Source of the DNA: Myxococcota bacterium
GTDB lineage: Bacteria > Myxococcota_A > UBA796 > CAJQPC01
Direction: 5' to 3'
DNA length: 64,000 nucleotides
Assembly (NCBI GenBank): GCA_036012755.1
Contig: DASCPX010000040.1
Coordinates: 68,800 to 132,799 of the forward strand
Shown piece by piece: positions 1 to 64,000 of this stretch (positions are counted from its first letter, which is position 1; each line of letters opens with the position of its first letter). Below the pieces are notes generated by a model. The model had not been told where the DNA came from. It did no database searches and saw nothing but the letters and a program-made list of their open reading frames with translations. The translations under genes were made by a program, and so were the position numbers.

Positions 1-58
1 AGACCGCCACTGCCAGGGCCACCGCCAGCACCAACGCAACCAGCGCGCTCCGCTTCAG
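1..58 (-). CDS. 5' fragment of a membrane or secreted protein running off the window edge
   Basis: Frame reads (CTG)KRSALVALVLAVALAVAV. The CTG overlaps the TGA of the upstream Omp85 gene, with AGGAGG just upstream. Confidence 0.4.
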   Translation of the reverse strand, partial: MKRSALVALVLAVALAVAV

Positions 59-2280
59 AAGGCCTCCTGGAGCGCTATGTAGACGCCGTAGCGACGGTCC
101 AGCGCGTAGTAGGGGTCCTTCCTGAGGCGGACACCGACATCCACGCGCAGGGGGCCCGCCGGGGTGGCGACCCGGGCACCCACGCCCGCGGTCGGCTGGA
201 GCTCCCGCCAGTCGAAGTCCTCCCGCGTGCTCCAGAGGCCGCCGAGGTCGTGGAACACGACGAGATCGAAGCTGCTGTTGAAGGGGACGCGGGCCTCGAT
301 GTTCGCGTACACCATCGCCTGCCCGCCGAAGGGCATGAAGTCCAGGTTGGACCGGGCCACGCCCGTGTCGGCGCAGTCCCGCTCCGCGACGAGCTCGGCG
401 CCCTCGTCCTCGTAGCTGCAGCCCCGTGGTCCCTGGAGGTCCTGCGGGAAACCCCGCAGGGTGCTGGCCCCCCCGAGCAGGTAGCGCTCGCTGTGCGGGA
501 TGGCGCGGCGATCGGCGTCGGACCCGAAGGGCTCCATGAGGCCACCGGCGACGCGTCCAGCCAGCACGATGCGCCCAGGGGTGATCGTCTGGTACTTGCG
601 CAGGTCGAACCTGAGCTCGGCGTAGGTACGACCTGGCATCCAGGCGCCAGCCTGGGCCAACCCGACCTCGATGTAGTGGCCGCGCGCAGGCTGGAACAGC
701 GGGCGACGCGTGTCCCAGACGCCGCTGAGGATGAGCTTGTGGATGTGGAAGTCGACCTCGCTCGCGCCGGCGTCGATCTCGGGGAAGCCGAGCTCGGTCG
801 CGAACAGGGCCGCCTCGGGATCGAGGTTCTGGAAGGTGTAGGTCCAGCGGTAGCCCGGCCGCACCGCGAAGTGGTCCGTCAGCTGGTAGGTGAACACCGG
901 CGCCATCGTGACCTTCTTGGAGCTGTGGCTGCGCTCGCGGCCGATCTCGAAGCCGACGTCCGGCGTGTGGGACCAGCGGGTGCCGAGGATCTCCGGGTAG
1001 ACCAGGCTTGCGTCAGAGGCGAGGAAGGGACCACCGTCCGTGGTCGTGTCCGCCACGACCTCGCCGGCCTCGTCGATGGTGTCCTCGATGGTGTCGCCGA
1101 TCGCGGCGTCCTCGAAGGGATCGAAGACCCGGTAGCCGCCTTTGGCCTCCGCCTCGACGCGGATGAGGCGGGACAACAGGTGGGTGTGCGAGAAGCGGCC
1201 CACCGCTCGGATCTCGCCCATGCCGTCGCTGCGGAAGAAGCCCGCACCGAAGGCAGCGCCTCCACCAGCCTTCAGCTCGCGGAAGCGGGTCTCCCTGACC
1301 GAGATCTGCACGGGCACCACCTGCCCCTCGGTCTCGAGCTGCGGAAACACCTGCACGACGCTGAAGACCCCGAGCCCGAAGAGGTTCCGCTGGGTCTCGG
1401 CCATCTTGCGCGGGTCATAGCGCTCGCCGGGGAGGATGGTCACGCGGCTGCGGATGAAGCGCTCCTCGACCTCCTCGAAGCCCACGATCTCGACCTCGCC
1501 GAACATGCAGATCTCGCCGGTCTTGACCTCGAGCAGCAGGTCGACGGCGTGCTCCTCGGGGCGAGCCTCCACCTCGACGGTCGCCACGGCGCGGGCGTAG
1601 CCGTTCTGTTGGAGCTCTCTTTCGACCAGCCCGGCGAGGTCGTAGGGCGCGTCGATGTCGAAGCGCTCGCCGAGCAGTCCGGCCTGGGTTCGCCGGACGC
1701 GGCCGAGCACCGTCGGGGAGACCTCGTCGAGACCGTCGATGACGACCCCCGCGATGAGCGAGGGCTCGCCGAGCTCCACGCTGCCGACGACGTCGACGAC
1801 CGGACCGCGCAGGCGACGAGGCCTCAGCGCCGGGAAGACCGGGGCGGGCTTGACCTCGACGATCTCCCAGGCGACGAGCTCGGCGTCGAACCAGCCGTGG
1901 TGCGCGTACCACAGCTCGACGCGGTAGGCGTCCGTATCGAGCAGCTCCGTGTCCAGCGGGACCCGGTCGACGAAGGCCCGCGCGAAGAAGATGTGGGCCA
2001 TGGCCCCGGACTCGCCGTGCTCCATCGCGGTGCGCACGATGGGATCGCTGGTGGCGCGCCCCCAGAGTCCGTTGCGCTGGAGCACGTGCAGGTAGCGGAA
2101 ATCCGGCTGGGGCGCCTTCGGTCCACGACGCAGGAGCTCCTGGAGGAACAGCTGGTCTTCGTGGAAGTGGATGTCGCGCACTGTTGGCGGAGCGGCCCGG
2201 CGCTCGGCGCGGCGGAGCTGTCGGTCCTCCTGATCTGCCTCCGCGGTCGCGATCAGGGTCAGCAGGAGCGCCGAGAGCAT
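55..2280 (-). CDS. Omp85 (TamA/BamA) family outer membrane protein with POTRA domains
   Basis: POTRA-like segments (FGEVEIVG...PGERYD...LFGLGVFSVV), the YLLGGASTLRGF motif, GVGARVATPAGPLRVD and C-terminal QEAF. Start taken at the ATG giving signal peptide MLSALLLTLIATAEA. Confidence 0.9.
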   Translation of the reverse strand: MLSALLLTLIATAEADQEDRQLRRAERRAAPPTVRDIHFHEDQLFLQELLRRGPKAPQPDFRYLHVLQRNGLWGRATSDPIVRTAMEHGESGAMAHIFFARAFVDRVPLDTELLDTDAYRVELWYAHHGWFDAELVAWEIVEVKPAPVFPALRPRRLRGPVVDVVGSVELGEPSLIAGVVIDGLDEVSPTVLGRVRRTQAGLLGERFDIDAPYDLAGLVERELQQNGYARAVATVEVEARPEEHAVDLLLEVKTGEICMFGEVEIVGFEEVEERFIRSRVTILPGERYDPRKMAETQRNLFGLGVFSVVQVFPQLETEGQVVPVQISVRETRFRELKAGGGAAFGAGFFRSDGMGEIRAVGRFSHTHLLSRLIRVEAEAKGGYRVFDPFEDAAIGDTIEDTIDEAGEVVADTTTDGGPFLASDASLVYPEILGTRWSHTPDVGFEIGRERSHSSKKVTMAPVFTYQLTDHFAVRPGYRWTYTFQNLDPEAALFATELGFPEIDAGASEVDFHIHKLILSGVWDTRRPLFQPARGHYIEVGLAQAGAWMPGRTYAELRFDLRKYQTITPGRIVLAGRVAGGLMEPFGSDADRRAIPHSERYLLGGASTLRGFPQDLQGPRGCSYEDEGAELVAERDCADTGVARSNLDFMPFGGQAMVYANIEARVPFNSSFDLVVFHDLGGLWSTREDFDWRELQPTAGVGARVATPAGPLRVDVGVRLRKDPYYALDRRYGVYIALQEAF

Positions 2281-2301
2281 GCGGTCGGATAGCCTACCGC
2301 G

Positions 2302-2898
2302 ATGGTCGACCACACGCGCGAAGCACTACGTCAGCTGGCACTCGTGATGGCCGTGGCCGTGCCGCTGTCGGTGCTCGGCTTCCTGGGCTCGGCTGACTTC
2401 TTCGACAACTACCACGGGGTTGTCGTCACCTGGTCTGCCGTAGACGGCTCCGATGGTCGCGACGACGACATCGCCGAGTACCTCGTCGTCCGCGGCGCAG
2501 GAGAGCCCCTGACGCTGATCCTGCCCGTGCGCGCGCTGAAGGACCATGACCTCCCCCGGTCCGACAGCGGCGCGATCCCGGACCCGATCCCGGACGGGGC
2601 GCCGACGCTGCACAAAGAGCTGTTCAGCTTCGTCTTCACGGTCGAGGACCGCCCCTACTCGACCCTGTCTCCGGTGGACCTCGCGGTGCCGATCCTGTTC
2701 TTGACGGCGGTGTTGCTGGGGCGAAACCTCATCTTCGCCGGCAGCCCCTTCCGACTCGTCAGCGACGGCAGGATCCGCGTCTTCGGGAAGCGTGACGAGC
2801 GGGGCGACCGGGTCAATCCTCCTCCACCTCCGCGCCCGAAGAAGGGTCCCCCGCCCGGAGGCTCGAAGAAGAGACGGAAGAAGAAACGGAAGCGCTGA
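2302..2898 (+). CDS. Hypothetical 2-TM membrane protein with Pro/Lys/Arg-rich tail
   Basis: Two hydrophobic segments; C-terminus [25 protein letters not shown]; coding-like codon usage. Confidence 0.75.
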   Translation: MVDHTREALRQLALVMAVAVPLSVLGFLGSADFFDNYHGVVVTWSAVDGSDGRDDDIAEYLVVRGAGEPLTLILPVRALKDHDLPRSDSGAIPDPIPDGAPTLHKELFSFVFTVEDRPYSTLSPVDLAVPILFLTAVLLGRNLIFAGSPFRLVSDGRIRVFGKRDERGDRVNPPPPPRPKKGPPPGGSKKRRKKKRKR

Positions 2899-3316
2899 CC
2901 TCCCAGGCCACAGAGGACGGGAACCCCCGAGAGGCGAGGAAGCGCGCGATCTGCTGGCGCGTCTTGCCGCTCTTGCGCTGAGCGATGCTGGTGGCGTGGG
3001 CCCTCCAGTCCACCTCCAACTCGGCGAAAGCCTCTTCGATCAGCGAGGCGGCGACGCCCTTTTCGCGGAGCTTCGCGCGTACTTTTGCCGGCCCGTAGCC
3101 GCGAATGTGCACGAAGTGCCGGGCCATACCGAAGGCCGCCCGGCGATCGTCGAGCAGCCCGACGGCCTCGAGGCGATCGAGCGCAGCGTCGGCCTCGTCA
3201 GGGGCGTGGCCCTTGTCGAGGAGCTTGCGAAACAGCTCCACCCGCGCGTGCTCCCGTCTCGCGAGGAGAGCGATCGCGCGGGCCTTTGCCGAAGGAGGTG
3301 GCCTGTGCCGTCCTAC
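2813..3316 (-). CDS. recX: Regulatory protein RecX (start codon uncertain)
   Basis: [19 protein letters not shown]...GLLDDRRAA...[16 protein letters not shown]...RFLASRGF are RecX repeat motifs. There is no ATG/GTG/TTG just ahead of the conserved N-terminus. Confidence 0.8.
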
Positions 3317-3504
3317 TTCTTGATCTCCTTGTGGACCGTGTGCTTGCGCTCGTACCTGCAGTACTTCTTGAGCTCGAGCCGTCCGGGGATCGTCTTCTTG
3401 TTCTTCGTGGTGTGGTACCGCGAGACACCAGGCATCCCCGAGGTACGACAGGTCGTGCACTCGAGGTGGATGATGATGCGGCCCTTGGCAGTCTTCTTCG
3501 CCAT
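3313..3504 (-). CDS. rpmG: 50S ribosomal protein L33
   Basis: [10 protein letters not shown]...[10 protein letters not shown]...RLELKKYC...HTVHKE. Confidence 0.97.
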
Positions 3505-3516
3505 TTGGGTCTCCGC

Positions 3517-4134
3517 CTACAGCGTCTGCGAGTAGAACTCGACGATGGCCTGGAGGTTGCACTCGAAAGGCAGGTCCTCCAGCTCGGGCGCCTGGGTCAT
3601 GGTACCCGTGGCCTTGGCCGGGTCGAACTCGAGGTACTGGGGGCGCACCGTCGCCATGGAGCGCTCCAGGTTCTCCTGGATGAAGGGCTTCTGCTTGCTC
3701 TTCTCGCGCACGCTGATCTCGGAGCCGGCCTTCACGGAGAAGCTCGGGCGATCGACACGCTTGCCGTTGATCAGGATGTGCCCGTGAACGACCATCTGGC
3801 GGGCAGCCGGGATGGTGGGGGCGAGGCCGATACGCCAGACGACGTTGTCCAGGCGGCTCTCGAGCAGCGTGACCAGCACGCGGCCGGTCGGCCCCTTGCG
3901 GCGCGAGGCCTCCCTGAGGTAGCGGCGAAACTGCTTCTCGAGCACGCCGAAGTGCCAGCGCAGCTTCTGCTTCTCGATGAGGCGAGTCTTGTAGTCAGAG
4001 GGCTTCCCCCGACGCCGCTGGCCGTGGACGCCGGGAGGCGTCGGCCGAGACAGATCGGTAGCGGTCGTCAGACCGGGAAGCACCGTACCCACTGCCCGGC
4101 ACTTCTTCAGCCGGGGTCCACGATAACGAGCCAT
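3517..4134 (-). CDS. rpsD: 30S ribosomal protein S4
   Basis: MARYRGPRLK...SDYKTRLIEKQKLR...LESRLDNVVWR...ARQMVVHGHI...IVEFYS. Confidence 0.97.
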   Translation of the reverse strand: MARYRGPRLKKCRAVGTVLPGLTTATDLSRPTPPGVHGQRRRGKPSDYKTRLIEKQKLRWHFGVLEKQFRRYLREASRRKGPTGRVLVTLLESRLDNVVWRIGLAPTIPAARQMVVHGHILINGKRVDRPSFSVKAGSEISVREKSKQKPFIQENLERSMATVRPQYLEFDPAKATGTMTQAPELEDLPFECNLQAIVEFYSQTL

Positions 4135-4300
4135 CTGGCACGCTCCTGTCGGTGTAATGACGGCGCGCGGGGGGTCCGATCGGAGATCATGGGCCCGCAC
4201 GCCCGGTTAGCTCGTGGTCTATCCACTTGCGAACGTCGGCATCTATGGCTGGCGGGCGCCGCAGTCAAGTGGGATGATGACCGACAAGGAGGTCCGAGAC

Positions 4301-4942
4301 ATGCAGAAGGGCTTCACCATGATCGAGCTGATGATCGTCATGAGCCTCGTCGCGATCCTCACCGCGGCGGGGATCTTCACATCGAAGAACGTCATGCCTT
4401 CCTGGCGGACGAAGCAGGCGGCGTCCGACTTCGCCGACCGGACCCGAGAGGCTCGGATGCTGGCGATCCTGCTGGATCGGGAGACCAAGGTCGAGATCAT
4501 CGACTACGACTCGAGCACCGGTAGCGGGTCGGAGGGCACCACCGCCTACGGCCACTACCAGGTCAGCGTCGGCGACGCGGCTGCCGACTCCACCTTCTTC
4601 GATGTGCTCCCCTTCGAGGACACCTCGGGCACGGACGTGGGGAAGGGAGAAGGCGACTTCGACTTCGGCTACGGCGGGCGGCACGAGCTCCGGAGCGTCT
4701 CGCTGGCCGAACCCTCAACGGACGAGATCATCTTCGATCCGCGCGGCTGGCTGACCAACAGCGCGACAGACTTCACCCACAGCGAAAGTGGAGCCGTCGA
4801 GTACGTCTTCGTCAACAAGCGCCGCGTCGAGGACAGCTGGTCGGTCCTGGTCTTCCGCAGCGGCATGGTCCGGATGGAGCACAATGGGGGCCGCGAGTTC
4901 TCGAGCAACAGCGGCGGGACCGAGCAGTACACGACGCAGTGA
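4301..4942 (+). CDS. Type IV pilin-like protein, FimT/GspH-like
   Basis: Prepilin site KG|FTMIELMIV; helix ending AREARMLAI; IIFDPRG motif. AAGGAGG SD before ATG 4301. Confidence 0.85.
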   Translation: MQKGFTMIELMIVMSLVAILTAAGIFTSKNVMPSWRTKQAASDFADRTREARMLAILLDRETKVEIIDYDSSTGSGSEGTTAYGHYQVSVGDAAADSTFFDVLPFEDTSGTDVGKGEGDFDFGYGGRHELRSVSLAEPSTDEIIFDPRGWLTNSATDFTHSESGAVEYVFVNKRRVEDSWSVLVFRSGMVRMEHNGGREFSSNSGGTEQYTTQ

Positions 4943-4957
4943 TCGCGGGGGGCACCC

Positions 4958-5989
4958 CTACAGGCGAGCGAGGACCGCGCGAGCGCTGAGGCCTGCCTCT
5001 CCCTGGCCGCGGGCGACACGCTCGAGGTGGGGGCGGGCGAGCTCACCTGACTTCCACAGGGCGCCCATGGCGGGGAGGTGGAAGCCCCCGAGCGCCGAGC
5101 CCTGGAGATCGCCCAGGTAGCTGGCGAGGACCGCTGGGGCGGCCTGGAGCTCTCCGAGAGCCCAGAGGATGACGGCGCGCACGGGGTACTGGACCCCGAG
5201 CCCCGCCCCGGGGTGGCCCTCGTGTTCGAGCGCCTCCACCTCGAGCGCGCGGACGAGTGAAGGCGCTGTCGTGGGGGCACCGATGCGGCCGAGCGACAAG
5301 GCGCTGCCTCGGCGGTGGGCGAAGGCCCGGCTCGGGTCGAGGTCCATTCGAGAGAGGGCGACGATGAGCGTGTCGACAAAGCGCGGGTCGCCGTTGTGTC
5401 CCATCGCGAGCAGCCGGGCGCTCTCTCCTCGCCGACCGGCCGAGCGACGAGACCCCTGGATGGTCTCCAGATCCTCGAGCTGTCCTCTGGCAGCGAGGTT
5501 CAGCAGTCCGCTGGGCTCCTCGATGTCGGGAGCATCTTCGGAGAGCGCCATCTCCAGCCCCGCGGCGAGCTCCGCCACCCCGAGCCCGATGGCCTCCTCG
5601 GGCACGCGCTCGCCCCGAGGGGTCTCGAAAGAGACCAGGATCGCCCGCTCGAGATCGGCGATGACGTCGGCTGTGACCTGTCCACAGCGGACGCGGGCCT
5701 CCGCGAGGGCGAGCAGGACGGTGTTGCTGCGCTCGAGGGCGAAGGCCTCGCCGAGACCCTCGTCGATTCCTCGTCGACCCAGGTTGCGGGCCGCCGCCCT
5801 TCGTACACCGGGAACCGGGTCGGTGAGCAGCTCGATGAGCAAGGCGGATGCTCGCTCCTCGGGGTGTCGCCCGAGGGCCCTGGCCGCCCGGATCCGCAAC
5901 AGCTCGTCCCCCCTCCGCAGGACCCGGGCGAGTCCCGGTCCGTCCAGCACTTCCGGGCTCCCGAGCAGCCGTTCGCGCAGCCCGCTCAT
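4958..5989 (-). CDS. HEAT-repeat protein
   Basis: Repeated LRIRAARALG / VRRAAARNLG / SALSLGRIG / AVILWALGEL. The ORF extension above ATG 5989 runs into the DnaA-box region and is judged non-coding. Confidence 0.8.
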   Translation of the reverse strand: MSGLRERLLGSPEVLDGPGLARVLRRGDELLRIRAARALGRHPEERASALLIELLTDPVPGVRRAAARNLGRRGIDEGLGEAFALERSNTVLLALAEARVRCGQVTADVIADLERAILVSFETPRGERVPEEAIGLGVAELAAGLEMALSEDAPDIEEPSGLLNLAARGQLEDLETIQGSRRSAGRRGESARLLAMGHNGDPRFVDTLIVALSRMDLDPSRAFAHRRGSALSLGRIGAPTTAPSLVRALEVEALEHEGHPGAGLGVQYPVRAVILWALGELQAAPAVLASYLGDLQGSALGGFHLPAMGALWKSGELARPHLERVARGQGEAGLSARAVLARL

Positions 5990-6002
5990 GCTCCGCAAGT
6001 CG

Positions 6003-6261
6003 ACGTCCACAGGTTGTCCACAGCCCTTCCAAGGATCCTTGCCGCCAAGAAAAAATCCAGGTCCCACTCGTTCATCGGGTGTCCACAGAAAGTCACCTTG
6101 AAAGACCGTAGCGATTTCGCACACCCATGGATCGGTCCATGAGTTGTCCACAGGCGACGATCCACAACATGTCCGGTGCCGATCCGCGTGGTCACCACAA
6201 CATATTGTGGTCGAGTGCTTGACCCGATCTTGGGCCAGCGGTAGAAAACGAGCGTGGAAAC
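6003..6261. other. DnaA-box cluster, candidate replication origin or DnaA-titration site
   Basis: TTGTCCACA at 6014 and 6144; near matches ACGTCCACA 6003, GTGTCCACA 6079, TTTCGCACA 6115, CGATCCACA 6158; reverse-strand CGTGGAAAC 6253. Lies in the longest, lower-GC intergenic region of the window. Confidence 0.6.
6195..6210. promoter_or_regulatory. NrdR-box-like palindrome
   Basis: CCACAACATATTGTGG fits acaCwAtATaTwGtgt at all key positions. A weaker copy, CCACAACATGTCCGGT, is at 6162. Confidence 0.6.
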
Positions 6262-6515
6262 GGTGTGCCGATGACTTGTTCATCGGGGGGCGCATCGGGG
6301 CCGCAAACCTGGACCCTCTCTCGATTCTCTACCCCTCGCTCGCCGCCCGGCTGGGTGAGGACTTGGAGTTCCCTGTTTCCGTGCTCGAACTGCGGCGCCA
6401 CCAGCATCGGACCTCCCACGCTCCTACCCCGACAGACCTTCCGCGTCTGTCCAGCCCGACCCTCGGGTGCGCGTGTGGAACCGCTGGTGTCCAAGCGACG
6501 TAGGAGTTCCGGCGG

Positions 6516-6572
6516 GTCTACAGACCGGACAGGCTGGGCGGGTCCCGCCCGCCCAGCCTATTCCGGTTAGAC
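6516..6572 (+). promoter_or_regulatory. Long hairpin in the mrp 5' leader
   Basis: Nested inverted repeats GTCTA/TAGAC and ACCGGA/TCCGGT, plus a perfect 12-bp AGGCTGGGCGGG/CCCGCCCAGCCT stem around a 5-nt loop. Confidence 0.5.
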
Positions 6573-6584
6573 GCGTGGACCCTG

Positions 6585-7061
6585 ATGCTTCGCTCGCTGC
6601 TCTTGTTCTCGGTGCTGCTGTCGACCTGGTTCCTCTGGTCGGGTCACACCGAACCGATGCTCCTGGGCTTCGGCGCCGGGAGCTCGCTGGCGATCGTGCT
6701 GTTGGTCTGGCGGATGGAGGGCTCCAACCACGACAGGACGCCGCTGGCGGTGTGGGTTCGAGTCGTCATCTACTTCCCCTGGCTCGCCTGGGAGATCGTC
6801 AAGAGCAACCTCCACGTGGCCCGCATGGTGCTGACACCGAAGGCCATCTCGCCCCGGCTCGTCCGCACGAAGGCGTCGCAGCGCACCGACTTCGGGCGCG
6901 TGCTCTACGCCAACAGCATCACCCTCACCCCGGGCACCATCACCCTGGACCTGCGGGGTGACGATCTCCTCGTCCATGCCCTGACGAAGGACACGGCAGA
7001 GGGCCTCGACGGCAACATGGACCGGCGCTGTCTCTGGGTCGAACAGGGCAGGCAGGGCTGA
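6585..7061 (+). CDS. mrpE: Na+/H+ antiporter subunit E
   Basis: WEIVKSNLHVA, YANSITLTPGT, LLVHAL. Confidence 0.95.
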   Translation: MLRSLLLFSVLLSTWFLWSGHTEPMLLGFGAGSSLAIVLLVWRMEGSNHDRTPLAVWVRVVIYFPWLAWEIVKSNLHVARMVLTPKAISPRLVRTKASQRTDFGRVLYANSITLTPGTITLDLRGDDLLVHALTKDTAEGLDGNMDRRCLWVEQGRQG

Positions 7062-7333
7062 TGTTCGTCGCCGCGATGGTCGCCGTCCTGGCCACGATGT
7101 CCCTGGCGCTCATTCGAGCGCTCCTGGGGCCGACCGTCTACGACCGAATCCTGGCCTTGAACATGTTCGGGACCAAGACCGTGCTCTTGATCGCGGTCGC
7201 TGGGTTCCTCGCCGGACGGCCAGAGTTCCTCGACCTGGCGCTGGTCTACGCGCTGGTCAACTTCGTGGGGACCATCGCCGTGGCGAAGTTCGCCCGCTTC
7301 GGCAACCTCGCGTCGGACCTGCACAAGCGATGA
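7061..7333 (+). CDS. mrpF: Na+/H+ antiporter subunit F
   Basis: GPTVYDRILALN, DLALVYALVNFVGTIA. Confidence 0.95.
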   Translation: MFVAAMVAVLATMSLALIRALLGPTVYDRILALNMFGTKTVLLIAVAGFLAGRPEFLDLALVYALVNFVGTIAVAKFARFGNLASDLHKR

Positions 7334-7635
7334 TCGTCGAGATCGCCAGCTGGATCCTGCTCGTCTCGGGCGGCCTGTTCTGCGTGATCGGCGGGCTCGG
7401 GCTCCTCCGTTTCCCGGACTTCTACACCCGCACCCACGCCGCGAGCATCACCGACACGATGGGCGCAGGCCTGATGCTTGCGGGCCTGATGCTGCAGGGC
7501 GGGCTGAGCATCCCGACCGGGAAGCTGGCCTGCCTGCTCGTCTTCATCCTCTTTGCTTCCCCGACAGCGGCTCACGCTCTCGTCAAGGCGGCCTACGCCC
7601 ACGGCGTGAAGTGGGAGGACAGCGATGCAGATTGA
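7330..7635 (+). CDS. mrpG: Na+/H+ antiporter subunit G
   Basis: GLLRFPDFYTRTHAA, SPTAAHAL. Confidence 0.95.
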   Translation: MIVEIASWILLVSGGLFCVIGGLGLLRFPDFYTRTHAASITDTMGAGLMLAGLMLQGGLSIPTGKLACLLVFILFASPTAAHALVKAAYAHGVKWEDSDAD

Positions 7636-8155
7636 GGTCCTGCTGTTCGTGATGCTGCTGGCGATGGCGGTGGCCGTCGCGAGGCTGACGGACCTCTACG
7701 CCGCGGCGATGCTCACTGGCATCTTCAGCCTGCTGTCCGCTGGGCTCTTCACCCTCATGGACGCGGTGGACGTCGCCTACACAGAGGCCGCGGTCGGCGC
7801 CGGCATCAGCACCGTGCTCTTCCTGGGCACCCTCTCTCTCACGGACCGCAAGGAGCGCCAGCAGCCCTTCCGCATCGCGCCTCTGCTCGTGGTGATCCTG
7901 ACTGGCGCGACCCTGATGTACGGGACCCTGGACATGCCCGCCTACGGCGACCCGGAGGCCCCGGTCCACCAGCACGTGGGGCCCGACTACATCGAGAAGG
8001 CTCCTCACGACTTCGAGGGCATACCGAACGTGGTCACGCCGATCCTGGGCTCCTGGCGCGGCTATGACACCCTCGGGGAGACCACGGTCATCTTCACCGC
8101 CGCGGTCGGCGTGATGTTGTTGCTCGGCCGACGCCGACGCTGGCGGACCCGTTGA
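7625..8155 (+). CDS. DUF4040/MnhB-related Mrp subunit (split MrpA C-terminal part)
   Basis: AVDVAYTEAAVGAG and PNVVT..RGYDTLGE motifs; overlaps both neighbouring genes. Confidence 0.9.
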   Translation: MQIEVLLFVMLLAMAVAVARLTDLYAAAMLTGIFSLLSAGLFTLMDAVDVAYTEAAVGAGISTVLFLGTLSLTDRKERQQPFRIAPLLVVILTGATLMYGTLDMPAYGDPEAPVHQHVGPDYIEKAPHDFEGIPNVVTPILGSWRGYDTLGETTVIFTAAVGVMLLLGRRRRWRTR

Positions 8156-8601
8156 AGTCCCCCATGCGCATGCGAGAGAAGGCCATCCTGCGCCTGGTGG
8201 CCAAGGGCTTCGTGCCCTTCATCCTGTTGTTCGCGCTCTACACCCAGTTCCACGGCGACTTCGGGCCCGGAGGGGGCTTCCAGGCCGGCGTGATCTTCGC
8301 GGCCGGGCTCATCCTCTACGGCCTGATCTGGGGGCTCGAGTCACTCCAGAGGTTGGCTCCCCCGCTGGTGGTGGAGATCGCCGCCGCCCTTGGGGTGCTG
8401 CTCTACGGCTTCACGGGGGTGGCGACGATGTTGCTCGGGGGCAACTTCCTCGAGTACGCGGCCTTCTCCCCCGAGCATCCCGCCCACGGCCAGCACACCG
8501 GGCTGTTGCTCATCGAGGGCGGAGTCGGCATCACCGTCACCGCCGCGATGCTCGTGATCTACTACAAGTTCGCTGCCCGAGCCCTCCCGGAGGAGGCGTG
8601 A
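8152..8601 (+). CDS. mrpB: Na+/H+ antiporter subunit B
   Basis: HGDFGPGGGFQAG motif. Confidence 0.93.
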   Translation: MKSPMRMREKAILRLVAKGFVPFILLFALYTQFHGDFGPGGGFQAGVIFAAGLILYGLIWGLESLQRLAPPLVVEIAAALGVLLYGFTGVATMLLGGNFLEYAAFSPEHPAHGQHTGLLLIEGGVGITVTAAMLVIYYKFAARALPEEA

Positions 8602-8957
8602 GCGCGCTCCTCGGGCTGTGGGTGTACCAGGTCGTCGTCGTGCTGATGATGATCGGCCTCTACATCGTCATCGCCCGAGACAACCTCGTGAAGAAGGTGA
8701 TGGGGCTGTCGATCTTCCAGGTCAGCGTCATCCTCTTCTACGTGGCGATCGGCAAGGTCGAGGGCGGCACGCCGCCGATCCTGGCCGAGGGCATCGAGCT
8801 CTACTCGAACCCGCTGCCCCACGTGCTCATGCTGACGGCCATCGTCGTCGGCGTGGCCACGACCGCGCTCGGGCTGGCCCTCGTGGTGCGCATCCGCGAG
8901 GCCTACGGCACGGCCGAAGAGGACGAGATCGCGCTCATGGACCTGGAGGAGGGGTGA
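8598..8957 (+). CDS. mrpC: Na+/H+ antiporter subunit C
   Basis: NLVKKVMGL, NPLPHVLMLTAIVVG. Confidence 0.95.
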   Translation: MSALLGLWVYQVVVVLMMIGLYIVIARDNLVKKVMGLSIFQVSVILFYVAIGKVEGGTPPILAEGIELYSNPLPHVLMLTAIVVGVATTALGLALVVRIREAYGTAEEDEIALMDLEEG

Positions 8958-10432
8958 GCCTGGAGCACCTCCCGGTCGTGCAGGTCGTGCTGCCGCTGTT
9001 GGCGGCTCCGCTCTGCCTCCTCCTCCGTCACGAGAAGGTCGTCCGCTGGTTCGCGGTCGGTGTCGCCTGGGTCGGCCTCGGCATCGCGCTGCAGCTGCTG
9101 CACACGGTCCAGACCGAGGGCGCCATCACCTACTGGCTCGGCGGCTGGGCGCCGCCCCTCGGCATCGAGCTGGCCATCGACTCGGTCAACGCCTTCCTGC
9201 TGGTCATCGTGAGCGGGATGGCGGCGGTGGTGCTGCCCTTTGGTCCTGGCAGCGCGACGCTCGCGATCCCGCAGGACCGCCACCACCTCTTCTACGCCGT
9301 CTTCCTCCTGTGCCTCTGCGGCCTGTTGGGCATCTCGGCCACCGGCGACGCCTTCAACGTCTTCGTCTTCCTCGAGGTCACCAGCCTCTCGAGCTACACG
9401 ATGATCGCCCTGGGCAAGGGCCGCCGAGCGCTGATGGCCGCCTTCTCGTACCTGGTGATGGGCACCATCGGCGGCACCTTCATCCTCATCGGTATCGGCC
9501 TCCTGTACCAGATGACGGGCACGCTCAACATGGCGGACCTCGCGGCGAGGCTCCCCGCCGTGATCGAGACCCGCACCGTGCTCGTGGCCTTTGGCTTCCT
9601 CACCTGCGGCTCCAGCATCAAGCTGGCTGTCTTCCCGCTCCACCAGTGGCTTCCGAACGCCTACACCCACGCCCCCTCGATGGTCAGCGCCTTCCTGGCC
9701 TCTACGGCTACGAAGGTCAGCTACTACGTGCTCGTCCGCGTGCTCTTCGGCATCTTCGGCGCGGCCTTCGTCTTCGGCACGGTGAAGCTCCACTGGCTGC
9801 TGTTGCCCGCCTCGCTGCTGGCGATGTTCTTCGGCAGCCTCGCGGCCATCTGGCAGACCGACGTGAAGCGGCTGTTGGCCTACAGCTCGATCGCACAGAT
9901 CGGGTACATGACGCTCGGGCTGGCGATGAACAGCACCACCGGGCTGGCTGGGGGGCTCGTCCACCTCTTCAACCACGCCCTGTCGAAGGGTGGCCTGTTC
10001 CTGGTCGTGGCGTGCGTGAGCTGGCGGGTGGGCAGCTCCAAGCTCGAAGACATGGCCGGCCTCGGCAAGCGCATGCCGCTGACGCTGCTGGCCTTCGCGA
10101 TCGGCGGGTTCTCGCTCATCGGTGTGCCAGGGACAGCGGGCTTCATCAGCAAGTGGTACCTGGTCAGCGCCGCGCTGGAGAAGGGCTGGATCTGGCTGGC
10201 CGTCCTCATCCTGCTGTCCTCGCTCTTGGCGGTGGCCTATGTCTTCCGCGTGCTGGAGGTGGCCTGGTTCCGGGAGCCTCCCCCGGGTGACGTGGGCATC
10301 CGCGAGCCCCCAGCGAGCATGTGGATCCCGGCATGGATCCTCATCGGCGCGACCATCCTCTTCGGCCTCTGGACCGACCTGACCGGAGACGTCGCCGAGC
10401 GTGCCGCGGCCTTGCTCATGGGGGTCGGCTGA
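8954..10432 (+). CDS. mrpD: Na+/H+ antiporter subunit D
   Basis: TGDAFNVFVFLE, KLAVFPLHQWLPNAY, KRLLAYSS. GTG start overlaps the mrpC stop. Confidence 0.93.
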   Translation: MSLEHLPVVQVVLPLLAAPLCLLLRHEKVVRWFAVGVAWVGLGIALQLLHTVQTEGAITYWLGGWAPPLGIELAIDSVNAFLLVIVSGMAAVVLPFGPGSATLAIPQDRHHLFYAVFLLCLCGLLGISATGDAFNVFVFLEVTSLSSYTMIALGKGRRALMAAFSYLVMGTIGGTFILIGIGLLYQMTGTLNMADLAARLPAVIETRTVLVAFGFLTCGSSIKLAVFPLHQWLPNAYTHAPSMVSAFLASTATKVSYYVLVRVLFGIFGAAFVFGTVKLHWLLLPASLLAMFFGSLAAIWQTDVKRLLAYSSIAQIGYMTLGLAMNSTTGLAGGLVHLFNHALSKGGLFLVVACVSWRVGSSKLEDMAGLGKRMPLTLLAFAIGGFSLIGVPGTAGFISKWYLVSAALEKGWIWLAVLILLSSLLAVAYVFRVLEVAWFREPPPGDVGIREPPASMWIPAWILIGATILFGLWTDLTGDVAERAAALLMGVG

Positions 10433-11916
10433 TGGCCTCGTCGTTGATGCTGGTGGCCTTCTTCCTGCCCCTGGCGCTAGCCGTCGTGATCCGGGCCTGC
10501 GACCGGGTTCCGAACCTGCGGGACGGCATGACGATGGTCTTCGCGTCCGCGACCTTCGCCTGCGTCGCGATGATGCTCCCAGAGGTCCTCGCCGGAGGAG
10601 CGCCCTCGGCCACCCTGGCGCTGCCCTTCGACGGCCTCTCCATCGGCTTCCGCGTCGAGCCCCTCGGCATGCTCTTCGCCCTGGTCGCCAGCGGCTTGTG
10701 GATCCCGACTTCGCTCTATGCCTTCGGCTACATGCGCGGTCACCACGAAGAGAACCAGACGCGCTTCTTCATGTGCTTCGCGCTGGCCATCTTCGCGGCC
10801 CTCGGCATCGCGTTCTCGGCCAACCTGCTGACGCTCTTCCTCTTCTACGAGCTCCTCACCTTCAGCACCTGGCCCCTGGTCACGCACCACCAGACGGAGG
10901 AGGCTCGGAGCGCCGGCCGTGTCTACCTCGGCGTCCTCGTGTTCACCTCGGTGACCTTCCTGCTGCTCGGCATCGTCTGGACCTACGTGCTCACCGGCAC
11001 GCTCGACTTCGAAAACGGTGGCATCCTCGCTGGCAACGTCGAGCCCTGGATGGTCCCGATCCTGCTGGGGCTCTTCGCCTTCGGGACCGGGAAGGCGGCG
11101 CTGATGCCCTTCCACCGCTGGCTGCCGAACGCGATGGTCGCCCCGACGCCGGTCTCGGCCCTGCTGCACGCCGTGGCCGTCGTGAAGGCCGGCGTGTTCA
11201 CGGTGCTGAAGGTGGTCGTCTACGTCTTCGGGATCGACCTGTTGCAGGCAACCGACGCCTCCGACTGGCTCAAGTGGGTCGCGGCGTTCACCATCGTCGC
11301 GGCCTCGGTCATCGCCATCACCCAGGACAACCTCAAGGCGCGGCTGGCCTACTCGACGATCTCGCAGCTGGCCTACATCGTGCTCGGCGCCGCCCTGGCT
11401 ACCTCCGCGAGCGTGATCGGAGGCGGCCTCCACATCGCGATGCACGCCGTGGGCAAGATCACCCTGTTCTTCGTCGCCGGCACCATCATGGTGCACGCTC
11501 ACAAGAAGAAGGTCAGCGAGCTCGACGGGCTCGGACGACGCATGCCCTTCACCTTCGCGGCCTTCTTCGTGGGCAGCCTGAGCATCATCGGCCTGCCACC
11601 GACCGGCGGCTCCTGGTCGAAGTGGTTCCTGGCCCTCGGCGCCACCGGCAGCGAGGGCGACTGGGTCTTCGTGGGTGTCTTGATGTTGAGCTCGCTCTTG
11701 TCGATCGCCTACCTCATGCCCGTGGTGGCGCGTGGCTTCTTCCTGCCCGAGAAGCCCGACCCACATCACGCCCACCGCGGCGCGGGAGTCGACGAGGGAC
11801 CGCTGCTCTGTGTCGGACCGCTGGTGGTCACCGCCTTGGGCTGCCTCGCCATGTTCTTCCTGGCAGAGGACGTCTACGCCCTCCTCCAGCCCATGGTCCA
11901 CGGAGGTGTGCCATGA
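10432..11916 (+). CDS. MrpD/MrpA-family antiporter subunit (second)
   Basis: LFLFYELLT, KAALMPFHRWLPNAMVAPTPVSALLHA, KARLAYST. Confidence 0.9.
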   Translation: MASSLMLVAFFLPLALAVVIRACDRVPNLRDGMTMVFASATFACVAMMLPEVLAGGAPSATLALPFDGLSIGFRVEPLGMLFALVASGLWIPTSLYAFGYMRGHHEENQTRFFMCFALAIFAALGIAFSANLLTLFLFYELLTFSTWPLVTHHQTEEARSAGRVYLGVLVFTSVTFLLLGIVWTYVLTGTLDFENGGILAGNVEPWMVPILLGLFAFGTGKAALMPFHRWLPNAMVAPTPVSALLHAVAVVKAGVFTVLKVVVYVFGIDLLQATDASDWLKWVAAFTIVAASVIAITQDNLKARLAYSTISQLAYIVLGAALATSASVIGGGLHIAMHAVGKITLFFVAGTIMVHAHKKKVSELDGLGRRMPFTFAAFFVGSLSIIGLPPTGGSWSKWFLALGATGSEGDWVFVGVLMLSSLLSIAYLMPVVARGFFLPEKPDPHHAHRGAGVDEGPLLCVGPLVVTALGCLAMFFLAEDVYALLQPMVHGGVP

Positions 11917-12161
11917 GCGAGCACGGGCCTCCCAGCGTCAGCAGGAGGTGGGTGAACCGCATCATCTGGTCGCTGGTCGCGCTCTGCGTCCTGGTGAGCG
12001 TGGCGGACCTCTTCTACGACAAGCACGGCCACTACGACTTCGAGCACTTCCCGGCCTTCCACAGCGCCTACGGCTTCGTGAGCTGCGTGGCGCTGGTGCT
12101 GACCGCCAAGCTGCTCCGCCGCCTGCTCATGCGCGACGAGGACTACTACGACGATGAGTAG
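11913..12161 (+). CDS. Small 2-TM Mrp-associated protein
   Basis: 82 aa, FPAFHSAYGFVSCVALV..MRDEDYYD; ATGA overlap upstream. Confidence 0.8.
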   Translation: MSEHGPPSVSRRWVNRIIWSLVALCVLVSVADLFYDKHGHYDFEHFPAFHSAYGFVSCVALVLTAKLLRRLLMRDEDYYDDE

Positions 12162-13887
12162 CCTCCACGCACTGGCCGCCTCGATCCCGCCGGGTCTGCT
12201 GCTCGTCCTGGGCGGACTCGTCACCCCCCTGCTGCGCGGGGGCTTCAAGAAGACGTGGATGCTGGCCCTTCCACTGCTGGGCCTGGCGCAGCTCTGGCTC
12301 CTTCCTCTGGGCTTCGAGTGGAGCGTCGAGCTCTTCGAGAGCTACTCGCTCGAGCTGGTTCGGCTGGATCGCCTGGCCCGCGTCTTCGGGACCATCTTCC
12401 ACATCGCCGCCTTCATCACGGTGCTGTACAGCCTGCGCGAGGACGACGACCTGCAGCACGTCGCCGCCCTGGCCTACTCGGGCAGCGCCATCGGGGCCGT
12501 GTTCGCGGGCGACCTGATCACCCTCTTCGTGTACTGGGAGCTCACGGCGATCACCTCGGTCTTCCTGATCTGGGCTCGCCGCACGAAGCGCTCCTACAAG
12601 GTCGGACTCCGCTACCTGATCGTGCAGGTGCTCAGCGGCGTGCTGCTGCTGGCCGGCTCGCTGCTGCACTACGCCGAGACCGGCTCGCTGGCCTTCGACC
12701 ACCTGGGGCTGGTCTCGCCCGGGACTGCGCTGATCCTGTTGGCGTTCGGCATCAAGGCCGCCTTCCCGATGCTCCACGCCTGGCTGGAGGACGCCTACCC
12801 CGAGGCGACGATCAGCGGCACGGTCTGGCTCTCGGCGTTCACCACGAAGCTGGCCATCTATGCCCTGGCGCGGGGCTTCGCCGGCACCGAGATCCTGATC
12901 CCGATCGGCGCGACGATGACGGCCTTCCCCATCTTCTTCGCCGTCATCGAGAACGACCTGCGGCGAGTGCTGGCCTACTCCTTGAACAACCAGCTGGGCT
13001 ACATGGTCGTCGGCGTCGGCATCGGAACGGAGCTGGCCATCAACGGCGCTGCCGCCCACGCCTTCGCCCACATCATCTACAAGGGCCTGCTGTTCATGAG
13101 CATGGGGGCGGTGCTGCTCCGCGCGGGCACGGTGAACGGCTCGGACCTGGGTGGCCTCTGGCGGAAGATGCCATGGACCACGGGCTTCTGCATCGTCGGC
13201 GCGGCGTCCATCTCGGCCTTCCCGTTGTTCTCGGGCTTCGTCACCAAGTCGATGATCCTGACGGCGGCGGCCGAGGAGCATCACACCGTGGCGTTCCTGG
13301 TGCTGCTCTTCGCTGGCGCGGGTGTGTTCCACCACAGCGGGATCAAGATCCCCTACTTCGCTTTCTTCGCCCACAACTCGAAGGCCGCCGGGCGCGTCAA
13401 GGGCGAGGCGCCATTGAACATGCTCGTCGCGATGGGCATCGCGGCCCTGCTGTGCATCGCCATCGGCGTGTTCCCCCGGCCGCTGTACGCGATCCTGCCC
13501 TACGACGTAGGAGACTTCTGGCCCTACGACATCACGCACACGGTCACCCAGCTGCAGCTGCTCCTGTTCTCCGCGCTGGCTTTCGTCTTCCTCCAGAAGA
13601 TGGGCTGGTACCCGCCGGAGCTTCGCAGCACCGTGCTCGACACGGACTGGGCATACCGGAAGGCGGCTCCGGCCGTCCTCCGCACGGTGGGACGCCTGCT
13701 CGGCGGCGCCGTCGAGGCGACCAGGAGCCTGGCGTTCTCGGTCACCGACACCGTCGTCGCCCACCTGGCGCGGCGCTTCTCTCCGGGCTCCGCTCGCACC
13801 TTCGGCGAGCCATGGCCGTGCGGGCGCACCGCCGCCTGGGCGGCCGTCGTGCTCGTGCTCTACCTGCTGGTCGCCTACCTGGCCTGA
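12154..13887 (+). CDS. MrpD/MrpA-family antiporter subunit (third)
   Basis: DLITLFVYWE, KAAFPMLHAWLEDAYP, RRVLAYS. Confidence 0.9.
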   Translation: MSSLHALAASIPPGLLLVLGGLVTPLLRGGFKKTWMLALPLLGLAQLWLLPLGFEWSVELFESYSLELVRLDRLARVFGTIFHIAAFITVLYSLREDDDLQHVAALAYSGSAIGAVFAGDLITLFVYWELTAITSVFLIWARRTKRSYKVGLRYLIVQVLSGVLLLAGSLLHYAETGSLAFDHLGLVSPGTALILLAFGIKAAFPMLHAWLEDAYPEATISGTVWLSAFTTKLAIYALARGFAGTEILIPIGATMTAFPIFFAVIENDLRRVLAYSLNNQLGYMVVGVGIGTELAINGAAAHAFAHIIYKGLLFMSMGAVLLRAGTVNGSDLGGLWRKMPWTTGFCIVGAASISAFPLFSGFVTKSMILTAAAEEHHTVAFLVLLFAGAGVFHHSGIKIPYFAFFAHNSKAAGRVKGEAPLNMLVAMGIAALLCIAIGVFPRPLYAILPYDVGDFWPYDITHTVTQLQLLLFSALAFVFLQKMGWYPPELRSTVLDTDWAYRKAAPAVLRTVGRLLGGAVEATRSLAFSVTDTVVAHLARRFSPGSARTFGEPWPCGRTAAWAAVVLVLYLLVAYLA

Positions 13888-14666
13888 GCGAAGGCATCAG
13901 CGAGACGGCGAACGCGGTCGAGGTCCAAAGGTGCCTCCAACTCGGAGTCACGGTGCAGCCAGGTGCCGACGATCGCTCCGTCGGCCACGCTCGCGACCTC
14001 TGCTGCGCTGTCCCCAGTGACGCCCGAGCCGACCCAGACCGGCGCCTCGGGCACCGCCGCTCGGATCGCACGCACCCGGCCCAGATCCGTCGGGCGGCCG
14101 GTGCCGGAGCCTGTGGCGACGAGGACATCGGCCCTTGCCCGGCGGAAGGTGTCCCGGGCGACCTGGGCGATGTCCACGGGCCCCAGCGGAGCGGCGTGCT
14201 TGACGAGCACGTCAGCGACGATCCCGCAGCTGGAGCCGAGCTTGCGGCGATAGTCGAGGACCGCCCGGGCCTGACCTTGGATGATGCCCTGGTCCGTGAC
14301 CATCGCGCCTACGAGCACGTTGATGCGCACGAAGGCGGCCTCGGCTGCCGCGGCCGCGCCGAGGGCAGAGAGCCCGTCGTTCCGCAGCGCGTTGATCCCG
14401 ACGACGAGCTCGAAACGCCGCCGAACCTCGCGGGCGATGACGGCGAGCATCGCTGGGACGTGCGGCTCGACCCGGTCCTTGGAGAATGGCGCGTCGCCCA
14501 GGTTCTCGACGATGAGGCCGCGGGCACCTCCATCCTGGAGGACCTCTGCGTCCCGCAACGCAGCATCGATGATGGCCTGGAGACCTGGCCCCTCGACGGG
14601 CGCCCCTGGGAGCGCCGGGAGGTGGAGCACGCCGACGAGCGGCTTGTCGGCGAGGAGAAGTTCCAT
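13875..14666 (-). CDS. BtpA/SgcQ family TIM-barrel protein
   Basis: GVLHLPALPG, IVENLGDAPF, GINALRND, ADVLVKHA, VGSGVT. Confidence 0.92.
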   Translation of the reverse strand: MELLLADKPLVGVLHLPALPGAPVEGPGLQAIIDAALRDAEVLQDGGARGLIVENLGDAPFSKDRVEPHVPAMLAVIAREVRRRFELVVGINALRNDGLSALGAAAAAEAAFVRINVLVGAMVTDQGIIQGQARAVLDYRRKLGSSCGIVADVLVKHAAPLGPVDIAQVARDTFRRARADVLVATGSGTGRPTDLGRVRAIRAAVPEAPVWVGSGVTGDSAAEVASVADGAIVGTWLHRDSELEAPLDLDRVRRLADAFAQAR

Positions 14667-15890
14667 CTACCAGTTCAGCGTGGGCTCCGAGGTGAAGCCA
14701 GCGCTGGCGAAGACCCGCCCGGTCAGCTCGCAGTAGTGCCAGTCGGTGTCGGCCCCCGCGAGGGTCTCCTGGGTCGGGTCCTCGTTGCAGTAGGGCAGGA
14801 CACCGCCCTGGCTGGAGGTCAGGTGGTTCTTCGGCAAGCCGCCGTGGACCAGGGTCAGCATCAGCTCCCCATCCCCCTCGCCATCGCCGTCGAAGCGGTT
14901 CTCCTGCACGTCGCGCAGCGTGGGCCACACGGCGTGCACCGCGCCGGCATCGACCATCTGGGCGTGGGCGGCGGCGATCGCCTCCTCCAGTCGGGCCAGC
15001 TCGTGCTGGGTCTGGCTCCGCTCCTCGGCCGTGACCGCGCGCTCGAGAGCTGGAGGAATCGCCGCCACCTCCGCCGCGGGCGGAGGCTTGATCGCCACCA
15101 CCGCTGCGCCTATTGCGACCCCGATGCCGAGCGTGAGGCCCGTCAGCTGAAGTCCCCAGGCCACGCGGTGCTGCTGCACCAGTCCGGCCTTGGGCATCAC
15201 CTTCCCCACGAGCGCGACCAGCACGGCACCCCGGAAGCGAGCCCCGCCTGCGACCAGGGTCGCCGTCGTCTGGCTGCTGAGTCCGGCGCACCCACCAAAG
15301 TCGGCCCCGTCGACCAACGCGCCGTCGAGCTTGCAGTCGCGCAGCTCGGCGCGCCGGAAGACCGCCCCGCGAAGGTCTGCTCCGGAGAGGTCACAGCTCT
15401 TCAGGGTCGCTGCGGTGAAGTCACAGGCTCGCGCTGCGGCGATCCGCACTCCTTCGAGCCGAGCGTGCCGGGCGTCGACGAGGTCCAGCACCCCCAGCTC
15501 ACCTCCCTCCACGACTCCATCGGCGATGGAGCACCCGACCGTGGTGAGCTCGGCGAGGTCGGGGCGCTCGAGTCGGACGCCCTGTAGGTCACACCCTCGC
15601 AGGCTCGCCCCGGGACGGGCCGATGGCGCCGTGAGACGAGCCTCGCGGAAGGTCGACAGGGCGCAGAGGCCGACGAGGACGGGCTTGTCGAGGTGCGCGT
15701 GGTCATACGAACAGCGCACCGCGGACTCCACCGGGGCGCCCCCCGCGATGCGCCCGGAGACACGCTCCTCTGCGAGCACGACGCCGGTCTCACCTCGGCT
15801 CCTGCGCGCCGGTCCGCGCGGTTCGAGCCTCAGATCCCACTCCGGGTGGAGCAGGCCGGTCAGGCGATTCAGCGACTTGGGGAGGCTCAA
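14667..15890 (-). CDS. Pentapeptide-repeat membrane protein with C-terminal pseudopilin-like domain (start uncertain: 15923, 15890 or 15719)
   Basis: CDFTAATLKSCDLSGADLRGAVFRRAELRDCKLDGA repeats; one TM (LTGLTLGIGVAIGAAVVAI); then LEEAI...WPTL...LPKNHL...WHYCELTGRVFA. Confidence 0.8.
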   Translation of the reverse strand: MSLPKSLNRLTGLLHPEWDLRLEPRGPARRSRGETGVVLAEERVSGRIAGGAPVESAVRCSYDHAHLDKPVLVGLCALSTFREARLTAPSARPGASLRGCDLQGVRLERPDLAELTTVGCSIADGVVEGGELGVLDLVDARHARLEGVRIAAARACDFTAATLKSCDLSGADLRGAVFRRAELRDCKLDGALVDGADFGGCAGLSSQTTATLVAGGARFRGAVLVALVGKVMPKAGLVQQHRVAWGLQLTGLTLGIGVAIGAAVVAIKPPPAAEVAAIPPALERAVTAEERSQTQHELARLEEAIAAAHAQMVDAGAVHAVWPTLRDVQENRFDGDGEGDGELMLTLVHGGLPKNHLTSSQGGVLPYCNEDPTQETLAGADTDWHYCELTGRVFASAGFTSEPTLNW

Positions 15891-15975
15891 CTTTGAAGTT
15901 CTCGCGCCGTGATTCTGCCTCAATCAGCACCCTTCCCCCAAAGCCGGACAGTTTTTGGCCTGCCGTGTGACTACA

Positions 15976-15993
15976 TGTTCAGTATGTTGAACA
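15976..15993. promoter_or_regulatory. Inverted repeat TGTTCA-N6-TGAACA around a -10-like TATGTT; possible LexA-type operator
   Basis: Seen directly in an AT-richer spacer. GTTC/GAAC are LexA half-site words in several phyla. Confidence 0.45.
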
Positions 15994-16013
15994 CACGCAT
16001 GGGAGATACCCTC

Positions 16014-16835
16014 ATGCTGGCACTGCGACAGAAGATGTCTTCCGCTCCTCTCCGGATCCCACGGTTCGAAGCGGCCGAAGCCCGGTTTTCATCCTGGTTC
16101 GGCGCCGCCGTCTTCCGAGTGACGTCAGAGGGGCACGCCGCCGACCTGCACTTCGAGCCTGGCGACCTGCTCGTCATCGACCAGGGGGGCGTCTCGATAG
16201 ATGACCTCGTGGTGCTCGTGCCGCAGCGGCGCGGACGACCGATGCTGGGAAGGATGACCCGCGAAGGTCTGGTCTCGGAGCCCGGTCGCGTACCCGTCGC
16301 CCTGAACACCCGCTGGCACGTCGCAGGCCGCATCATCATGAGGGTGCGCACGAACCCCCGGCGCGGCGGCCAGGTGCTTCGTTTCCCGGATCGGGGCGAG
16401 GCGGCGCAGCAGCAGCTCGAGTTCGCCGACCCTTCCCAGATCGCGGACGACCTCTACGTGCACATCGTCTTCGAGAGAGCGCCCGCCCGCGACCTGGTCG
16501 GCCACCTCGGTCGGCGGCTGCCCGGTTTCCGGATGATCGCTCCCGACGAGGCGCTGGTCGACGGGGGTGAGCTGTTCACCGGCGCCCCCATGGACGTACT
16601 GTCGAGCCTCGTGGCAGAGCTTCGCGTCGAGTTCGGCCTGAAGACGAAGGCCGTCCGGACAGAGGCCCGCGGCACCGCCATGGCGGTCCTGGGTCGACTG
16701 CCCTTCGACGCGGTCGCCTGCGTTCGGCCCGGCGCCCGCTACGCGGCTCCACCCCGCCGGCGCAGCGGCTCAGCTCCGGCCATGTCCGAGCCGGAGCTGG
16801 AGAAGAAGCAGCTGGGGCTCTTCGGAGAGGGCTAG
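16014..16835 (+). CDS. Degenerate S24 (UmuD/LexA-CTD-like) domain fused to a Y-family polymerase palm-like fragment, with clamp-binding motifs
   Basis: AVFRVTSEG..FEPGDLLVID..DDLVV..VAGRII (S24 pattern); IAPDEALVD..LRVEFGL..VRPG (DinB/ImuB palm pattern); QLEF and terminal QLGLF. GGGAG SD before ATG 16014. Confidence 0.65.
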   Translation: MLALRQKMSSAPLRIPRFEAAEARFSSWFGAAVFRVTSEGHAADLHFEPGDLLVIDQGGVSIDDLVVLVPQRRGRPMLGRMTREGLVSEPGRVPVALNTRWHVAGRIIMRVRTNPRRGGQVLRFPDRGEAAQQQLEFADPSQIADDLYVHIVFERAPARDLVGHLGRRLPGFRMIAPDEALVDGGELFTGAPMDVLSSLVAELRVEFGLKTKAVRTEARGTAMAVLGRLPFDAVACVRPGARYAAPPRRRSGSAPAMSEPELEKKQLGLFGEG

Positions 16836-16915
16836 TGCCCCCCGGCGGCCCGCTGCGCGTGCCGTCGTTCACCCCGTCGCAGCCCCGACTGGGTCGGAGC
16901 TCGCGCCGGAGAGAA

Positions 16916-17581
16916 CTAGGGAAGAAGCTCGAAGACGTACCAGGCCGTGACGAGATACCGGCCATCGGGGAGCGGTCCGTCCGCGACAGCCGTGGTCGCG
17001 CCCTCTCGATCTGCCTCGGTGCCGGCGTAGCCATAGCCGTATGTCGTCCCCGCGAGTCCATCGCCGACTGGAGCCTCGAAGCTCGCGTAGGCGCCGTAGA
17101 GGGAGTCGCGCACATCGCCCAGCCCGTGCTCCTCGACACCAGGGACGATCGGTTCGTAGAGTTGCCCGAGGCCGAACATCATCGTTCGCGGCACGCGCGC
17201 CGCGCCGTCGCAGGACCCTGCGTCCTCGCCCAGTCCGACCTCGATCCAGTGGTAGACGAGCGGGTCCGGGACCGCCTCCTCTTCGAAGTAGGAGACCTTG
17301 GGCGTGTCCGTGCAGATGGCGCCATCCTCCGGGTCTTCCGGATGCAGGCGAAGAGAGACCACGACCTCGGACACAGCCCCGTCGACCATCTCGACCTCTG
17401 CGTCGAGGGCGAACCAGACCGGGTCGGGGTCCTCGATCTGGCCGCTGTCGCCCGAGTCCATACCCGTGTGCCACAGCGAGCCGGAGTCGCCACCGAACTC
17501 CTCGTCGAAGAGGTAGCTCTCACCCATGCAGCCGGTGAGTCCCGTGACGACGCCAAGCATCATGATCAGCGCGCGCTTCAT
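16916..17581 (-). CDS. Acidic lipoprotein of unknown function
   Basis: Signal MKRALIMMLGVVTGLTG|C; GGGAG SD. Confidence 0.8.
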   Translation of the reverse strand: MKRALIMMLGVVTGLTGCMGESYLFDEEFGGDSGSLWHTGMDSGDSGQIEDPDPVWFALDAEVEMVDGAVSEVVVSLRLHPEDPEDGAICTDTPKVSYFEEEAVPDPLVYHWIEVGLGEDAGSCDGAARVPRTMMFGLGQLYEPIVPGVEEHGLGDVRDSLYGAYASFEAPVGDGLAGTTYGYGYAGTEADREGATTAVADGPLPDGRYLVTAWYVFELLP

Positions 17582-17639
17582 TTGCGCTCCCGCGAGGCTG
17601 CCTGACATCCTCAAGCTAACCACCTCCGGCCCGGGGCCG

Positions 17640-18170
17640 CTACCTGAGATCCCAGGCATAGCCCGGCCAGAGCGTGTAGACCGCGTCGTCCACCCAGCCG
17701 TCCTCGACCTCGCCGCCCCAGCCGTGCCCCTCGGCGAAGGCCCAGCCATGGGCCTCTGCGTTCTGGCCGTCGTAGCTGAGGCTCCAGCCCAGGGAATCCC
17801 CCGGGTGGGGGTCGTCGTCCGCGAGCTCTTCGCCCACGTCACCGACACCGATGGCCTCCAGCCCGCGGTAGCTGGCGTCGCTGACGAGCCCGGCGTCGCA
17901 GTCGTGCTCTATGTCCTCGAGCACGACCTCGTACATCGCGATGCAGCCGACGCAGTCGTCGTAGGCATCGACCTCGCTCCCCTCGATCGACTGCAGGAGC
18001 GTGCAGACGTGGTACGCGGGCTCTCGCTTGTCGTCCCAGCCCTCGGCGAAGAAGGCCCACACATGGTGCCCGGTGACACCAAAGGGCTCCGGCGTCACGG
18101 TGGCGTAGTTGACCGCCCAGGCGACATCTCCGCCGGGACCCGGAGCGCAGGCGAGGAGCAGTGAGAACAC
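17640..18170 (-). CDS. Acidic Cys-containing putative lipoprotein
   Basis: GTG start MFSLLLA|C, with an in-frame TAG 9 nt upstream. Confidence 0.8.
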   Translation of the reverse strand: MFSLLLACAPGPGGDVAWAVNYATVTPEPFGVTGHHVWAFFAEGWDDKREPAYHVCTLLQSIEGSEVDAYDDCVGCIAMYEVVLEDIEHDCDAGLVSDASYRGLEAIGVGDVGEELADDDPHPGDSLGWSLSYDGQNAEAHGWAFAEGHGWGGEVEDGWVDDAVYTLWPGYAWDLR

Positions 18171-18179
18171 GACCGAAGG

Positions 18180-19004
18180 CTAACGCTTCAGGACGCTGTC
18201 GACCTCGTAGCCGTAGTAGTAGTAGGTCGAGATGTAGGCAGGAGCAGGCGCTGTCGACGAGCCGGCGACCTCGATCTGCAAATACTCGCCGTCTTCGCCG
18301 GCGGCGAGGTTGCCGTCACCATCCAAGGCCGTGGCGAAGCCGTAGCCCATCTCGTTGACCAGGGTTCCGGAGTAGCCGTCGTCGACCTTCCAGTACACGC
18401 CGAAGATGTAGGGCTCGACCTCCTCCCATACGAGGCCCGCGTTCTGGTAGGCGTCGCGAAGCTCAGCGGCCATACCGATCGACAGCGGGGCCCAGCCGAA
18501 GCCGAAGTCCATTGTCTCCACCGCCTCGGTGGGCACGCCGTCGGCCCACTCGTCGGGGTCCCAGTCATCGCAGGTATTTCGGGTCGCGGTGGCGTCGTGC
18601 TCGAAGTGTGCGTCGAAGCCAGTCCACAGCCCGCTCACCCCGAGCCCGTCGTAGCCGTCCTGGACGATCTTGCCTGTCCACTCGCAGGTGTAGGCGTCGA
18701 TCTGGCTGTGACGGTAGTCCTCTTCGTAGAAGCGGAAGATCGCGTATGGCGCGACCTCGGTCCCCTCGATGCCGTAGGGCATGAGGTCATCGCCGTCGAA
18801 GCCGGCGTGCATCTCGACGGTGAAGAGCCAGGGGTCGAAGACATCGTCGGCGTCGGCGTCACTGTCAGCGTCCACGTCCACGTCCGCGTCCCCGTCGCAG
18901 CCGATGCCCGTGGCTGTGTCGCAGACCTGTCGGCCAGGACCGCCGATGCAGGCGGACAGCGCCGCGAGGATCAGCGCAGGGAGCAGCAGCCGTTGCAGCG
19001 TCAT
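18180..19004 (-). CDS. Acidic lipoprotein with Asp-X linker
   Basis: Signal ..LAALSA|C; DGDADVDVDADSDADADD linker. Confidence 0.82.
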   Translation of the reverse strand: MTLQRLLLPALILAALSACIGGPGRQVCDTATGIGCDGDADVDVDADSDADADDVFDPWLFTVEMHAGFDGDDLMPYGIEGTEVAPYAIFRFYEEDYRHSQIDAYTCEWTGKIVQDGYDGLGVSGLWTGFDAHFEHDATATRNTCDDWDPDEWADGVPTEAVETMDFGFGWAPLSIGMAAELRDAYQNAGLVWEEVEPYIFGVYWKVDDGYSGTLVNEMGYGFATALDGDGNLAAGEDGEYLQIEVAGSSTAPAPAYISTYYYYGYEVDSVLKR

Positions 19005-19074
19005 CGAGTCTCCGTCTGTGCCCCGGCCAAGTCACCGTACATGTGCGCCCCAGAGGCTCGCAAGCAAACCCTCG

Positions 19075-22020
19075 TCAGTGGCGCCCCAGGCGATCCCGGA
19101 CGCGCTTGGCCCGGGCTCCGGTGGGCTCGAGGTCGAGATAGGCGCTCCAGCTGGGGCGGGTCTGGGCGTGGTTGTCCTGGGCGTCGAGGTAGTGCTGGCC
19201 GTGCATGTAGAGCGCGAGCGCGTGGTCCCGACCGAGCTCTGCGGCGTGGTCGTAGTAGGGGGACGCGTCGAGTCCCGAGTCCGGCCGGGCGTAGTAGTCC
19301 CCAAGGAGGACGAAGACCATGGGGTCGGACTCCCCCAGGGCCTCGGCGGTCTGGGCGTGCTGGTCCCTCGACTCCGAGATCCCGAACACCGCAGCCGCTG
19401 CATAGGCCCTGGCCCCGAGTCGTCGCGTAAGAGAGTCGTCGCTCGTGCGAAGGCCCGCGGCTGCCTTGAGCAGCAGGGGCTCGGCGTCCAGGGGACGCTC
19501 CAAGAGCCCGTACGCCGTCCCCAGCAGGTACAGCGCCTCCGCGTCGTCCCGATAAGCCGAGACATGGGGCTCCAGGAGCTCGACGGTCCTGGCTGCGTCT
19601 GCCAGCGACACGAGCGCCACGGTGGCGTCCAGCACTGCTCGCCGGGGGTGGCCAGCGATCGCAGGCGGGAGCGCGTCGAGAGCCGCCTCCGCCGCCTCTG
19701 TTCGGTCGAGCTCCGTGAGGACCCTGATGCGGGCTTGCTGGAAGCGGAACTGCGAGGGATGTGCTTCGGTCGCCCTGTTCAACAGCGTCAGCGAGTCCAG
19801 CAGGCGATTGTCACGCGCTCGCCGGGCGGCCAGGGCGTAGAGCACCTCCGGGTTGCTGGGATCGACCACGAGCCCGGCGTCCAGCGCCTCCCCAGCCTCA
19901 TCCGCTTGTCCCTGTCGCGCGTGGAGCTCCGCCTTCAGGGCGTAGGCGTAGCCAGCGACCCGAGGCGGTGGGTCCGTGCCGAGGAAGACATTGATCGTCT
20001 CCAGCTTCTTGGCCGTGCCCGACTCGGCCATCACGACCCGGTGAAGCACCGTCGGCCCGCTGCCCTCGATCAAGTCGTCGGCAATGGCGACCTCGCTCTG
20101 GGCGCAGGCGATGTCTCCGGCCTGATAGCAGGCCTTGGACAGCAGCAGGTGGTAGCGCGGACCCTCGGGGTGCAGCTGGACCGCTTGTATGGCCGCAGCG
20201 CGTGCAACATCCAGCTCTCCGCGCTCCATCGCCAACAGCGACTCGAGGCGGGCGGACTCGGGGGTGGGCTCCAAGGGAGCGAGGCTCGCCCGAGCCAGCT
20301 CGAGATCGCCTTGGTGGAAGGCAGCGTAGGCCACCGCGAGTGCGAGGGCGTCCTGAGGTGCTCCGAGCTCAGACGCCCGGGACAGGGAGGTCTGGGCCTC
20401 TGCCAGGCGGTCGGACTCGCCGGTGTACTCGGCCCAGAGCACCAGCTCCACCAGGGCGTTTGCTGCCTCGTAGGCCCCCCGGGGCTCCACACCGGTCGCG
20501 ATCGACGCGGACAGAGCAGCTTCGGTGGCCCGCATCTGCTTGAAGTCACCCGTGCCGATCGTCTCCAGGGCCTCGTTGATGACACCCCTGGCGGCGAAGC
20601 GGTCCGCGACCGTCACGCCCAGCTTCATCAGCAGGGCGCCGAGCACGACCAGGAGGACCGCGATGAGGGCCAGGCGCGGGCCCCGGTTGTAGCCGCCGAT
20701 CGGGACGAGATCCTCTGACTCCGGATCTGGCCCGATCTCGCGCGGGCGGATGGGCGGGGGCGGCTCGCCGACGGTCACCGGATCGAAGACCTCGCGTACG
20801 GGCTTGTCGATGGGCGCCATCAAGCCGATGGGCTGCTCGATCACCTCGATGGGACGGTTCAGCTCAGCGGTATCGGGCTCGGCGGCGGTCGGATCGTCCG
20901 GCCCGACCTCGCGCCGGGTGACCACGACCAGATCCTCGTCCTCCTCCTCGAGGTCGACCTCGCCAGCGAGATCCCCGCGGAGGCCGGGACCCTCCATGCC
21001 GACGGAGGCCAGGTAGTCCTTGAGGTTGAGGGTCTCGCGAAGTCGGTAGTCCTCGTCTTCTCGGAGCACGTGCCCAGGCTCGTCGTCCTGCCCGTCCTTG
21101 CGGATGACCATCCGGATCTGCGTGTCCGCCGCGCGGCTGTTCGGAGAGAAGTCCCCGTCCGTGTCGTCGGTCGGGTCGCGGCTCAGGAGCTCGTGCGTGC
21201 TGGCGAGCCGGGAGATCAGCGTCACCTCCTCGGTCGTGTTGCCCTCCTCGAGCCGGTCGACCCTGCGGAAGAGCGACGGAAAGTCCTGACCCTTGCCCTG
21301 GTCACGGCTCTCTCCAGCGGAGGTGACCTCTGATGCCGAGTAGAAATCACCCGACCCGGAGGAGTCGTCACCGACGCCGACCAGCTCGGGGCAGAGCGTC
21401 CGGGCGAGCTCGAGCGGGTCTCCCTCTTCTCGCGCAAACTCAGCGCCCATGCCCCAGAGCAGATCCTCGACCCGGTTGGACCAGTCCCCCCGCTGGCGGC
21501 GCAAGCGCTCGAGGATGCTCTTGGCCCGCAGGAAGCTGCCCCGCGCCAGGAAACCCTCCGCCAGCGCGAGCTGCTGAGCTGGCGTCCCGGTCTTCTCGAT
21601 CTCACGCGCGCGGGGATCAGCGGCCTTCGGGGACTCGCGCGAGGCCGCCGAGAGCGAGAGAAGGCGGGGATCCTCGGGACGTCGCTCCAAGCAGCGCTCG
21701 ACGAGCTTGCGCGCCCGGACCGGCCAGCCACGCTCGATGAACATCTCCGCCGTCAGCACGACGGCGTCGACGTCGTCCGGTTTCGCGTCTGCGACCTCTT
21801 TGAGGCGCACCCATGCCCGGTCCATGAGCCGCAGGGCAAGGAAGGCCCGGGCCTGGGCGATCAAGGCGGCAGCGGTGGGCTCGCCGGTGCTGCCCCAGCG
21901 CTCTACGAGTCGAACCGTGCCTCGCCAGTCCCGCCTCTCCGCGAGACGAAGGCAGGCCTGCTCGAGCCATCGATCGGCTGCCGAGCGCTCCGCGGAAGGG
22001 TTCTGGCCTGTGCGAGCCAA
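19075..22020 (-). CDS. Large bitopic TPR protein (N-terminal TPRs, acidic linker, TM, C-terminal TPRs)
   Basis: TPR-like helices (DPSNPEVLYALA, DAEALYLLG); central TM LALIAVLLVVLGALLM. Confidence 0.85.
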   Translation of the reverse strand: MARTGQNPSAERSAADRWLEQACLRLAERRDWRGTVRLVERWGSTGEPTAAALIAQARAFLALRLMDRAWVRLKEVADAKPDDVDAVVLTAEMFIERGWPVRARKLVERCLERRPEDPRLLSLSAASRESPKAADPRAREIEKTGTPAQQLALAEGFLARGSFLRAKSILERLRRQRGDWSNRVEDLLWGMGAEFAREEGDPLELARTLCPELVGVGDDSSGSGDFYSASEVTSAGESRDQGKGQDFPSLFRRVDRLEEGNTTEEVTLISRLASTHELLSRDPTDDTDGDFSPNSRAADTQIRMVIRKDGQDDEPGHVLREDEDYRLRETLNLKDYLASVGMEGPGLRGDLAGEVDLEEEDEDLVVVTRREVGPDDPTAAEPDTAELNRPIEVIEQPIGLMAPIDKPVREVFDPVTVGEPPPPIRPREIGPDPESEDLVPIGGYNRGPRLALIAVLLVVLGALLMKLGVTVADRFAARGVINEALETIGTGDFKQMRATEAALSASIATGVEPRGAYEAANALVELVLWAEYTGESDRLAEAQTSLSRASELGAPQDALALAVAYAAFHQGDLELARASLAPLEPTPESARLESLLAMERGELDVARAAAIQAVQLHPEGPRYHLLLSKACYQAGDIACAQSEVAIADDLIEGSGPTVLHRVVMAESGTAKKLETINVFLGTDPPPRVAGYAYALKAELHARQGQADEAGEALDAGLVVDPSNPEVLYALAARRARDNRLLDSLTLLNRATEAHPSQFRFQQARIRVLTELDRTEAAEAALDALPPAIAGHPRRAVLDATVALVSLADAARTVELLEPHVSAYRDDAEALYLLGTAYGLLERPLDAEPLLLKAAAGLRTSDDSLTRRLGARAYAAAAVFGISESRDQHAQTAEALGESDPMVFVLLGDYYARPDSGLDASPYYDHAAELGRDHALALYMHGQHYLDAQDNHAQTRPSWSAYLDLEPTGARAKRVRDRLGRH

Positions 22021-22084
22021 GGCTTCGGCCGGGGAAAAGGAAGGACCGAGTATATCTTCCCGGCCCTTCGAAGACTCGGACTCC

Positions 22085-23038
22085 TCAGAGCTCTTGGAGC
22101 GCCTTTTCCAGGATCGGGCAGATCACGAAGAGGTCGTCCACGATTCCGTAGGTGCTGTGCTTGAAGATCGGGGCGTCGGCGTCCTTGTTGATCGCGACGA
22201 TGACCTTCGAGGTCCGCATACCCGCCAGGTGCTGGATCGCGCCGCTGATGCCGCAGGCGATGTAGAGCTGCGGATTGACGACCTTGCCCGTCTGACCGAC
22301 CTGGTCGTTGTGGGAGGCGAAGCCGGCATCGACAGCCGCGCGGCTGGCGCCCGGCGTCGCACCGATGCTGGCAGCGAGCGAGCCGATGATCGTCTCGAAG
22401 TTCTCCGCGCTCTTGAGCGAGCGGCCGCCAGAGACGATCCGATCGGCCTCTGTGAGGTCCGCGACCTTGCTGGCGCCGTGCTCAGAGGCGACGACAGTGA
22501 CCTGGACGTCGGCGCCGCTCGCACCAGCGGCCAGCGCCACGACCTGCGCCGACCCGCCGCCAGCAGACGGCGCGGGGAAGGAGTTCGGACGCACGGTGAA
22601 CAGGGAGACGGAGCTCTTGACCCGGACCTCGACGAAGGCCTTGCCACCGTAGACCGGGCGATGGCCGACGACTCCGCCACCGTCGCTGTCGAGCCCTGTG
22701 ACCTCTGTCACGAGGCCAGCGCCGATGCGGGCGGCGACGCGGGGGAACAGATCCTTGCCGACCGCCGAGGCGGCGCCGAGGACCACCGTGGCTCCCGACT
22801 GCTCGATCGCCGCGGCGAGGGCCTTGGCGTAGGCGCCTGTGCTGTAGTTGGAGAAGAGGTCGCCAGGGGCGTGGTAGACGGTGGTAGCGCCGTAGGACCC
22901 GAGCGACGAGGTGTCGGCGTTGCCGATGACCAGGGCGCTGACAGGGCCACCGAGCTCGCCGGCCTTTCCGAGGAGCTCGAAGGCGGTCTTCTTGATGGTG
23001 CCGCTGTCGTGCTCGCAGAGAACGAGGATTCCAGACAT
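22085..23038 (-). CDS. etfA: Electron transfer flavoprotein alpha subunit
   Basis: [42 protein letters not shown]. Confidence 0.97.
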
Positions 23039-23049
23039 TCCGATATCTC

Positions 23050-23853
23050 CTAGATGGCCTTGGCTTCGTTGCGGAGCAGCTGGACCAGCTTCTGGACCTT
23101 CTCCTCTGGGGTGGCACCGTCGATGATCCGGCCCTCCGGGCGGGCCGGAGGGGGGCGGTAGCCGCTGGTCTCGACGACGGCCCCTGCGGAGCCGACCGCA
23201 GCGGCGTCCAGGCCGAGGTCAGCGACTCCCCAGACGGCGATCTTGGTGCGCTTTGCCTTCATGATGCCGGGCAGGCTCGCGAAGCGAGGAGTGTTGAGCC
23301 CCTTCTCGCAAGTCACGACCGCGGGCAGGCCGGCCTGGACCATGTCCACCGAGCCGCCGCCCATGATGCGGTTGGCAGTGACCGTGCCGCCCTCGACATC
23401 GAGCTTGTCGACGACGGTGATCTGGGCGCACCCGAGGAACTCCGCGACCATCGCCGGAACCTGGGAGTTGTCATCGTCGATGGCCTGCTTTCCGCAGAGC
23501 AGCAAGTCCACACCTGCCTTCTTGGCGCCAGCGGCGAGGACGCGCGCGGTGCCCAGCGCGTCGCTGCCAGCGAACGCGGCGTCATCGAGACGCACGGCCT
23601 CCACGCCGACCTTGATGCCGCGTGCGATGCCGTCCTTGATCCTGGCCTCTGCGCTCTTGTCGCCCATGCACAGGATGACGACGCCGTCTGCCTTGCCTTG
23701 CTCCTTGAGCTGGAAGGCCGCCTCGAGGGCGTACTCGTCGTAGGGGTTGATGATCCACTTGATGTCGTCGTTCACGATCCCGCTTCCGTCCGCGTTGATC
23801 TTCACGCGGGTCTCGGAATCGGGAACCTGCTTGAGGCACACGCCGATCTTCAC
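23050..23853 (-). CDS. etfB: Electron transfer flavoprotein beta subunit
   Basis: CLKQVPD, INPYDEYALE, GKQAIDDD, PRFASLPGIMKAK. Confidence 0.97.
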   Translation of the reverse strand: MKIGVCLKQVPDSETRVKINADGSGIVNDDIKWIINPYDEYALEAAFQLKEQGKADGVVILCMGDKSAEARIKDGIARGIKVGVEAVRLDDAAFAGSDALGTARVLAAGAKKAGVDLLLCGKQAIDDDNSQVPAMVAEFLGCAQITVVDKLDVEGGTVTANRIMGGGSVDMVQAGLPAVVTCEKGLNTPRFASLPGIMKAKRTKIAVWGVADLGLDAAAVGSAGAVVETSGYRPPPARPEGRIIDGATPEEKVQKLVQLLRNEAKAI

Positions 23854-23902
23854 GAGCAGCTCCCTGAGAGTGAGTTGAAAAGGGGATTGGTAATAAGGGG
23901 TC

Positions 23903-24499
23903 TCACGCCGCGATGCCGCGCACGAAGAGCTCCGAGACCTGATCAGCCGCAGCGTCGAGGTCGAAGGTCCGATCGCGCTTGAGCGCGATCACGTAGGAGA
24001 GGCCGATCTCTTCCAAGGCGCCGAAGAATGCCCAGCCGATCGTGAAGGGATCCACGTCCTCTCGGATCACTCCGCTGGCCTGGCCCTCCCGGACGAGCTC
24101 CATCAAGACGCCGAGGTAGGCGAAGAGCTTGTCCGGCTTGTAGTCCTTGATGAACTTCTTCGAGAGTCGAAGCTCGACCTGCAGGACCTCTGCCACGGCG
24201 CGCTGCTCCCGCACGGCCCGGAAGTGATGGTGCGCGAAGGCGCGGATCTTGTCGAGCGGCCCGGTGTGCTTCTCGAGCTCCGCGGTCGCGGAGTTCCGAA
24301 GCTCGTCCATCTTCTCCTCGAAGACCGACAACAGCAGGTCTTCCTTGTTCTTGAAGTAGAGGTAGATGGTGCCGTCCGCGACACCAGCTCGCTTGGCGAT
24401 GTCGCTCACACGGGCGGCGTTGAAGCCCTTGTCGGCGAAGACGTCGACAGAGGCCTCGATGATGCGGGCGCGCTTGTCCGAGCTGCTCAAGTCCAGCAC
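23903..24499 (-). CDS. TetR-family regulator, FadR(YsiA)-like
   Basis: HTH IAKRAGVADGTIYLYFKNKEDLL and VLQVELR; lies directly upstream of etfBA. Confidence 0.9.
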   Translation of the reverse strand: MLDLSSSDKRARIIEASVDVFADKGFNAARVSDIAKRAGVADGTIYLYFKNKEDLLLSVFEEKMDELRNSATAELEKHTGPLDKIRAFAHHHFRAVREQRAVAEVLQVELRLSKKFIKDYKPDKLFAYLGVLMELVREGQASGVIREDVDPFTIGWAFFGALEEIGLSYVIALKRDRTFDLDAAADQVSELFVRGIAA

Positions 24500-24500
24500 C

Positions 24501-24518
24501 TGAATGAGGGTTCATTCA
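24501..24518. promoter_or_regulatory. FadR(YsiA)-type operator TGAATGA-N4-TCATTCA
   Basis: Perfect 7-bp arms immediately upstream of the TetR start; same core as the Bacillus FadR box. Confidence 0.8.
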
Positions 24519-24551
24519 CGTAGCGAAGACACTCGCAAACGGCAAGGGGAG

Positions 24552-25247
24552 CTAACGACCGTTTCGCTCCAACCACGCGGTGACCTGCCCCTCGATGTCG
24601 GCGTTAGGGACGCCTTCCCAGGCCTTCGTGAACTTCTCGTTGCCGATGTCGGTGAGCGGGTGGTTGAAGAGCTTCTTCAGGACTCCGAAGGGAATCGTCG
24701 AGACGTCCGAGCCGGCGAGCGCAGCCTCCAACACGTGGGCGGGGTGGCGAATGGAAGCCGCCAGGACCTGCGTCTCGAGCTCGGGGTAGTTCGCGTAGAT
24801 GGCGACGATCTGCGCGATGATGTCCATGCCTCCCCACGCGATGTCGTCGATGCGACCGACGAAGGGAGAGACGTAGGTCGCTCCCGCCTTCGCGGCGAGG
24901 AGCGCCTGCACAGGCTGGAAGCAGAGCGTCACGTTGGTCTTGATGCCGAGCGCGGAGAGCCGCGAGGTCGCGGTGATGCCGACCTCCGTCAGCGGCACCT
25001 TCACGACGACGTTTTCGTGGATGCGAGCGAGGAGTCTGCCCTGCCTCACCATGTCGTCGGCGTCCTCCGCGACGACCTCCGCCGAGACCGGTCCGTCCAC
25101 GATGGTGCAGATCTCGGCGATGGTGTCGACGAAGTCCCCGCCCTCCTTCGCGATGAGCGAGGGGTTCGTGGTCACACCGTCGATGATCCCCCAGCTGGCG
25201 GCCTGGCGGATCTCGTTGAGGTTGGCGGTGTCGATGAAGAACTTCAT
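24552..25247 (-). CDS. tal: Transaldolase (TalC/FSA family)
   Basis: [38 protein letters not shown]. Has its own GGAG SD. Confidence 0.95.
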
Positions 25248-25778
25248 GCGGGCTCCGATGCAGCTGGGTCGCCGAACGGCGGTGGTAACCGGCTCGCTGG
25301 TCGCCGGCTGTGCGAGCGCACCCACTGGCACGCAGCGCGGTCTGAGATGGCGGTCGGTGAGCGGGACCTCGGGCCAGACCTCCAACAGCGGCGTGAGGGC
25401 GAATGCCCGCTCGGCCAGGCGTGGGTGGGGGACCTGGAGCGCGGCGGAGCAGTGCTTCTCCGACGCCCAGAGAAGATCGATGTCCAGCACGCGATCACCC
25501 CACCGCGAGCCTCGCCGACGCCCCAGCTGCGCTTCGATTCGCTTGGCGACAGAGAGGAGATCAGGCAGCTCGCCTGGCCACTCGACAAGGACAGCTGCGT
25601 TCTGGAACGGGCGCCGGGCCACCCCACCGGAAGGCGGCGTGAGGTGGATCCTGCTCGTCCGCAACACCCTGGCCCCGGCCGCGGAGAGGGCCCCTACGGC
25701 CAGCTCGAGCACCCTCGGGTCCCCCAGGCTCGTGCCCAGGCCGACCGCGACCCTCAGCGTTGGTAGTCCGGTACCCAC
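25248..25778 (-). CDS. folK: HPPK (FolK); no stop codon, reads in frame into tal
   Basis: [40 protein letters not shown]. Confidence 0.85.
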
Positions 25779-26665
25779 TGGAACATCTTCCGCTCGGACC
25801 GGTATTCCCCTCGAAGTCGGAGCGCGAAGCGTTCATCGCTGAGCGCGTCCCGGTACTCGGGATCGAAGACCCACTCCCCACCCGCAGGCTCGGGGGGCAG
25901 GTGGTCCACGAGTCCTTCGTCGATGAGCTGCTGCAGGTCCGTGACCTGGAGACCTCGCTGGTCCAGCACGGCGATTTGTTCGGTCATCAGCTCCGCGTAG
26001 TGATCGTGCGTGACTGTGACAATGCGCGCCTCGATCCGGCTGCGCAGCCACGGATCCGTCGCCTGCTCGAGCTCCATCTCCAGGTAGCGCACCGCTCCGT
26101 CACGGCCGCTGCCCTTCTCCCGCATCGACACCGCCGTCATGCGGTACCAGTCCGGGGCGGAAGGGATCGCGGCCGCGCGGTCGAGCCACACCGCCGCCTG
26201 CTCGTAGTCCTCTTCGAGCAGGTAGTAGTTCATGCCGACACTGAAGGGGAAGTAGGCGTCCTCCGGGTGGGCCTCTGCGCCCCGCGCGAAGATCTCCGTG
26301 GAGAGGCTGGCGCTGCCGGTCACCCGGAGCATGACGCCCCCATAGAAGTAGGGGGTACGCCAGGCGGGATCGAGCTCGACGACGCACTCGATCATCCTGG
26401 CGAACCACTCCTGCCAGCTGCCGTCATTCCGCATGTCGATCCGCTCGCCGAACTCCAGGACCGACCGAACCCACATCAACGTGGCAACATGAGCGTGGAG
26501 CCCCTGGCTTGCGAAGTGGACGGTCTCGGGCGAGGGCATCACCAGCATCTCGTACTGGGCCGTGCGCTCGCGGCGACCATCGTCGGCCCTCACCTGGGCC
26601 AGGTGGGCGAGCAATCCGCCGCCGAGGCCGAGACACGTGCAGGTGACAGCGACGAGCGGTCTCAT
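25754..26665 (-). CDS. Pilus-locus TPR protein resembling myxobacterial PilG / Geobacter XapA
   Basis: N-terminal [16 protein letters not shown], a TPR, then [17 protein letters not shown]; located downstream of the pilins. Confidence 0.7.
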
Positions 26666-28260
26666 TGAGACAACCTATCCCGAGCGACGACTCCGATCTC
26701 CAGCAGGCGGCGCGCGTCTGCCAGAAAGCGAGCCGGCTCGGGAACCGAGGCCGCGAGTGCAGCGAGTCGCTCGTCGTCGCCCGAGTCCAGCGCGAGGGCG
26801 GCTTCCACGAGCGGTAGCCTCAGGTCCAGCTCGCCGCGGTGCGCATCGATGGCCCTCGAGGCCCCGGCGAAGTCCCCGACCTGGAGCAGCGCCATGCCCC
26901 GAAGTCCGGCGAGCTGGGCGGTGTCAGGGCAGGCCTCTGCCGCCAGGTGGGCCGCCCGAGCCGCCAGCTCCAGGTCACCCACCTTCAGTGGTGTCCCGAT
27001 CGAGGGCACACAGGCGTCGGGGTAGGGAGCATCTCCCTCGAGCGAAGCCACGAACAAGGGGCCGGCCTCCGCTGGCCTGTCGGCCTCGTTGAGGGCGTGC
27101 CCAAGCGAGGTCCAGGTGTAGGGCCCCGGGTGGTCCTCTACCGCGGCTCCCCACAGGGTGATGTCAGAGCTCCACTCGGGGAGGCGATGGTGCAGCACCA
27201 GCACGGAGGCCAGGCAGAGGGGAAGCAGCGCGACGAGTGACCGGCGCGACGGCGGCATCGCGGCCGCCAGCGCCAGGGCCAGCCCCGCCATTGGCAGGTA
27301 CAGGTAGCGCTCGCCCAGTTGGCCACGGACCGAGATGGCGAGCAGGGCCGGAACGAAGGCCGCGACCGCCAGGCCGAGGCCCGCGATGGAGATGCGTCCA
27401 CCCCGAACGCCGGCGGCGACCCCAAAGACGCAGAGGACCCCGAGCCCACCGGCCACCTCCAGCCCGGACAGCGACAGGTACTCCGCCGTCTGCCCGACCG
27501 ACAGCGGCCAAGGCCAGGCCAGGCGAAGGCCGTAGTGGGCGAGCACCTCGTGCAGGTTGCCGACCAGCCAGCTGAGCTGGGCGCCGTCAGGTACGGAGGC
27601 CGGCTCGATCGACGCGGCGGTCCTCAGGGCGAACCACACGACGACCGCGCCGAGCGCCACCGCGTGACGGCGCCACCCGACCACCCGACCATGCCGTGCA
27701 AGGTCCAGCAGGACGAGCAGGACCGGCGCGAGCACCGCGCTCTCCTTGCTCAGCATGCCAGCGAGCACGGCCAACCCTCCGAGCGCCAGCCGCCACCGGT
27801 GGGCGCGCTCGTCCAGGAGAGCCAACACCCCCGCGAACACGAACAGCGCCGCCATCGAGTCGTTCCTCGCGGCGATCCAGGCGACCGCCTCCGACTGGAC
27901 CGGGTGGAGAGCGAAGAGCGCCGTCCCCCAGAGCGCCCCCACCGGGGAGGCGAGGCGGCGCAGCAGGAGGAGCAGGACCGCACTCGCTCCCACGTGCCAG
28001 GCCAACGAGTGGAGGTGATGGCCGAGAGCGGAGAGCCCCCAGAGGACCCGGTCGAGCGCGAGGCTCACGAGCACCAGTGGCCGGTAGTAGCCGGAGGCCG
28101 ACTCGACGCCACCGGCGGTCTCCCAGAGGTCGACCTGGAAGAAGAGCGGCAGGTTGCTCGGCTCCCCGGTCAGGGTGTTGTTCACGACCAGCGGGATGTC
28201 GTCCCAGACGAAGCCGGCGAGCGCCAGGGCGGCGTAGGACCCGACTACGGCTGCAAACAA
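26662..28260 (-). CDS. TMTC-like GT-C glycosyltransferase with C-terminal TPR-like region
   Basis: FVWDD, YYRPL, LFALHPVQSEAVAWIAARND, SKESA, ERYLYLP, W..DITLW. Confidence 0.85.
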   Translation of the reverse strand: MFAAVVGSYAALALAGFVWDDIPLVVNNTLTGEPSNLPLFFQVDLWETAGGVESASGYYRPLVLVSLALDRVLWGLSALGHHLHSLAWHVGASAVLLLLLRRLASPVGALWGTALFALHPVQSEAVAWIAARNDSMAALFVFAGVLALLDERAHRWRLALGGLAVLAGMLSKESAVLAPVLLVLLDLARHGRVVGWRRHAVALGAVVVWFALRTAASIEPASVPDGAQLSWLVGNLHEVLAHYGLRLAWPWPLSVGQTAEYLSLSGLEVAGGLGVLCVFGVAAGVRGGRISIAGLGLAVAAFVPALLAISVRGQLGERYLYLPMAGLALALAAAMPPSRRSLVALLPLCLASVLVLHHRLPEWSSDITLWGAAVEDHPGPYTWTSLGHALNEADRPAEAGPLFVASLEGDAPYPDACVPSIGTPLKVGDLELAARAAHLAAEACPDTAQLAGLRGMALLQVGDFAGASRAIDAHRGELDLRLPLVEAALALDSGDDERLAALAASVPEPARFLADARRLLEIGVVARDRLSQ

Positions 28261-28300
28261 GAGCCCTGTCGCGGCCCGAAGGGGGCTTCTGGCGGCGAGA

Positions 28301-28771
28301 TCAGTAGACGTCGTTCTTCGTCAGCGGCCTGGTGCCGCGAATGTGCGTAGCGGTGTACTTCGACAGGACCGTGTGGGCGTCGACATCCATGATGCCGATC
28401 ACGGTGAACTCGCCGCCGTTGGTCGTGGCGCGACCTACCACCGTGGTGACCTGGTAGACGCCGCGGACATCACCGTCGGGAAGGAAGCCCAGGTGGTTGA
28501 AGCCGGTGTTGCCCGCTCCCCAATTCTGGTAGCCCTTCGAGGGCACCCCGCCAGGGTGGGGATCAGCCATGACGAAGCCGTCGTACAGCCCGTCGAAGCC
28601 GAACTCTGCGTGCTGGACCGCGTTGACGATGATGGGCATCTCAGCGCGCTTGGCGCGGTAGTTCATGTCGAGCCAGTTCGGGATGGCGATCGCTGCCAAT
28701 ACCCCGATGATGGCGACCACGATCATGAGCTCGACCAGCGTGAATCCGCCCTTGGATTCGTCCCTTGGCAT
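28301..28771 (-). CDS. Type IVa pilin, second paralog
   Basis: GG|FTLVELMIVVAIIGVLAAIAIPNW; head domain similar to the upstream pilin. Confidence 0.92.
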   Translation of the reverse strand: MPRDESKGGFTLVELMIVVAIIGVLAAIAIPNWLDMNYRAKRAEMPIIVNAVQHAEFGFDGLYDGFVMADPHPGGVPSKGYQNWGAGNTGFNHLGFLPDGDVRGVYQVTTVVGRATTNGGEFTVIGIMDVDAHTVLSKYTATHIRGTRPLTKNDVY

Positions 28772-28851
28772 TCATGCGGAGATTCTACCCCTCCCAAACG
28801 CGAACCGGGCAGATGGTTGCCCATCCGCCCGGCGTTGCCTGGAGGAACGAA

Positions 28852-29310
28852 TCAGTAGGTGTCGTTCTTGTTCAGGAAGGTCGTGTTGATCGACTTGGTC
28901 GCGGTGTAGACGGAGTTGATAGCGTCCTGGTCCACATCCGTCACGCCCGTGACGAGGAAGTCGCCACCCGGAGAGGAAGCGCCCGCCGGGGTCGTCTGGA
29001 CGACATAGGAGCCGCGAACCTCGCCGTCAGGCTGCCACCCGAGGGTGTCATAGCCGGTGCCCGCCGTGGTGAAGATCTGGGTCTTCTTGTTGGCGTCGGT
29101 GCCCGGGGTGTTGGTGCAGTTGATGAAGTTGTCGAACGCGGCGTCGTAGCCCATCTCGGCGGTCTTGATGCCGTCGACGTTGGCCGGGTTCTCGGCGCGC
29201 TTGGCGCGGTACTGCATCTCAACGAAGTTCGGAATCGCGATGGCGGCCAGGATGCCGATAATCGCAACAACAATCATAAGCTCGACGAGGGTAAAGCCCT
29301 TCTTGAACAT
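28852..29310 (-). CDS. pilA: Major type IVa pilin
   Basis: KG|FTLVELMIVVAIIGILAAIAIPNF; sits behind a sigma54 promoter, downstream of pilR. Confidence 0.93.
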   Translation of the reverse strand: MFKKGFTLVELMIVVAIIGILAAIAIPNFVEMQYRAKRAENPANVDGIKTAEMGYDAAFDNFINCTNTPGTDANKKTQIFTTAGTGYDTLGWQPDGEVRGSYVVQTTPAGASSPGGDFLVTGVTDVDQDAINSVYTATKSINTTFLNKNDTY

Positions 29311-29376
29311 GGGGTATCTCCCGAGGGGGGTGGTGGGTTGAGTCCTCTGTGCCGTAGCAGGACGCGCAACCCTTTG

Positions 29377-29392
29377 TGCACGTTTCATGCCA
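29377..29392 (-). promoter_or_regulatory. Sigma54 promoter of pilA
   Basis: TGGCATGAAACGTGCA, i.e. GG-N10-GC. Confidence 0.85.
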
Positions 29393-29445
29393 GCCTTCAA
29401 GTGCCCGGAATCAGGACGACAGTGACGTGAATGGTCGATCATGGG

Positions 29446-29481
29446 GTGACGGTTTTCGTCAGATCTGACAAAACACGTCAC
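29446..29481. promoter_or_regulatory. Tandem TGAC-N7-GTCA sites, probable PilR enhancer
   Basis: TGACGGTTTTCGTCA (29447) and TGACAAAACACGTCA (29466), upstream of the sigma54 site. Confidence 0.7.
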
Positions 29482-29489
29482 TCGACGCG

Positions 29490-30879
<1,390 letters not shown>

Positions 30880-30887
<8 letters not shown>

Positions 30888-32457
30888 TGGCCGCCCGCTC
30901 GTCTTCCAACCTCACGGGGAGGTATATGCCGAAGGTCGTACCTCCTCCCACCTTGCTGTGGACCCAGACGTCACCGCCGTGCTGGCGGGTCACCCGCTCG
31001 ACCGTCGCCAGCCCGAGACCGGTTCCGCCCGACCGGCGAGTCCAGAAGGGGTCGAAGATCCGATCGATCTCGTCGGCGGGGATGCCGGTCCCCTGGTCGC
31101 TGACGAGGAACCTCACGCGATCGCCGACGTGCTCGGCGGTGATGTCGATGCGCCCCCCCCCGGGCATGTGCTGGGCCGCGTTCAGGAGCAGGTTCCACAG
31201 CACCATCTTCAGCTGGTCCCTGTCGACGAGCATGACGGGGAGCTGCCTGTGGTTGAAGACCACCTCGATGGATCCGGCGTACCTGGGGTCGGCGCGGAAG
31301 GTGTCCATGACCTCCTCGATCGGGAGGCGCAGGTTGCACGCCACCAGGCGCAGCTCCGGCGGAGACCCGGCGTGCATGAAGTCCGTGACGAGGCGACTGA
31401 GGCGGTCGACCTCGCGCGTGATGATCTGGCGGAGACGCTGGTCGCCCTCCGACAGATCCAGGAGCTGGATCGCCCCCGACAGAGAGGTCAACGGGTTCCG
31501 GATCTCGTGGGCGATGCCGGCGCTGAGGCGTCCGACCGCCGCCAGGCGTTCCTCTCGGGCGATCCGGTGCTGCATCGCGCGCAGATCCGTGATGTCCTCG
31601 ATCGTCAGCACGCTTGCTCCATCCTCGATCGACGAGCGCGTCAGGAGCAGGTCCCGCCGGTGTTCGTCCTCTCCGGTGCGAATCTCCCAGACCCGGTCGA
31701 GGGCCTCGTCGAAGCCCTCGACGATCTCATCGACAGCGCGACCGCCGAGCTCGGGGAAGAACTGCAGGGCCGTGGCGTTGGCCGACCGCAGCTGGCCCGA
31801 CGCGTCGAACAGGGCGAGCCCGGAGCGGATGCTGCCCAAGACCTGCGAGAGATCGGCCGCCAGGGCCTCCGCTCGCCCGGTCTGCTGGGCGAGCTCCTCG
31901 TCCGCGACCCGGAGGCGCTGGGCGAGCTCGCCAGAGAGCAGCGCGACGAGGAAGAAGCCGAGGATGTTGGTCGACAAGAGCGCGAACTCGCGCACGAGAT
32001 CGCCAGTCTGGAGCGTCCTCGTCTCGAGCAGGCCGAGTCCGAGGACAGCAGCGGAGTTGAGGAAGGCGCTCAGGATGGCGCCGCGGCGGTAGTCGAGCCA
32101 CGCTCCGCCGACGACGCAGGCCGCGTAGATCAGCGTGAACGGCCCGTGCACACCGCCAAAGGTGTAGACGACACCCGTCACGACCGCGGTGTCGCAGATG
32201 ACCTGGTAGGCGGAGTAGACGACCGGGTTGGCCTCTCGGCTCCAGGCCAGCCCCCCAGCCGACAGTCCCAGGACGAGGTAGAGGCCGCCGACCAGGACGA
32301 GGAACTGGTTCAGATCCTCCAGCCCTGTGAAGGCCTCTGAGACGTAGAGGACCCCGACGTAGCCGAGCATCGCCGTCGCCACGAAGAGGCGCACGAGAAT
32401 GTAGCGGAGGATCCGGGTTCCGAGTGGTCCTCGGACCCCAGACGTGAGACCGTCCAT
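30880..32457 (-). CDS. pilS: Sensor histidine kinase PilS
   Basis: Multi-TM N-terminus, AHEIRNPL, NLLLNA, GTGLGL. Confidence 0.9.
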
Positions 32458-32459
32458 CG

Positions 32460-33689
32460 CTACTGGATGGACTCGGCCATCGAGAAGATTGGCAGGTACA
32501 TCGCCACGACGAAGCCACCGACGACGATGCCGAGGAAGACCATGATCAGGGGCTCCATCATGGCGGTGAGGTTCTCTACCGACTGGTCGACCTCGTCGTC
32601 GTAGAAGTCGGCGATCTTGCCCAGCATGATGTCCAGCGCACCGGTGTTCTCGCCGACGCTGATCATCTGGCAGACCATCTCGGGAAAGACCTTCGCTTCG
32701 GCGATCGGCTCAGCGATGGTGCGACCTTCCGAGATCGACTGCCGGGCCTTCAACACGGCGTTCTCGATGATCTGGTTTCCGGCGGTCTTCGCGCAGATCT
32801 CCAGGCCGTCGAGGATGGGGACGCCGGAGGAGACCATGGTGCCCAGGGTCCGGCAGAAGCGGGCGACCGCCACCTTGCGGATCAGGTCTCCGAAGACCGG
32901 GAGCCTGAGCAGGAGGGCGTCGATGACGAGCCTCCCGCGCGGCTGCTTGTACGTGAAGCGGAAGCCGAAGATCGCGATGAAGATGCCAGCCAGGAAGAAG
33001 TACCAGCTGTCCCGCAAGAAATAGGACAGGTCGACGACGAACTGGGTCGGCGCCGGCAGGGAGGAGCCGAACTCCATGAACATCTGCTCGAAGGTCGGGA
33101 CGACCTTGAGCAGGAGCACGGCGGTGACCAGGATCGCGACACTGAACACGATGAGCGGGTAGGTCATCGCGCCCTTGACCTTCCGCTTGAGCTTCTCGTT
33201 CTTCTCGAGGAAGGTCGCGAGGCGGTTGAGGATGGTGTCGAGGATACCGCCGATCTCACCAGCGGCGACGAGGTTGCGGAACAGCGGGTCGAAGGTGTCG
33301 GGGTACTTCTTCAAGGCATCCGCGAAGGTGGTTCCTGCCTCGACGGCGGCCTTCACCTCCGTCAACTGCTCACGCAAGGCCGGGTTTCCGGCCTGCTTGG
33401 ACTGGATGTCGAGGCACTGCACCAGCGGCAGGCCCGAGTCGATCATCGTCGCGAACTGACGAGTGAAGATGACGAGGTCCTTCGTCTTCACCTTGGGCTT
33501 CAGGAAGCCGATGTTGATGCTGCCGCCGCCAAAGCTGAGAGCGGCGAGGCCCTTTTTCTGGGTCACCGTCGTCGGCTGGATCTTCATCAAGCGCAGTCGC
33601 GCGCGCGCGGCCTCCAGGTCGGCGGCCTCGATACTTCCTTTCTTGACTTCCCCTGTTGCGCCGCGGCCTTCGTACGCGAAAACGGGCAT
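32460..33689 (-). CDS. pilC: Type IV pilus platform protein PilC
   Basis: FTRQFATMIDSGLPL, AGEIGGILD, AMYLPIF. Confidence 0.95.
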   Translation of the reverse strand: MPVFAYEGRGATGEVKKGSIEAADLEAARARLRLMKIQPTTVTQKKGLAALSFGGGSINIGFLKPKVKTKDLVIFTRQFATMIDSGLPLVQCLDIQSKQAGNPALREQLTEVKAAVEAGTTFADALKKYPDTFDPLFRNLVAAGEIGGILDTILNRLATFLEKNEKLKRKVKGAMTYPLIVFSVAILVTAVLLLKVVPTFEQMFMEFGSSLPAPTQFVVDLSYFLRDSWYFFLAGIFIAIFGFRFTYKQPRGRLVIDALLLRLPVFGDLIRKVAVARFCRTLGTMVSSGVPILDGLEICAKTAGNQIIENAVLKARQSISEGRTIAEPIAEAKVFPEMVCQMISVGENTGALDIMLGKIADFYDDEVDQSVENLTAMMEPLIMVFLGIVVGGFVVAMYLPIFSMAESIQ

Positions 33690-33739
33690 GCGGGGGACCT
33701 CCTGGAGTGGCTGAGAGTTTAGATCAAACCGAGCCCGTA

Positions 33740-35467
<1,728 letters not shown>

Positions 35468-35632
35468 GGAGCCTGCCTCTCTGCTGGGGGCCCTTACATG
35501 GCGCCCGCGCGGGTGTTGCGGCGAACATCCTACACCAGCTCAGCATGCCTCCTGTCACCGTTGGGCTTTCCAAGCCGTACTCGAAGGACCCGACACCGGC
35601 GACAGGGGCCCGCGCGAGGTAGCATCGCGCGC

Positions 35633-37252
35633 ATGATCGCCACCCTGTTGCTGTTGTCCTGCGGAGGTCCTGCGGACCCGCTCGGGGCGTTGGACGCCGA
35701 GTACGTCGAGATTCGTGCGGGGCTCGCGATCGCCGACCGGGACACCAGCCGGAATGTCCAGAACAAGGAGGCCCGCGCCCGCAAGATCGAACACGAGCAG
35801 GCTCGCGTCGCCTTCTTCTCCGATGGCGAGGTGGCCGCCACGATCGACGAGGCGCGCAAGAGCTCGGACCCCACGACAGCCTGGAAGGGCGAGGCCTACT
35901 GGCGCGAGGCGCTGCTGGTCCGCTCGTGGACCGAGGCAGAGAAGGAGCGCGAGACCGAGCTGCTCGCGGCGATCGAGGACCTTCGCCACGCCGAGGCGAC
36001 GTGGTCGACCGAAGAGGGAACCGAGATCGCGCTCAACGGGCGCTGGGAGAGCGTCAGCGAAGGCGCCGATACGCTCTCCGCCGATGAGCGCGCCGAGCTG
36101 GCGGCGGCCTGGACGAGCCATCGCGTGGTGTGGATCGGCTCGGACCTCGAGGAGCTGGTGAGGCTGCGCAACGAGGTCGCGCGGCGAGAGGGCTTCGACA
36201 CCTACTGGGAGCTGGCGCTCGCCCATCGGGGGCTGACGCCGGAGCAGGTCGACGAGCTCGACGCCTCCATCTCGGCGCTGGTGACGCCCCACAACACCAG
36301 GCGTGCGGCAGCGCTCGAGCACATGGCCAAAGAGCTGGAGCTGCCGCTGGACTTCGCGAACGCGCCGCTGTTGGGCCGTCGCGCGGGACTGACCCTGGAC
36401 CGGACCGAGACCGACGCGTGGTTCGACAGCGACCTCGCCGAGGAGCGCGTGACGACCGCGCTCGGCGACCTGGGCATCTCCACAGAGGGGCTCCAGCTCT
36501 ACATCGGTCCGACCCGATACGCGCGCTCCGGCGCATACAGCTTCCCGATCAGGCCGCCGCAGCACGCAGCGGTCGTGCTCTCGAACGACACCCGCTGGTC
36601 GGACTGGCCCTACCGGGGATTGCTGCACGAGGTCGGCCTCGCCATCTGGTGGCGAAGCCTGCCCGCGGATCACGCCAGCTCCCCCGTCACCTGGCAGCCG
36701 CCTACTCCCTGGTTCGAGGGCTTCGGGGACTTCTTCGAGCGCATGCTCTTCGACGAGTTGTTCCTCGCCACCTACGTCCCCGAAGTGCCCGAGGAGTCCC
36801 GCGCCGTCTACGCCGCCTCCAGGGTCCAAGGCACCATCCAGACGCTGTCCTGGTACCTCGGCTGCACCCGCGCCGAGCGCATGCTCTATGAGCGCCCGGG
36901 TGAGTGGGAAGCGATCAGCGCCCAGCTCGCGGGGCAGGAGAGGGCGCTGCGAGGCGAACACTTCGACGCCCCGCCGGGGGACATCGCCTACACCAGCTTC
37001 CTCCAGTCGGGGCTGATGCTCAACTACCCGGCCTACGTCCAGAACTTCCTCTTCTCCAGCGCCACCGAGGCCCGCCTGTGGGAGGCGGCTACGGAGGCGG
37101 TCGGGCACCCGGTGGCCAACCCCAAGCTCGGCCCCTGGGTGGTCGACCTCGTCCACTCGGTCGGGCCGGGCAAGAGCTTCGAGCAGCGCCTGGACGAGCT
37201 CAGCGGCGGCGATCGCACCGACGCACTGCAGCGCTACCTCTCCGGAGGGTGA
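35633..37252 (+). CDS. M2/M3 gluzincin-fold lipoprotein with degenerate HExxH
   Basis: LVRLRNEVARREGFDTYW, LLHEVGL, WFEGFG, YPAYVQNF; N-terminus MIATLLLLS|C. Confidence 0.75.
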   Translation: MIATLLLLSCGGPADPLGALDAEYVEIRAGLAIADRDTSRNVQNKEARARKIEHEQARVAFFSDGEVAATIDEARKSSDPTTAWKGEAYWREALLVRSWTEAEKERETELLAAIEDLRHAEATWSTEEGTEIALNGRWESVSEGADTLSADERAELAAAWTSHRVVWIGSDLEELVRLRNEVARREGFDTYWELALAHRGLTPEQVDELDASISALVTPHNTRRAAALEHMAKELELPLDFANAPLLGRRAGLTLDRTETDAWFDSDLAEERVTTALGDLGISTEGLQLYIGPTRYARSGAYSFPIRPPQHAAVVLSNDTRWSDWPYRGLLHEVGLAIWWRSLPADHASSPVTWQPPTPWFEGFGDFFERMLFDELFLATYVPEVPEESRAVYAASRVQGTIQTLSWYLGCTRAERMLYERPGEWEAISAQLAGQERALRGEHFDAPPGDIAYTSFLQSGLMLNYPAYVQNFLFSSATEARLWEAATEAVGHPVANPKLGPWVVDLVHSVGPGKSFEQRLDELSGGDRTDALQRYLSGG

Positions 37253-37306
37253 TCCTCCTCATGGCATGTGCGGGAGCACGGGGCGGGCCCTGCGCTTTCT
37301 CGAGGA

Positions 37307-37519
37307 TCACCCGTAGAGGGCAGCGAACTCCTCGTCGCTCTTGACCAGGTAGAGAATGCCCTCGACCAGGCCCACGAGCGCGGGGATGCCGGTCCAACAG
37401 AGCAGGACGTAGCCGATGCCCCACCCGATCTGTCCGAGGTAGAACTTGTGGACGCCGATGCCGCCCAAGAAGAACGCGAGGAGCGCTGCGACGACCTTGT
37501 TCTTGCTTCCTTGTGCCAT
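37307..37519 (-). CDS. TM2-domain protein
   Basis: KNKVVAALLAFFLGGIGVHKFYLG. Confidence 0.92.
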   Translation of the reverse strand: MAQGSKNKVVAALLAFFLGGIGVHKFYLGQIGWGIGYVLLCWTGIPALVGLVEGILYLVKSDEEFAALYG

Positions 37520-37545
37520 GAGATCCCTCCGGGGAGTTAGAGAAC

Positions 37546-39012
37546 CTACCTCATGTACGTCGTCAGTCCACCCTCTGTTCCGACGAAGAGCTCCTCCTCC
37601 GTGACGCTCAGCTGGTGGACCCGGGGGTCGAGGACCTCGATGGTGACGGTCTCATCGCCGACCAGGAAGAGGCCGCCGAGGGTGCCGACATAGAGGCCTT
37701 CCTCAGCGATTGCGAGGGACAGGATCCAGTCGTCCGGCGTCTCGACGGCCGTCCATGAGCGCCCGTCCCAGCGCCAGACTCCATCCCGGTAGGTGCCCGC
37801 CCAGGCCTCCCCCTCGGTGCAGGCCACCGCCATCACCCAGTCGTCCGGGAGGCCCGTGCTGCCGTCGTGGTGGCTCCAGCGTCGCCCGCTCCAGTGGGAG
37901 ACGCCGGCGTCCTCGCTGGCCACCCACGCCTCTGGTCCGCACGCGGCGACCGCCTGGTAGCTGGTGCCGAAGACCGAGAAGCGGTGGCGCCGCCAATAGC
38001 CCTCGTCCACCGAGACGGGACCGAGCAGATCGCTCATCCACAGGCGCTCTCCGCTGGCCAGCGCGGTGACAACGTCGTGCTGCAGTCCGGGCCGACCACG
38101 ACCCGAAGCGCCCTCCGTGATCACCTCCACGCTGTCACCGTCCCAGCGCGCGAGGCCGTGGCTGGTCGCCATCCACGCGGACTCCCCGTGCACGACCACG
38201 TCGTTGACGAGACGCCCCGGCAGTCCCTCGATGGGGTGCCAGGACTCGCCGTCGAAGCGACAGGCGCCGTCTTGGAAGGTCGTCACGACGAGCTCGCCGC
38301 GGAAGCGGTCGGCGCCCGTGATGAAGTTGCCGCAGATCTGCCCGTCGGGGGTGAGGCGCTCGAGGGAGTTCTCCAGCAGGTAGAGGCCATCCTCCGTGCC
38401 GATGAACCAGGCATCACCTACCTTCTCGAGACTGGTGACCGCCCCCGGTACGGCGCCGATCCGGCCCGCGTCGTCGGTGATGACGCCACCTCCGCGGAGC
38501 CCCCACCCCTCTGGATGGGCCGCGGTCGCGGGGATGCCGACCTCGACGAGCTCCTCGCCGTCGTAGACGAAGCTCGTGAAGAGGCAGGCGATGCGGATGT
38601 CCTCGGCCACGGCGACGTCCAGGACGGGGCAGCCCAGGGCCAGGGTGTCCTCGCCGATGACGAGGCCTTCGCTGCGGACCTCGACTGCCATTGTCCGCCA
38701 GCTCATGGCGGGGGCCACCGCGGGGACGAAGGCTCCGGTCTGCTCATCCCATCGGGCGCTGCCGAGCTCTCCGGTCGTGACGACCAGGGTGTCGGTGTAG
38801 GCGACGTCGACCAGATCGGTTGTCGGGAGCTCGATGGTGGCGTGTGCCAGGAGCCGGCCGTCTTCGCTCCATGCTTCCAGACCGCCGCCGGTGGCCGCCC
38901 ACAGGACCTGCCCGTCCCACAGGAGCTCCCGGATGTCTGACGTGTTGGTGTGAACCTGCACGACCTGTGGGGGGGCTGCCTGGGCGGCCACCGCGGCGAT
39001 GAAGAAGCTCAT
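37546..39012 (-). CDS. Secreted beta-propeller repeat protein
   Basis: Repeats LWAATGGGL, WFIGTEDGL, WMATSHGLARWDG, WAGTYRDGVWRWDG, LFVGTEGGL. Confidence 0.85.
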   Translation of the reverse strand: MSFFIAAVAAQAAPPQVVQVHTNTSDIRELLWDGQVLWAATGGGLEAWSEDGRLLAHATIELPTTDLVDVAYTDTLVVTTGELGSARWDEQTGAFVPAVAPAMSWRTMAVEVRSEGLVIGEDTLALGCPVLDVAVAEDIRIACLFTSFVYDGEELVEVGIPATAAHPEGWGLRGGGVITDDAGRIGAVPGAVTSLEKVGDAWFIGTEDGLYLLENSLERLTPDGQICGNFITGADRFRGELVVTTFQDGACRFDGESWHPIEGLPGRLVNDVVVHGESAWMATSHGLARWDGDSVEVITEGASGRGRPGLQHDVVTALASGERLWMSDLLGPVSVDEGYWRRHRFSVFGTSYQAVAACGPEAWVASEDAGVSHWSGRRWSHHDGSTGLPDDWVMAVACTEGEAWAGTYRDGVWRWDGRSWTAVETPDDWILSLAIAEEGLYVGTLGGLFLVGDETVTIEVLDPRVHQLSVTEEELFVGTEGGLTTYMR

Positions 39013-39114
39013 GCCCAACAGGGAAGCAAGTGCCGTGCCCGGTTCTGGGACCCCGGATCGGCCCCTGGTCGACCCAGGGAAGCCGGCCATCTTCGAATGG
39101 TAGAGTCTCGCCCG

Positions 39115-40404
39115 ATGTGGTGGCTTCTTGCCTGCACGAGCGAGCCGCCCCCGGCCTTGTCTCGCCCGGATGTGCTGCTCGTGGTGCTGGACACGGTCCG
39201 CGCGGACCACCTCGCGACCTATGGCTACGAGCGCGACACGAGCTACCAGCTCGACGCGGTAGCCGCGGCGGGGGTGGTCTTCGAAGACGTCACGGTGAGC
39301 GGGACCTGGACCTGGCCCGGACACGCCGCCCTGTTCACGGGCGAGCCCCCCTGGATCACCGGCGCCCACTACGTCGACGTCGACGCGGAGGTGCCCGTTC
39401 AGCGCATGCGGACTGACCTCCCCACGCTCGCGGAGCGCTTCGCTGGCGCCGGGTACACGACGGTGTCCCACAGCACCAACCGCCTGCTCGATCCTGAGAT
39501 GGGCCTGGTCCGCGGCTTCCAGACCGCCGAGATCCACGAAACCGACGCTGAGACCGTGGCCGCCGCGACCGCGGCGATGCGGTCAGCCGAGGCGCCGCTC
39601 CTGCTCTTCGTGAACCTGCTCTCTGCGCACGCGCCCTACTTCGTCGTGGACGGCGTGCCCTGGTCGGGTCGGCACCGCCAGGCTCTCGAGGGGGCCGAGG
39701 AGGGCACCACCCTGGGCACCATGCGTGTGGAGGCCCGCGGCGAGGTGGGGCTCGACCCCGGTCAGCACTGCGAGGGCTTCCGCTGCGACCTCAAGTGGAC
39801 CGCCGGAAACTGGGAGATCCGCCCGGAAGAGCTGGCGATGATCGCCGATCTCTACGACGGCAACCTCGTACAGGTCGACCACGCGCTGAAGACGCTGATC
39901 GGGGCCTGGGACAAGGGCGGCGTCGTCGCGGTGACCAGCGACCACGGGGAGTTCCTGGGCGAGCACCGCATGCTGCAGCACCGCCTGGTCACCCTGCCCC
40001 CGGTTCTGGAGATCCCGCTGGTGGTCGTCGGCCCCGGGCTGGAGGCGGGAGGTCGGGTCTCGACCCCCGTGCAGCTCCTGGATCTCTACCCGACCCTGCT
40101 GGAGATGGCGGGCATCGCCGAGCCCGAGTGGAGCCTCTCCGACGCGGCCGCGGGAGTGCCCCGACCTGGTCGCATCGAGGCAGCGGCGTGGCCTGACCCG
40201 CGACTGGCTTCCGTGCCCTTCGTCGCGCAGCGCTGGGGCTATGTGCGGGAAGGCGAGCGGTGGGGCGCAGCCAGCGGCGGCCTGGTCGTGGGAGACGAGG
40301 GTCTGGCCGAAGAGGCCCGCGCGGTCGGCTCCAATGAGCTCGGCGGCGGAGGCCTGATGTCCGAGGAGCACCTCGAGCGCCTCCGAGCCCTCGGCTACCT
40401 CTAG
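39115..40404 (+). CDS. Sulfatase-like hydrolase (alkaline phosphatase superfamily), putative lipoprotein
   Basis: DVLLVVLDTVRADH, WTWPGHAALFTG, AHAPY, TSDHGE, RLRALGYL. Confidence 0.9.
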   Translation: MWWLLACTSEPPPALSRPDVLLVVLDTVRADHLATYGYERDTSYQLDAVAAAGVVFEDVTVSGTWTWPGHAALFTGEPPWITGAHYVDVDAEVPVQRMRTDLPTLAERFAGAGYTTVSHSTNRLLDPEMGLVRGFQTAEIHETDAETVAAATAAMRSAEAPLLLFVNLLSAHAPYFVVDGVPWSGRHRQALEGAEEGTTLGTMRVEARGEVGLDPGQHCEGFRCDLKWTAGNWEIRPEELAMIADLYDGNLVQVDHALKTLIGAWDKGGVVAVTSDHGEFLGEHRMLQHRLVTLPPVLEIPLVVVGPGLEAGGRVSTPVQLLDLYPTLLEMAGIAEPEWSLSDAAAGVPRPGRIEAAAWPDPRLASVPFVAQRWGYVREGERWGAASGGLVVGDEGLAEEARAVGSNELGGGGLMSEEHLERLRALGYL

Positions 40405-40426
40405 TGATGTCGCGCGCGACGGTCGA

Positions 40427-41113
40427 TCACTGGGTGACCACGACCGGGACCCCCAGGCCGAACTCGAAAGCGCTGTGGCTGCAGTCCGTGTCGTCGTTGT
40501 CGCCCGTGGCCACGAAGGTGAAGTCGTAGCGCTCGGAGTCGTGGGCGTGGAAGGACAGCCGGTCGACCAGGTCGCCCCCGAAGTCCATCTCCAGGGTGCC
40601 GGGGGTCTCCGGCGGGGGGATGTTGCAAGTGGAGTCGCCGTCGTCCTCGCCGAGACACCAGGTAGGGATGTCGCCGAACTCCAGCGTGGAGCCGACCACC
40701 GAGGCCCAGTCCCAGGTCGGCAGCCCCACGTCATCCTCTGGCAGGAGGTCCATCAGCGGCGCGTAGCTGGATGCGAGCACGACATCGCCGAAGAGGAAGA
40801 GGAAGTTGTCGTCGTACTCCATGTCCTGAGCCTGGCCGCCGTCGATCCCTTCGAAGTCGAACTCGAGGCCGCAGATCACGGCGCCCTCTGGGAGCTCGAG
40901 TTCCGTCCTGTCCTCGATGCGGGCGGTGAAGACCGCGTTCTCCTCGGGCAGGTTGTCGAAGGCCCCGAAGGAGCAGGGGCCCTCCTCCTCGGGGAACGAC
41001 ACGGTCAAGAGCAGGTCCTCTGGTGTCTCCGAGGCGCACAGCTCGGCGATGGCCTCTGGGCTGTCGAGTTGGAGCTCGACGGTGCCCTTGCAGGCAAGCG
41101 AAAGCAGGATCAT
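40427..41113 (-). CDS. Acidic putative lipoprotein of unknown function
   Basis: MILLSLA|C; GGAGG SD; Cys-containing acidic domain. Confidence 0.8.
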   Translation of the reverse strand: MILLSLACKGTVELQLDSPEAIAELCASETPEDLLLTVSFPEEEGPCSFGAFDNLPEENAVFTARIEDRTELELPEGAVICGLEFDFEGIDGGQAQDMEYDDNFLFLFGDVVLASSYAPLMDLLPEDDVGLPTWDWASVVGSTLEFGDIPTWCLGEDDGDSTCNIPPPETPGTLEMDFGGDLVDRLSFHAHDSERYDFTFVATGDNDDTDCSHSAFEFGLGVPVVVTQ

Positions 41114-41152
41114 GAGACCTCCGCCTTCCAGGCTCCCACATCCCTCCTGGGG

Positions 41153-43396
41153 TCAGTCAAGGGTGACGACCGCCTCCATGCGATTCATGGCCCGGTCCTT
41201 CGCGACCACGCGGACCTCATCGAAGAGTCCAGGCAGGACGATCTGGATCTCCTCCTGGTCCCGGCCGCGGAGATCGACGCGGTGCCGCAGCTCCGGGTGA
41301 CCGACGGGCTCCACCCACACGCTGCGGAGCGGCTCCTCGGGGCGCAGGGTGACGCGGGTCACGCCGCGGCCCTTCTCGATGACGACGTCGAGCTCGGGGG
41401 CCTCTGAGTCGATGACGAGGAGCTCGGTCCAGACCTCGGTCGTGCCATCGGGCATCGTGATGAAGGCGCGGATGAGGTACTCACCGTCTTCGATCTCGCG
41501 CGGCACGAGGAAGCGATGGAACCAGCGCTGGCGGCGCTCGTCCCACTCCATTTCGACCACGGGTCCCCAGGGGAACAGCGCGATGACCTCTTCGGCCTCT
41601 GCCGGCGCCTCGATGGTCAGGAGCGGATCGCCGGGGGGCATGTACACCCGCGACAGGGCGCCGGTGGCCTTGACGACGTCGACGCCAGCGGGGGCCTCGC
41701 TGGGCTGCACGAGGGTCTCGTAGCCGCCCTCGTTCCGAACGCGGTACTCGACCGCGACGAAGCTCGTGTACCGGGTCATCAGGCGGTAGGACAGGGCCGT
41801 CTCGACGATCTCGGCCTTCACGTCCTCGATCTCGCCGTGGACCTGCTCCTTCTCGAGGGAGCGGACGCGCTGGCGCGCCCAGGTGGAGGCGATGGCGGTG
41901 CCGTCGTCGACGGGCTTCAGGACCAGGGTCTCCTCGTAGCGCCGGTGTCCCTGGCGACCGCGTACCGTGACCTCGGAGAGCTCTCCCTCGTAGCGACCGA
42001 CGATGCGAAGGGGCTGACCGACGAAGAGATCCGGCACCCGCTCCGGGTAGACCCCTTCGACCTCGGCCCCGCCAAAGTCGAGCTCGATGTCGGTGAGCAC
42101 CGGGCGGGCGATGCGCTCGTAGAAGTCGTCGACCTTGCCGTCGGGGGACTCGTTCAACAGCACGTAGGTCACGCTGCCGCGGCCGAACTCGGACATCTGG
42201 TCGAGCAGGTAGCGGTTGACCGAGCTGCCGATGCCGAAGCTGAAGAGCCGGCTGGAGCCGAGCTTGTCCCCGATGGCGGCCAGGATCTGCGTCTCGTTGC
42301 CGATGTAGCCGTCGGTCATGAAGCAGACGATGCGCTGCCGATCCGGGTCATAGGGATAGTCGAGGCTCGCCTCGATGCCAGCGAGCATGTGGGTTCCGCC
42401 CATGCCAGCCATGGCGTCGACGTAGTCGTGGCCCCGCTCGATGTTCGCCTTCGTCGCAGGCAGCGGTGCCGGGGAGAGAGCGCTGGCCCCCTCGCTGAAG
42501 CGGATGACCTGGAAGGTGTCGCCAGGCAGCATGCCGTCGAGCGCCATGTGCATCGACTCCTTGGCCATGCCCATGGGCGTGCCGGACATCGAGCAGGAGT
42601 TGTCGACGACGAAGATCAGCTCCCTGGGCACGACATGCGAGTCGACCGGCGCCTGCTGCGGCTCGAGGGTGAGGGCGAAGTGGCCGTCCTGGGTCAGCAG
42701 GCTGGCGATGGGCTGGTCGCTCTCCGGATCGATGTTCAGGACGAAGTCCCTGTCGCCGTGGAGGTCGTCGAGAACGATCTCGGCGCCGGTGGGGGTCATG
42801 CCCACGGCGGGCTCGTGGGTGCTGCTCCAGATCTCCTCGACGGGCATGCCCATCTCGATACGGACGTCGATGTCGACCGTCGCGCCGGTGGGCGCGATCG
42901 CCGTCGGGCGGGTCACCTTCTCGGCGTCTTCGACCATGCCCGCCGGGGCGAAGCGTGGCCCGACCGTCAGCGGCAGGTCGAAGGTGTAGACACCCTCGTC
43001 ATAGGACAGCGGCTGCGTCATGTGCAGGCTGACGTGGATGTCCTCGCCCGGGGCGATGTTGGCGACCGACTGGGTGAAGAGGTTCGGCCGCTCCTGCTCG
43101 GTCAGCGCCGCGGTCTGGCCGCGCTCGCGGGCCTCCTCGTAGGTCTGGCGGGCCTGCTCGCGGGTCTGGATCTCACCCTTCACGACCCGGTCCCCCATGC
43201 GCATCGACATGTCATCGACCGCTGACTGCTGGTGGAGCGGGAAGCTGTAGATGGCCTCGATGAAGCCCTCGTTCGGATTGCTGAAGGTCTGCTCGACCGT
43301 GACCTCTGCGTAGGGACCGGTGATCAGGACCGTGTAGCGGGTCTCCTTCAGGGGGAGCTCGGAGGCGAGGGCGGTCGTGGTGAGGAAGAGAATCAT
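41153..43396 (-). CDS. VIT + von Willebrand factor A domain protein
   Basis: VTVEQTFSNP..EAIYSFPL (VIT); DNSCSM MIDAS motif, MTDGYIGNE, FGIGSSVNRYLL; extra C-terminal MPPGDP domain. Confidence 0.93.
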   Translation of the reverse strand: MILFLTTTALASELPLKETRYTVLITGPYAEVTVEQTFSNPNEGFIEAIYSFPLHQQSAVDDMSMRMGDRVVKGEIQTREQARQTYEEARERGQTAALTEQERPNLFTQSVANIAPGEDIHVSLHMTQPLSYDEGVYTFDLPLTVGPRFAPAGMVEDAEKVTRPTAIAPTGATVDIDVRIEMGMPVEEIWSSTHEPAVGMTPTGAEIVLDDLHGDRDFVLNIDPESDQPIASLLTQDGHFALTLEPQQAPVDSHVVPRELIFVVDNSCSMSGTPMGMAKESMHMALDGMLPGDTFQVIRFSEGASALSPAPLPATKANIERGHDYVDAMAGMGGTHMLAGIEASLDYPYDPDRQRIVCFMTDGYIGNETQILAAIGDKLGSSRLFSFGIGSSVNRYLLDQMSEFGRGSVTYVLLNESPDGKVDDFYERIARPVLTDIELDFGGAEVEGVYPERVPDLFVGQPLRIVGRYEGELSEVTVRGRQGHRRYEETLVLKPVDDGTAIASTWARQRVRSLEKEQVHGEIEDVKAEIVETALSYRLMTRYTSFVAVEYRVRNEGGYETLVQPSEAPAGVDVVKATGALSRVYMPPGDPLLTIEAPAEAEEVIALFPWGPVVEMEWDERRQRWFHRFLVPREIEDGEYLIRAFITMPDGTTEVWTELLVIDSEAPELDVVIEKGRGVTRVTLRPEEPLRSVWVEPVGHPELRHRVDLRGRDQEEIQIVLPGLFDEVRVVAKDRAMNRMEAVVTLD

Positions 43397-43496
43397 GCTG
43401 GTGCTCCTGTCTGGGACAGGGACCAGCGCAAGCGCCGTGCCTGGGTTTTCGGGACCTGGAGTGGCTCGGATCTACCGCCAGTAGATCCTCCGCGAC

Positions 43497-44773
43497 TCAG
43501 ATCGGCAGCTCGTTCGCGCCGACCTGCGTCTCTTTCAGCTCGAGCTCTTCGGTCCCCGCGTCGATGTCCACGTCCAGATCAACGCGCGCGTAGCACCAGG
43601 TGCCGTCCGTGCCCCGCACCCAGGGAATGAAGCGCGCCGTCATCTTCGCCCCTGGCCAGAAGGCCAGCCCGGGGCTGTCATAGAAGGCGATCCGGTCGCC
43701 GTAGTGGCTCTTGTTGCCGTACGGCTCCGTGTAGTGGTCGATCAGCCAGGTCCCGTCGAGGTCGGCACGTAGCCAGCACGCGCTCCCGTCCCAGTGGCCG
43801 GAGGCGGCGGTGCACGCCGGCTCGGTACCCAGGCTGGTCTCCGAGACACCATCGCCGTCGAGATCGAAGTCCGGTCCCTGTCGACCCGCGACGATCTGGC
43901 AGGTCCCGTCCTCCATCGTGTCGATGAAGACGCCCTCGACCAGACCCTCCGGGCACCCGTTCGGTCCGGGGGGAAAGGTCGAGCGGCTCTGGAAGTACTG
44001 CCCCTCGGCGCAGAGATCCGGGCTGCCATCGATCTCGAAGTGACTCTCGAAGGCGTAGCCGAAGAAGGCCGGAACGTCGGCCCACTCCGTGTCGACGCGG
44101 CCGGCGAGGACGGCCCGTTGACCGTACCGGGCCCTGCGAGCGTGTGGTCGGGCCAGTCGAGCCCTTCGGCGACGGCGTCCGGACCCCAGGCCACGGCCTC
44201 GTCGGGCAGGTCGTCCCCTCGGATGTCGACGCTCGTGCAGGTGCAGTAGTCGAGCTGGACGAGCTCGCCCTCGTCCTCTGGATCTTCTGGAGGTTCGTAT
44301 CGGTAGCGTCGGGTGCGAATGCCCTTGTTGTCGTCGCGAATGATGATCGTGACCGTCGTGGCAGTGTCGAAGTACCGCTCGAGGACCAGGCACCCCTCGC
44401 CGAGGTACATCGTCTCCAGCTCCAGCAAGGGCCAGTGGTCCACTTCGATCGCGACCTCGTCCGAGGTGACCTCGCCTTGCCCATCTTCCACGACCACTCG
44501 GATCTTCCAGCTGTCGGAGCCATCGGGCGTCCAGGGTGCGAACCACGCTCCACCTGACAGCAGGGGTCCAGCCTCGACCCAGCCGCTGCCATCGTTCACT
44601 TCGAGTCGGCCACCCAGGATCAGCGCTGGTGCACGCGAGCCGACGACGACACGCTCTCCAGAAGCCAGGTAGGTCCCATCCGCCGGGTAGGAGATGAAGG
44701 GCTCCACGCGCAGACACTGGACCGAATCGCAGTCCTCGACATCACCCCCGGTACAAGCGAGCAACAACAGCAC
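43497..44773 (-). pseudogene. Frameshifted putative lipoprotein gene (real mutation or assembly indel)
   Basis: The N-part (GTG)LLLLA|C...GPGTVNG is in one frame and the C-part AVLAGRVDTEW...ANELPI in another. Adding one G at the GGG run 44114-44116 gives a single 425-aa ORF. Confidence 0.7.
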
Positions 44774-44919
44774 CGCAGCCCCCTCACCGAGACAATGACA
44801 CGCTGTCCGACTCCAGGCGCTCCGGGGCGGCCGGATGACAGTTCGTCCGGGTACCGCTACCGCTGGAGCTGTCGTGGCCAGGCACACGACTTGCTCTGTG
44901 TGCGATAGAGGAGTGCCGC

Positions 44920-45927
44920 ATGTTCCTGTACCTGCTCGCCTGCCCCAAGCCGACGACCCTCGAGCCCCCGGTCTCGGAACAACGGCCCATCGTGCCTGCG
45001 CCGGTCGCGCCGATCTACACAGCCGCACCCGGAGTCCCAGCAGACCCGCTGGTTCGCTGGGCGCTGCCCGCCGCCGACGAGTCACTCTCCGGAGCGGCGG
45101 CGGCGCTGGCCTTCGTCCACGACGACCAGGGGAGCTTCGACGAAGCTGCCGCGCGCTGGGCGCTGATCCGGGCTGGTTGGCCCTACTCGTACGCGAGCGT
45201 CGAGATGCAGACCGTCGCAGCCGACGGGGTCCCCGAGGCGCTGGTCCAGACCGCGAAAGAGGTCCCCGACGGCGACCCGGTCGGCCTCGCGCGTGTCCGT
45301 GGAGATGACGGAGACACCTGGGTCCTGATCATCGGCGTGGTGAGCCAGGAGCTGCCACCCTTTGCTCGGGAGTCCGACATCGGCCAGGTGCTGGACCTGG
45401 GCCCGGCCCAGCGGAGCCTCGCTCCCTCCGGGAGGCTGCACGAGGGTCCGGTGGCCTTCGGGGAGCCCGGCGAGTGGCTCGTCGAGGTCGGCGACGTGCA
45501 GGTGCCTGTCTACGTCGGCGAGGAGACCCCGGAGGACGGTCCCTTCCTGCTGGTGGAGGCCGGACGGCCGAGCGAGGCCGAAGCCGTCGCGCGCACGACG
45601 GAGTCCCTCAACGTCCTGCGCGATCTGTTGGGTGCTGGCGACCTGGAGGTGGACCCGGTGCTGAACATCGTCGCTGGAGACGAGGCGGACCGCCGCGCCG
45701 CGGGGAGCCCCGGCGATGAGCGTGAGGGCACCATCCGCGGGGCTGGCTACGATGGAGCCGTCGGAGAGCTGGTGTGCACTGGTCGGACCGTGCAGGGATG
45801 CCTCGACAACCTGTTCTGGTCCATCGACGCGAGGCAGCATCTCGCAGACGGGGGCTATACACACGCCGGAATCGGCGCTCGCTGGACACCGGCGGGGCTC
45901 CTCATCGTGGTGGACCTTGCTGGCTAG
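44920..45927 (+). CDS. Putative lipoprotein with CAP/SCP-like C-terminal domain
   Basis: MFLYLLA|C; LNVLR..L..DPVLN..WSIDARQHL..THAGIG. Confidence 0.75.
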   Translation: MFLYLLACPKPTTLEPPVSEQRPIVPAPVAPIYTAAPGVPADPLVRWALPAADESLSGAAAALAFVHDDQGSFDEAAARWALIRAGWPYSYASVEMQTVAADGVPEALVQTAKEVPDGDPVGLARVRGDDGDTWVLIIGVVSQELPPFARESDIGQVLDLGPAQRSLAPSGRLHEGPVAFGEPGEWLVEVGDVQVPVYVGEETPEDGPFLLVEAGRPSEAEAVARTTESLNVLRDLLGAGDLEVDPVLNIVAGDEADRRAAGSPGDEREGTIRGAGYDGAVGELVCTGRTVQGCLDNLFWSIDARQHLADGGYTHAGIGARWTPAGLLIVVDLAG

Positions 45928-47092
45928 CCTCATCCTGTTGTCGTGCCGTCCGGAGATCGCACCGCTGCAGACCGACACGGACCTGGTCCGCTTCCGTCCG
46001 GTGCCCGTGCCCTCGAGCGAGACCGCGCGCACGATGACCGAGCGGGTCCCGGGGGCGACCTGGGACGCAGGCCTCGCCCGGGCTGTCGACCTGCTCGTGG
46101 CTCATGCGCAGGACCCCTCGGCGCGGATCCCGCCAGCGGCCCAGGCCGTCGCGCTGGCCCATGCCGGCTACCCGGGTCACGCCCAGTTCGGTCGGGAGCT
46201 CAACGGCGGCGCCTTCCCGGACGACCTCGTCGAGCAGGTCGTCCAGCTCGCGATTCAGCGCGATGTGCCCGTCGACGTCGCGCTGTCGAAGCGGGGCTAC
46301 GCGGACGGACGCAGCCTCTGGATCGCCGCGGTGGCGGCCCGCCCCGTCCTCGTGGACCCTCTCCCCCGGGACGTCGAGCTCGACGGCTCCCTGCCCGTCA
46401 CGGTCGAGGCGCTCTCGGGCGAGCCGGACATGATGCTCTACCTCGCCCCGCCGACGGGTCCGGTCGAACAGTGGCCGCTCACCAACCTCGTCGGGCGCTG
46501 GCTGGTCAGCTTCCACGTCCCTGGCGAGTATCGGGCAGAGGTCGTCGTCAACGACGGCACGCGCAGCGACGTGGTGCTCCTGTGGTCCTTCTTCGTCGAG
46601 TCCGAGCCGGCGGAGATGCAGCCACTGCCTCCCCTGTCGACCACACCCGAGAGTCCGATGCAAGCCGCGGACGCGCTCTATGGGGCGCTGGCCCAGCTAC
46701 GCGAGGAGGCTGGACTCGGAGATCTCGTGCGCTTCGAGGACTACGAGCCGCTGGCCCGCGAGCACGCCGCCTTCATGGCGCACTCGGGCATGGTCGGCCA
46801 CGTCATCCCCGGCTTGACGCAGGGGGTCGCCCACCAGGCGACGATGCGCTTCGTACCCCAGGCAACGCACCACGAGAACGTCGCCGCCGCCCTCACGTGG
46901 GAGGACGCCCACGACCTCGCGGTGCTGTCCCCCGGCCACCGCAAGAACCTCCTCTGCGAGAGTTGCACCCACGTGGCCATCGGCACGGCGCTGGAGCCGC
47001 CGCTGGACCGCGTACCGCGGCTGTTCGTGACCTGGGAGCTGCTCGAGTTCCCCAACGGATCGCCCAGGGAGCTCCAGGAGTACGACCACTGA
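45917..47092 (+). CDS. Putative lipoprotein with CAP/SCP domain
   Basis: TTG start MLASLILLS|C; AREHAAFM..HENVA..SPGHRKNLL..THVAIG. Confidence 0.85.
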   Translation: MLASLILLSCRPEIAPLQTDTDLVRFRPVPVPSSETARTMTERVPGATWDAGLARAVDLLVAHAQDPSARIPPAAQAVALAHAGYPGHAQFGRELNGGAFPDDLVEQVVQLAIQRDVPVDVALSKRGYADGRSLWIAAVAARPVLVDPLPRDVELDGSLPVTVEALSGEPDMMLYLAPPTGPVEQWPLTNLVGRWLVSFHVPGEYRAEVVVNDGTRSDVVLLWSFFVESEPAEMQPLPPLSTTPESPMQAADALYGALAQLREEAGLGDLVRFEDYEPLAREHAAFMAHSGMVGHVIPGLTQGVAHQATMRFVPQATHHENVAAALTWEDAHDLAVLSPGHRKNLLCESCTHVAIGTALEPPLDRVPRLFVTWELLEFPNGSPRELQEYDH

Positions 47093-48747
47093 AGCGCGCG
47101 ACGCTGGTCGTCATCGCCGGGCTCGTGGCGCTCCGCCCGCTGGCGTCGCTGGATGTCTGGTGGCACCTGTCGATGGGTCGTGGAGTCGTGGAGGCTGCTG
47201 GGCGCCGCTTTCCGGATCCGGTGGGTCCAGAGGGCCGGGAGTACGTCGATCCCGAGTGGCTCTACGACCTCCTCCTCTACGGCGTGCACGGCGTCGCGGG
47301 GGTGCCCGGGATCGTCTTGTTGACGGCCCTGCTGGCGGCGCTCTCGGCCCTGGCCATCGCGACGCTGTGCGACCAGCACGACAGCGAAGGCGGGCTGGTC
47401 CTCGCCGCGCTCGGTGTGGCCGGCACGACCTTCCACTTCACCGGCCGTCCGCAGGCGGCCTTCCTGGTGCTCCTGCCCCTGGTGATGTGGGCTGGAAAGA
47501 CCCGGAGGATGGGCCTCCTCGTCCTGGCGGGGCTGCTGTGGACCCAGTGTCACAGCTCGATGGTGCTCCTGCCCCTCGTCGCCGGGCTCTGTCTCTGGCC
47601 GCTGGACCGGCGGGGGTGGGTGACCGTCGCCGTGTGCGCGGCCCTTGTGCTGGTGGCAGGCCCCTTCGGGCTCGACGTCGTTCCCCAGGTCCTCGGACAC
47701 GCCGAGGTCGCGGGCATCGAGGACATGAGCCCGCTGCCCGCCGAGGGTTGGCTTCCCTGGGGCCTGCTGGAGCACCGTCGCTCGTTGTCACCGCTGATCC
47801 TGGAGATCCTGCTGCTCGGGGGCCTGGTCGGGGCGCTTCGGGCCCGGCGGGTGAACATCGCAGACGTGGGCCTGGCGCTGTTGGGGCTGGCGATGGCGCT
47901 GAGCGCTCGGCGCTTCATCCCAGCGGGCTGCGTGCTCGCCTTGCCCTTCGCTGCCCCGCTGTTGTCGAGCAGGCTCCCCCGGAGTTCGGGGCTGCTCGCC
48001 CTGGTCCTGCTCGCCGCCTATGGCAGCTGGCTGCGCCCACCGTCGCTGCGGCTCGACCCATCGAGCGTTCCCGTCGGCGCCGCCGAGGTCCTCGCCGGAC
48101 TCTCCCCTGGCCAGCTCTTCAACGACTACGACGTCGGCGGCTACCTTGGCTGGGCGACACCTCACCGGGTCTCGATCGACGGGCGCACGCCGACCCACTT
48201 CTCCGCCGAGGAGTTCCAGGCCGCGCTCGCGATCAGCGAGGATCCAGCTCGCTTCTTTGCGCTGGAGGCCGACTACGCCGGCGTGGTCGTCGACCGCCGC
48301 TCGCCCTTGTGTCGGGCCCTGTCGGCGTCTGCCGAGTGGGGCGGCGCCTGGAGTGGCGAGCAGGTCGCGGTGTTCCTGCCCGGAGCCGAGGACTCCTTCC
48401 CGGTCTGCGTCGGCGCCAACGAGATGCTGGCGGCGTGCCGAGAGGGCGACCTCGCAGGCCTGGAGCGCATGATCTCGGCGGCCCCGTCCAGCCATCACGC
48501 GCGGCGGCTGGCGGCGCTGCACCTCATCGAGTGCGGGGCGCGGGACCTGGATCGGGCCGAGGCCCTCTTGCTCGAGGCCGAAGCCATCCAGCCAACTCAC
48601 GTAGAGAACAGCTGGGTTCGAGGCATGCTCGCCTTCCGTCGCGGGGACTTCGACGATGCCCTGTTCTGGCTGGACCGAGCGGGCGACCACCCCCCTTCGC
48701 AGCGGGCGCGCGAGGTCATCCGGAACCTCGTCGAGGGCGGCCCGTAG
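47089..48747 (+). CDS. Polytopic membrane protein, GT-C-like, with C-terminal TPR (possible CTG start)
   Basis: DVWWHLSMGR, PEWL, RPQ, LWTQCH, FNDYDVGGYL, IDGR; many TM segments. Confidence 0.75.
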   Translation: MKRATLVVIAGLVALRPLASLDVWWHLSMGRGVVEAAGRRFPDPVGPEGREYVDPEWLYDLLLYGVHGVAGVPGIVLLTALLAALSALAIATLCDQHDSEGGLVLAALGVAGTTFHFTGRPQAAFLVLLPLVMWAGKTRRMGLLVLAGLLWTQCHSSMVLLPLVAGLCLWPLDRRGWVTVAVCAALVLVAGPFGLDVVPQVLGHAEVAGIEDMSPLPAEGWLPWGLLEHRRSLSPLILEILLLGGLVGALRARRVNIADVGLALLGLAMALSARRFIPAGCVLALPFAAPLLSSRLPRSSGLLALVLLAAYGSWLRPPSLRLDPSSVPVGAAEVLAGLSPGQLFNDYDVGGYLGWATPHRVSIDGRTPTHFSAEEFQAALAISEDPARFFALEADYAGVVVDRRSPLCRALSASAEWGGAWSGEQVAVFLPGAEDSFPVCVGANEMLAACREGDLAGLERMISAAPSSHHARRLAALHLIECGARDLDRAEALLLEAEAIQPTHVENSWVRGMLAFRRGDFDDALFWLDRAGDHPPSQRAREVIRNLVEGGP

Positions 48748-48781
48748 CAGGCCGCGGGGGCACTGACTACAGTGCGCGTCC

Positions 48782-50140
48782 ATGCGCGTCCTCCTCGTCC
48801 AGGCCTTCACCGCCCTCGACCTCGAGCTGGTGTTCCCGATCGGGCTGGCCTACCTCGTCGCACACCTGCCAGAGGACCACGAGGTCGAGGTCTTCGACAC
48901 GAACCTCTACCGCGACGAGCCGGATCCCTACGCGGTCCTCGCGCGGAAGGTCCGGGACTACGCGCCAGAGGTCGTAGGCATCTCGATGCGCAACATCAAG
49001 GTGGCCACTCCAGGCGTTCACGCGGACGACCTCGAGCCCCTCCAGCGCACCATCCGCCACATCCGCGAGCAGGCTCCGGGGGCCACCATCGTCGCCGGCG
49101 GGACGGCCTTTTCGCTCTACGCCGAAGCCCTGATGAAGCGACTGCCGGAGCTCGACTGCGGCATGTGGGGCGAGGGCGAACTGCGCTTCCCACAGCTCCT
49201 CGAAGACCTCGCCCACCCCGAGCGCGTCCGCGGGATGTGGGTCCGAGACGAGGCCGGCGTCCCTCGCTACACGGGCGCCCCTCCAGGCATCGACTTCGAG
49301 GGGCTCCGTCACTACGACAAGGAGCTCGTCGACTTCGAGCCCTACGCGCAGTCCAGCTTCGTGAGCGTCGGGGTCCAGTCCAAGCGGGGCTGCGCGCTGC
49401 ACTGCATCCACTGCAGCGACACCTACCTGCTGGGCAACGCCGTGCGCTGCCGGCCGCCGGCCGATGTCGTCGACGAGATGCAAATCCTCGTCGAGGACCA
49501 CGGCGTCCCCCAGATCTTCTTCTGCGACCAGATCTTCAACATCCCGGTCAGCCACGCCATCGGCGTCTGCCGCGAGATCGTCGACCGGGGCCTCGAGGTG
49601 CGCTGGTCGGCATGGTTCAACGAGAAGGCCAACACCCTGCCCGACGAGCTGCTGGTCTGGCTCAAGCAGGCCGGCTGTGGCCTGCTCTCGTTTTCCCCCG
49701 ACCATGTCGACGACCGGATGCTGAGGAACCTCGACAAGAACTTCAGGTACAAGGACCTCGTGTACACCTACGAGGCCGCGAAGCGGCACGACCTGGACGT
49801 GGAGTACAGCTTCTTCCTCAACAGCCCGGGTGAGGACTGGCGGAGCCTGTACAAGCTCCTCGAGTTCGTGGCGAAGGCCAAGCTGCACTGCGGCGGCAAC
49901 TTCCGGATGTTCACCCTGCTGATGATGCAGCCCATCCGCATCTACCCCCACAGCCGGCTGCACCAGCTCGCTGTCGAGACGGGGCTCGTGGATCGCGACT
50001 GCGACCTCATCGAGGGCCAGTTCTGGAACCCCGGCGGACTCTCCTACGCGGTCGCAGGCATCCAGGCGACGGCCCAGACCGCCTACCGGATCCGCCGTCG
50101 CTACAAGGCGCTGTTGGGCAACCCGACCGCCACGGTCTGA
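48782..50140 (+). CDS. B12-binding radical SAM protein
   Basis: FPIGLAYL..VVGISMRN..GG B12-binding domain; KRGCALHCIHC (CxxxCxxC); FFCDQIFN. Confidence 0.93.
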   Translation: MRVLLVQAFTALDLELVFPIGLAYLVAHLPEDHEVEVFDTNLYRDEPDPYAVLARKVRDYAPEVVGISMRNIKVATPGVHADDLEPLQRTIRHIREQAPGATIVAGGTAFSLYAEALMKRLPELDCGMWGEGELRFPQLLEDLAHPERVRGMWVRDEAGVPRYTGAPPGIDFEGLRHYDKELVDFEPYAQSSFVSVGVQSKRGCALHCIHCSDTYLLGNAVRCRPPADVVDEMQILVEDHGVPQIFFCDQIFNIPVSHAIGVCREIVDRGLEVRWSAWFNEKANTLPDELLVWLKQAGCGLLSFSPDHVDDRMLRNLDKNFRYKDLVYTYEAAKRHDLDVEYSFFLNSPGEDWRSLYKLLEFVAKAKLHCGGNFRMFTLLMMQPIRIYPHSRLHQLAVETGLVDRDCDLIEGQFWNPGGLSYAVAGIQATAQTAYRIRRRYKALLGNPTATV

Positions 50141-50146
50141 GACCTC

Positions 50147-50940
50147 TCAGCTCACCCAGATCTGAGCCCCCGACTGGCAGGACCCCGCGCCGAAGACGTC
50201 AGGTTGGTCCTGGCAGATCTGGGCCGTCCCGTTCGTCGAGTCCGTGGTCCCACCCCAAGGCAGGACCTTCCACTGGTTCCCAGGTCCGTTGCTGCAGCCG
50301 ACGCCCAGTGGCCCGCCTCGACGTCGGTGCAGGAGAAGCTCCCGGAGGCCGTCGTGCCGCTCGATGCGTAGCTGTAGCTGCCCTCCAGCACCTGGTAGCT
50401 CGACCAGCTCCAGACCAGGGTGGTGCTCGGGGAGATGTACCAGGCGGAGCCCGAAGAGTAGAGGTACTCCCGGCTGTCGCTGGTGCTCAGGGTGGCGAGG
50501 TGGCTGCTGGTCATCTGGGTCCAGGCGCCGCCATCGATGTCCATCTCGCACTCGACCTCGTAGCTGCCTGAGCCGTCGTCGAGGGTGTAGGTCCCGTCGG
50601 TGGCGCTGGGGTGGTCGGCGAGGACCTCTGCGCAGTCCGTCGCTGCGCAGTCCGAACCGCTGCCGAGCAGGCCCTCGTCGACGTCCCCGTCGCAGTCGTC
50701 GTCAGTGCCATTGCAGCTCTCGCTCGCCCCGGGGTTCACGTCGCCGTCGGAGTCGTCGCAGTCGTCGTCGAGGTCGTTGCAGAGCTCGTCGGCCCCTGGA
50801 TTGACCGCCTCGTCCCCGTCGTCGCAGTCCTCGGCCGCCCCGTAGCCGTCGCCGTCTTCGTCGTGGAACTCGCTGTCGTCGATGGTGCCGGTCTCGAACC
50901 CGGGGCTGCCCTTGCCGCAGGCGAGCAGGAGGAGGAACAT
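50147..50940 (-). pseudogene. MopE-like repeat plus fibrinogen-like (CxM..GGxW) lipoprotein with a late frameshift
   Basis: DCDD..VNPGA.E.CN..DDDCD repeats; VECEMDIDGGAWT. One extra G at 50304-50306 joins GHW to GVGCSNGPG...IWVS (264 aa). Confidence 0.72.
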
Positions 50941-50997
50941 CGCTCGAGTCTACTGGCAGACCCCGTCATCACAACTGAAGTCCACGCGTAGCCGCCC

Positions 50998-53508
50998 TCA
51001 GCCCCGGTCGCGGGCCCACGTCGCGATCTGCGTGATCAGCAGGAAGACCACCGCGAAGGCGCCCAGGGCGCCCAGGAGCTCCGGGACCTCCAGGCCCATG
51101 TCCTCGACGTCCGCGGGCTTCAGGCCGAGATCGTAGAGCGGCCCGGTCACCGGTTTCCTCTCCCACTTGCCCGGGATGCGGGAGGTGTCCTCGAGGTGGG
51201 TGCCCATCTTCAGCGACAGATCGAAGGCGTAGCGTTGCATCGTCACCCAGGTGATGGCCTTGGGCAGCGCCGTCATGTCCCGCAACGAGACCATGATCGA
51301 GGAGAAGCAGATGTTTGGGATCAAGAGCAGCGGCAGCGTGCCGACGGCGGCCTCGCTGGAGGTGTAGAGCGCAGAGAGCATCAGGCCCAGCGTCATGCCG
51401 GTCAGGCCCGTGACGACCTGCGCGCCGCCGAGCTCGAGGAGGGAGAAGCCGTAGGACTCGAGCCTCATGGTCTCGAAGACGATGGCCGTGAAGGCGAAGC
51501 ACTGGAGCGCATTGAGCGCGCCCAGTACCAGGAGCTTGCTGCCCAGGTAGGGGGTCACGCCGACCCCGACCTTGCGCTCCCGGCGCCAGATCGTGCGGTC
51601 GATGATGAGCTCGCGGACCCCGATCGACATGCCGAACCACAGGCACGACAGCGACAGCATGAAGACCAGCCGCGTCGTCGGCACCGGGAAGACGAGCCAG
51701 ATGAGCAGGGCGAGGATCGGTGGCTGGATGAGCAGCACCGCCAGCCCTGCCTTGTCCCGCAGCTTGGTGCGCAGATACCGCGAGGTCAGCGTCGAGGCCT
51801 GGGTGAAGAAGCCCGCCGGCTTGCGCCTGGCTCGGTCCTCTGGAGCAGCGGGCTCCGGGCCCTGGCGCTTCAGCAGGTGCTCCCGCGTGGCGACGTACTT
51901 GCGGAAGTCGGGGCTCTCTCGGAACTCCGCCGCCCACTGAGTCGGCGTCTTGTGGCCGAGCACGTCGAAGATCTTGTCGGAGCTCTCGACCCCGAAGAAA
52001 CGGCAGGCCCCCCGAGGCGGCCCGATGTAGCCGAGGCGTCCCCCCGGCAGCATCACCAGGAGGTGGTCGACGAGGTCCATGATCGCCGGAGTCAGGTCGT
52101 GGGTGACGAGGAAGACGATGCGGCCCTGGTCCGCCAGCTGGCGCACCTGGCGCACGATCGACTGGGCGGACCGGGGGTCCAGGCCGCTGGTCGGCTCGTC
52201 GAGGAAGAGCACCCGGGTGCTGCGAGTCAAGAGCTCCTGGCCGAGGTTCACCCGCTTGCGCTGTCCGCCCGAGATGCCACGCTCGAGGGCATCACCGATG
52301 CGGCTCTTTCGGATGTGCTCGATGTCCAGCTCGCGGAGCACCCGATCGACCTCTCGCCGGACCTCCTCGTTGCCCACGTCGGCGGGGTAGCGCAGGCGAC
52401 CCGAGTAGAACAGCGACTCCTCGACGGTGAGCTCCGGGTGGACGAGGTCGTCCTGCGGCACGATGCCCACCGCGCTGGGGTTGCCCTCCAGGATGGCGTG
52501 GAAGTCCTCGTCTCCAAGGTGGACGGTGCCCTCGTCGGCAGGCGCGATGCCAGCGATGGCGTTGATCAGCGTGGTCTTGCCTGCCCCAGAGGGCCCGACG
52601 AGCGCGACCAGCTCACCGGAGAAGACCGTGAAGCTCATGTCCTCCAACAGCACGATGTCACCGATCTTCCGATCCAGATCGCGCACGCTGAGCGCCTTGA
52701 AGCTGCGAGACCCGAAGCCGCGCAGCTGGTCCCCGACGACCCGCAGCTCCCACGGCCCGATGCGCACCACGCTGCGCTCGGTCAGTGGGCGGGACTCGGG
52801 CACCGGGTTGCCGTCCACGAGCACCGGTCGGCCGCTCCTGGCATCGACCACGCGCCAGCTGTCGCCGGTCCGGACGAAGGTGCAGTGGTGCCTCGCGACC
52901 TGGGGATCCGAGAGCACCACGTCGTTGCCGGCGCTCCGCCCGACCGTGACGCGGTCTCCTTCGAGCTCCCAGGTGATCTCCCCCGCGGCGTAGCGGGGAT
53001 CGTAGCGCTGGAAGAGCGCGGACAGCAGCAAGCCGTCGACCCCGAGCTTCGCCGCGGCGTCCTCCAGGCGGCGCGCCTCTGCGGCGTCGATCGCCCCGTC
53101 GGCCGCCGCGATCCGAAACAGCGCGTCGAGCAACAACAGCGCCTCCTCGGCTCCGTAGCGCTCGGCGAACTCACCGAGGTCGATCTCGCTGCGCTGTTCC
53201 TCGCGCAGCGCTCCCCCCGCCTCTGGACCGAAACGCTGCTCGAAGGCATCGACCTCGACAGAGGACAACTCCGTTCGGTACTGCGGGGCCAGCGCCAGCT
53301 CCAGGAGGACACTTCGGACATCGGGGGCGAGGCCAGTTCGCGCGAAGAGGACCTCGTCCAGAGCCCGTCTCTCGTGAGCGCCGACGTCCATCCCCCGCTG
53401 ACGGACGAGGAGCTGAGCCAGGTCGGCGGCGAGGCGGACGAGGCGAGGCTCCAGGAGCTGGTCCCGGACCTCAAGGGCCTCCGCAAAAGCCTCGTGGAGC
53501 CGGCCCAC
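50998..53508 (-). CDS. TerB-like + FHA + ABC ATPase + ABC-2 permease fusion transporter
   Basis: IAAADGAIDAAE (TerB-like); VGRS..SDPQVARHH (FHA); GPSGAGKTT, ISGGQRKR, FLDEPT; C-terminal TM helices. Confidence 0.9.
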   Translation of the reverse strand: MGRLHEAFAEALEVRDQLLEPRLVRLAADLAQLLVRQRGMDVGAHERRALDEVLFARTGLAPDVRSVLLELALAPQYRTELSSVEVDAFEQRFGPEAGGALREEQRSEIDLGEFAERYGAEEALLLLDALFRIAAADGAIDAAEARRLEDAAAKLGVDGLLLSALFQRYDPRYAAGEITWELEGDRVTVGRSAGNDVVLSDPQVARHHCTFVRTGDSWRVVDARSGRPVLVDGNPVPESRPLTERSVVRIGPWELRVVGDQLRGFGSRSFKALSVRDLDRKIGDIVLLEDMSFTVFSGELVALVGPSGAGKTTLINAIAGIAPADEGTVHLGDEDFHAILEGNPSAVGIVPQDDLVHPELTVEESLFYSGRLRYPADVGNEEVRREVDRVLRELDIEHIRKSRIGDALERGISGGQRKRVNLGQELLTRSTRVLFLDEPTSGLDPRSAQSIVRQVRQLADQGRIVFLVTHDLTPAIMDLVDHLLVMLPGGRLGYIGPPRGACRFFGVESSDKIFDVLGHKTPTQWAAEFRESPDFRKYVATREHLLKRQGPEPAAPEDRARRKPAGFFTQASTLTSRYLRTKLRDKAGLAVLLIQPPILALLIWLVFPVPTTRLVFMLSLSCLWFGMSIGVRELIIDRTIWRRERKVGVGVTPYLGSKLLVLGALNALQCFAFTAIVFETMRLESYGFSLLELGGAQVVTGLTGMTLGLMLSALYTSSEAAVGTLPLLLIPNICFSSIMVSLRDMTALPKAITWVTMQRYAFDLSLKMGTHLEDTSRIPGKWERKPVTGPLYDLGLKPADVEDMGLEVPELLGALGAFAVVFLLITQIATWARDRG

Positions 53509-53512
53509 AGAC

Positions 53513-53956
53513 CTAGCGGTAGGTGACCGCCATGCCAACACCCGACTTCTCGCCCTTGCCCTCGGCGAGCTCGGTCGCATGCACGGCGACGAAGAAGGTG
53601 TCGGTGGTCTGCGGTTTGAAGGTCAGGGCCGGCTGACGATCGGAGGTCTCGTCCTGCTGGACCACGTTGCCGTCGGCGTCGTGGAGGACGAGGTCCACGT
53701 TCTTCGCCGCGCCGTCCGCGCAGGCCAGGATCTTGTACTCGTTCCCCGCGTACAGGGTCACCAGGTAGATGCGGTACTCGCCTTGCGCCAGCGTGGCAGA
53801 GGTCGCCGTGCGGACAGCCCAGCCGGCCTCGTAGCCGTCCCAGATCTTGGTGCGAAGGCAGCTCTCTGCGTCTGCCTCGTCGGCCATCGCGGTGGGGACG
53901 ACCCCGGAGACGAGCATTGCGGCACAGAGCGCCAGTGGGCCGAAGATGCGGGTCAT
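53513..53956 (-). CDS. Small secreted protein, PPC-like beta-sandwich
   Basis: Signal peptide ending PTAMA; LYAGNEYKILAC..NVDLVLHDADG. Confidence 0.75.
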   Translation of the reverse strand: MTRIFGPLALCAAMLVSGVVPTAMADEADAESCLRTKIWDGYEAGWAVRTATSATLAQGEYRIYLVTLYAGNEYKILACADGAAKNVDLVLHDADGNVVQQDETSDRQPALTFKPQTTDTFFVAVHATELAEGKGEKSGVGMAVTYR

Positions 53957-53964
53957 TGATCCCC

Positions 53965-54816
53965 CTACAGCAGGTCGAGGACTGCTGAGGTGCTGGCGTG
54001 GATGGTCTTCACTTCCTCTTCCCCGAAGGTCTCGTGCGAGCAGATCTCGGCGAGGGTCGCGAGCGTGGTCTCGAGCTGTGCGATGACCTCGCTCGGGGCC
54101 TTGTCCTGGCCCTCGGTCTTCACGTAGCTCTGGAAATACGAGACGACGGCCGGCTGCTTCAAGAGCGTGGTCGCGGACTCGAAGTTGCCGGACTCGATCA
54201 GCGCGGCGGCGACGAGGTTGGCGCCCTCGAGCCAGCTGCCCGCCTGAATCAGGGGAACGCTGCGCTCGCCGGCCTCGTACTCGATCTCCGGGATGATCGC
54301 GCCGGAGAGCTCGTCGAGCTCCTTGACGAGGTCGTCGCGAGAGACGGAGTCGTTCTGGATGCGGGCGTCGAGGTCGTCGATGGTGGCTCCGATGTCAGAA
54401 CCGGCGCCGAGCTCGGCCATTCCCTGCTTGATGTCGCCGAGGTGCTTGCCGAGCTTCTCCTTCTCAGCCCCCTTCACCGTCAGCAGCAGGTCCGCGAGGA
54501 TGACCCCCGTGCGAACCGCGACCTGATCCTTGTTGGGGACGTCCATCTTCAGGCTTCGATCGGGCACCTTCGCGGCGAGCTCCGTCGTGATGCCGGCGGC
54601 CTCGAGGGCCTTTTGCATCTCCGCGGGGCTCGGAACCAGCGCGGTGTTCTCCGCTTTGGCCCGGAGCTCCTCCGGCGAGATGTCCGGGAGCTTATGGGTC
54701 TCAACTGGCTCGACTGGCTGATCGACCGGCTGATCGGTGGGGGGATCGTCCCCATTGCATGCAACCAATCCCAGGCCCAGTGAGAGCGCGAGGACCAGGG
54801 TCCACTTCTGCGACAT
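53965..54816 (-). CDS. Alpha-helical lipoprotein of unknown function
   Basis: Signal ..GLGLVA|C; GAGGAGG SD; first gene of a tight 3-gene run. Confidence 0.85.
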   Translation of the reverse strand: MSQKWTLVLALSLGLGLVACNGDDPPTDQPVDQPVEPVETHKLPDISPEELRAKAENTALVPSPAEMQKALEAAGITTELAAKVPDRSLKMDVPNKDQVAVRTGVILADLLLTVKGAEKEKLGKHLGDIKQGMAELGAGSDIGATIDDLDARIQNDSVSRDDLVKELDELSGAIIPEIEYEAGERSVPLIQAGSWLEGANLVAAALIESGNFESATTLLKQPAVVSYFQSYVKTEGQDKAPSEVIAQLETTLATLAEICSHETFGEEEVKTIHASTSAVLDLL

Positions 54817-54918
54817 CGGAGCTTCCTCCTCGGGGGAACACCCCCATCGGCGAGGAAGCGTATGCCCCCGGCGGTTTCACGCGCAAGTCCAGGCAGAGAA
54901 AAGCCCCCGAAGACGGAC

Positions 54919-55860
54919 CTACTCGCTGGAGTCGTTCCACTCCGCCTCTGCGAACGCGCAGTCCGCGACGTCACCGGTCTCCTCTTCGGACCAGTTGTTC
55001 GAGTTGTAGACCGGATCGAAGTGTTCGTCCCAGCACTCGCTCTCGTTGAACACGAGGTCTCCGAGGGTCCCGCCGGTCAGGTAGGCATCGGAGCGCCCGG
55101 CGCCCTCGGCGGTCCACCGGGAGCGCACGATGTGGGACTCGTCGTCGCCGTCGTCGTCGATGTCGGCGAGCCAACCAAGGTCCATGGCGCCCTCGCCGTC
55201 GTGGACCTGCTCGTAGGCGTAGAGGGCGTCGATGGGCTCCCCGTCGTGCTCGGCGACCTCGCTGAAGAGGGCCGTCGCGGTGACGTCGGTCGCGTTCACG
55301 TCGTACTCGCTGACGAAGACGCCGGAGAGCGCGACGTTCGGATCGAGCTCCTGCATCACGTCGAAGGCGATGGCGAACTGACCGCTGTGGACCTCGCGGG
55401 TGCTGCCCGCGTCGACGGTGCCCCGGATGACGTCCGTGTACTCCGCGTCGTCCGCGTTGGCGGGCTTCTGGACGAAGTACCACTCCCAGGAGTCGTCCGC
55501 GTAGTGCTCGACGTGCAGCGCGGTCTCGACGGGGTCGAGGGCGTCGCTGTAGGGACCCCAGACCGCGTGGGTGCGCTCGTCGTCGATGTCGCTCGGCGGC
55601 GTATCGGTGATGAGGTCGATCAGGATGAGCGGGAGCGCGATCATGGCGTTGACGTCGTCCGTGACCCTCGCCGTCAGCAGGTAGTAGTCACTCCAGATGC
55701 CGTCCTCGGCGTCCTTCGCGGCGCCGGAGTCGACCGGCATGTTCACGTAGATGCGGTCGTCCGGGAGGATCTCGGTGAACTCGGCGCCGGGTCCGGCGGA
55801 GGTGCAGGCGGTGCAGAGCGCGGCGACGGCGATGAGGGGAGCGACGAGGCGCGTGTCCAT
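54919..55860 (-). CDS. Acidic lipoprotein of unknown function
   Basis: MDTRLVAPLIAVAALCTA|C; SRWTAEGAGRSDA..ECWD; GGAG SD. Confidence 0.85.
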   Translation of the reverse strand: MDTRLVAPLIAVAALCTACTSAGPGAEFTEILPDDRIYVNMPVDSGAAKDAEDGIWSDYYLLTARVTDDVNAMIALPLILIDLITDTPPSDIDDERTHAVWGPYSDALDPVETALHVEHYADDSWEWYFVQKPANADDAEYTDVIRGTVDAGSTREVHSGQFAIAFDVMQELDPNVALSGVFVSEYDVNATDVTATALFSEVAEHDGEPIDALYAYEQVHDGEGAMDLGWLADIDDDGDDESHIVRSRWTAEGAGRSDAYLTGGTLGDLVFNESECWDEHFDPVYNSNNWSEEETGDVADCAFAEAEWNDSSE

Positions 55861-55966
55861 TGGTGCTCCTTGGTCCCGGCGGTTCGATCCGCGGCGTAGG
55901 GACAATCGAAAAGGACGTTGGTCCGTTCGGCGTTACTTAGCGCTCTTGGAGGTTCGATTGGAGCAC

Positions 55967-56415
<449 letters not shown>

Positions 56416-56419
<4 letters not shown>

Positions 56420-57813
56420 GCCTGGCTCTGCTGCTGCTCATCGGTTGCGCCGCTTGGAAGAAGCACATGGCCGAGGGCGACGCCTGGATGGAGAAGGACA
56501 ACCCGGGCGCCGCCAGCCGGGCATACGCCAAGGGCATCGAGGCGCGCCCCGACGAAGCCATCCTCCACCTCAAGATGGCCGAGGCCCTCATCGCCGATGC
56601 CGAGTACCAGCGCGCAACGGAGCACGGCGCGATCGCCCTCGAAGCGGGGCTCACGGAAGCCGAGCTCGTCCAGGCCGAGGCGTGGCTGGGCATCGGCGCG
56701 CCTGACACCGCCATCGACCTGATCAAGCCCCTCGCGACCAGCGGGGACCCTCGCGTCGGTCGCCTGATGGCGGAGTCCGAGCTGCTCCGCGGGGACCTGA
56801 CCGCCGCCAACCACTGGCTGCGTGAGTCCTCCCAGAACACCAAGGACCCACGGCTCTGGGGCGCCTACGCCTATGTCGCCGCGCGCCTCGGAGACATGGA
56901 GCCCGTCGCCGAGGCGACGCTGATGTCCAGGGACTGGCAGGACGTGCCCATCTCGGCCCACGCCGACATCGGCGCCGCGTGGCTCGTCGCCGGAGAGCTG
57001 GCCAACGCAAAGAGCCAGTCCATCGAGACGATCGCCATCGACCCGAACGTCAAGGTCGAGGGCGGAGCCCGGGACCAGTGGCGGGACGCTTCCTACCGAG
57101 CGGCGCAACAACAGCGCTACGAGGCTGCGATCCGCAGCGGCCTGCGCGCAGCGGCCATCCAGAACGACGACGCGGAGCTGAGCTGGAGGCTAGGCACATG
57201 GTACGCTGCCGCAGATGACTGGGAAGGCGCCATCCCGTGGTTGGAGCTGGCGTTGGTCACGCCTCCCTACGACGCCCCAGAGCAGCTCGCCGCCACCTCG
57301 AGCGTGTTAGCGGTGGCGAGCGCCGGCGGCCTCGACCCGAGCGCCAGGAACGAGATCCGTGGCCAGATCGCCGAACTCCTCGCCCAGGCCTACAGGCGCA
57401 CGGGACAGGTCGAGGAGGAGATCGGGGCGCTCGAGATCCTCCTGGCGACCGGGGCCACGCTCGATCCGGACATCCTCTACCGCATGGCCCTGGTGCTCGA
57501 CCAGCTCGGCCGTCACAAGGACGCAGCCCGCACGGCGATGGAGGCAGCGCGCCGCGGACACGACTCGGCGGCGGCGCAGGCCGCCCGCTCCTTCTTCAAG
57601 GCGGGAGACGTGGAGAACGCGGTCGGCTGGGCGCTGCAGGCCTGGGAATACGCACCGGAAGACCCGGAGCTGGCGCTGTTGCTCGCCGAGATCTACGTCG
57701 CGGACCGGCGAATGGACGCTGCCCTGGACATCCTCGACTTCAGCCTCCTGGCTCATCCGGACGACCGCCGGCTGAAGCACACTCGCACCCAGATCATCGA
57801 TGCATCGCGCTGA
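56416..57813 (+). CDS. TPR-repeat putative lipoprotein
   Basis: MSLALLLLIG|C; many TPR-like helical pairs. Confidence 0.85.
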
Positions 57814-57882
57814 TCTTAAGCCCTCTTGACAACCACCGCGGATGCGCGGGCCAGAATGCTCGCCTTTCCGTTCGGGAGAACC

Positions 57883-60800
57883 ATGACGACCCTTTCGCGG
57901 ACGCAGTACCTCGCTCTTCTTGCTGCACCCCTCGCTGTCCTCGTTGCGCCGATCGAAGCCGAAGCGGCTGATGTCTTCGCTGCTCCCGGCCACGCCCAGA
58001 TGCTGCCGGCATCCCTCGTGGGTGACGGTTCCACGGAGGCGACGCTCCACATCGTGGCGTTCGCGCCTGACGGAAGCCCCCTCGAAGGAGTGAAGGGCAA
58101 GGTGACCGCCACCTCCGGAACCGTGGGCTCGCTCACGGCAAAGGGTGGGGGTGTCTACGCCTTCTCGTTCACCCCAGCGGAGTCCGCCGCCGCGGGCGAG
58201 GTCAGCTTCACGCTCAGGGCCAAGACCACGACAAAGGCCAGCTTCGACAAGAGCTGGACCCTGCCGGTCTCACCGCGGCCGCCCGCCACCGTGTCGATCA
58301 GCGCGAACCCCTCGGAGCTGATCCTCGGTCAGGACAAGACGACCGCGCTGTCGATCAAGCTCACGGACGCCGCCGGCAACGCGATCGCAGATGGCGCCGA
58401 GGTCTCGGTGCGCGCGAGCTCCGGCAGCGTCGAGGCGATCACCTACCTGGGCAACGGGACATACACCGCGCGCTACGCAGCGAAGGCGGTCAACTACCCC
58501 CACCTCGACATGGTCACCGTGGCCGACGCGCGGAACCCGGACGAGGTCTACGGCGTCTTCGCCCTTCAGCTCACCGGCAAGACCGACTTCCCGGTGTCGG
58601 CAGGCCCCAACGCCACCGTCATCATCAAGGTCGGCGGACGGGACTTCGGTCCCTACACGACCGACACGACCGGGCGCGCTCGCGTTCCGATCATGGTGCC
58701 TCCGGGAGCGGGCTCCGCCACCGTCGTCACCGTCAACCCCGACGGCTCCACGGAGGAGACCCCGCTCGACCTGAAGATCCCGGAGACAAGACGCGTCGCG
58801 CTGTTCCCGCTCGATGCGACGATCGCCGGGGACAGCACCCAGACCGTCACCGTCCGCGCCGCAGTGCGCACACCCACCGGGAGCCCCGACACCACCGCCA
58901 AGGTCACGCTGAAGACCTCGATGGGCACGATGGGCGCGACGACGCACGAGGGCAAGGGCATCTACGCAGCGACCTGGAGCCCCCCCGACCTGGTCACGGC
59001 CGACTCGATCGACGTGACCGCGTCCATCGACGGGGAGCCCGGGCTCCAGACGGACACCCTGTCGGTGGCGGTGGGAGCCGCTCCTGCGACCAGCGTGACG
59101 CTGAGCTCGGAGCCCACATCGCTGAGCGCGTCTACGACCGGCTTCAAGCTCTACACCAAGGTGGAGAGCGCCTCCGGCAAGGGCCTCGACGGACGGGAGC
59201 TCGTCTGGATGGTCAACGGCGCAGAGGTCAAGGGGACGAAGGACCTCCACAGCGGCGACTACACCTCGACCTTCTCGACCAGCGGGAAGGAGGGCGTCCA
59301 GGTCACCGCGATGGTGCCTGGCGCCATCTCGGGGAACCCGCTCCACCGGATCGTCGTCCTGCCGGAGACCGAGCGCATCGCCAACGACGGACGCACCCTG
59401 ACGGGCGTCGTCGTGCTGACGGTCGACCGCTTCGGATACCCGGTGCCGGACGTCGACGTGGCCCTCAAGCTGGTCGGCGACGGCAAGCTCCAGAAGACCG
59501 TCACCACCGACGAGAACGGGACGGCCCGCGTCTACCACACGGCGGGCTCGACGGCCGGAGTCAGCTGGCTCCAGGCCCACAGCGGCGAAGTCTTCGGGAG
59601 CGCCGCGATGCTGCAGCTGCCGGCGGACGTGGCTCCGGGCTTCGAGCTCCCCACCTCCGGCGACGCGGCCACGGTCGCGAGCGCCGAACGCTTCGACAAG
59701 GCGATCGCCACGCTGGTGATCCCTCGGGCGGGCAGCGCGGCGATCGCCGGTGCGGCGCCGGGGGATGTGACCGGGAAGGCCGGCGCGCTGGCCACCCTCG
59801 AGGCCTCCGCCTCGCCCAGCGAGGTCGCTCCGGGCGGTACGGTCACCATCAACATCTCCGCAAAGGACGCCGAAGGTCGCGGGGTGGCCGGACAGAGCCT
59901 GACCGCGCTCACCAGCGTCGGCACGATGGCCGCTGTCAGCGACGCTGGAGGCGGAAGCTACTCGGCGACCCTCACGGTGCCCGAGTCCGCCCTGGGTGTC
60001 GCCATGGTCGTGATCACCTCTGGTGACGGCAGCGTCTCCAGGGCCATCCAGGTGCCCGTGGATGCGCCCGCTTGGGGCTCTACGGAGCCCGCGGTCGCCG
60101 AGCCCGAGCCCGTCGTCGAGCCGACCCCGGTTGTCGAGCCGACCCCGATCGTCGAGCCGACCCCGACGAAGGAGCGGACGACATCGGACTTCCCGCAGGT
60201 CCGAGCCCACATAGGCGGCGTGCTGGGCAACTACAGCTACACGCAGACCCGCACAGAGGTCGAGAGCGTCCTGTGGGACGACAACGTCAACCTCGGCACC
60301 TCGGGCCAGGACGACGACGCCCCCGCCGGCGCCAGCGGCTTCGACCTCAACGTCCAGGGCTGGACCCGTCCGCTGGTCGCAGACGCCGTCAGCGTCGGAG
60401 GCGAGGCCCAGGTCCGCACGACCTTCTACAGCGTGCAGTGGCCAGGCACCGACGCAGAGGACGCCATCGATGACGGCGTGCCCCACCTGACGGCGCTGGG
60501 CAAGGTGCGCTACGCCTTCGAGAGTGGAAACAACCAGTTCCACGTCGGAGCGAAGGTCGGCTACGGATACGGTGACTTCATCACCTACCAGAAGGGCACC
60601 GCCGAAGGCCTGCTGGGCTTCGACAGCCTGCCGCTCCACAGCCTCAACCTCGGAGCCGAGATCGGCGCGACCTTTGGCGATCGCGCGCATGTCAGGGCCG
60701 ACTTCGTCGAGGGTTTCTACGGAACCACCCCCTACTCGATGAACATCGCCTTCGACGCGGGCGTGAAGCCCTCGACCTCCCTGCCGGTCTTCGTGGCCGC

Positions 60801-60921
60801 GGGCTTCCAGCTCACCGACCGCACGATCGAGATCGTCGCAGCCGGCGAGGAGGCCACGCAGGTCGGCTCGCTGTCCGACACGCAGATGCTCGTCTACCTG
60901 GGTCCCGGCTTCGAGTTCTAA
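57883..60921 (+). CDS. Invasin/Big-like Ig-repeat protein with Pro-rich linker and C-terminal beta-barrel
   Basis: Repeated GNGTYTARY / GKGIYAATW / GGGSYSATL and DAAGNA / DRFGYPV motifs; (EPTPVV)n linker; amphipathic strands ending GPGFEF. Confidence 0.85.
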
Positions 60922-61637
60922 CCCCGGCTGATGGTCACGCGACGAAGCTCGACGGCCACCAGCGGCTTGTCGAGCCCGTCGCGCTCGACCCCGGCGATCT
61001 CCCGGACGACGTCGAGCTCCTCGCACTCCCCGAAGATGGTGTGGCGCCCGTTGAGGGTCTGTTGGGCGCCAGCGGTGATGAAGAACTGGGAGCCGTTGGT
61101 GTTTGGCCCCGCGTTCGCCATCGCCAGCAGACCGGGGCGGTCGAAGACCAGCTCGGAGACGATCTCGTCCTCGAACTTGTAGCCAGGACCGCCGGTCCCG
61201 TTGCCCAGGGGATCCCCTCCCTGGATCATGAAACCAGGGATGACTCGGTGGAAGCTGGTCCCGTCGTAGAGCCTGCGATCGACCTCGAGCCCCGTGCGTG
61301 GGTCGCGCCAGCTCCGAGTGCCCTCGGCGAGCTCCACGAAGTTGAGCACGGTGATCGGCGCCTTGTCGGGCCACAGGACGCAGTGGATCGTGCCCATCGC
61401 CGTGTCCAGCGTCGCGGTCAGGCCCTCGTCGCCCTCGACTCCCAGCCGGTTCAGGGTCTCCCGAACGCGCTGGTCGTCCAAGCGACCCTCGAGCGTCTCC
61501 GACCGGGACTTCCAGGCGTCCCGCTGTTGCTCGGCGGTCTCGAGCTCGACCTCCAGCCGCTCGACTCGAGCCGACAGTTCATCCCGCTCGGCCAACAACT
61601 CGGCCGGAGGTCCACACGACAACAGCATCCACAGCAT
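60918..61637 (-). CDS. Cyclophilin-type peptidyl-prolyl isomerase with N-terminal coiled coil, putative lipoprotein
   Basis: [40 protein letters not shown]. Confidence 0.95.
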
Positions 61638-61663
61638 GGCGAGAACCTATCGCGTGTTAGGCC

Positions 61664-62416
61664 ATGAGCATGCGTTGCGCGCTCGTCCTCCTCGTCTCCG
61701 GCCTGACCGCCTGCTCCAACATGGCCATCGAAGGTGACATCGTGGATGTCACCGGCACCCCCATCGTGGGCGCCAACATCTCCGCCGTGGGCGCCCCGAC
61801 GTGCATGACGACCACTGACGAGGCCGGCCACTTCGAGCTGGTCTGCGCGCCGGCCGTCTACACGGTGAACATCGGCGCGGCCGGCTACATCTCGGAGACC
61901 CTCGACAACTTCGACGCCAGCGAACGCCAGCGCTACCCGGTGGGACGAAAGGTCCTCATCAAGATCCCCATCGAGGAGGGTCTGCTCAAGTTCGACGGCC
62001 AGTCCTACAAGTCGATGGAGCCAGGTGTCGTGGTGAAGCGCGCCGGAGGCAAGGGCGTCTCCGCCTACCGGCACTACTGCCTCGAAGAGGACCACGACAA
62101 CCCCGTGAACAGGATGCCGAAGGGCGCGGTCGCCTTCTTCGACAACGAGTCCGACGGCTGGCGCCCCTTCCGCCTCGATACGGAAGGCTGCGCCTACCGC
62201 ATGAGTCCGACCACCGAGTCTCGCTGGGGCGTCGACTACGCGGAGAAGGCCGAGTTCGAGACGAAGGTGGTCGAACAGGGAAAGGAGATCGTGCTCATCA
62301 CCTTCGAGCCCGGCGCCTACTTCATCGCCGACTGGGAGCGGGGCCACTTCACGAAGGTCAGGAACGACCAGGGGGAGACCATCGGCTACAGCGGCTTCTA
62401 CGTCGAGGTGAAGTAG
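61664..62416 (+). CDS. Lipoprotein with carboxypeptidase-regulatory-like domain
   Basis: ..SGLTA|C; IEGDIVD..PIVGANI..TTDEAGHF..AAGY. Confidence 0.82.
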   Translation: MSMRCALVLLVSGLTACSNMAIEGDIVDVTGTPIVGANISAVGAPTCMTTTDEAGHFELVCAPAVYTVNIGAAGYISETLDNFDASERQRYPVGRKVLIKIPIEEGLLKFDGQSYKSMEPGVVVKRAGGKGVSAYRHYCLEEDHDNPVNRMPKGAVAFFDNESDGWRPFRLDTEGCAYRMSPTTESRWGVDYAEKAEFETKVVEQGKEIVLITFEPGAYFIADWERGHFTKVRNDQGETIGYSGFYVEVK

Positions 62417-62470
62417 CCGCTGCCCTCATCGGGGGTTAGGGTCCGGGGTCCCCAGGGGTCCGGAGGATCG

Positions 62471-63010
62471 GTGGAGTTCAAGGTCGGCGACAAGGCGGTG
62501 TACCCAGCTCACGGTGTCGGGATCATCCGCGCCATCGAGACCAAGACGATGGAGGGTGCGTCCGCCACCTTCTACGAGATCAAGATCCTCGACAACGGCA
62601 TGAAGATCTGGGTCCCGGTCGAGAAGGCCTACGCCAACGGCATGCGGCAGATCATCGACGCGGAGGACGTGGACAAGGTCTACGACATCCTCCGAGACCG
62701 CGAGACGCCAACGGACAACCAGACCTGGAACCGGCGTTACCGCGAGTACATGCAGAAGATCAAGACGGGGGATCCGCTCGAGGTCGCCAAGGTCCTGCGT
62801 GATCTCGCGCTCATGAAGATGGAGAAGAACCTCTCCTTCGGCGAGCGCAAGATGTTCGACCAGGCCCAGTCCCTGCTGGTCCAGGAGATCGCCGTGGCCA
62901 AGGACAGCGAGGAAGACGCCGTCCGAGCGGAGATCGAAGGCCTCTTCGTGAAGGAGGAGACCGACGAGGAGTCTTCGAAGAAGAAGAGCAAGAAGAAGAA
63001 GAAGAAGTAG
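62471..63010 (+). CDS. cdnL: CarD/CdnL-family RNA polymerase-binding protein
   Basis: FKVGDKAVYPAHGVG, QTWNRRYRE, LSFGERKM. Confidence 0.92.
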   Translation: MEFKVGDKAVYPAHGVGIIRAIETKTMEGASATFYEIKILDNGMKIWVPVEKAYANGMRQIIDAEDVDKVYDILRDRETPTDNQTWNRRYREYMQKIKTGDPLEVAKVLRDLALMKMEKNLSFGERKMFDQAQSLLVQEIAVAKDSEEDAVRAEIEGLFVKEETDEESSKKKSKKKKKK

Positions 63011-63040
63011 TCAGGATCGCGGCTCGCGGAGGGGCACACC

Positions 63041-64000
<960 letters not shown>

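Follow-up and report, generated by a model that had tools for sequence, protein, structure and literature searches.

Can fewer than a dozen uncharged residues serve as a lipoprotein signal peptide? The accepted rules for signal peptides call for a basic n-region, about 7–15 core residues and a total length of at least 15, and genomes are annotated, secretomes predicted and secretion tags designed on this basis; in lipoproteins, the Cys is placed at about residue 15–35, after an h-region of at least seven residues (PROSITE PS51257, LipoP literature). The question is raised by a stretch of 64,000 nucleotides from an uncultured Myxococcota bacterium (GCA_036012755.1, contig DASCPX010000040.1, positions 68,800–132,799 of the forward strand), here called the window, in which a preliminary description had listed ten proteins opening with a very short apolar leader and a lipobox-like Cys.

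The Short Leaders of the Window

All ten N-termini are found in the sequence as written, though at 18170 and 44773 (GTG) and at 45917 (TTG) it is solely through initiation that the first residue is Met. The typical leader is made up of Met and 5–9 further residues, lacks Lys and Arg and ends in L-L-[A/G/S]-Cys; the lipobox [LVI][ASTVI][GAS]-Cys is present in ten of ten leaders and a basic n-region (K/R) in none. To our knowledge, the three to six apolar residues that precede the lipobox are fewer than in any h-region known to be functional, and in the literature searched no published description of such ultrashort uncharged leaders was found. The features, the genes being named by the position of their start, are the following.

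17640..18170, minus strand: protein of 176 residues with no Pfam or NCBIfam match; leader V(GTG)FSLLLA-C, encoded at 18147–18170
18177..18182, minus strand: -10-like hexamer TAGCCT, at -12 to -7 from the GTG of the 18170 gene
35633..37252, plus strand: conserved lipoprotein-type protein of 539 residues without family match; leader MIATLLLLS-C; TAGCAT at 35620–35625
37546..39012, minus strand: protein of 488 residues; Cys-less leader MSFFIAAVAAQA
39115..40404, plus strand: sulfatase-family protein of 429 residues (PF00884, E 3.9e-25); leader MWWLLA-C; TAGAGT at 39101–39106
40427..41113, minus strand: protein of 228 residues; leader MILLSLA-C; GGAGG 5 nt upstream of the ATG
41153..43396, minus strand: VIT and VWA protein of 747 residues; Cys-less, uncharged leader of 11 residues, MILFLTTTALA; AGGAG upstream
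43742..44773, minus strand: open frame whose leader reads V(GTG)LLLLA-C, with a Shine-Dalgarno-like site before the start; the coding signal lasts for about 200 codons and is gone near 44180
44920..45927, plus strand: protein of 335 residues; leader MFLYLLA-C; GAGGAG upstream
45917..47092, plus strand: CAP-domain protein of 391 residues (PF00188); leader L(TTG)LASLILLS-C; the TTG start overlaps the stop of the preceding gene by 11 nt
50152..50940, minus strand: MopE-type metal-binding-motif protein of 262 residues (PF11617); leader MFLLLLA-C; TAGACT at 50947–50952
56416..57813, plus strand: TPR protein of 465 residues; leader MSLALLLLIG-C; GGGAG upstream
60918..61637, minus strand: cyclophilin-type prolyl isomerase lipoprotein of 239 residues (PF00160); leader MLWMLLS-C; TAGGTT at 61644–61649
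61664..62416, plus strand: lipoprotein signal of the classical charged type, listed as a reference; MSMRCALVLLVSGLTA-C

The two short Cys-less leaders reported at 39012 and 43396 are likewise present, their cleavage sites being a manual reading rather than the output of a predictor; that of 39012, for which no start signal was found, is for this reason the least certain of the set. Domains of exported type (sulfatase, CAP, MopE, VIT/VWA) occur among the window proteins, and charged signals of normal type do coexist with the short ones, three classical lipoprotein signals being located at 61664 (plus strand), 54816 (minus) and 17581 (minus).

Start Codons and Start Signals

Since open frames abound in high-GC DNA, and since in five of the ten window genes the frame continues for 58–239 codons ahead of the proposed start, it might be argued that the real proteins begin further upstream with normal n-regions. 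Yet at 18170, 50940, 61637, 41113 and 44920 the proposed codon is, as had been stated, the first start codon, with no ATG, GTG or TTG in the upstream open stretch, which measures 3 codons in the first three genes, 13 at 41113 and 27 at 44920; the in-frame stop reported upstream of 18170 lies 3 codons before the start and is the TAG contained in the TAGCCT hexamer. A -10-like hexamer (TAGnnT) is located 6–8 nt before the start at 18170, 35633, 39115, 50940 and 61637, and a Shine-Dalgarno-like site precedes 41113, 44773, 44920 and 56416, these signals standing at the right spacing for the short start. In the five genes with long upstream frames, in-frame GC3 rises from 0.48–0.68 over the 50 codons upstream to 0.73–0.92 downstream, gene calls being based here on GC3 and simple motif rules rather than on a trained gene finder. 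Genome-wide, 140 genes leave at most 14 codons ahead of the Cys, with a modal leader length of 7, and the apolar run opens with ATG 42 times and with GTG 32 times, against only 9 for CTG or ATC, even though Leu is very often encoded by CTG at such GC contents. An upstream start is thus largely refuted for the whole class by stops, start signals, GC3 and the ATG/GTG onset, less so for single genes such as 39012 or 45917, and we regard it as most improbable. As read from the DNA, then, the window leaders are the true N-termini and translation begins at the proposed codon; the claim that no longer signal is hidden upstream holds, stops, -10 boxes, Shine-Dalgarno sites and the GC3 step being in agreement.

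For roughly half of these genes, transcription too probably begins at the start codon, giving a leaderless mRNA: five of the ten have a -10 element just before the start and no Shine-Dalgarno site. Among the 140 genome-wide frames, 70 have a stop exactly 3 codons upstream (TAG 55, TAA 10, TGA 5), whereas the commonest stop of the genome is TGA (4006, vs 1893 for TAG); the upstream profile of short-leader starts shows G at -14, T-A-G at -12 to -10 and T at -7. In the whole genome, a -10 element with a spacer of 6 is found before 200 ATG and 174 GTG codons, compared to 35–73 at spacers 3–5 and 8–10.

Two Length Classes in the Genome

The distribution of signal lengths in this genome has two modes: the 442 lipobox N-termini include 324 with leaders of 6–11 residues, 9 of 12–13 and 81 of 14–23, under a search rule that required the lipobox and left charge out. 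Lys or Arg occurs in 4 of the 324 short leaders and in 75 of the 81 long ones. In the short class the Cys is residue 7–12 (mode 8), outside the range of about 15–35 expected for lipoproteins. That the pattern is not a product of chance is indicated by two controls: genome-wide, there are 42 instances of ATG-(NTN)5-GCN-TGY and none of the reversed codon order, and of the supported start codons, 350 of 5857 within the initial 150 codons of an open frame have a lipobox Cys at residue 7–12, vs 7 of 1778 at codons 350–500. The body of the short leaders is richer in Leu than the classical h-regions (46% vs 26%) and more hydrophobic (mean hydropathy 2.69 vs 2.02), the mature ends being rich in P/D/G/T/E in both classes alike; genome-wide, position -3 is Leu in 69%, -2 is Leu in 64% and -1 is A/G/S, in a search that itself required the lipobox.

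Short uncharged leaders are found on proteins of another kind as well. The MYXO-CTERM C-terminal tag, a cell-surface sorting signal (PMC11980579), gives 21 matches over the cut-off in this genome, in keeping with its Myxococcota lineage, and none in 14 control genomes; 9 of the 15 tagged proteins with a supported start open with uncharged leaders of 7–17 residues.

Orthologues and Distribution

Of the 101 genomes of the order, 46 have an orthologue of the 35633 protein, and in 30 of 30 loci examined the N-terminal lipobox Cys is kept at the same place. Their leaders have 8–9 residues in genera g1 and g2 and 13–14, mostly uncharged, in g3 and g5 (one g3 leader has an Arg), those of families f4 and f5 including MKSTLRMFALSSLICFG and MLTTAHRRWTLLALLFVG. 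Orthologues of the 61637 cyclophilin keep a C-G-P or similar motif in 30 of 30 loci examined, behind leaders of 7 residues in g1 and of 12–24, most with K/R, elsewhere. Both window proteins are therefore homologous to accepted lipoprotein precursors with the Cys aligned; the classical K/R signals of the relatives have 13–24 residues, and the orthologues form a range from 16–24 residues with K/R down to 7–9 uncharged ones with the Cys retained, which argues that the short leaders derive from classical signals by truncation. The class is lineage-specific, as had been proposed, high pattern counts being restricted to certain genera within a single Myxococcota order.

Export Machinery and Probable Mode of Processing

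The genome encodes the standard pathway, i.e., SecA, SecY, Ffh and two LolA, together with five Lgt matches, two LspA matches and one Lnt match over its cut-off. Of the separate export or lipidation route suggested in the preliminary description no sign was found, the encoded set being canonical and the orthologues with classical signals having the Cys at the same place. On these sequence grounds the leaders are rather likely to be true N-termini acting as minimal lipoprotein signal peptides, and they are most likely processed in the ordinary way by Sec, Lgt and LspA, as minimal signals of very high hydrophobicity. The leader would enter the lateral gate of SecYEG, aided by SecA or SRP; Lgt would put diacylglycerol on the Cys, LspA would take off the leader, Lnt would attach the third acyl chain and LolA would take the protein onward. 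High hydrophobic density might offset the missing length and charge, the sole positive charge, if any, being that of the free alpha-amino group. A point against this reading is that BamD, which in E. coli is a lipoprotein, lacks the Cys in this genome, so that envelope biogenesis in the lineage differs in some ways.

That the leaders fall short of the classical length and charge criteria could also mean that they have nothing to do with Sec, the apolar stretch and Cys forming a membrane anchor on the cytoplasmic face or a site for another Cys modification. This is very unlikely in view of the orthologues with classical signals and an aligned Cys, of the exported-type domains, of the uncharged short leaders on MYXO-CTERM-tagged proteins and of a linker-like composition after the Cys that equals that of the genome's own classical lipoproteins. 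Unlikely too, if less so, is an adapted machinery, in which a second LspA, an Lgt paralogue or a SecY with changes at two conserved glycines could handle leaders that standard enzymes would reject. It is consistent with the lspA-lspA-lgt-lgt tandem on contig C59 and with the presence of two LspA matches in 16 of 19 high-trait genomes, vs at least two in 24 of 62 low-trait ones, the second LspA having arisen or been kept separately in g1 and g6, in g215 and in genus g20 of f6; in addition, the SecY changes RLTxGGAxY to RLTxAGAxY and ERGQRR to ERAQRR occur in g1, g6 and most of f6, both being absent from the five low-trait or intermediate f1 genera (g2, g3, g4, g5 and g209). However, only one LspA match is found in each of the high-trait genomes G212, G335 and G343, and tandem LspA and Lgt duplicates are found in low-trait f2 genomes; the Lgt paralogues, whose inspection had been recommended, are unrelated in number to the trait (Spearman -0.02; mean 4.1 vs 3.8), and the SecY sites are A or V in f4 (trait 0–1) and G in g215 (trait 45) and f63. 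Related genomes being non-independent, the comparison covers no more than three or four independent origins, and the LspA duplication and the two SecY Gly-to-Ala changes track the trait only loosely.

Returning to ordinary processing of minimal signals, the gap at 12–13 residues between the length classes hints at two modes of placement in the membrane: a charged signal would cross it while its N-terminus stays inside, and uncharged leaders would be too short for spanning and need no cytoplasmic anchor. A bolder proposal, possible but doubtful, is that two signal modes exist, charged spanning signals of at least 14 residues and uncharged non-spanning hooks of 6–11 residues entering the SecY gate and the outer leaflet whole, the latter having emerged more than once within one Myxococcota order, along with changes at the two SecY glycines and retained or new LspA duplicates. 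If this were true, a natural minimal signal would redefine the needs of Sec, Lgt and LspA.

Implications

About three quarters of the lipoprotein-type N-termini of this genome are short leaders that break all three rules of signal peptides, while the orthologues in sister genera obey them; a natural series from classical to minimal on the same proteins is thereby provided, which is what testing the true needs of SecYEG, Lgt and LspA calls for. As relatives carry long charged signals on the same proteins, export signals can, it would seem, be far shorter than textbooks say. The expectation that prediction tools would miss the class is supported insofar as the leaders violate the criteria of charge and length used by rule-based predictors; such predictors would probably miss most of the envelope proteome in these lineages. 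A seven-residue leader, if functional, would make a useful compact secretion or lipidation tag.

Comparison with Known Systems

With classical Sec/SPase II lipoprotein signals of the E. coli Lpp type, the short leaders share the lipobox L-[L/I/A]-[A/G/S]-Cys, the flexible P/D/G/T/E-rich stretch after the Cys, the presence of lgt, lspA, lnt and lolA in the genome and orthology of the window proteins to proteins with classical signals; they differ from them in having no K/R n-region (320 of 324), only 6–11 residues compared to 14–23 in the genome's own classical class, and nearly double the Leu.

Leaderless mRNAs with a -10 box 6–7 nt before the start codon are found in Actinobacteria and Deinococcus, and the arrangement seen here, TA[G/A]nnT at -12 to -7 relative to an ATG or GTG, the spacer length peaking sharply at 6, resembles them. 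Unlike the signal-peptide trait, this pattern concerns the mRNA; it covers only about one fifth of the short leaders, and the leaderless index follows the short-leader trait weakly (rho 0.16–0.24 in 101 genomes).

In the same phylum, lipoprotein processing of the Myxococcus type involves several LspA paralogues (Xiao and Wall 2014, as cited in PMC13616975), and several lspA and lgt copies, as well as signals off the E. coli norm, are common to both cases; ultrashort or uncharged leaders, however, go unmentioned in the passages of PMC13616975 concerned. Here the number of LspA and Lgt paralogues does not split trait-positive from trait-negative genomes.

Engineered minimal signals, among them those of Hikita and Mizushima and of Chou and Kendall, were reportedly laboratory constructs in which longer cores were kept. 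The likeness to such minimal or poly-leucine E. coli signals lies in core hydrophobicity that offsets missing charge (Hikita and Mizushima 1992; Chou and Kendall 1990; both as cited in PMC5427057). As the title of the former paper puts it, a longer hydrophobic stretch can stand in for the N-terminal positive charge (Hikita and Mizushima 1992, cited in PMC5427057), whereas in the present leaders the stretch is shorter; unlike the engineered signals, moreover, this form is natural and occurs in hundreds of genes.

N-Termini and Start Signals in the Window

The simplest account of the ten short N-termini of the window is that they are working lipoprotein signals, each composed of a Leu-rich hydrophobic hook and a lipobox, which would be processed by the ordinary pathway; we infer that the proteins carrying them are exported and lipidated. 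Translation from the twelve listed coordinates, comprising the ten lipobox starts and the Cys-less leaders at 39012 and 43396, returned the ten N-termini exactly as the preliminary description had them, with 18170, 44773, and 45917 starting at GTG or TTG. Its claim that no longer signal is hidden upstream is borne out at 18170, 50940, and 61637, whose frames are open for only 3 codons upstream, and at 41113 and 44920, where the 13 and 27 open codons upstream, respectively, contain no ATG, GTG, or TTG; three ordinary charged lipoprotein signals, at 61664, 54816, and 17581, do coexist with the short ones in the window. At the remaining five lipobox starts, the frame stays open far upstream, as is commonplace in DNA of 68% G+C; since in-frame GC3 at these starts rises from 0.48-0.68 in the preceding 50 codons to 0.73-0.92 downstream, coding begins at about the proposed start.

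Most of the ten lipobox starts are preceded by a recognizable signal: a TAGnnT hexamer ending 6-8 nt upstream of the start codon at five of them, examples of a leaderless-type promoter (see the table below), and a Shine-Dalgarno-like site at 41113, 44773, 44920, and 56416. The CAP-domain gene that opens with the TTG at 45917 shares 11 nt (45917-45927), in a different frame, with the 3' end of the gene before it (44920-45927), an overlap that suggests translational coupling between the two. Pfam identifies domains in six of the twelve window proteins, as tabulated below; the rest have no match in Pfam or NCBIfam.

TAGnnT boxes and Pfam domains of the window proteins, by start
18170: TAGnnT box at 18177-18182
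35633: TAGnnT box at 35620-35625
39115: TAGnnT box at 39101-39106; sulfatase
43396 (Cys-less leader): VIT and VWA
45917: CAP
50940: TAGnnT box at 50947-50952; MopE-type motifs
56416: TPR
61637: TAGnnT box at 61644-61649; cyclophilin

The frame starting at 44773 (43742-44773, minus strand) appears coding for about 200 codons and then takes on a non-coding composition near 44180 (GC2 0.76-0.88), while another frame is open across its 3' part (ORF 43497..44717); the loss of frame could reflect gene decay, a frameshift, or an error in the sequence.

Two Length Classes of Lipobox Leaders

In the assembly holding the window (6.73 Mb, 250 contigs), the pattern ATG-(NTN)5-GCN-TGY, whose number of matches per genome is here called the trait count, occurs 42 times, and not once with its codon order reversed; the first codon of the apolar run is ATG in 42 cases and GTG in 32, and CTG or ATC in only 9. 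When start-like codons with a Shine-Dalgarno site or a -10 box were scored for a lipobox Cys at residue 7-12, it was found at 350 of 5857 supported starts within codons 1-150 of open frames, compared with 44 of 2939 further into the frames (codons 200-350) and 7 of 1778 further still (codons 350-500); the class is thus more frequent than chance would give. Among the 6158 stop-to-stop frames called as coding by GC3, 180 carry a lipobox Cys after an apolar run at most 14 codons from the upstream stop, and 140 of these have a start codon within the apolar run itself (ATG 86, GTG 50, TTG 4), giving leaders of 6 (28 cases), 7 (57), 8 (28), or 9 (15) residues, or of other lengths (12).

A census in which charge was ignored and the upstream start preferred when support was tied yielded 442 lipobox N-termini, 28 of which fall outside the ranges tabulated below.

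Lipobox leaders by number of residues before the Cys
6-11 residues (mode 7): 324 leaders, 4 with Lys or Arg
12-13 residues: 9 leaders, 1 with Lys or Arg
14-23 residues: 81 leaders, 75 with Lys or Arg

The body of the short leaders is richer in Leu than the classical h-regions (46% versus 26%) and more hydrophobic (mean hydropathy 2.69 versus 2.02), and the 14 residues following the Cys are alike in both classes, being rich in Pro, Asp, Gly, Thr, and Glu. The gap between the two lengths suggests that leaders with a Lys/Arg anchor must be of membrane-spanning length, while those lacking the anchor need not be.

Leaderless-Type Promoters

Half of the 140 frames, 70, have their upstream stop exactly 3 codons ahead of the start codon, and it is TAG in 55, TAA in 10, and TGA in 5, in contrast with the stops that end genes throughout the genome (TGA 4006, TAG 1893, TAA 158). 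The profile upstream of the short-leader starts, G at -14 (0.59), T at -12 (0.65), A at -11 (0.59), G at -10 (0.66), and T at -7 (0.43), is recognizable as a -10 promoter box, spaced as expected for transcription starting at the start codon; because the preferred box places TAG at -12, many genes have a stop in frame at just this 3-codon distance from their start. The TAGnnT-type hexamer also peaks at -13/-12 before short-leader starts with long upstream frames, where no stop had been required. If transcription begins at the start codon, a hidden n-region has nowhere to be encoded.

Over the whole genome, TA[AG]nnT before ATG or GTG peaks sharply at a spacer of 6 (200 ATG and 174 GTG cases), compared with 35-73 cases at the neighbouring spacers 3-5 and 8-10. 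Promoters of this type, with TA[AG]nnT 6-7 nt before ATG or GTG, are widespread in this genome, the excess over neighbouring spacers being estimated at about 340. Near the 5' end of frames, 310 leaderless-type starts include 62 short lipoprotein leaders and 58 other uncharged apolar starts; a -10 box precedes about one in five of the short leaders, and a Shine-Dalgarno site precedes more of them. Leaderless transcription is not the cause of the short leaders: across 101 genomes of the order, use of TAGNNT-N6-ATG relative to a control correlates weakly with the trait count (rho 0.16 as ratio, 0.24 as excess), and several high-trait genomes lack such an excess.

Distribution and Origin of the Short Leaders

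Genera and families of the order are designated g and f, respectively, g1 and f1 being those of this genome. In a set of 301 genomes of the phylum, trait counts of at least 20 were confined to this genome, to g6 within its family, and to f6 within its order, and other orders and classes gave 0-4; the distribution among 101 genomes of the order is given below. Within families, high-trait genera adjoin low-trait ones.

Trait counts among 101 genomes of the order
g1: 42, 48
g6: 44-90
g5 of f1: 3-9
f6: 3-41
g215 of f5: 45, 64
f63: 14, 17
f4, most of f2 and f3, g16 of f5, g3 and g4 of f1: 0-4

Orthologues of two window proteins show the short leaders to be truncated classical signals. The protein starting at 35633 has matches in 46 of the 101 genomes, nearly always single, and in 30/30 loci examined the conserved part opens with an N-terminal Cys accompanied by an apolar run; its leader is classical in f4 and f5 (e.g., MKSTLRMFALSSLICFG, MLTTAHRRWTLLALLFVG, and MHFNPRVAFLLAVLTAS), has 13-14 mostly uncharged residues in g3 and g5 (one g3 leader contains Arg), and is reduced to 8-9 residues in g2 and in both members of g1, this genome and its congener. 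In the cyclophilin starting at 61637, the Cys is likewise kept in 30/30 loci examined, mostly as C-G-P, and is preceded by 12-24 residues, most with Lys or Arg, in f3, f4, and f63, by MRLIPLVLFSLAA in g4 (one of four loci reads VRLSPLMLFIFAA), by MLLSLLLMG in g2, and by MLWMLLS or MFWLLLA in g1. The high-trait genus g6 mostly retains a classical cyclophilin leader, MKKSFFVPVFSILFTLTA, one of four loci reading MLMLLAALVA, which indicates that the change proceeds gene by gene.

In many genera, orthologues of the Cys-less VIT/VWA protein (43396) have leaders of 11-16 residues that lack charge; some of these genera are poor in short lipoprotein leaders, so that loss of the n-region may be more extensive across the order than is apparent from counts of the lipoprotein pattern. 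Loci L164-L178 of these orthologues include Cys-less uncharged leaders of 11-12 residues in the genera of genomes G328, G355, G317, and G187, where short lipoprotein leaders are few.

Envelope Proteins and MYXO-CTERM Tags

The genome contains 21 MYXO-CTERM matches above the cut-off, versus none in 14/14 control genomes, which agrees with a Myxococcota origin; the tag is described as a cell-surface sorting signal (PMC11980579). A supported start was found for 15 of the 21 and none for the other 6; nine of the 15 have uncharged leaders of 7-17 residues (cleavage sites read by eye), one of them MFLFLVA-C, three have Lys/Arg signals, and three lack a signal-like start. Uncharged leaders on proteins bearing this tag would be an independent sign of export. 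The protein encoded at C5:15779-16922 (plus strand) has both the lipobox leader MFLFLVA-C, of 7 residues, and a MYXO-CTERM tag at its C-terminus, and would have one end lipid-anchored and the other sorting it.

Among canonical outer-membrane lipoproteins considered as test cases, the BamD (YfiO) homologue (C149:39926-40537, minus strand) has no lipobox Cys, its N-terminus MFALLLTLSLPAVAA-K being uncharged and of the signal peptidase I type; signals of classical or Tat-like form occur on the Pal-like proteins, and no match to LptE was found in the genome.

Export and Lipidation Machinery

The preliminary description had proposed inspecting lgt, lspA, secA, and ffh for paralogues, and these exist for Lgt (five matches) and LspA (two) but not for SecA and Ffh, which were compared by presence and copy number and have one match each; SecY and Lnt (over the cut-off) also have one match each, and LolA has two. 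Four of the genes form a tandem lspA-lspA-lgt-lgt cluster, all in one direction, outside the window (C59:100000-102591); the fifth lgt match is on the window's own contig (C40:2459-3163).

Lgt copy number was rejected as the cause of the trait. Almost all genomes of the order have 2-6 Lgt matches, the mean copy number is 4.1 in high-trait and 3.8 in low-trait genomes (Spearman rho -0.02), and tandem lgt-lgt pairs occur also in genomes with a trait count of 0. LspA copies are enriched in high-trait genomes, 16/19 having two matches, compared with 24/62 low-trait genomes having two or more, yet a second copy is neither necessary nor sufficient; G212, G335, and G343 are high-trait genomes with a single match. 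In a tree of 54 LspA sequences, g1 and g6 retain two old f1 clades, of which the first alone persists in g4 and g5 and the second alone in g3 and g209; one g2 copy belongs to this second clade and another groups with f6, while g215 and g20 of f6 have separate duplications of their own. Low-trait f2 genomes also have tandem LspA pairs, a duplication of the lineage's own being shown only for G157. In SecY (C80:13592-14611, L044 in this genome), comparison of 50 sequences revealed two conserved Gly replaced by Ala, in the motifs RLTxGGAxY and ERGQRR, in g1, g6, and most of f6, both sites remaining Gly in the other f1 genera; inside f1 and f6 these sites may follow the trait, which is suggestive, but f4 (count 0-1) has Ala or Val and g215 (count 45), f63, and g212 have Gly, and the counter-examples f4 and g215 preclude a firm link of the SecY changes to short signals. 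The LspA and SecY patterns are leads, rather than associations that hold.

Comparison with Known Signals

No description of ultrashort signals, or of signals lacking charge, was found for Myxococcota in a literature whose coverage of subscription journals was thin. According to passages of PMC13616975, myxobacteria carry two or more Lsp homologues, and their type II signals show odd behaviour in E. coli. Hikita and Mizushima 1992 (cited in PMC5427057) supports by its title a trade-off of charge against hydrophobicity, achieved there through a longer core. Ultrashort leaders are described in neither.
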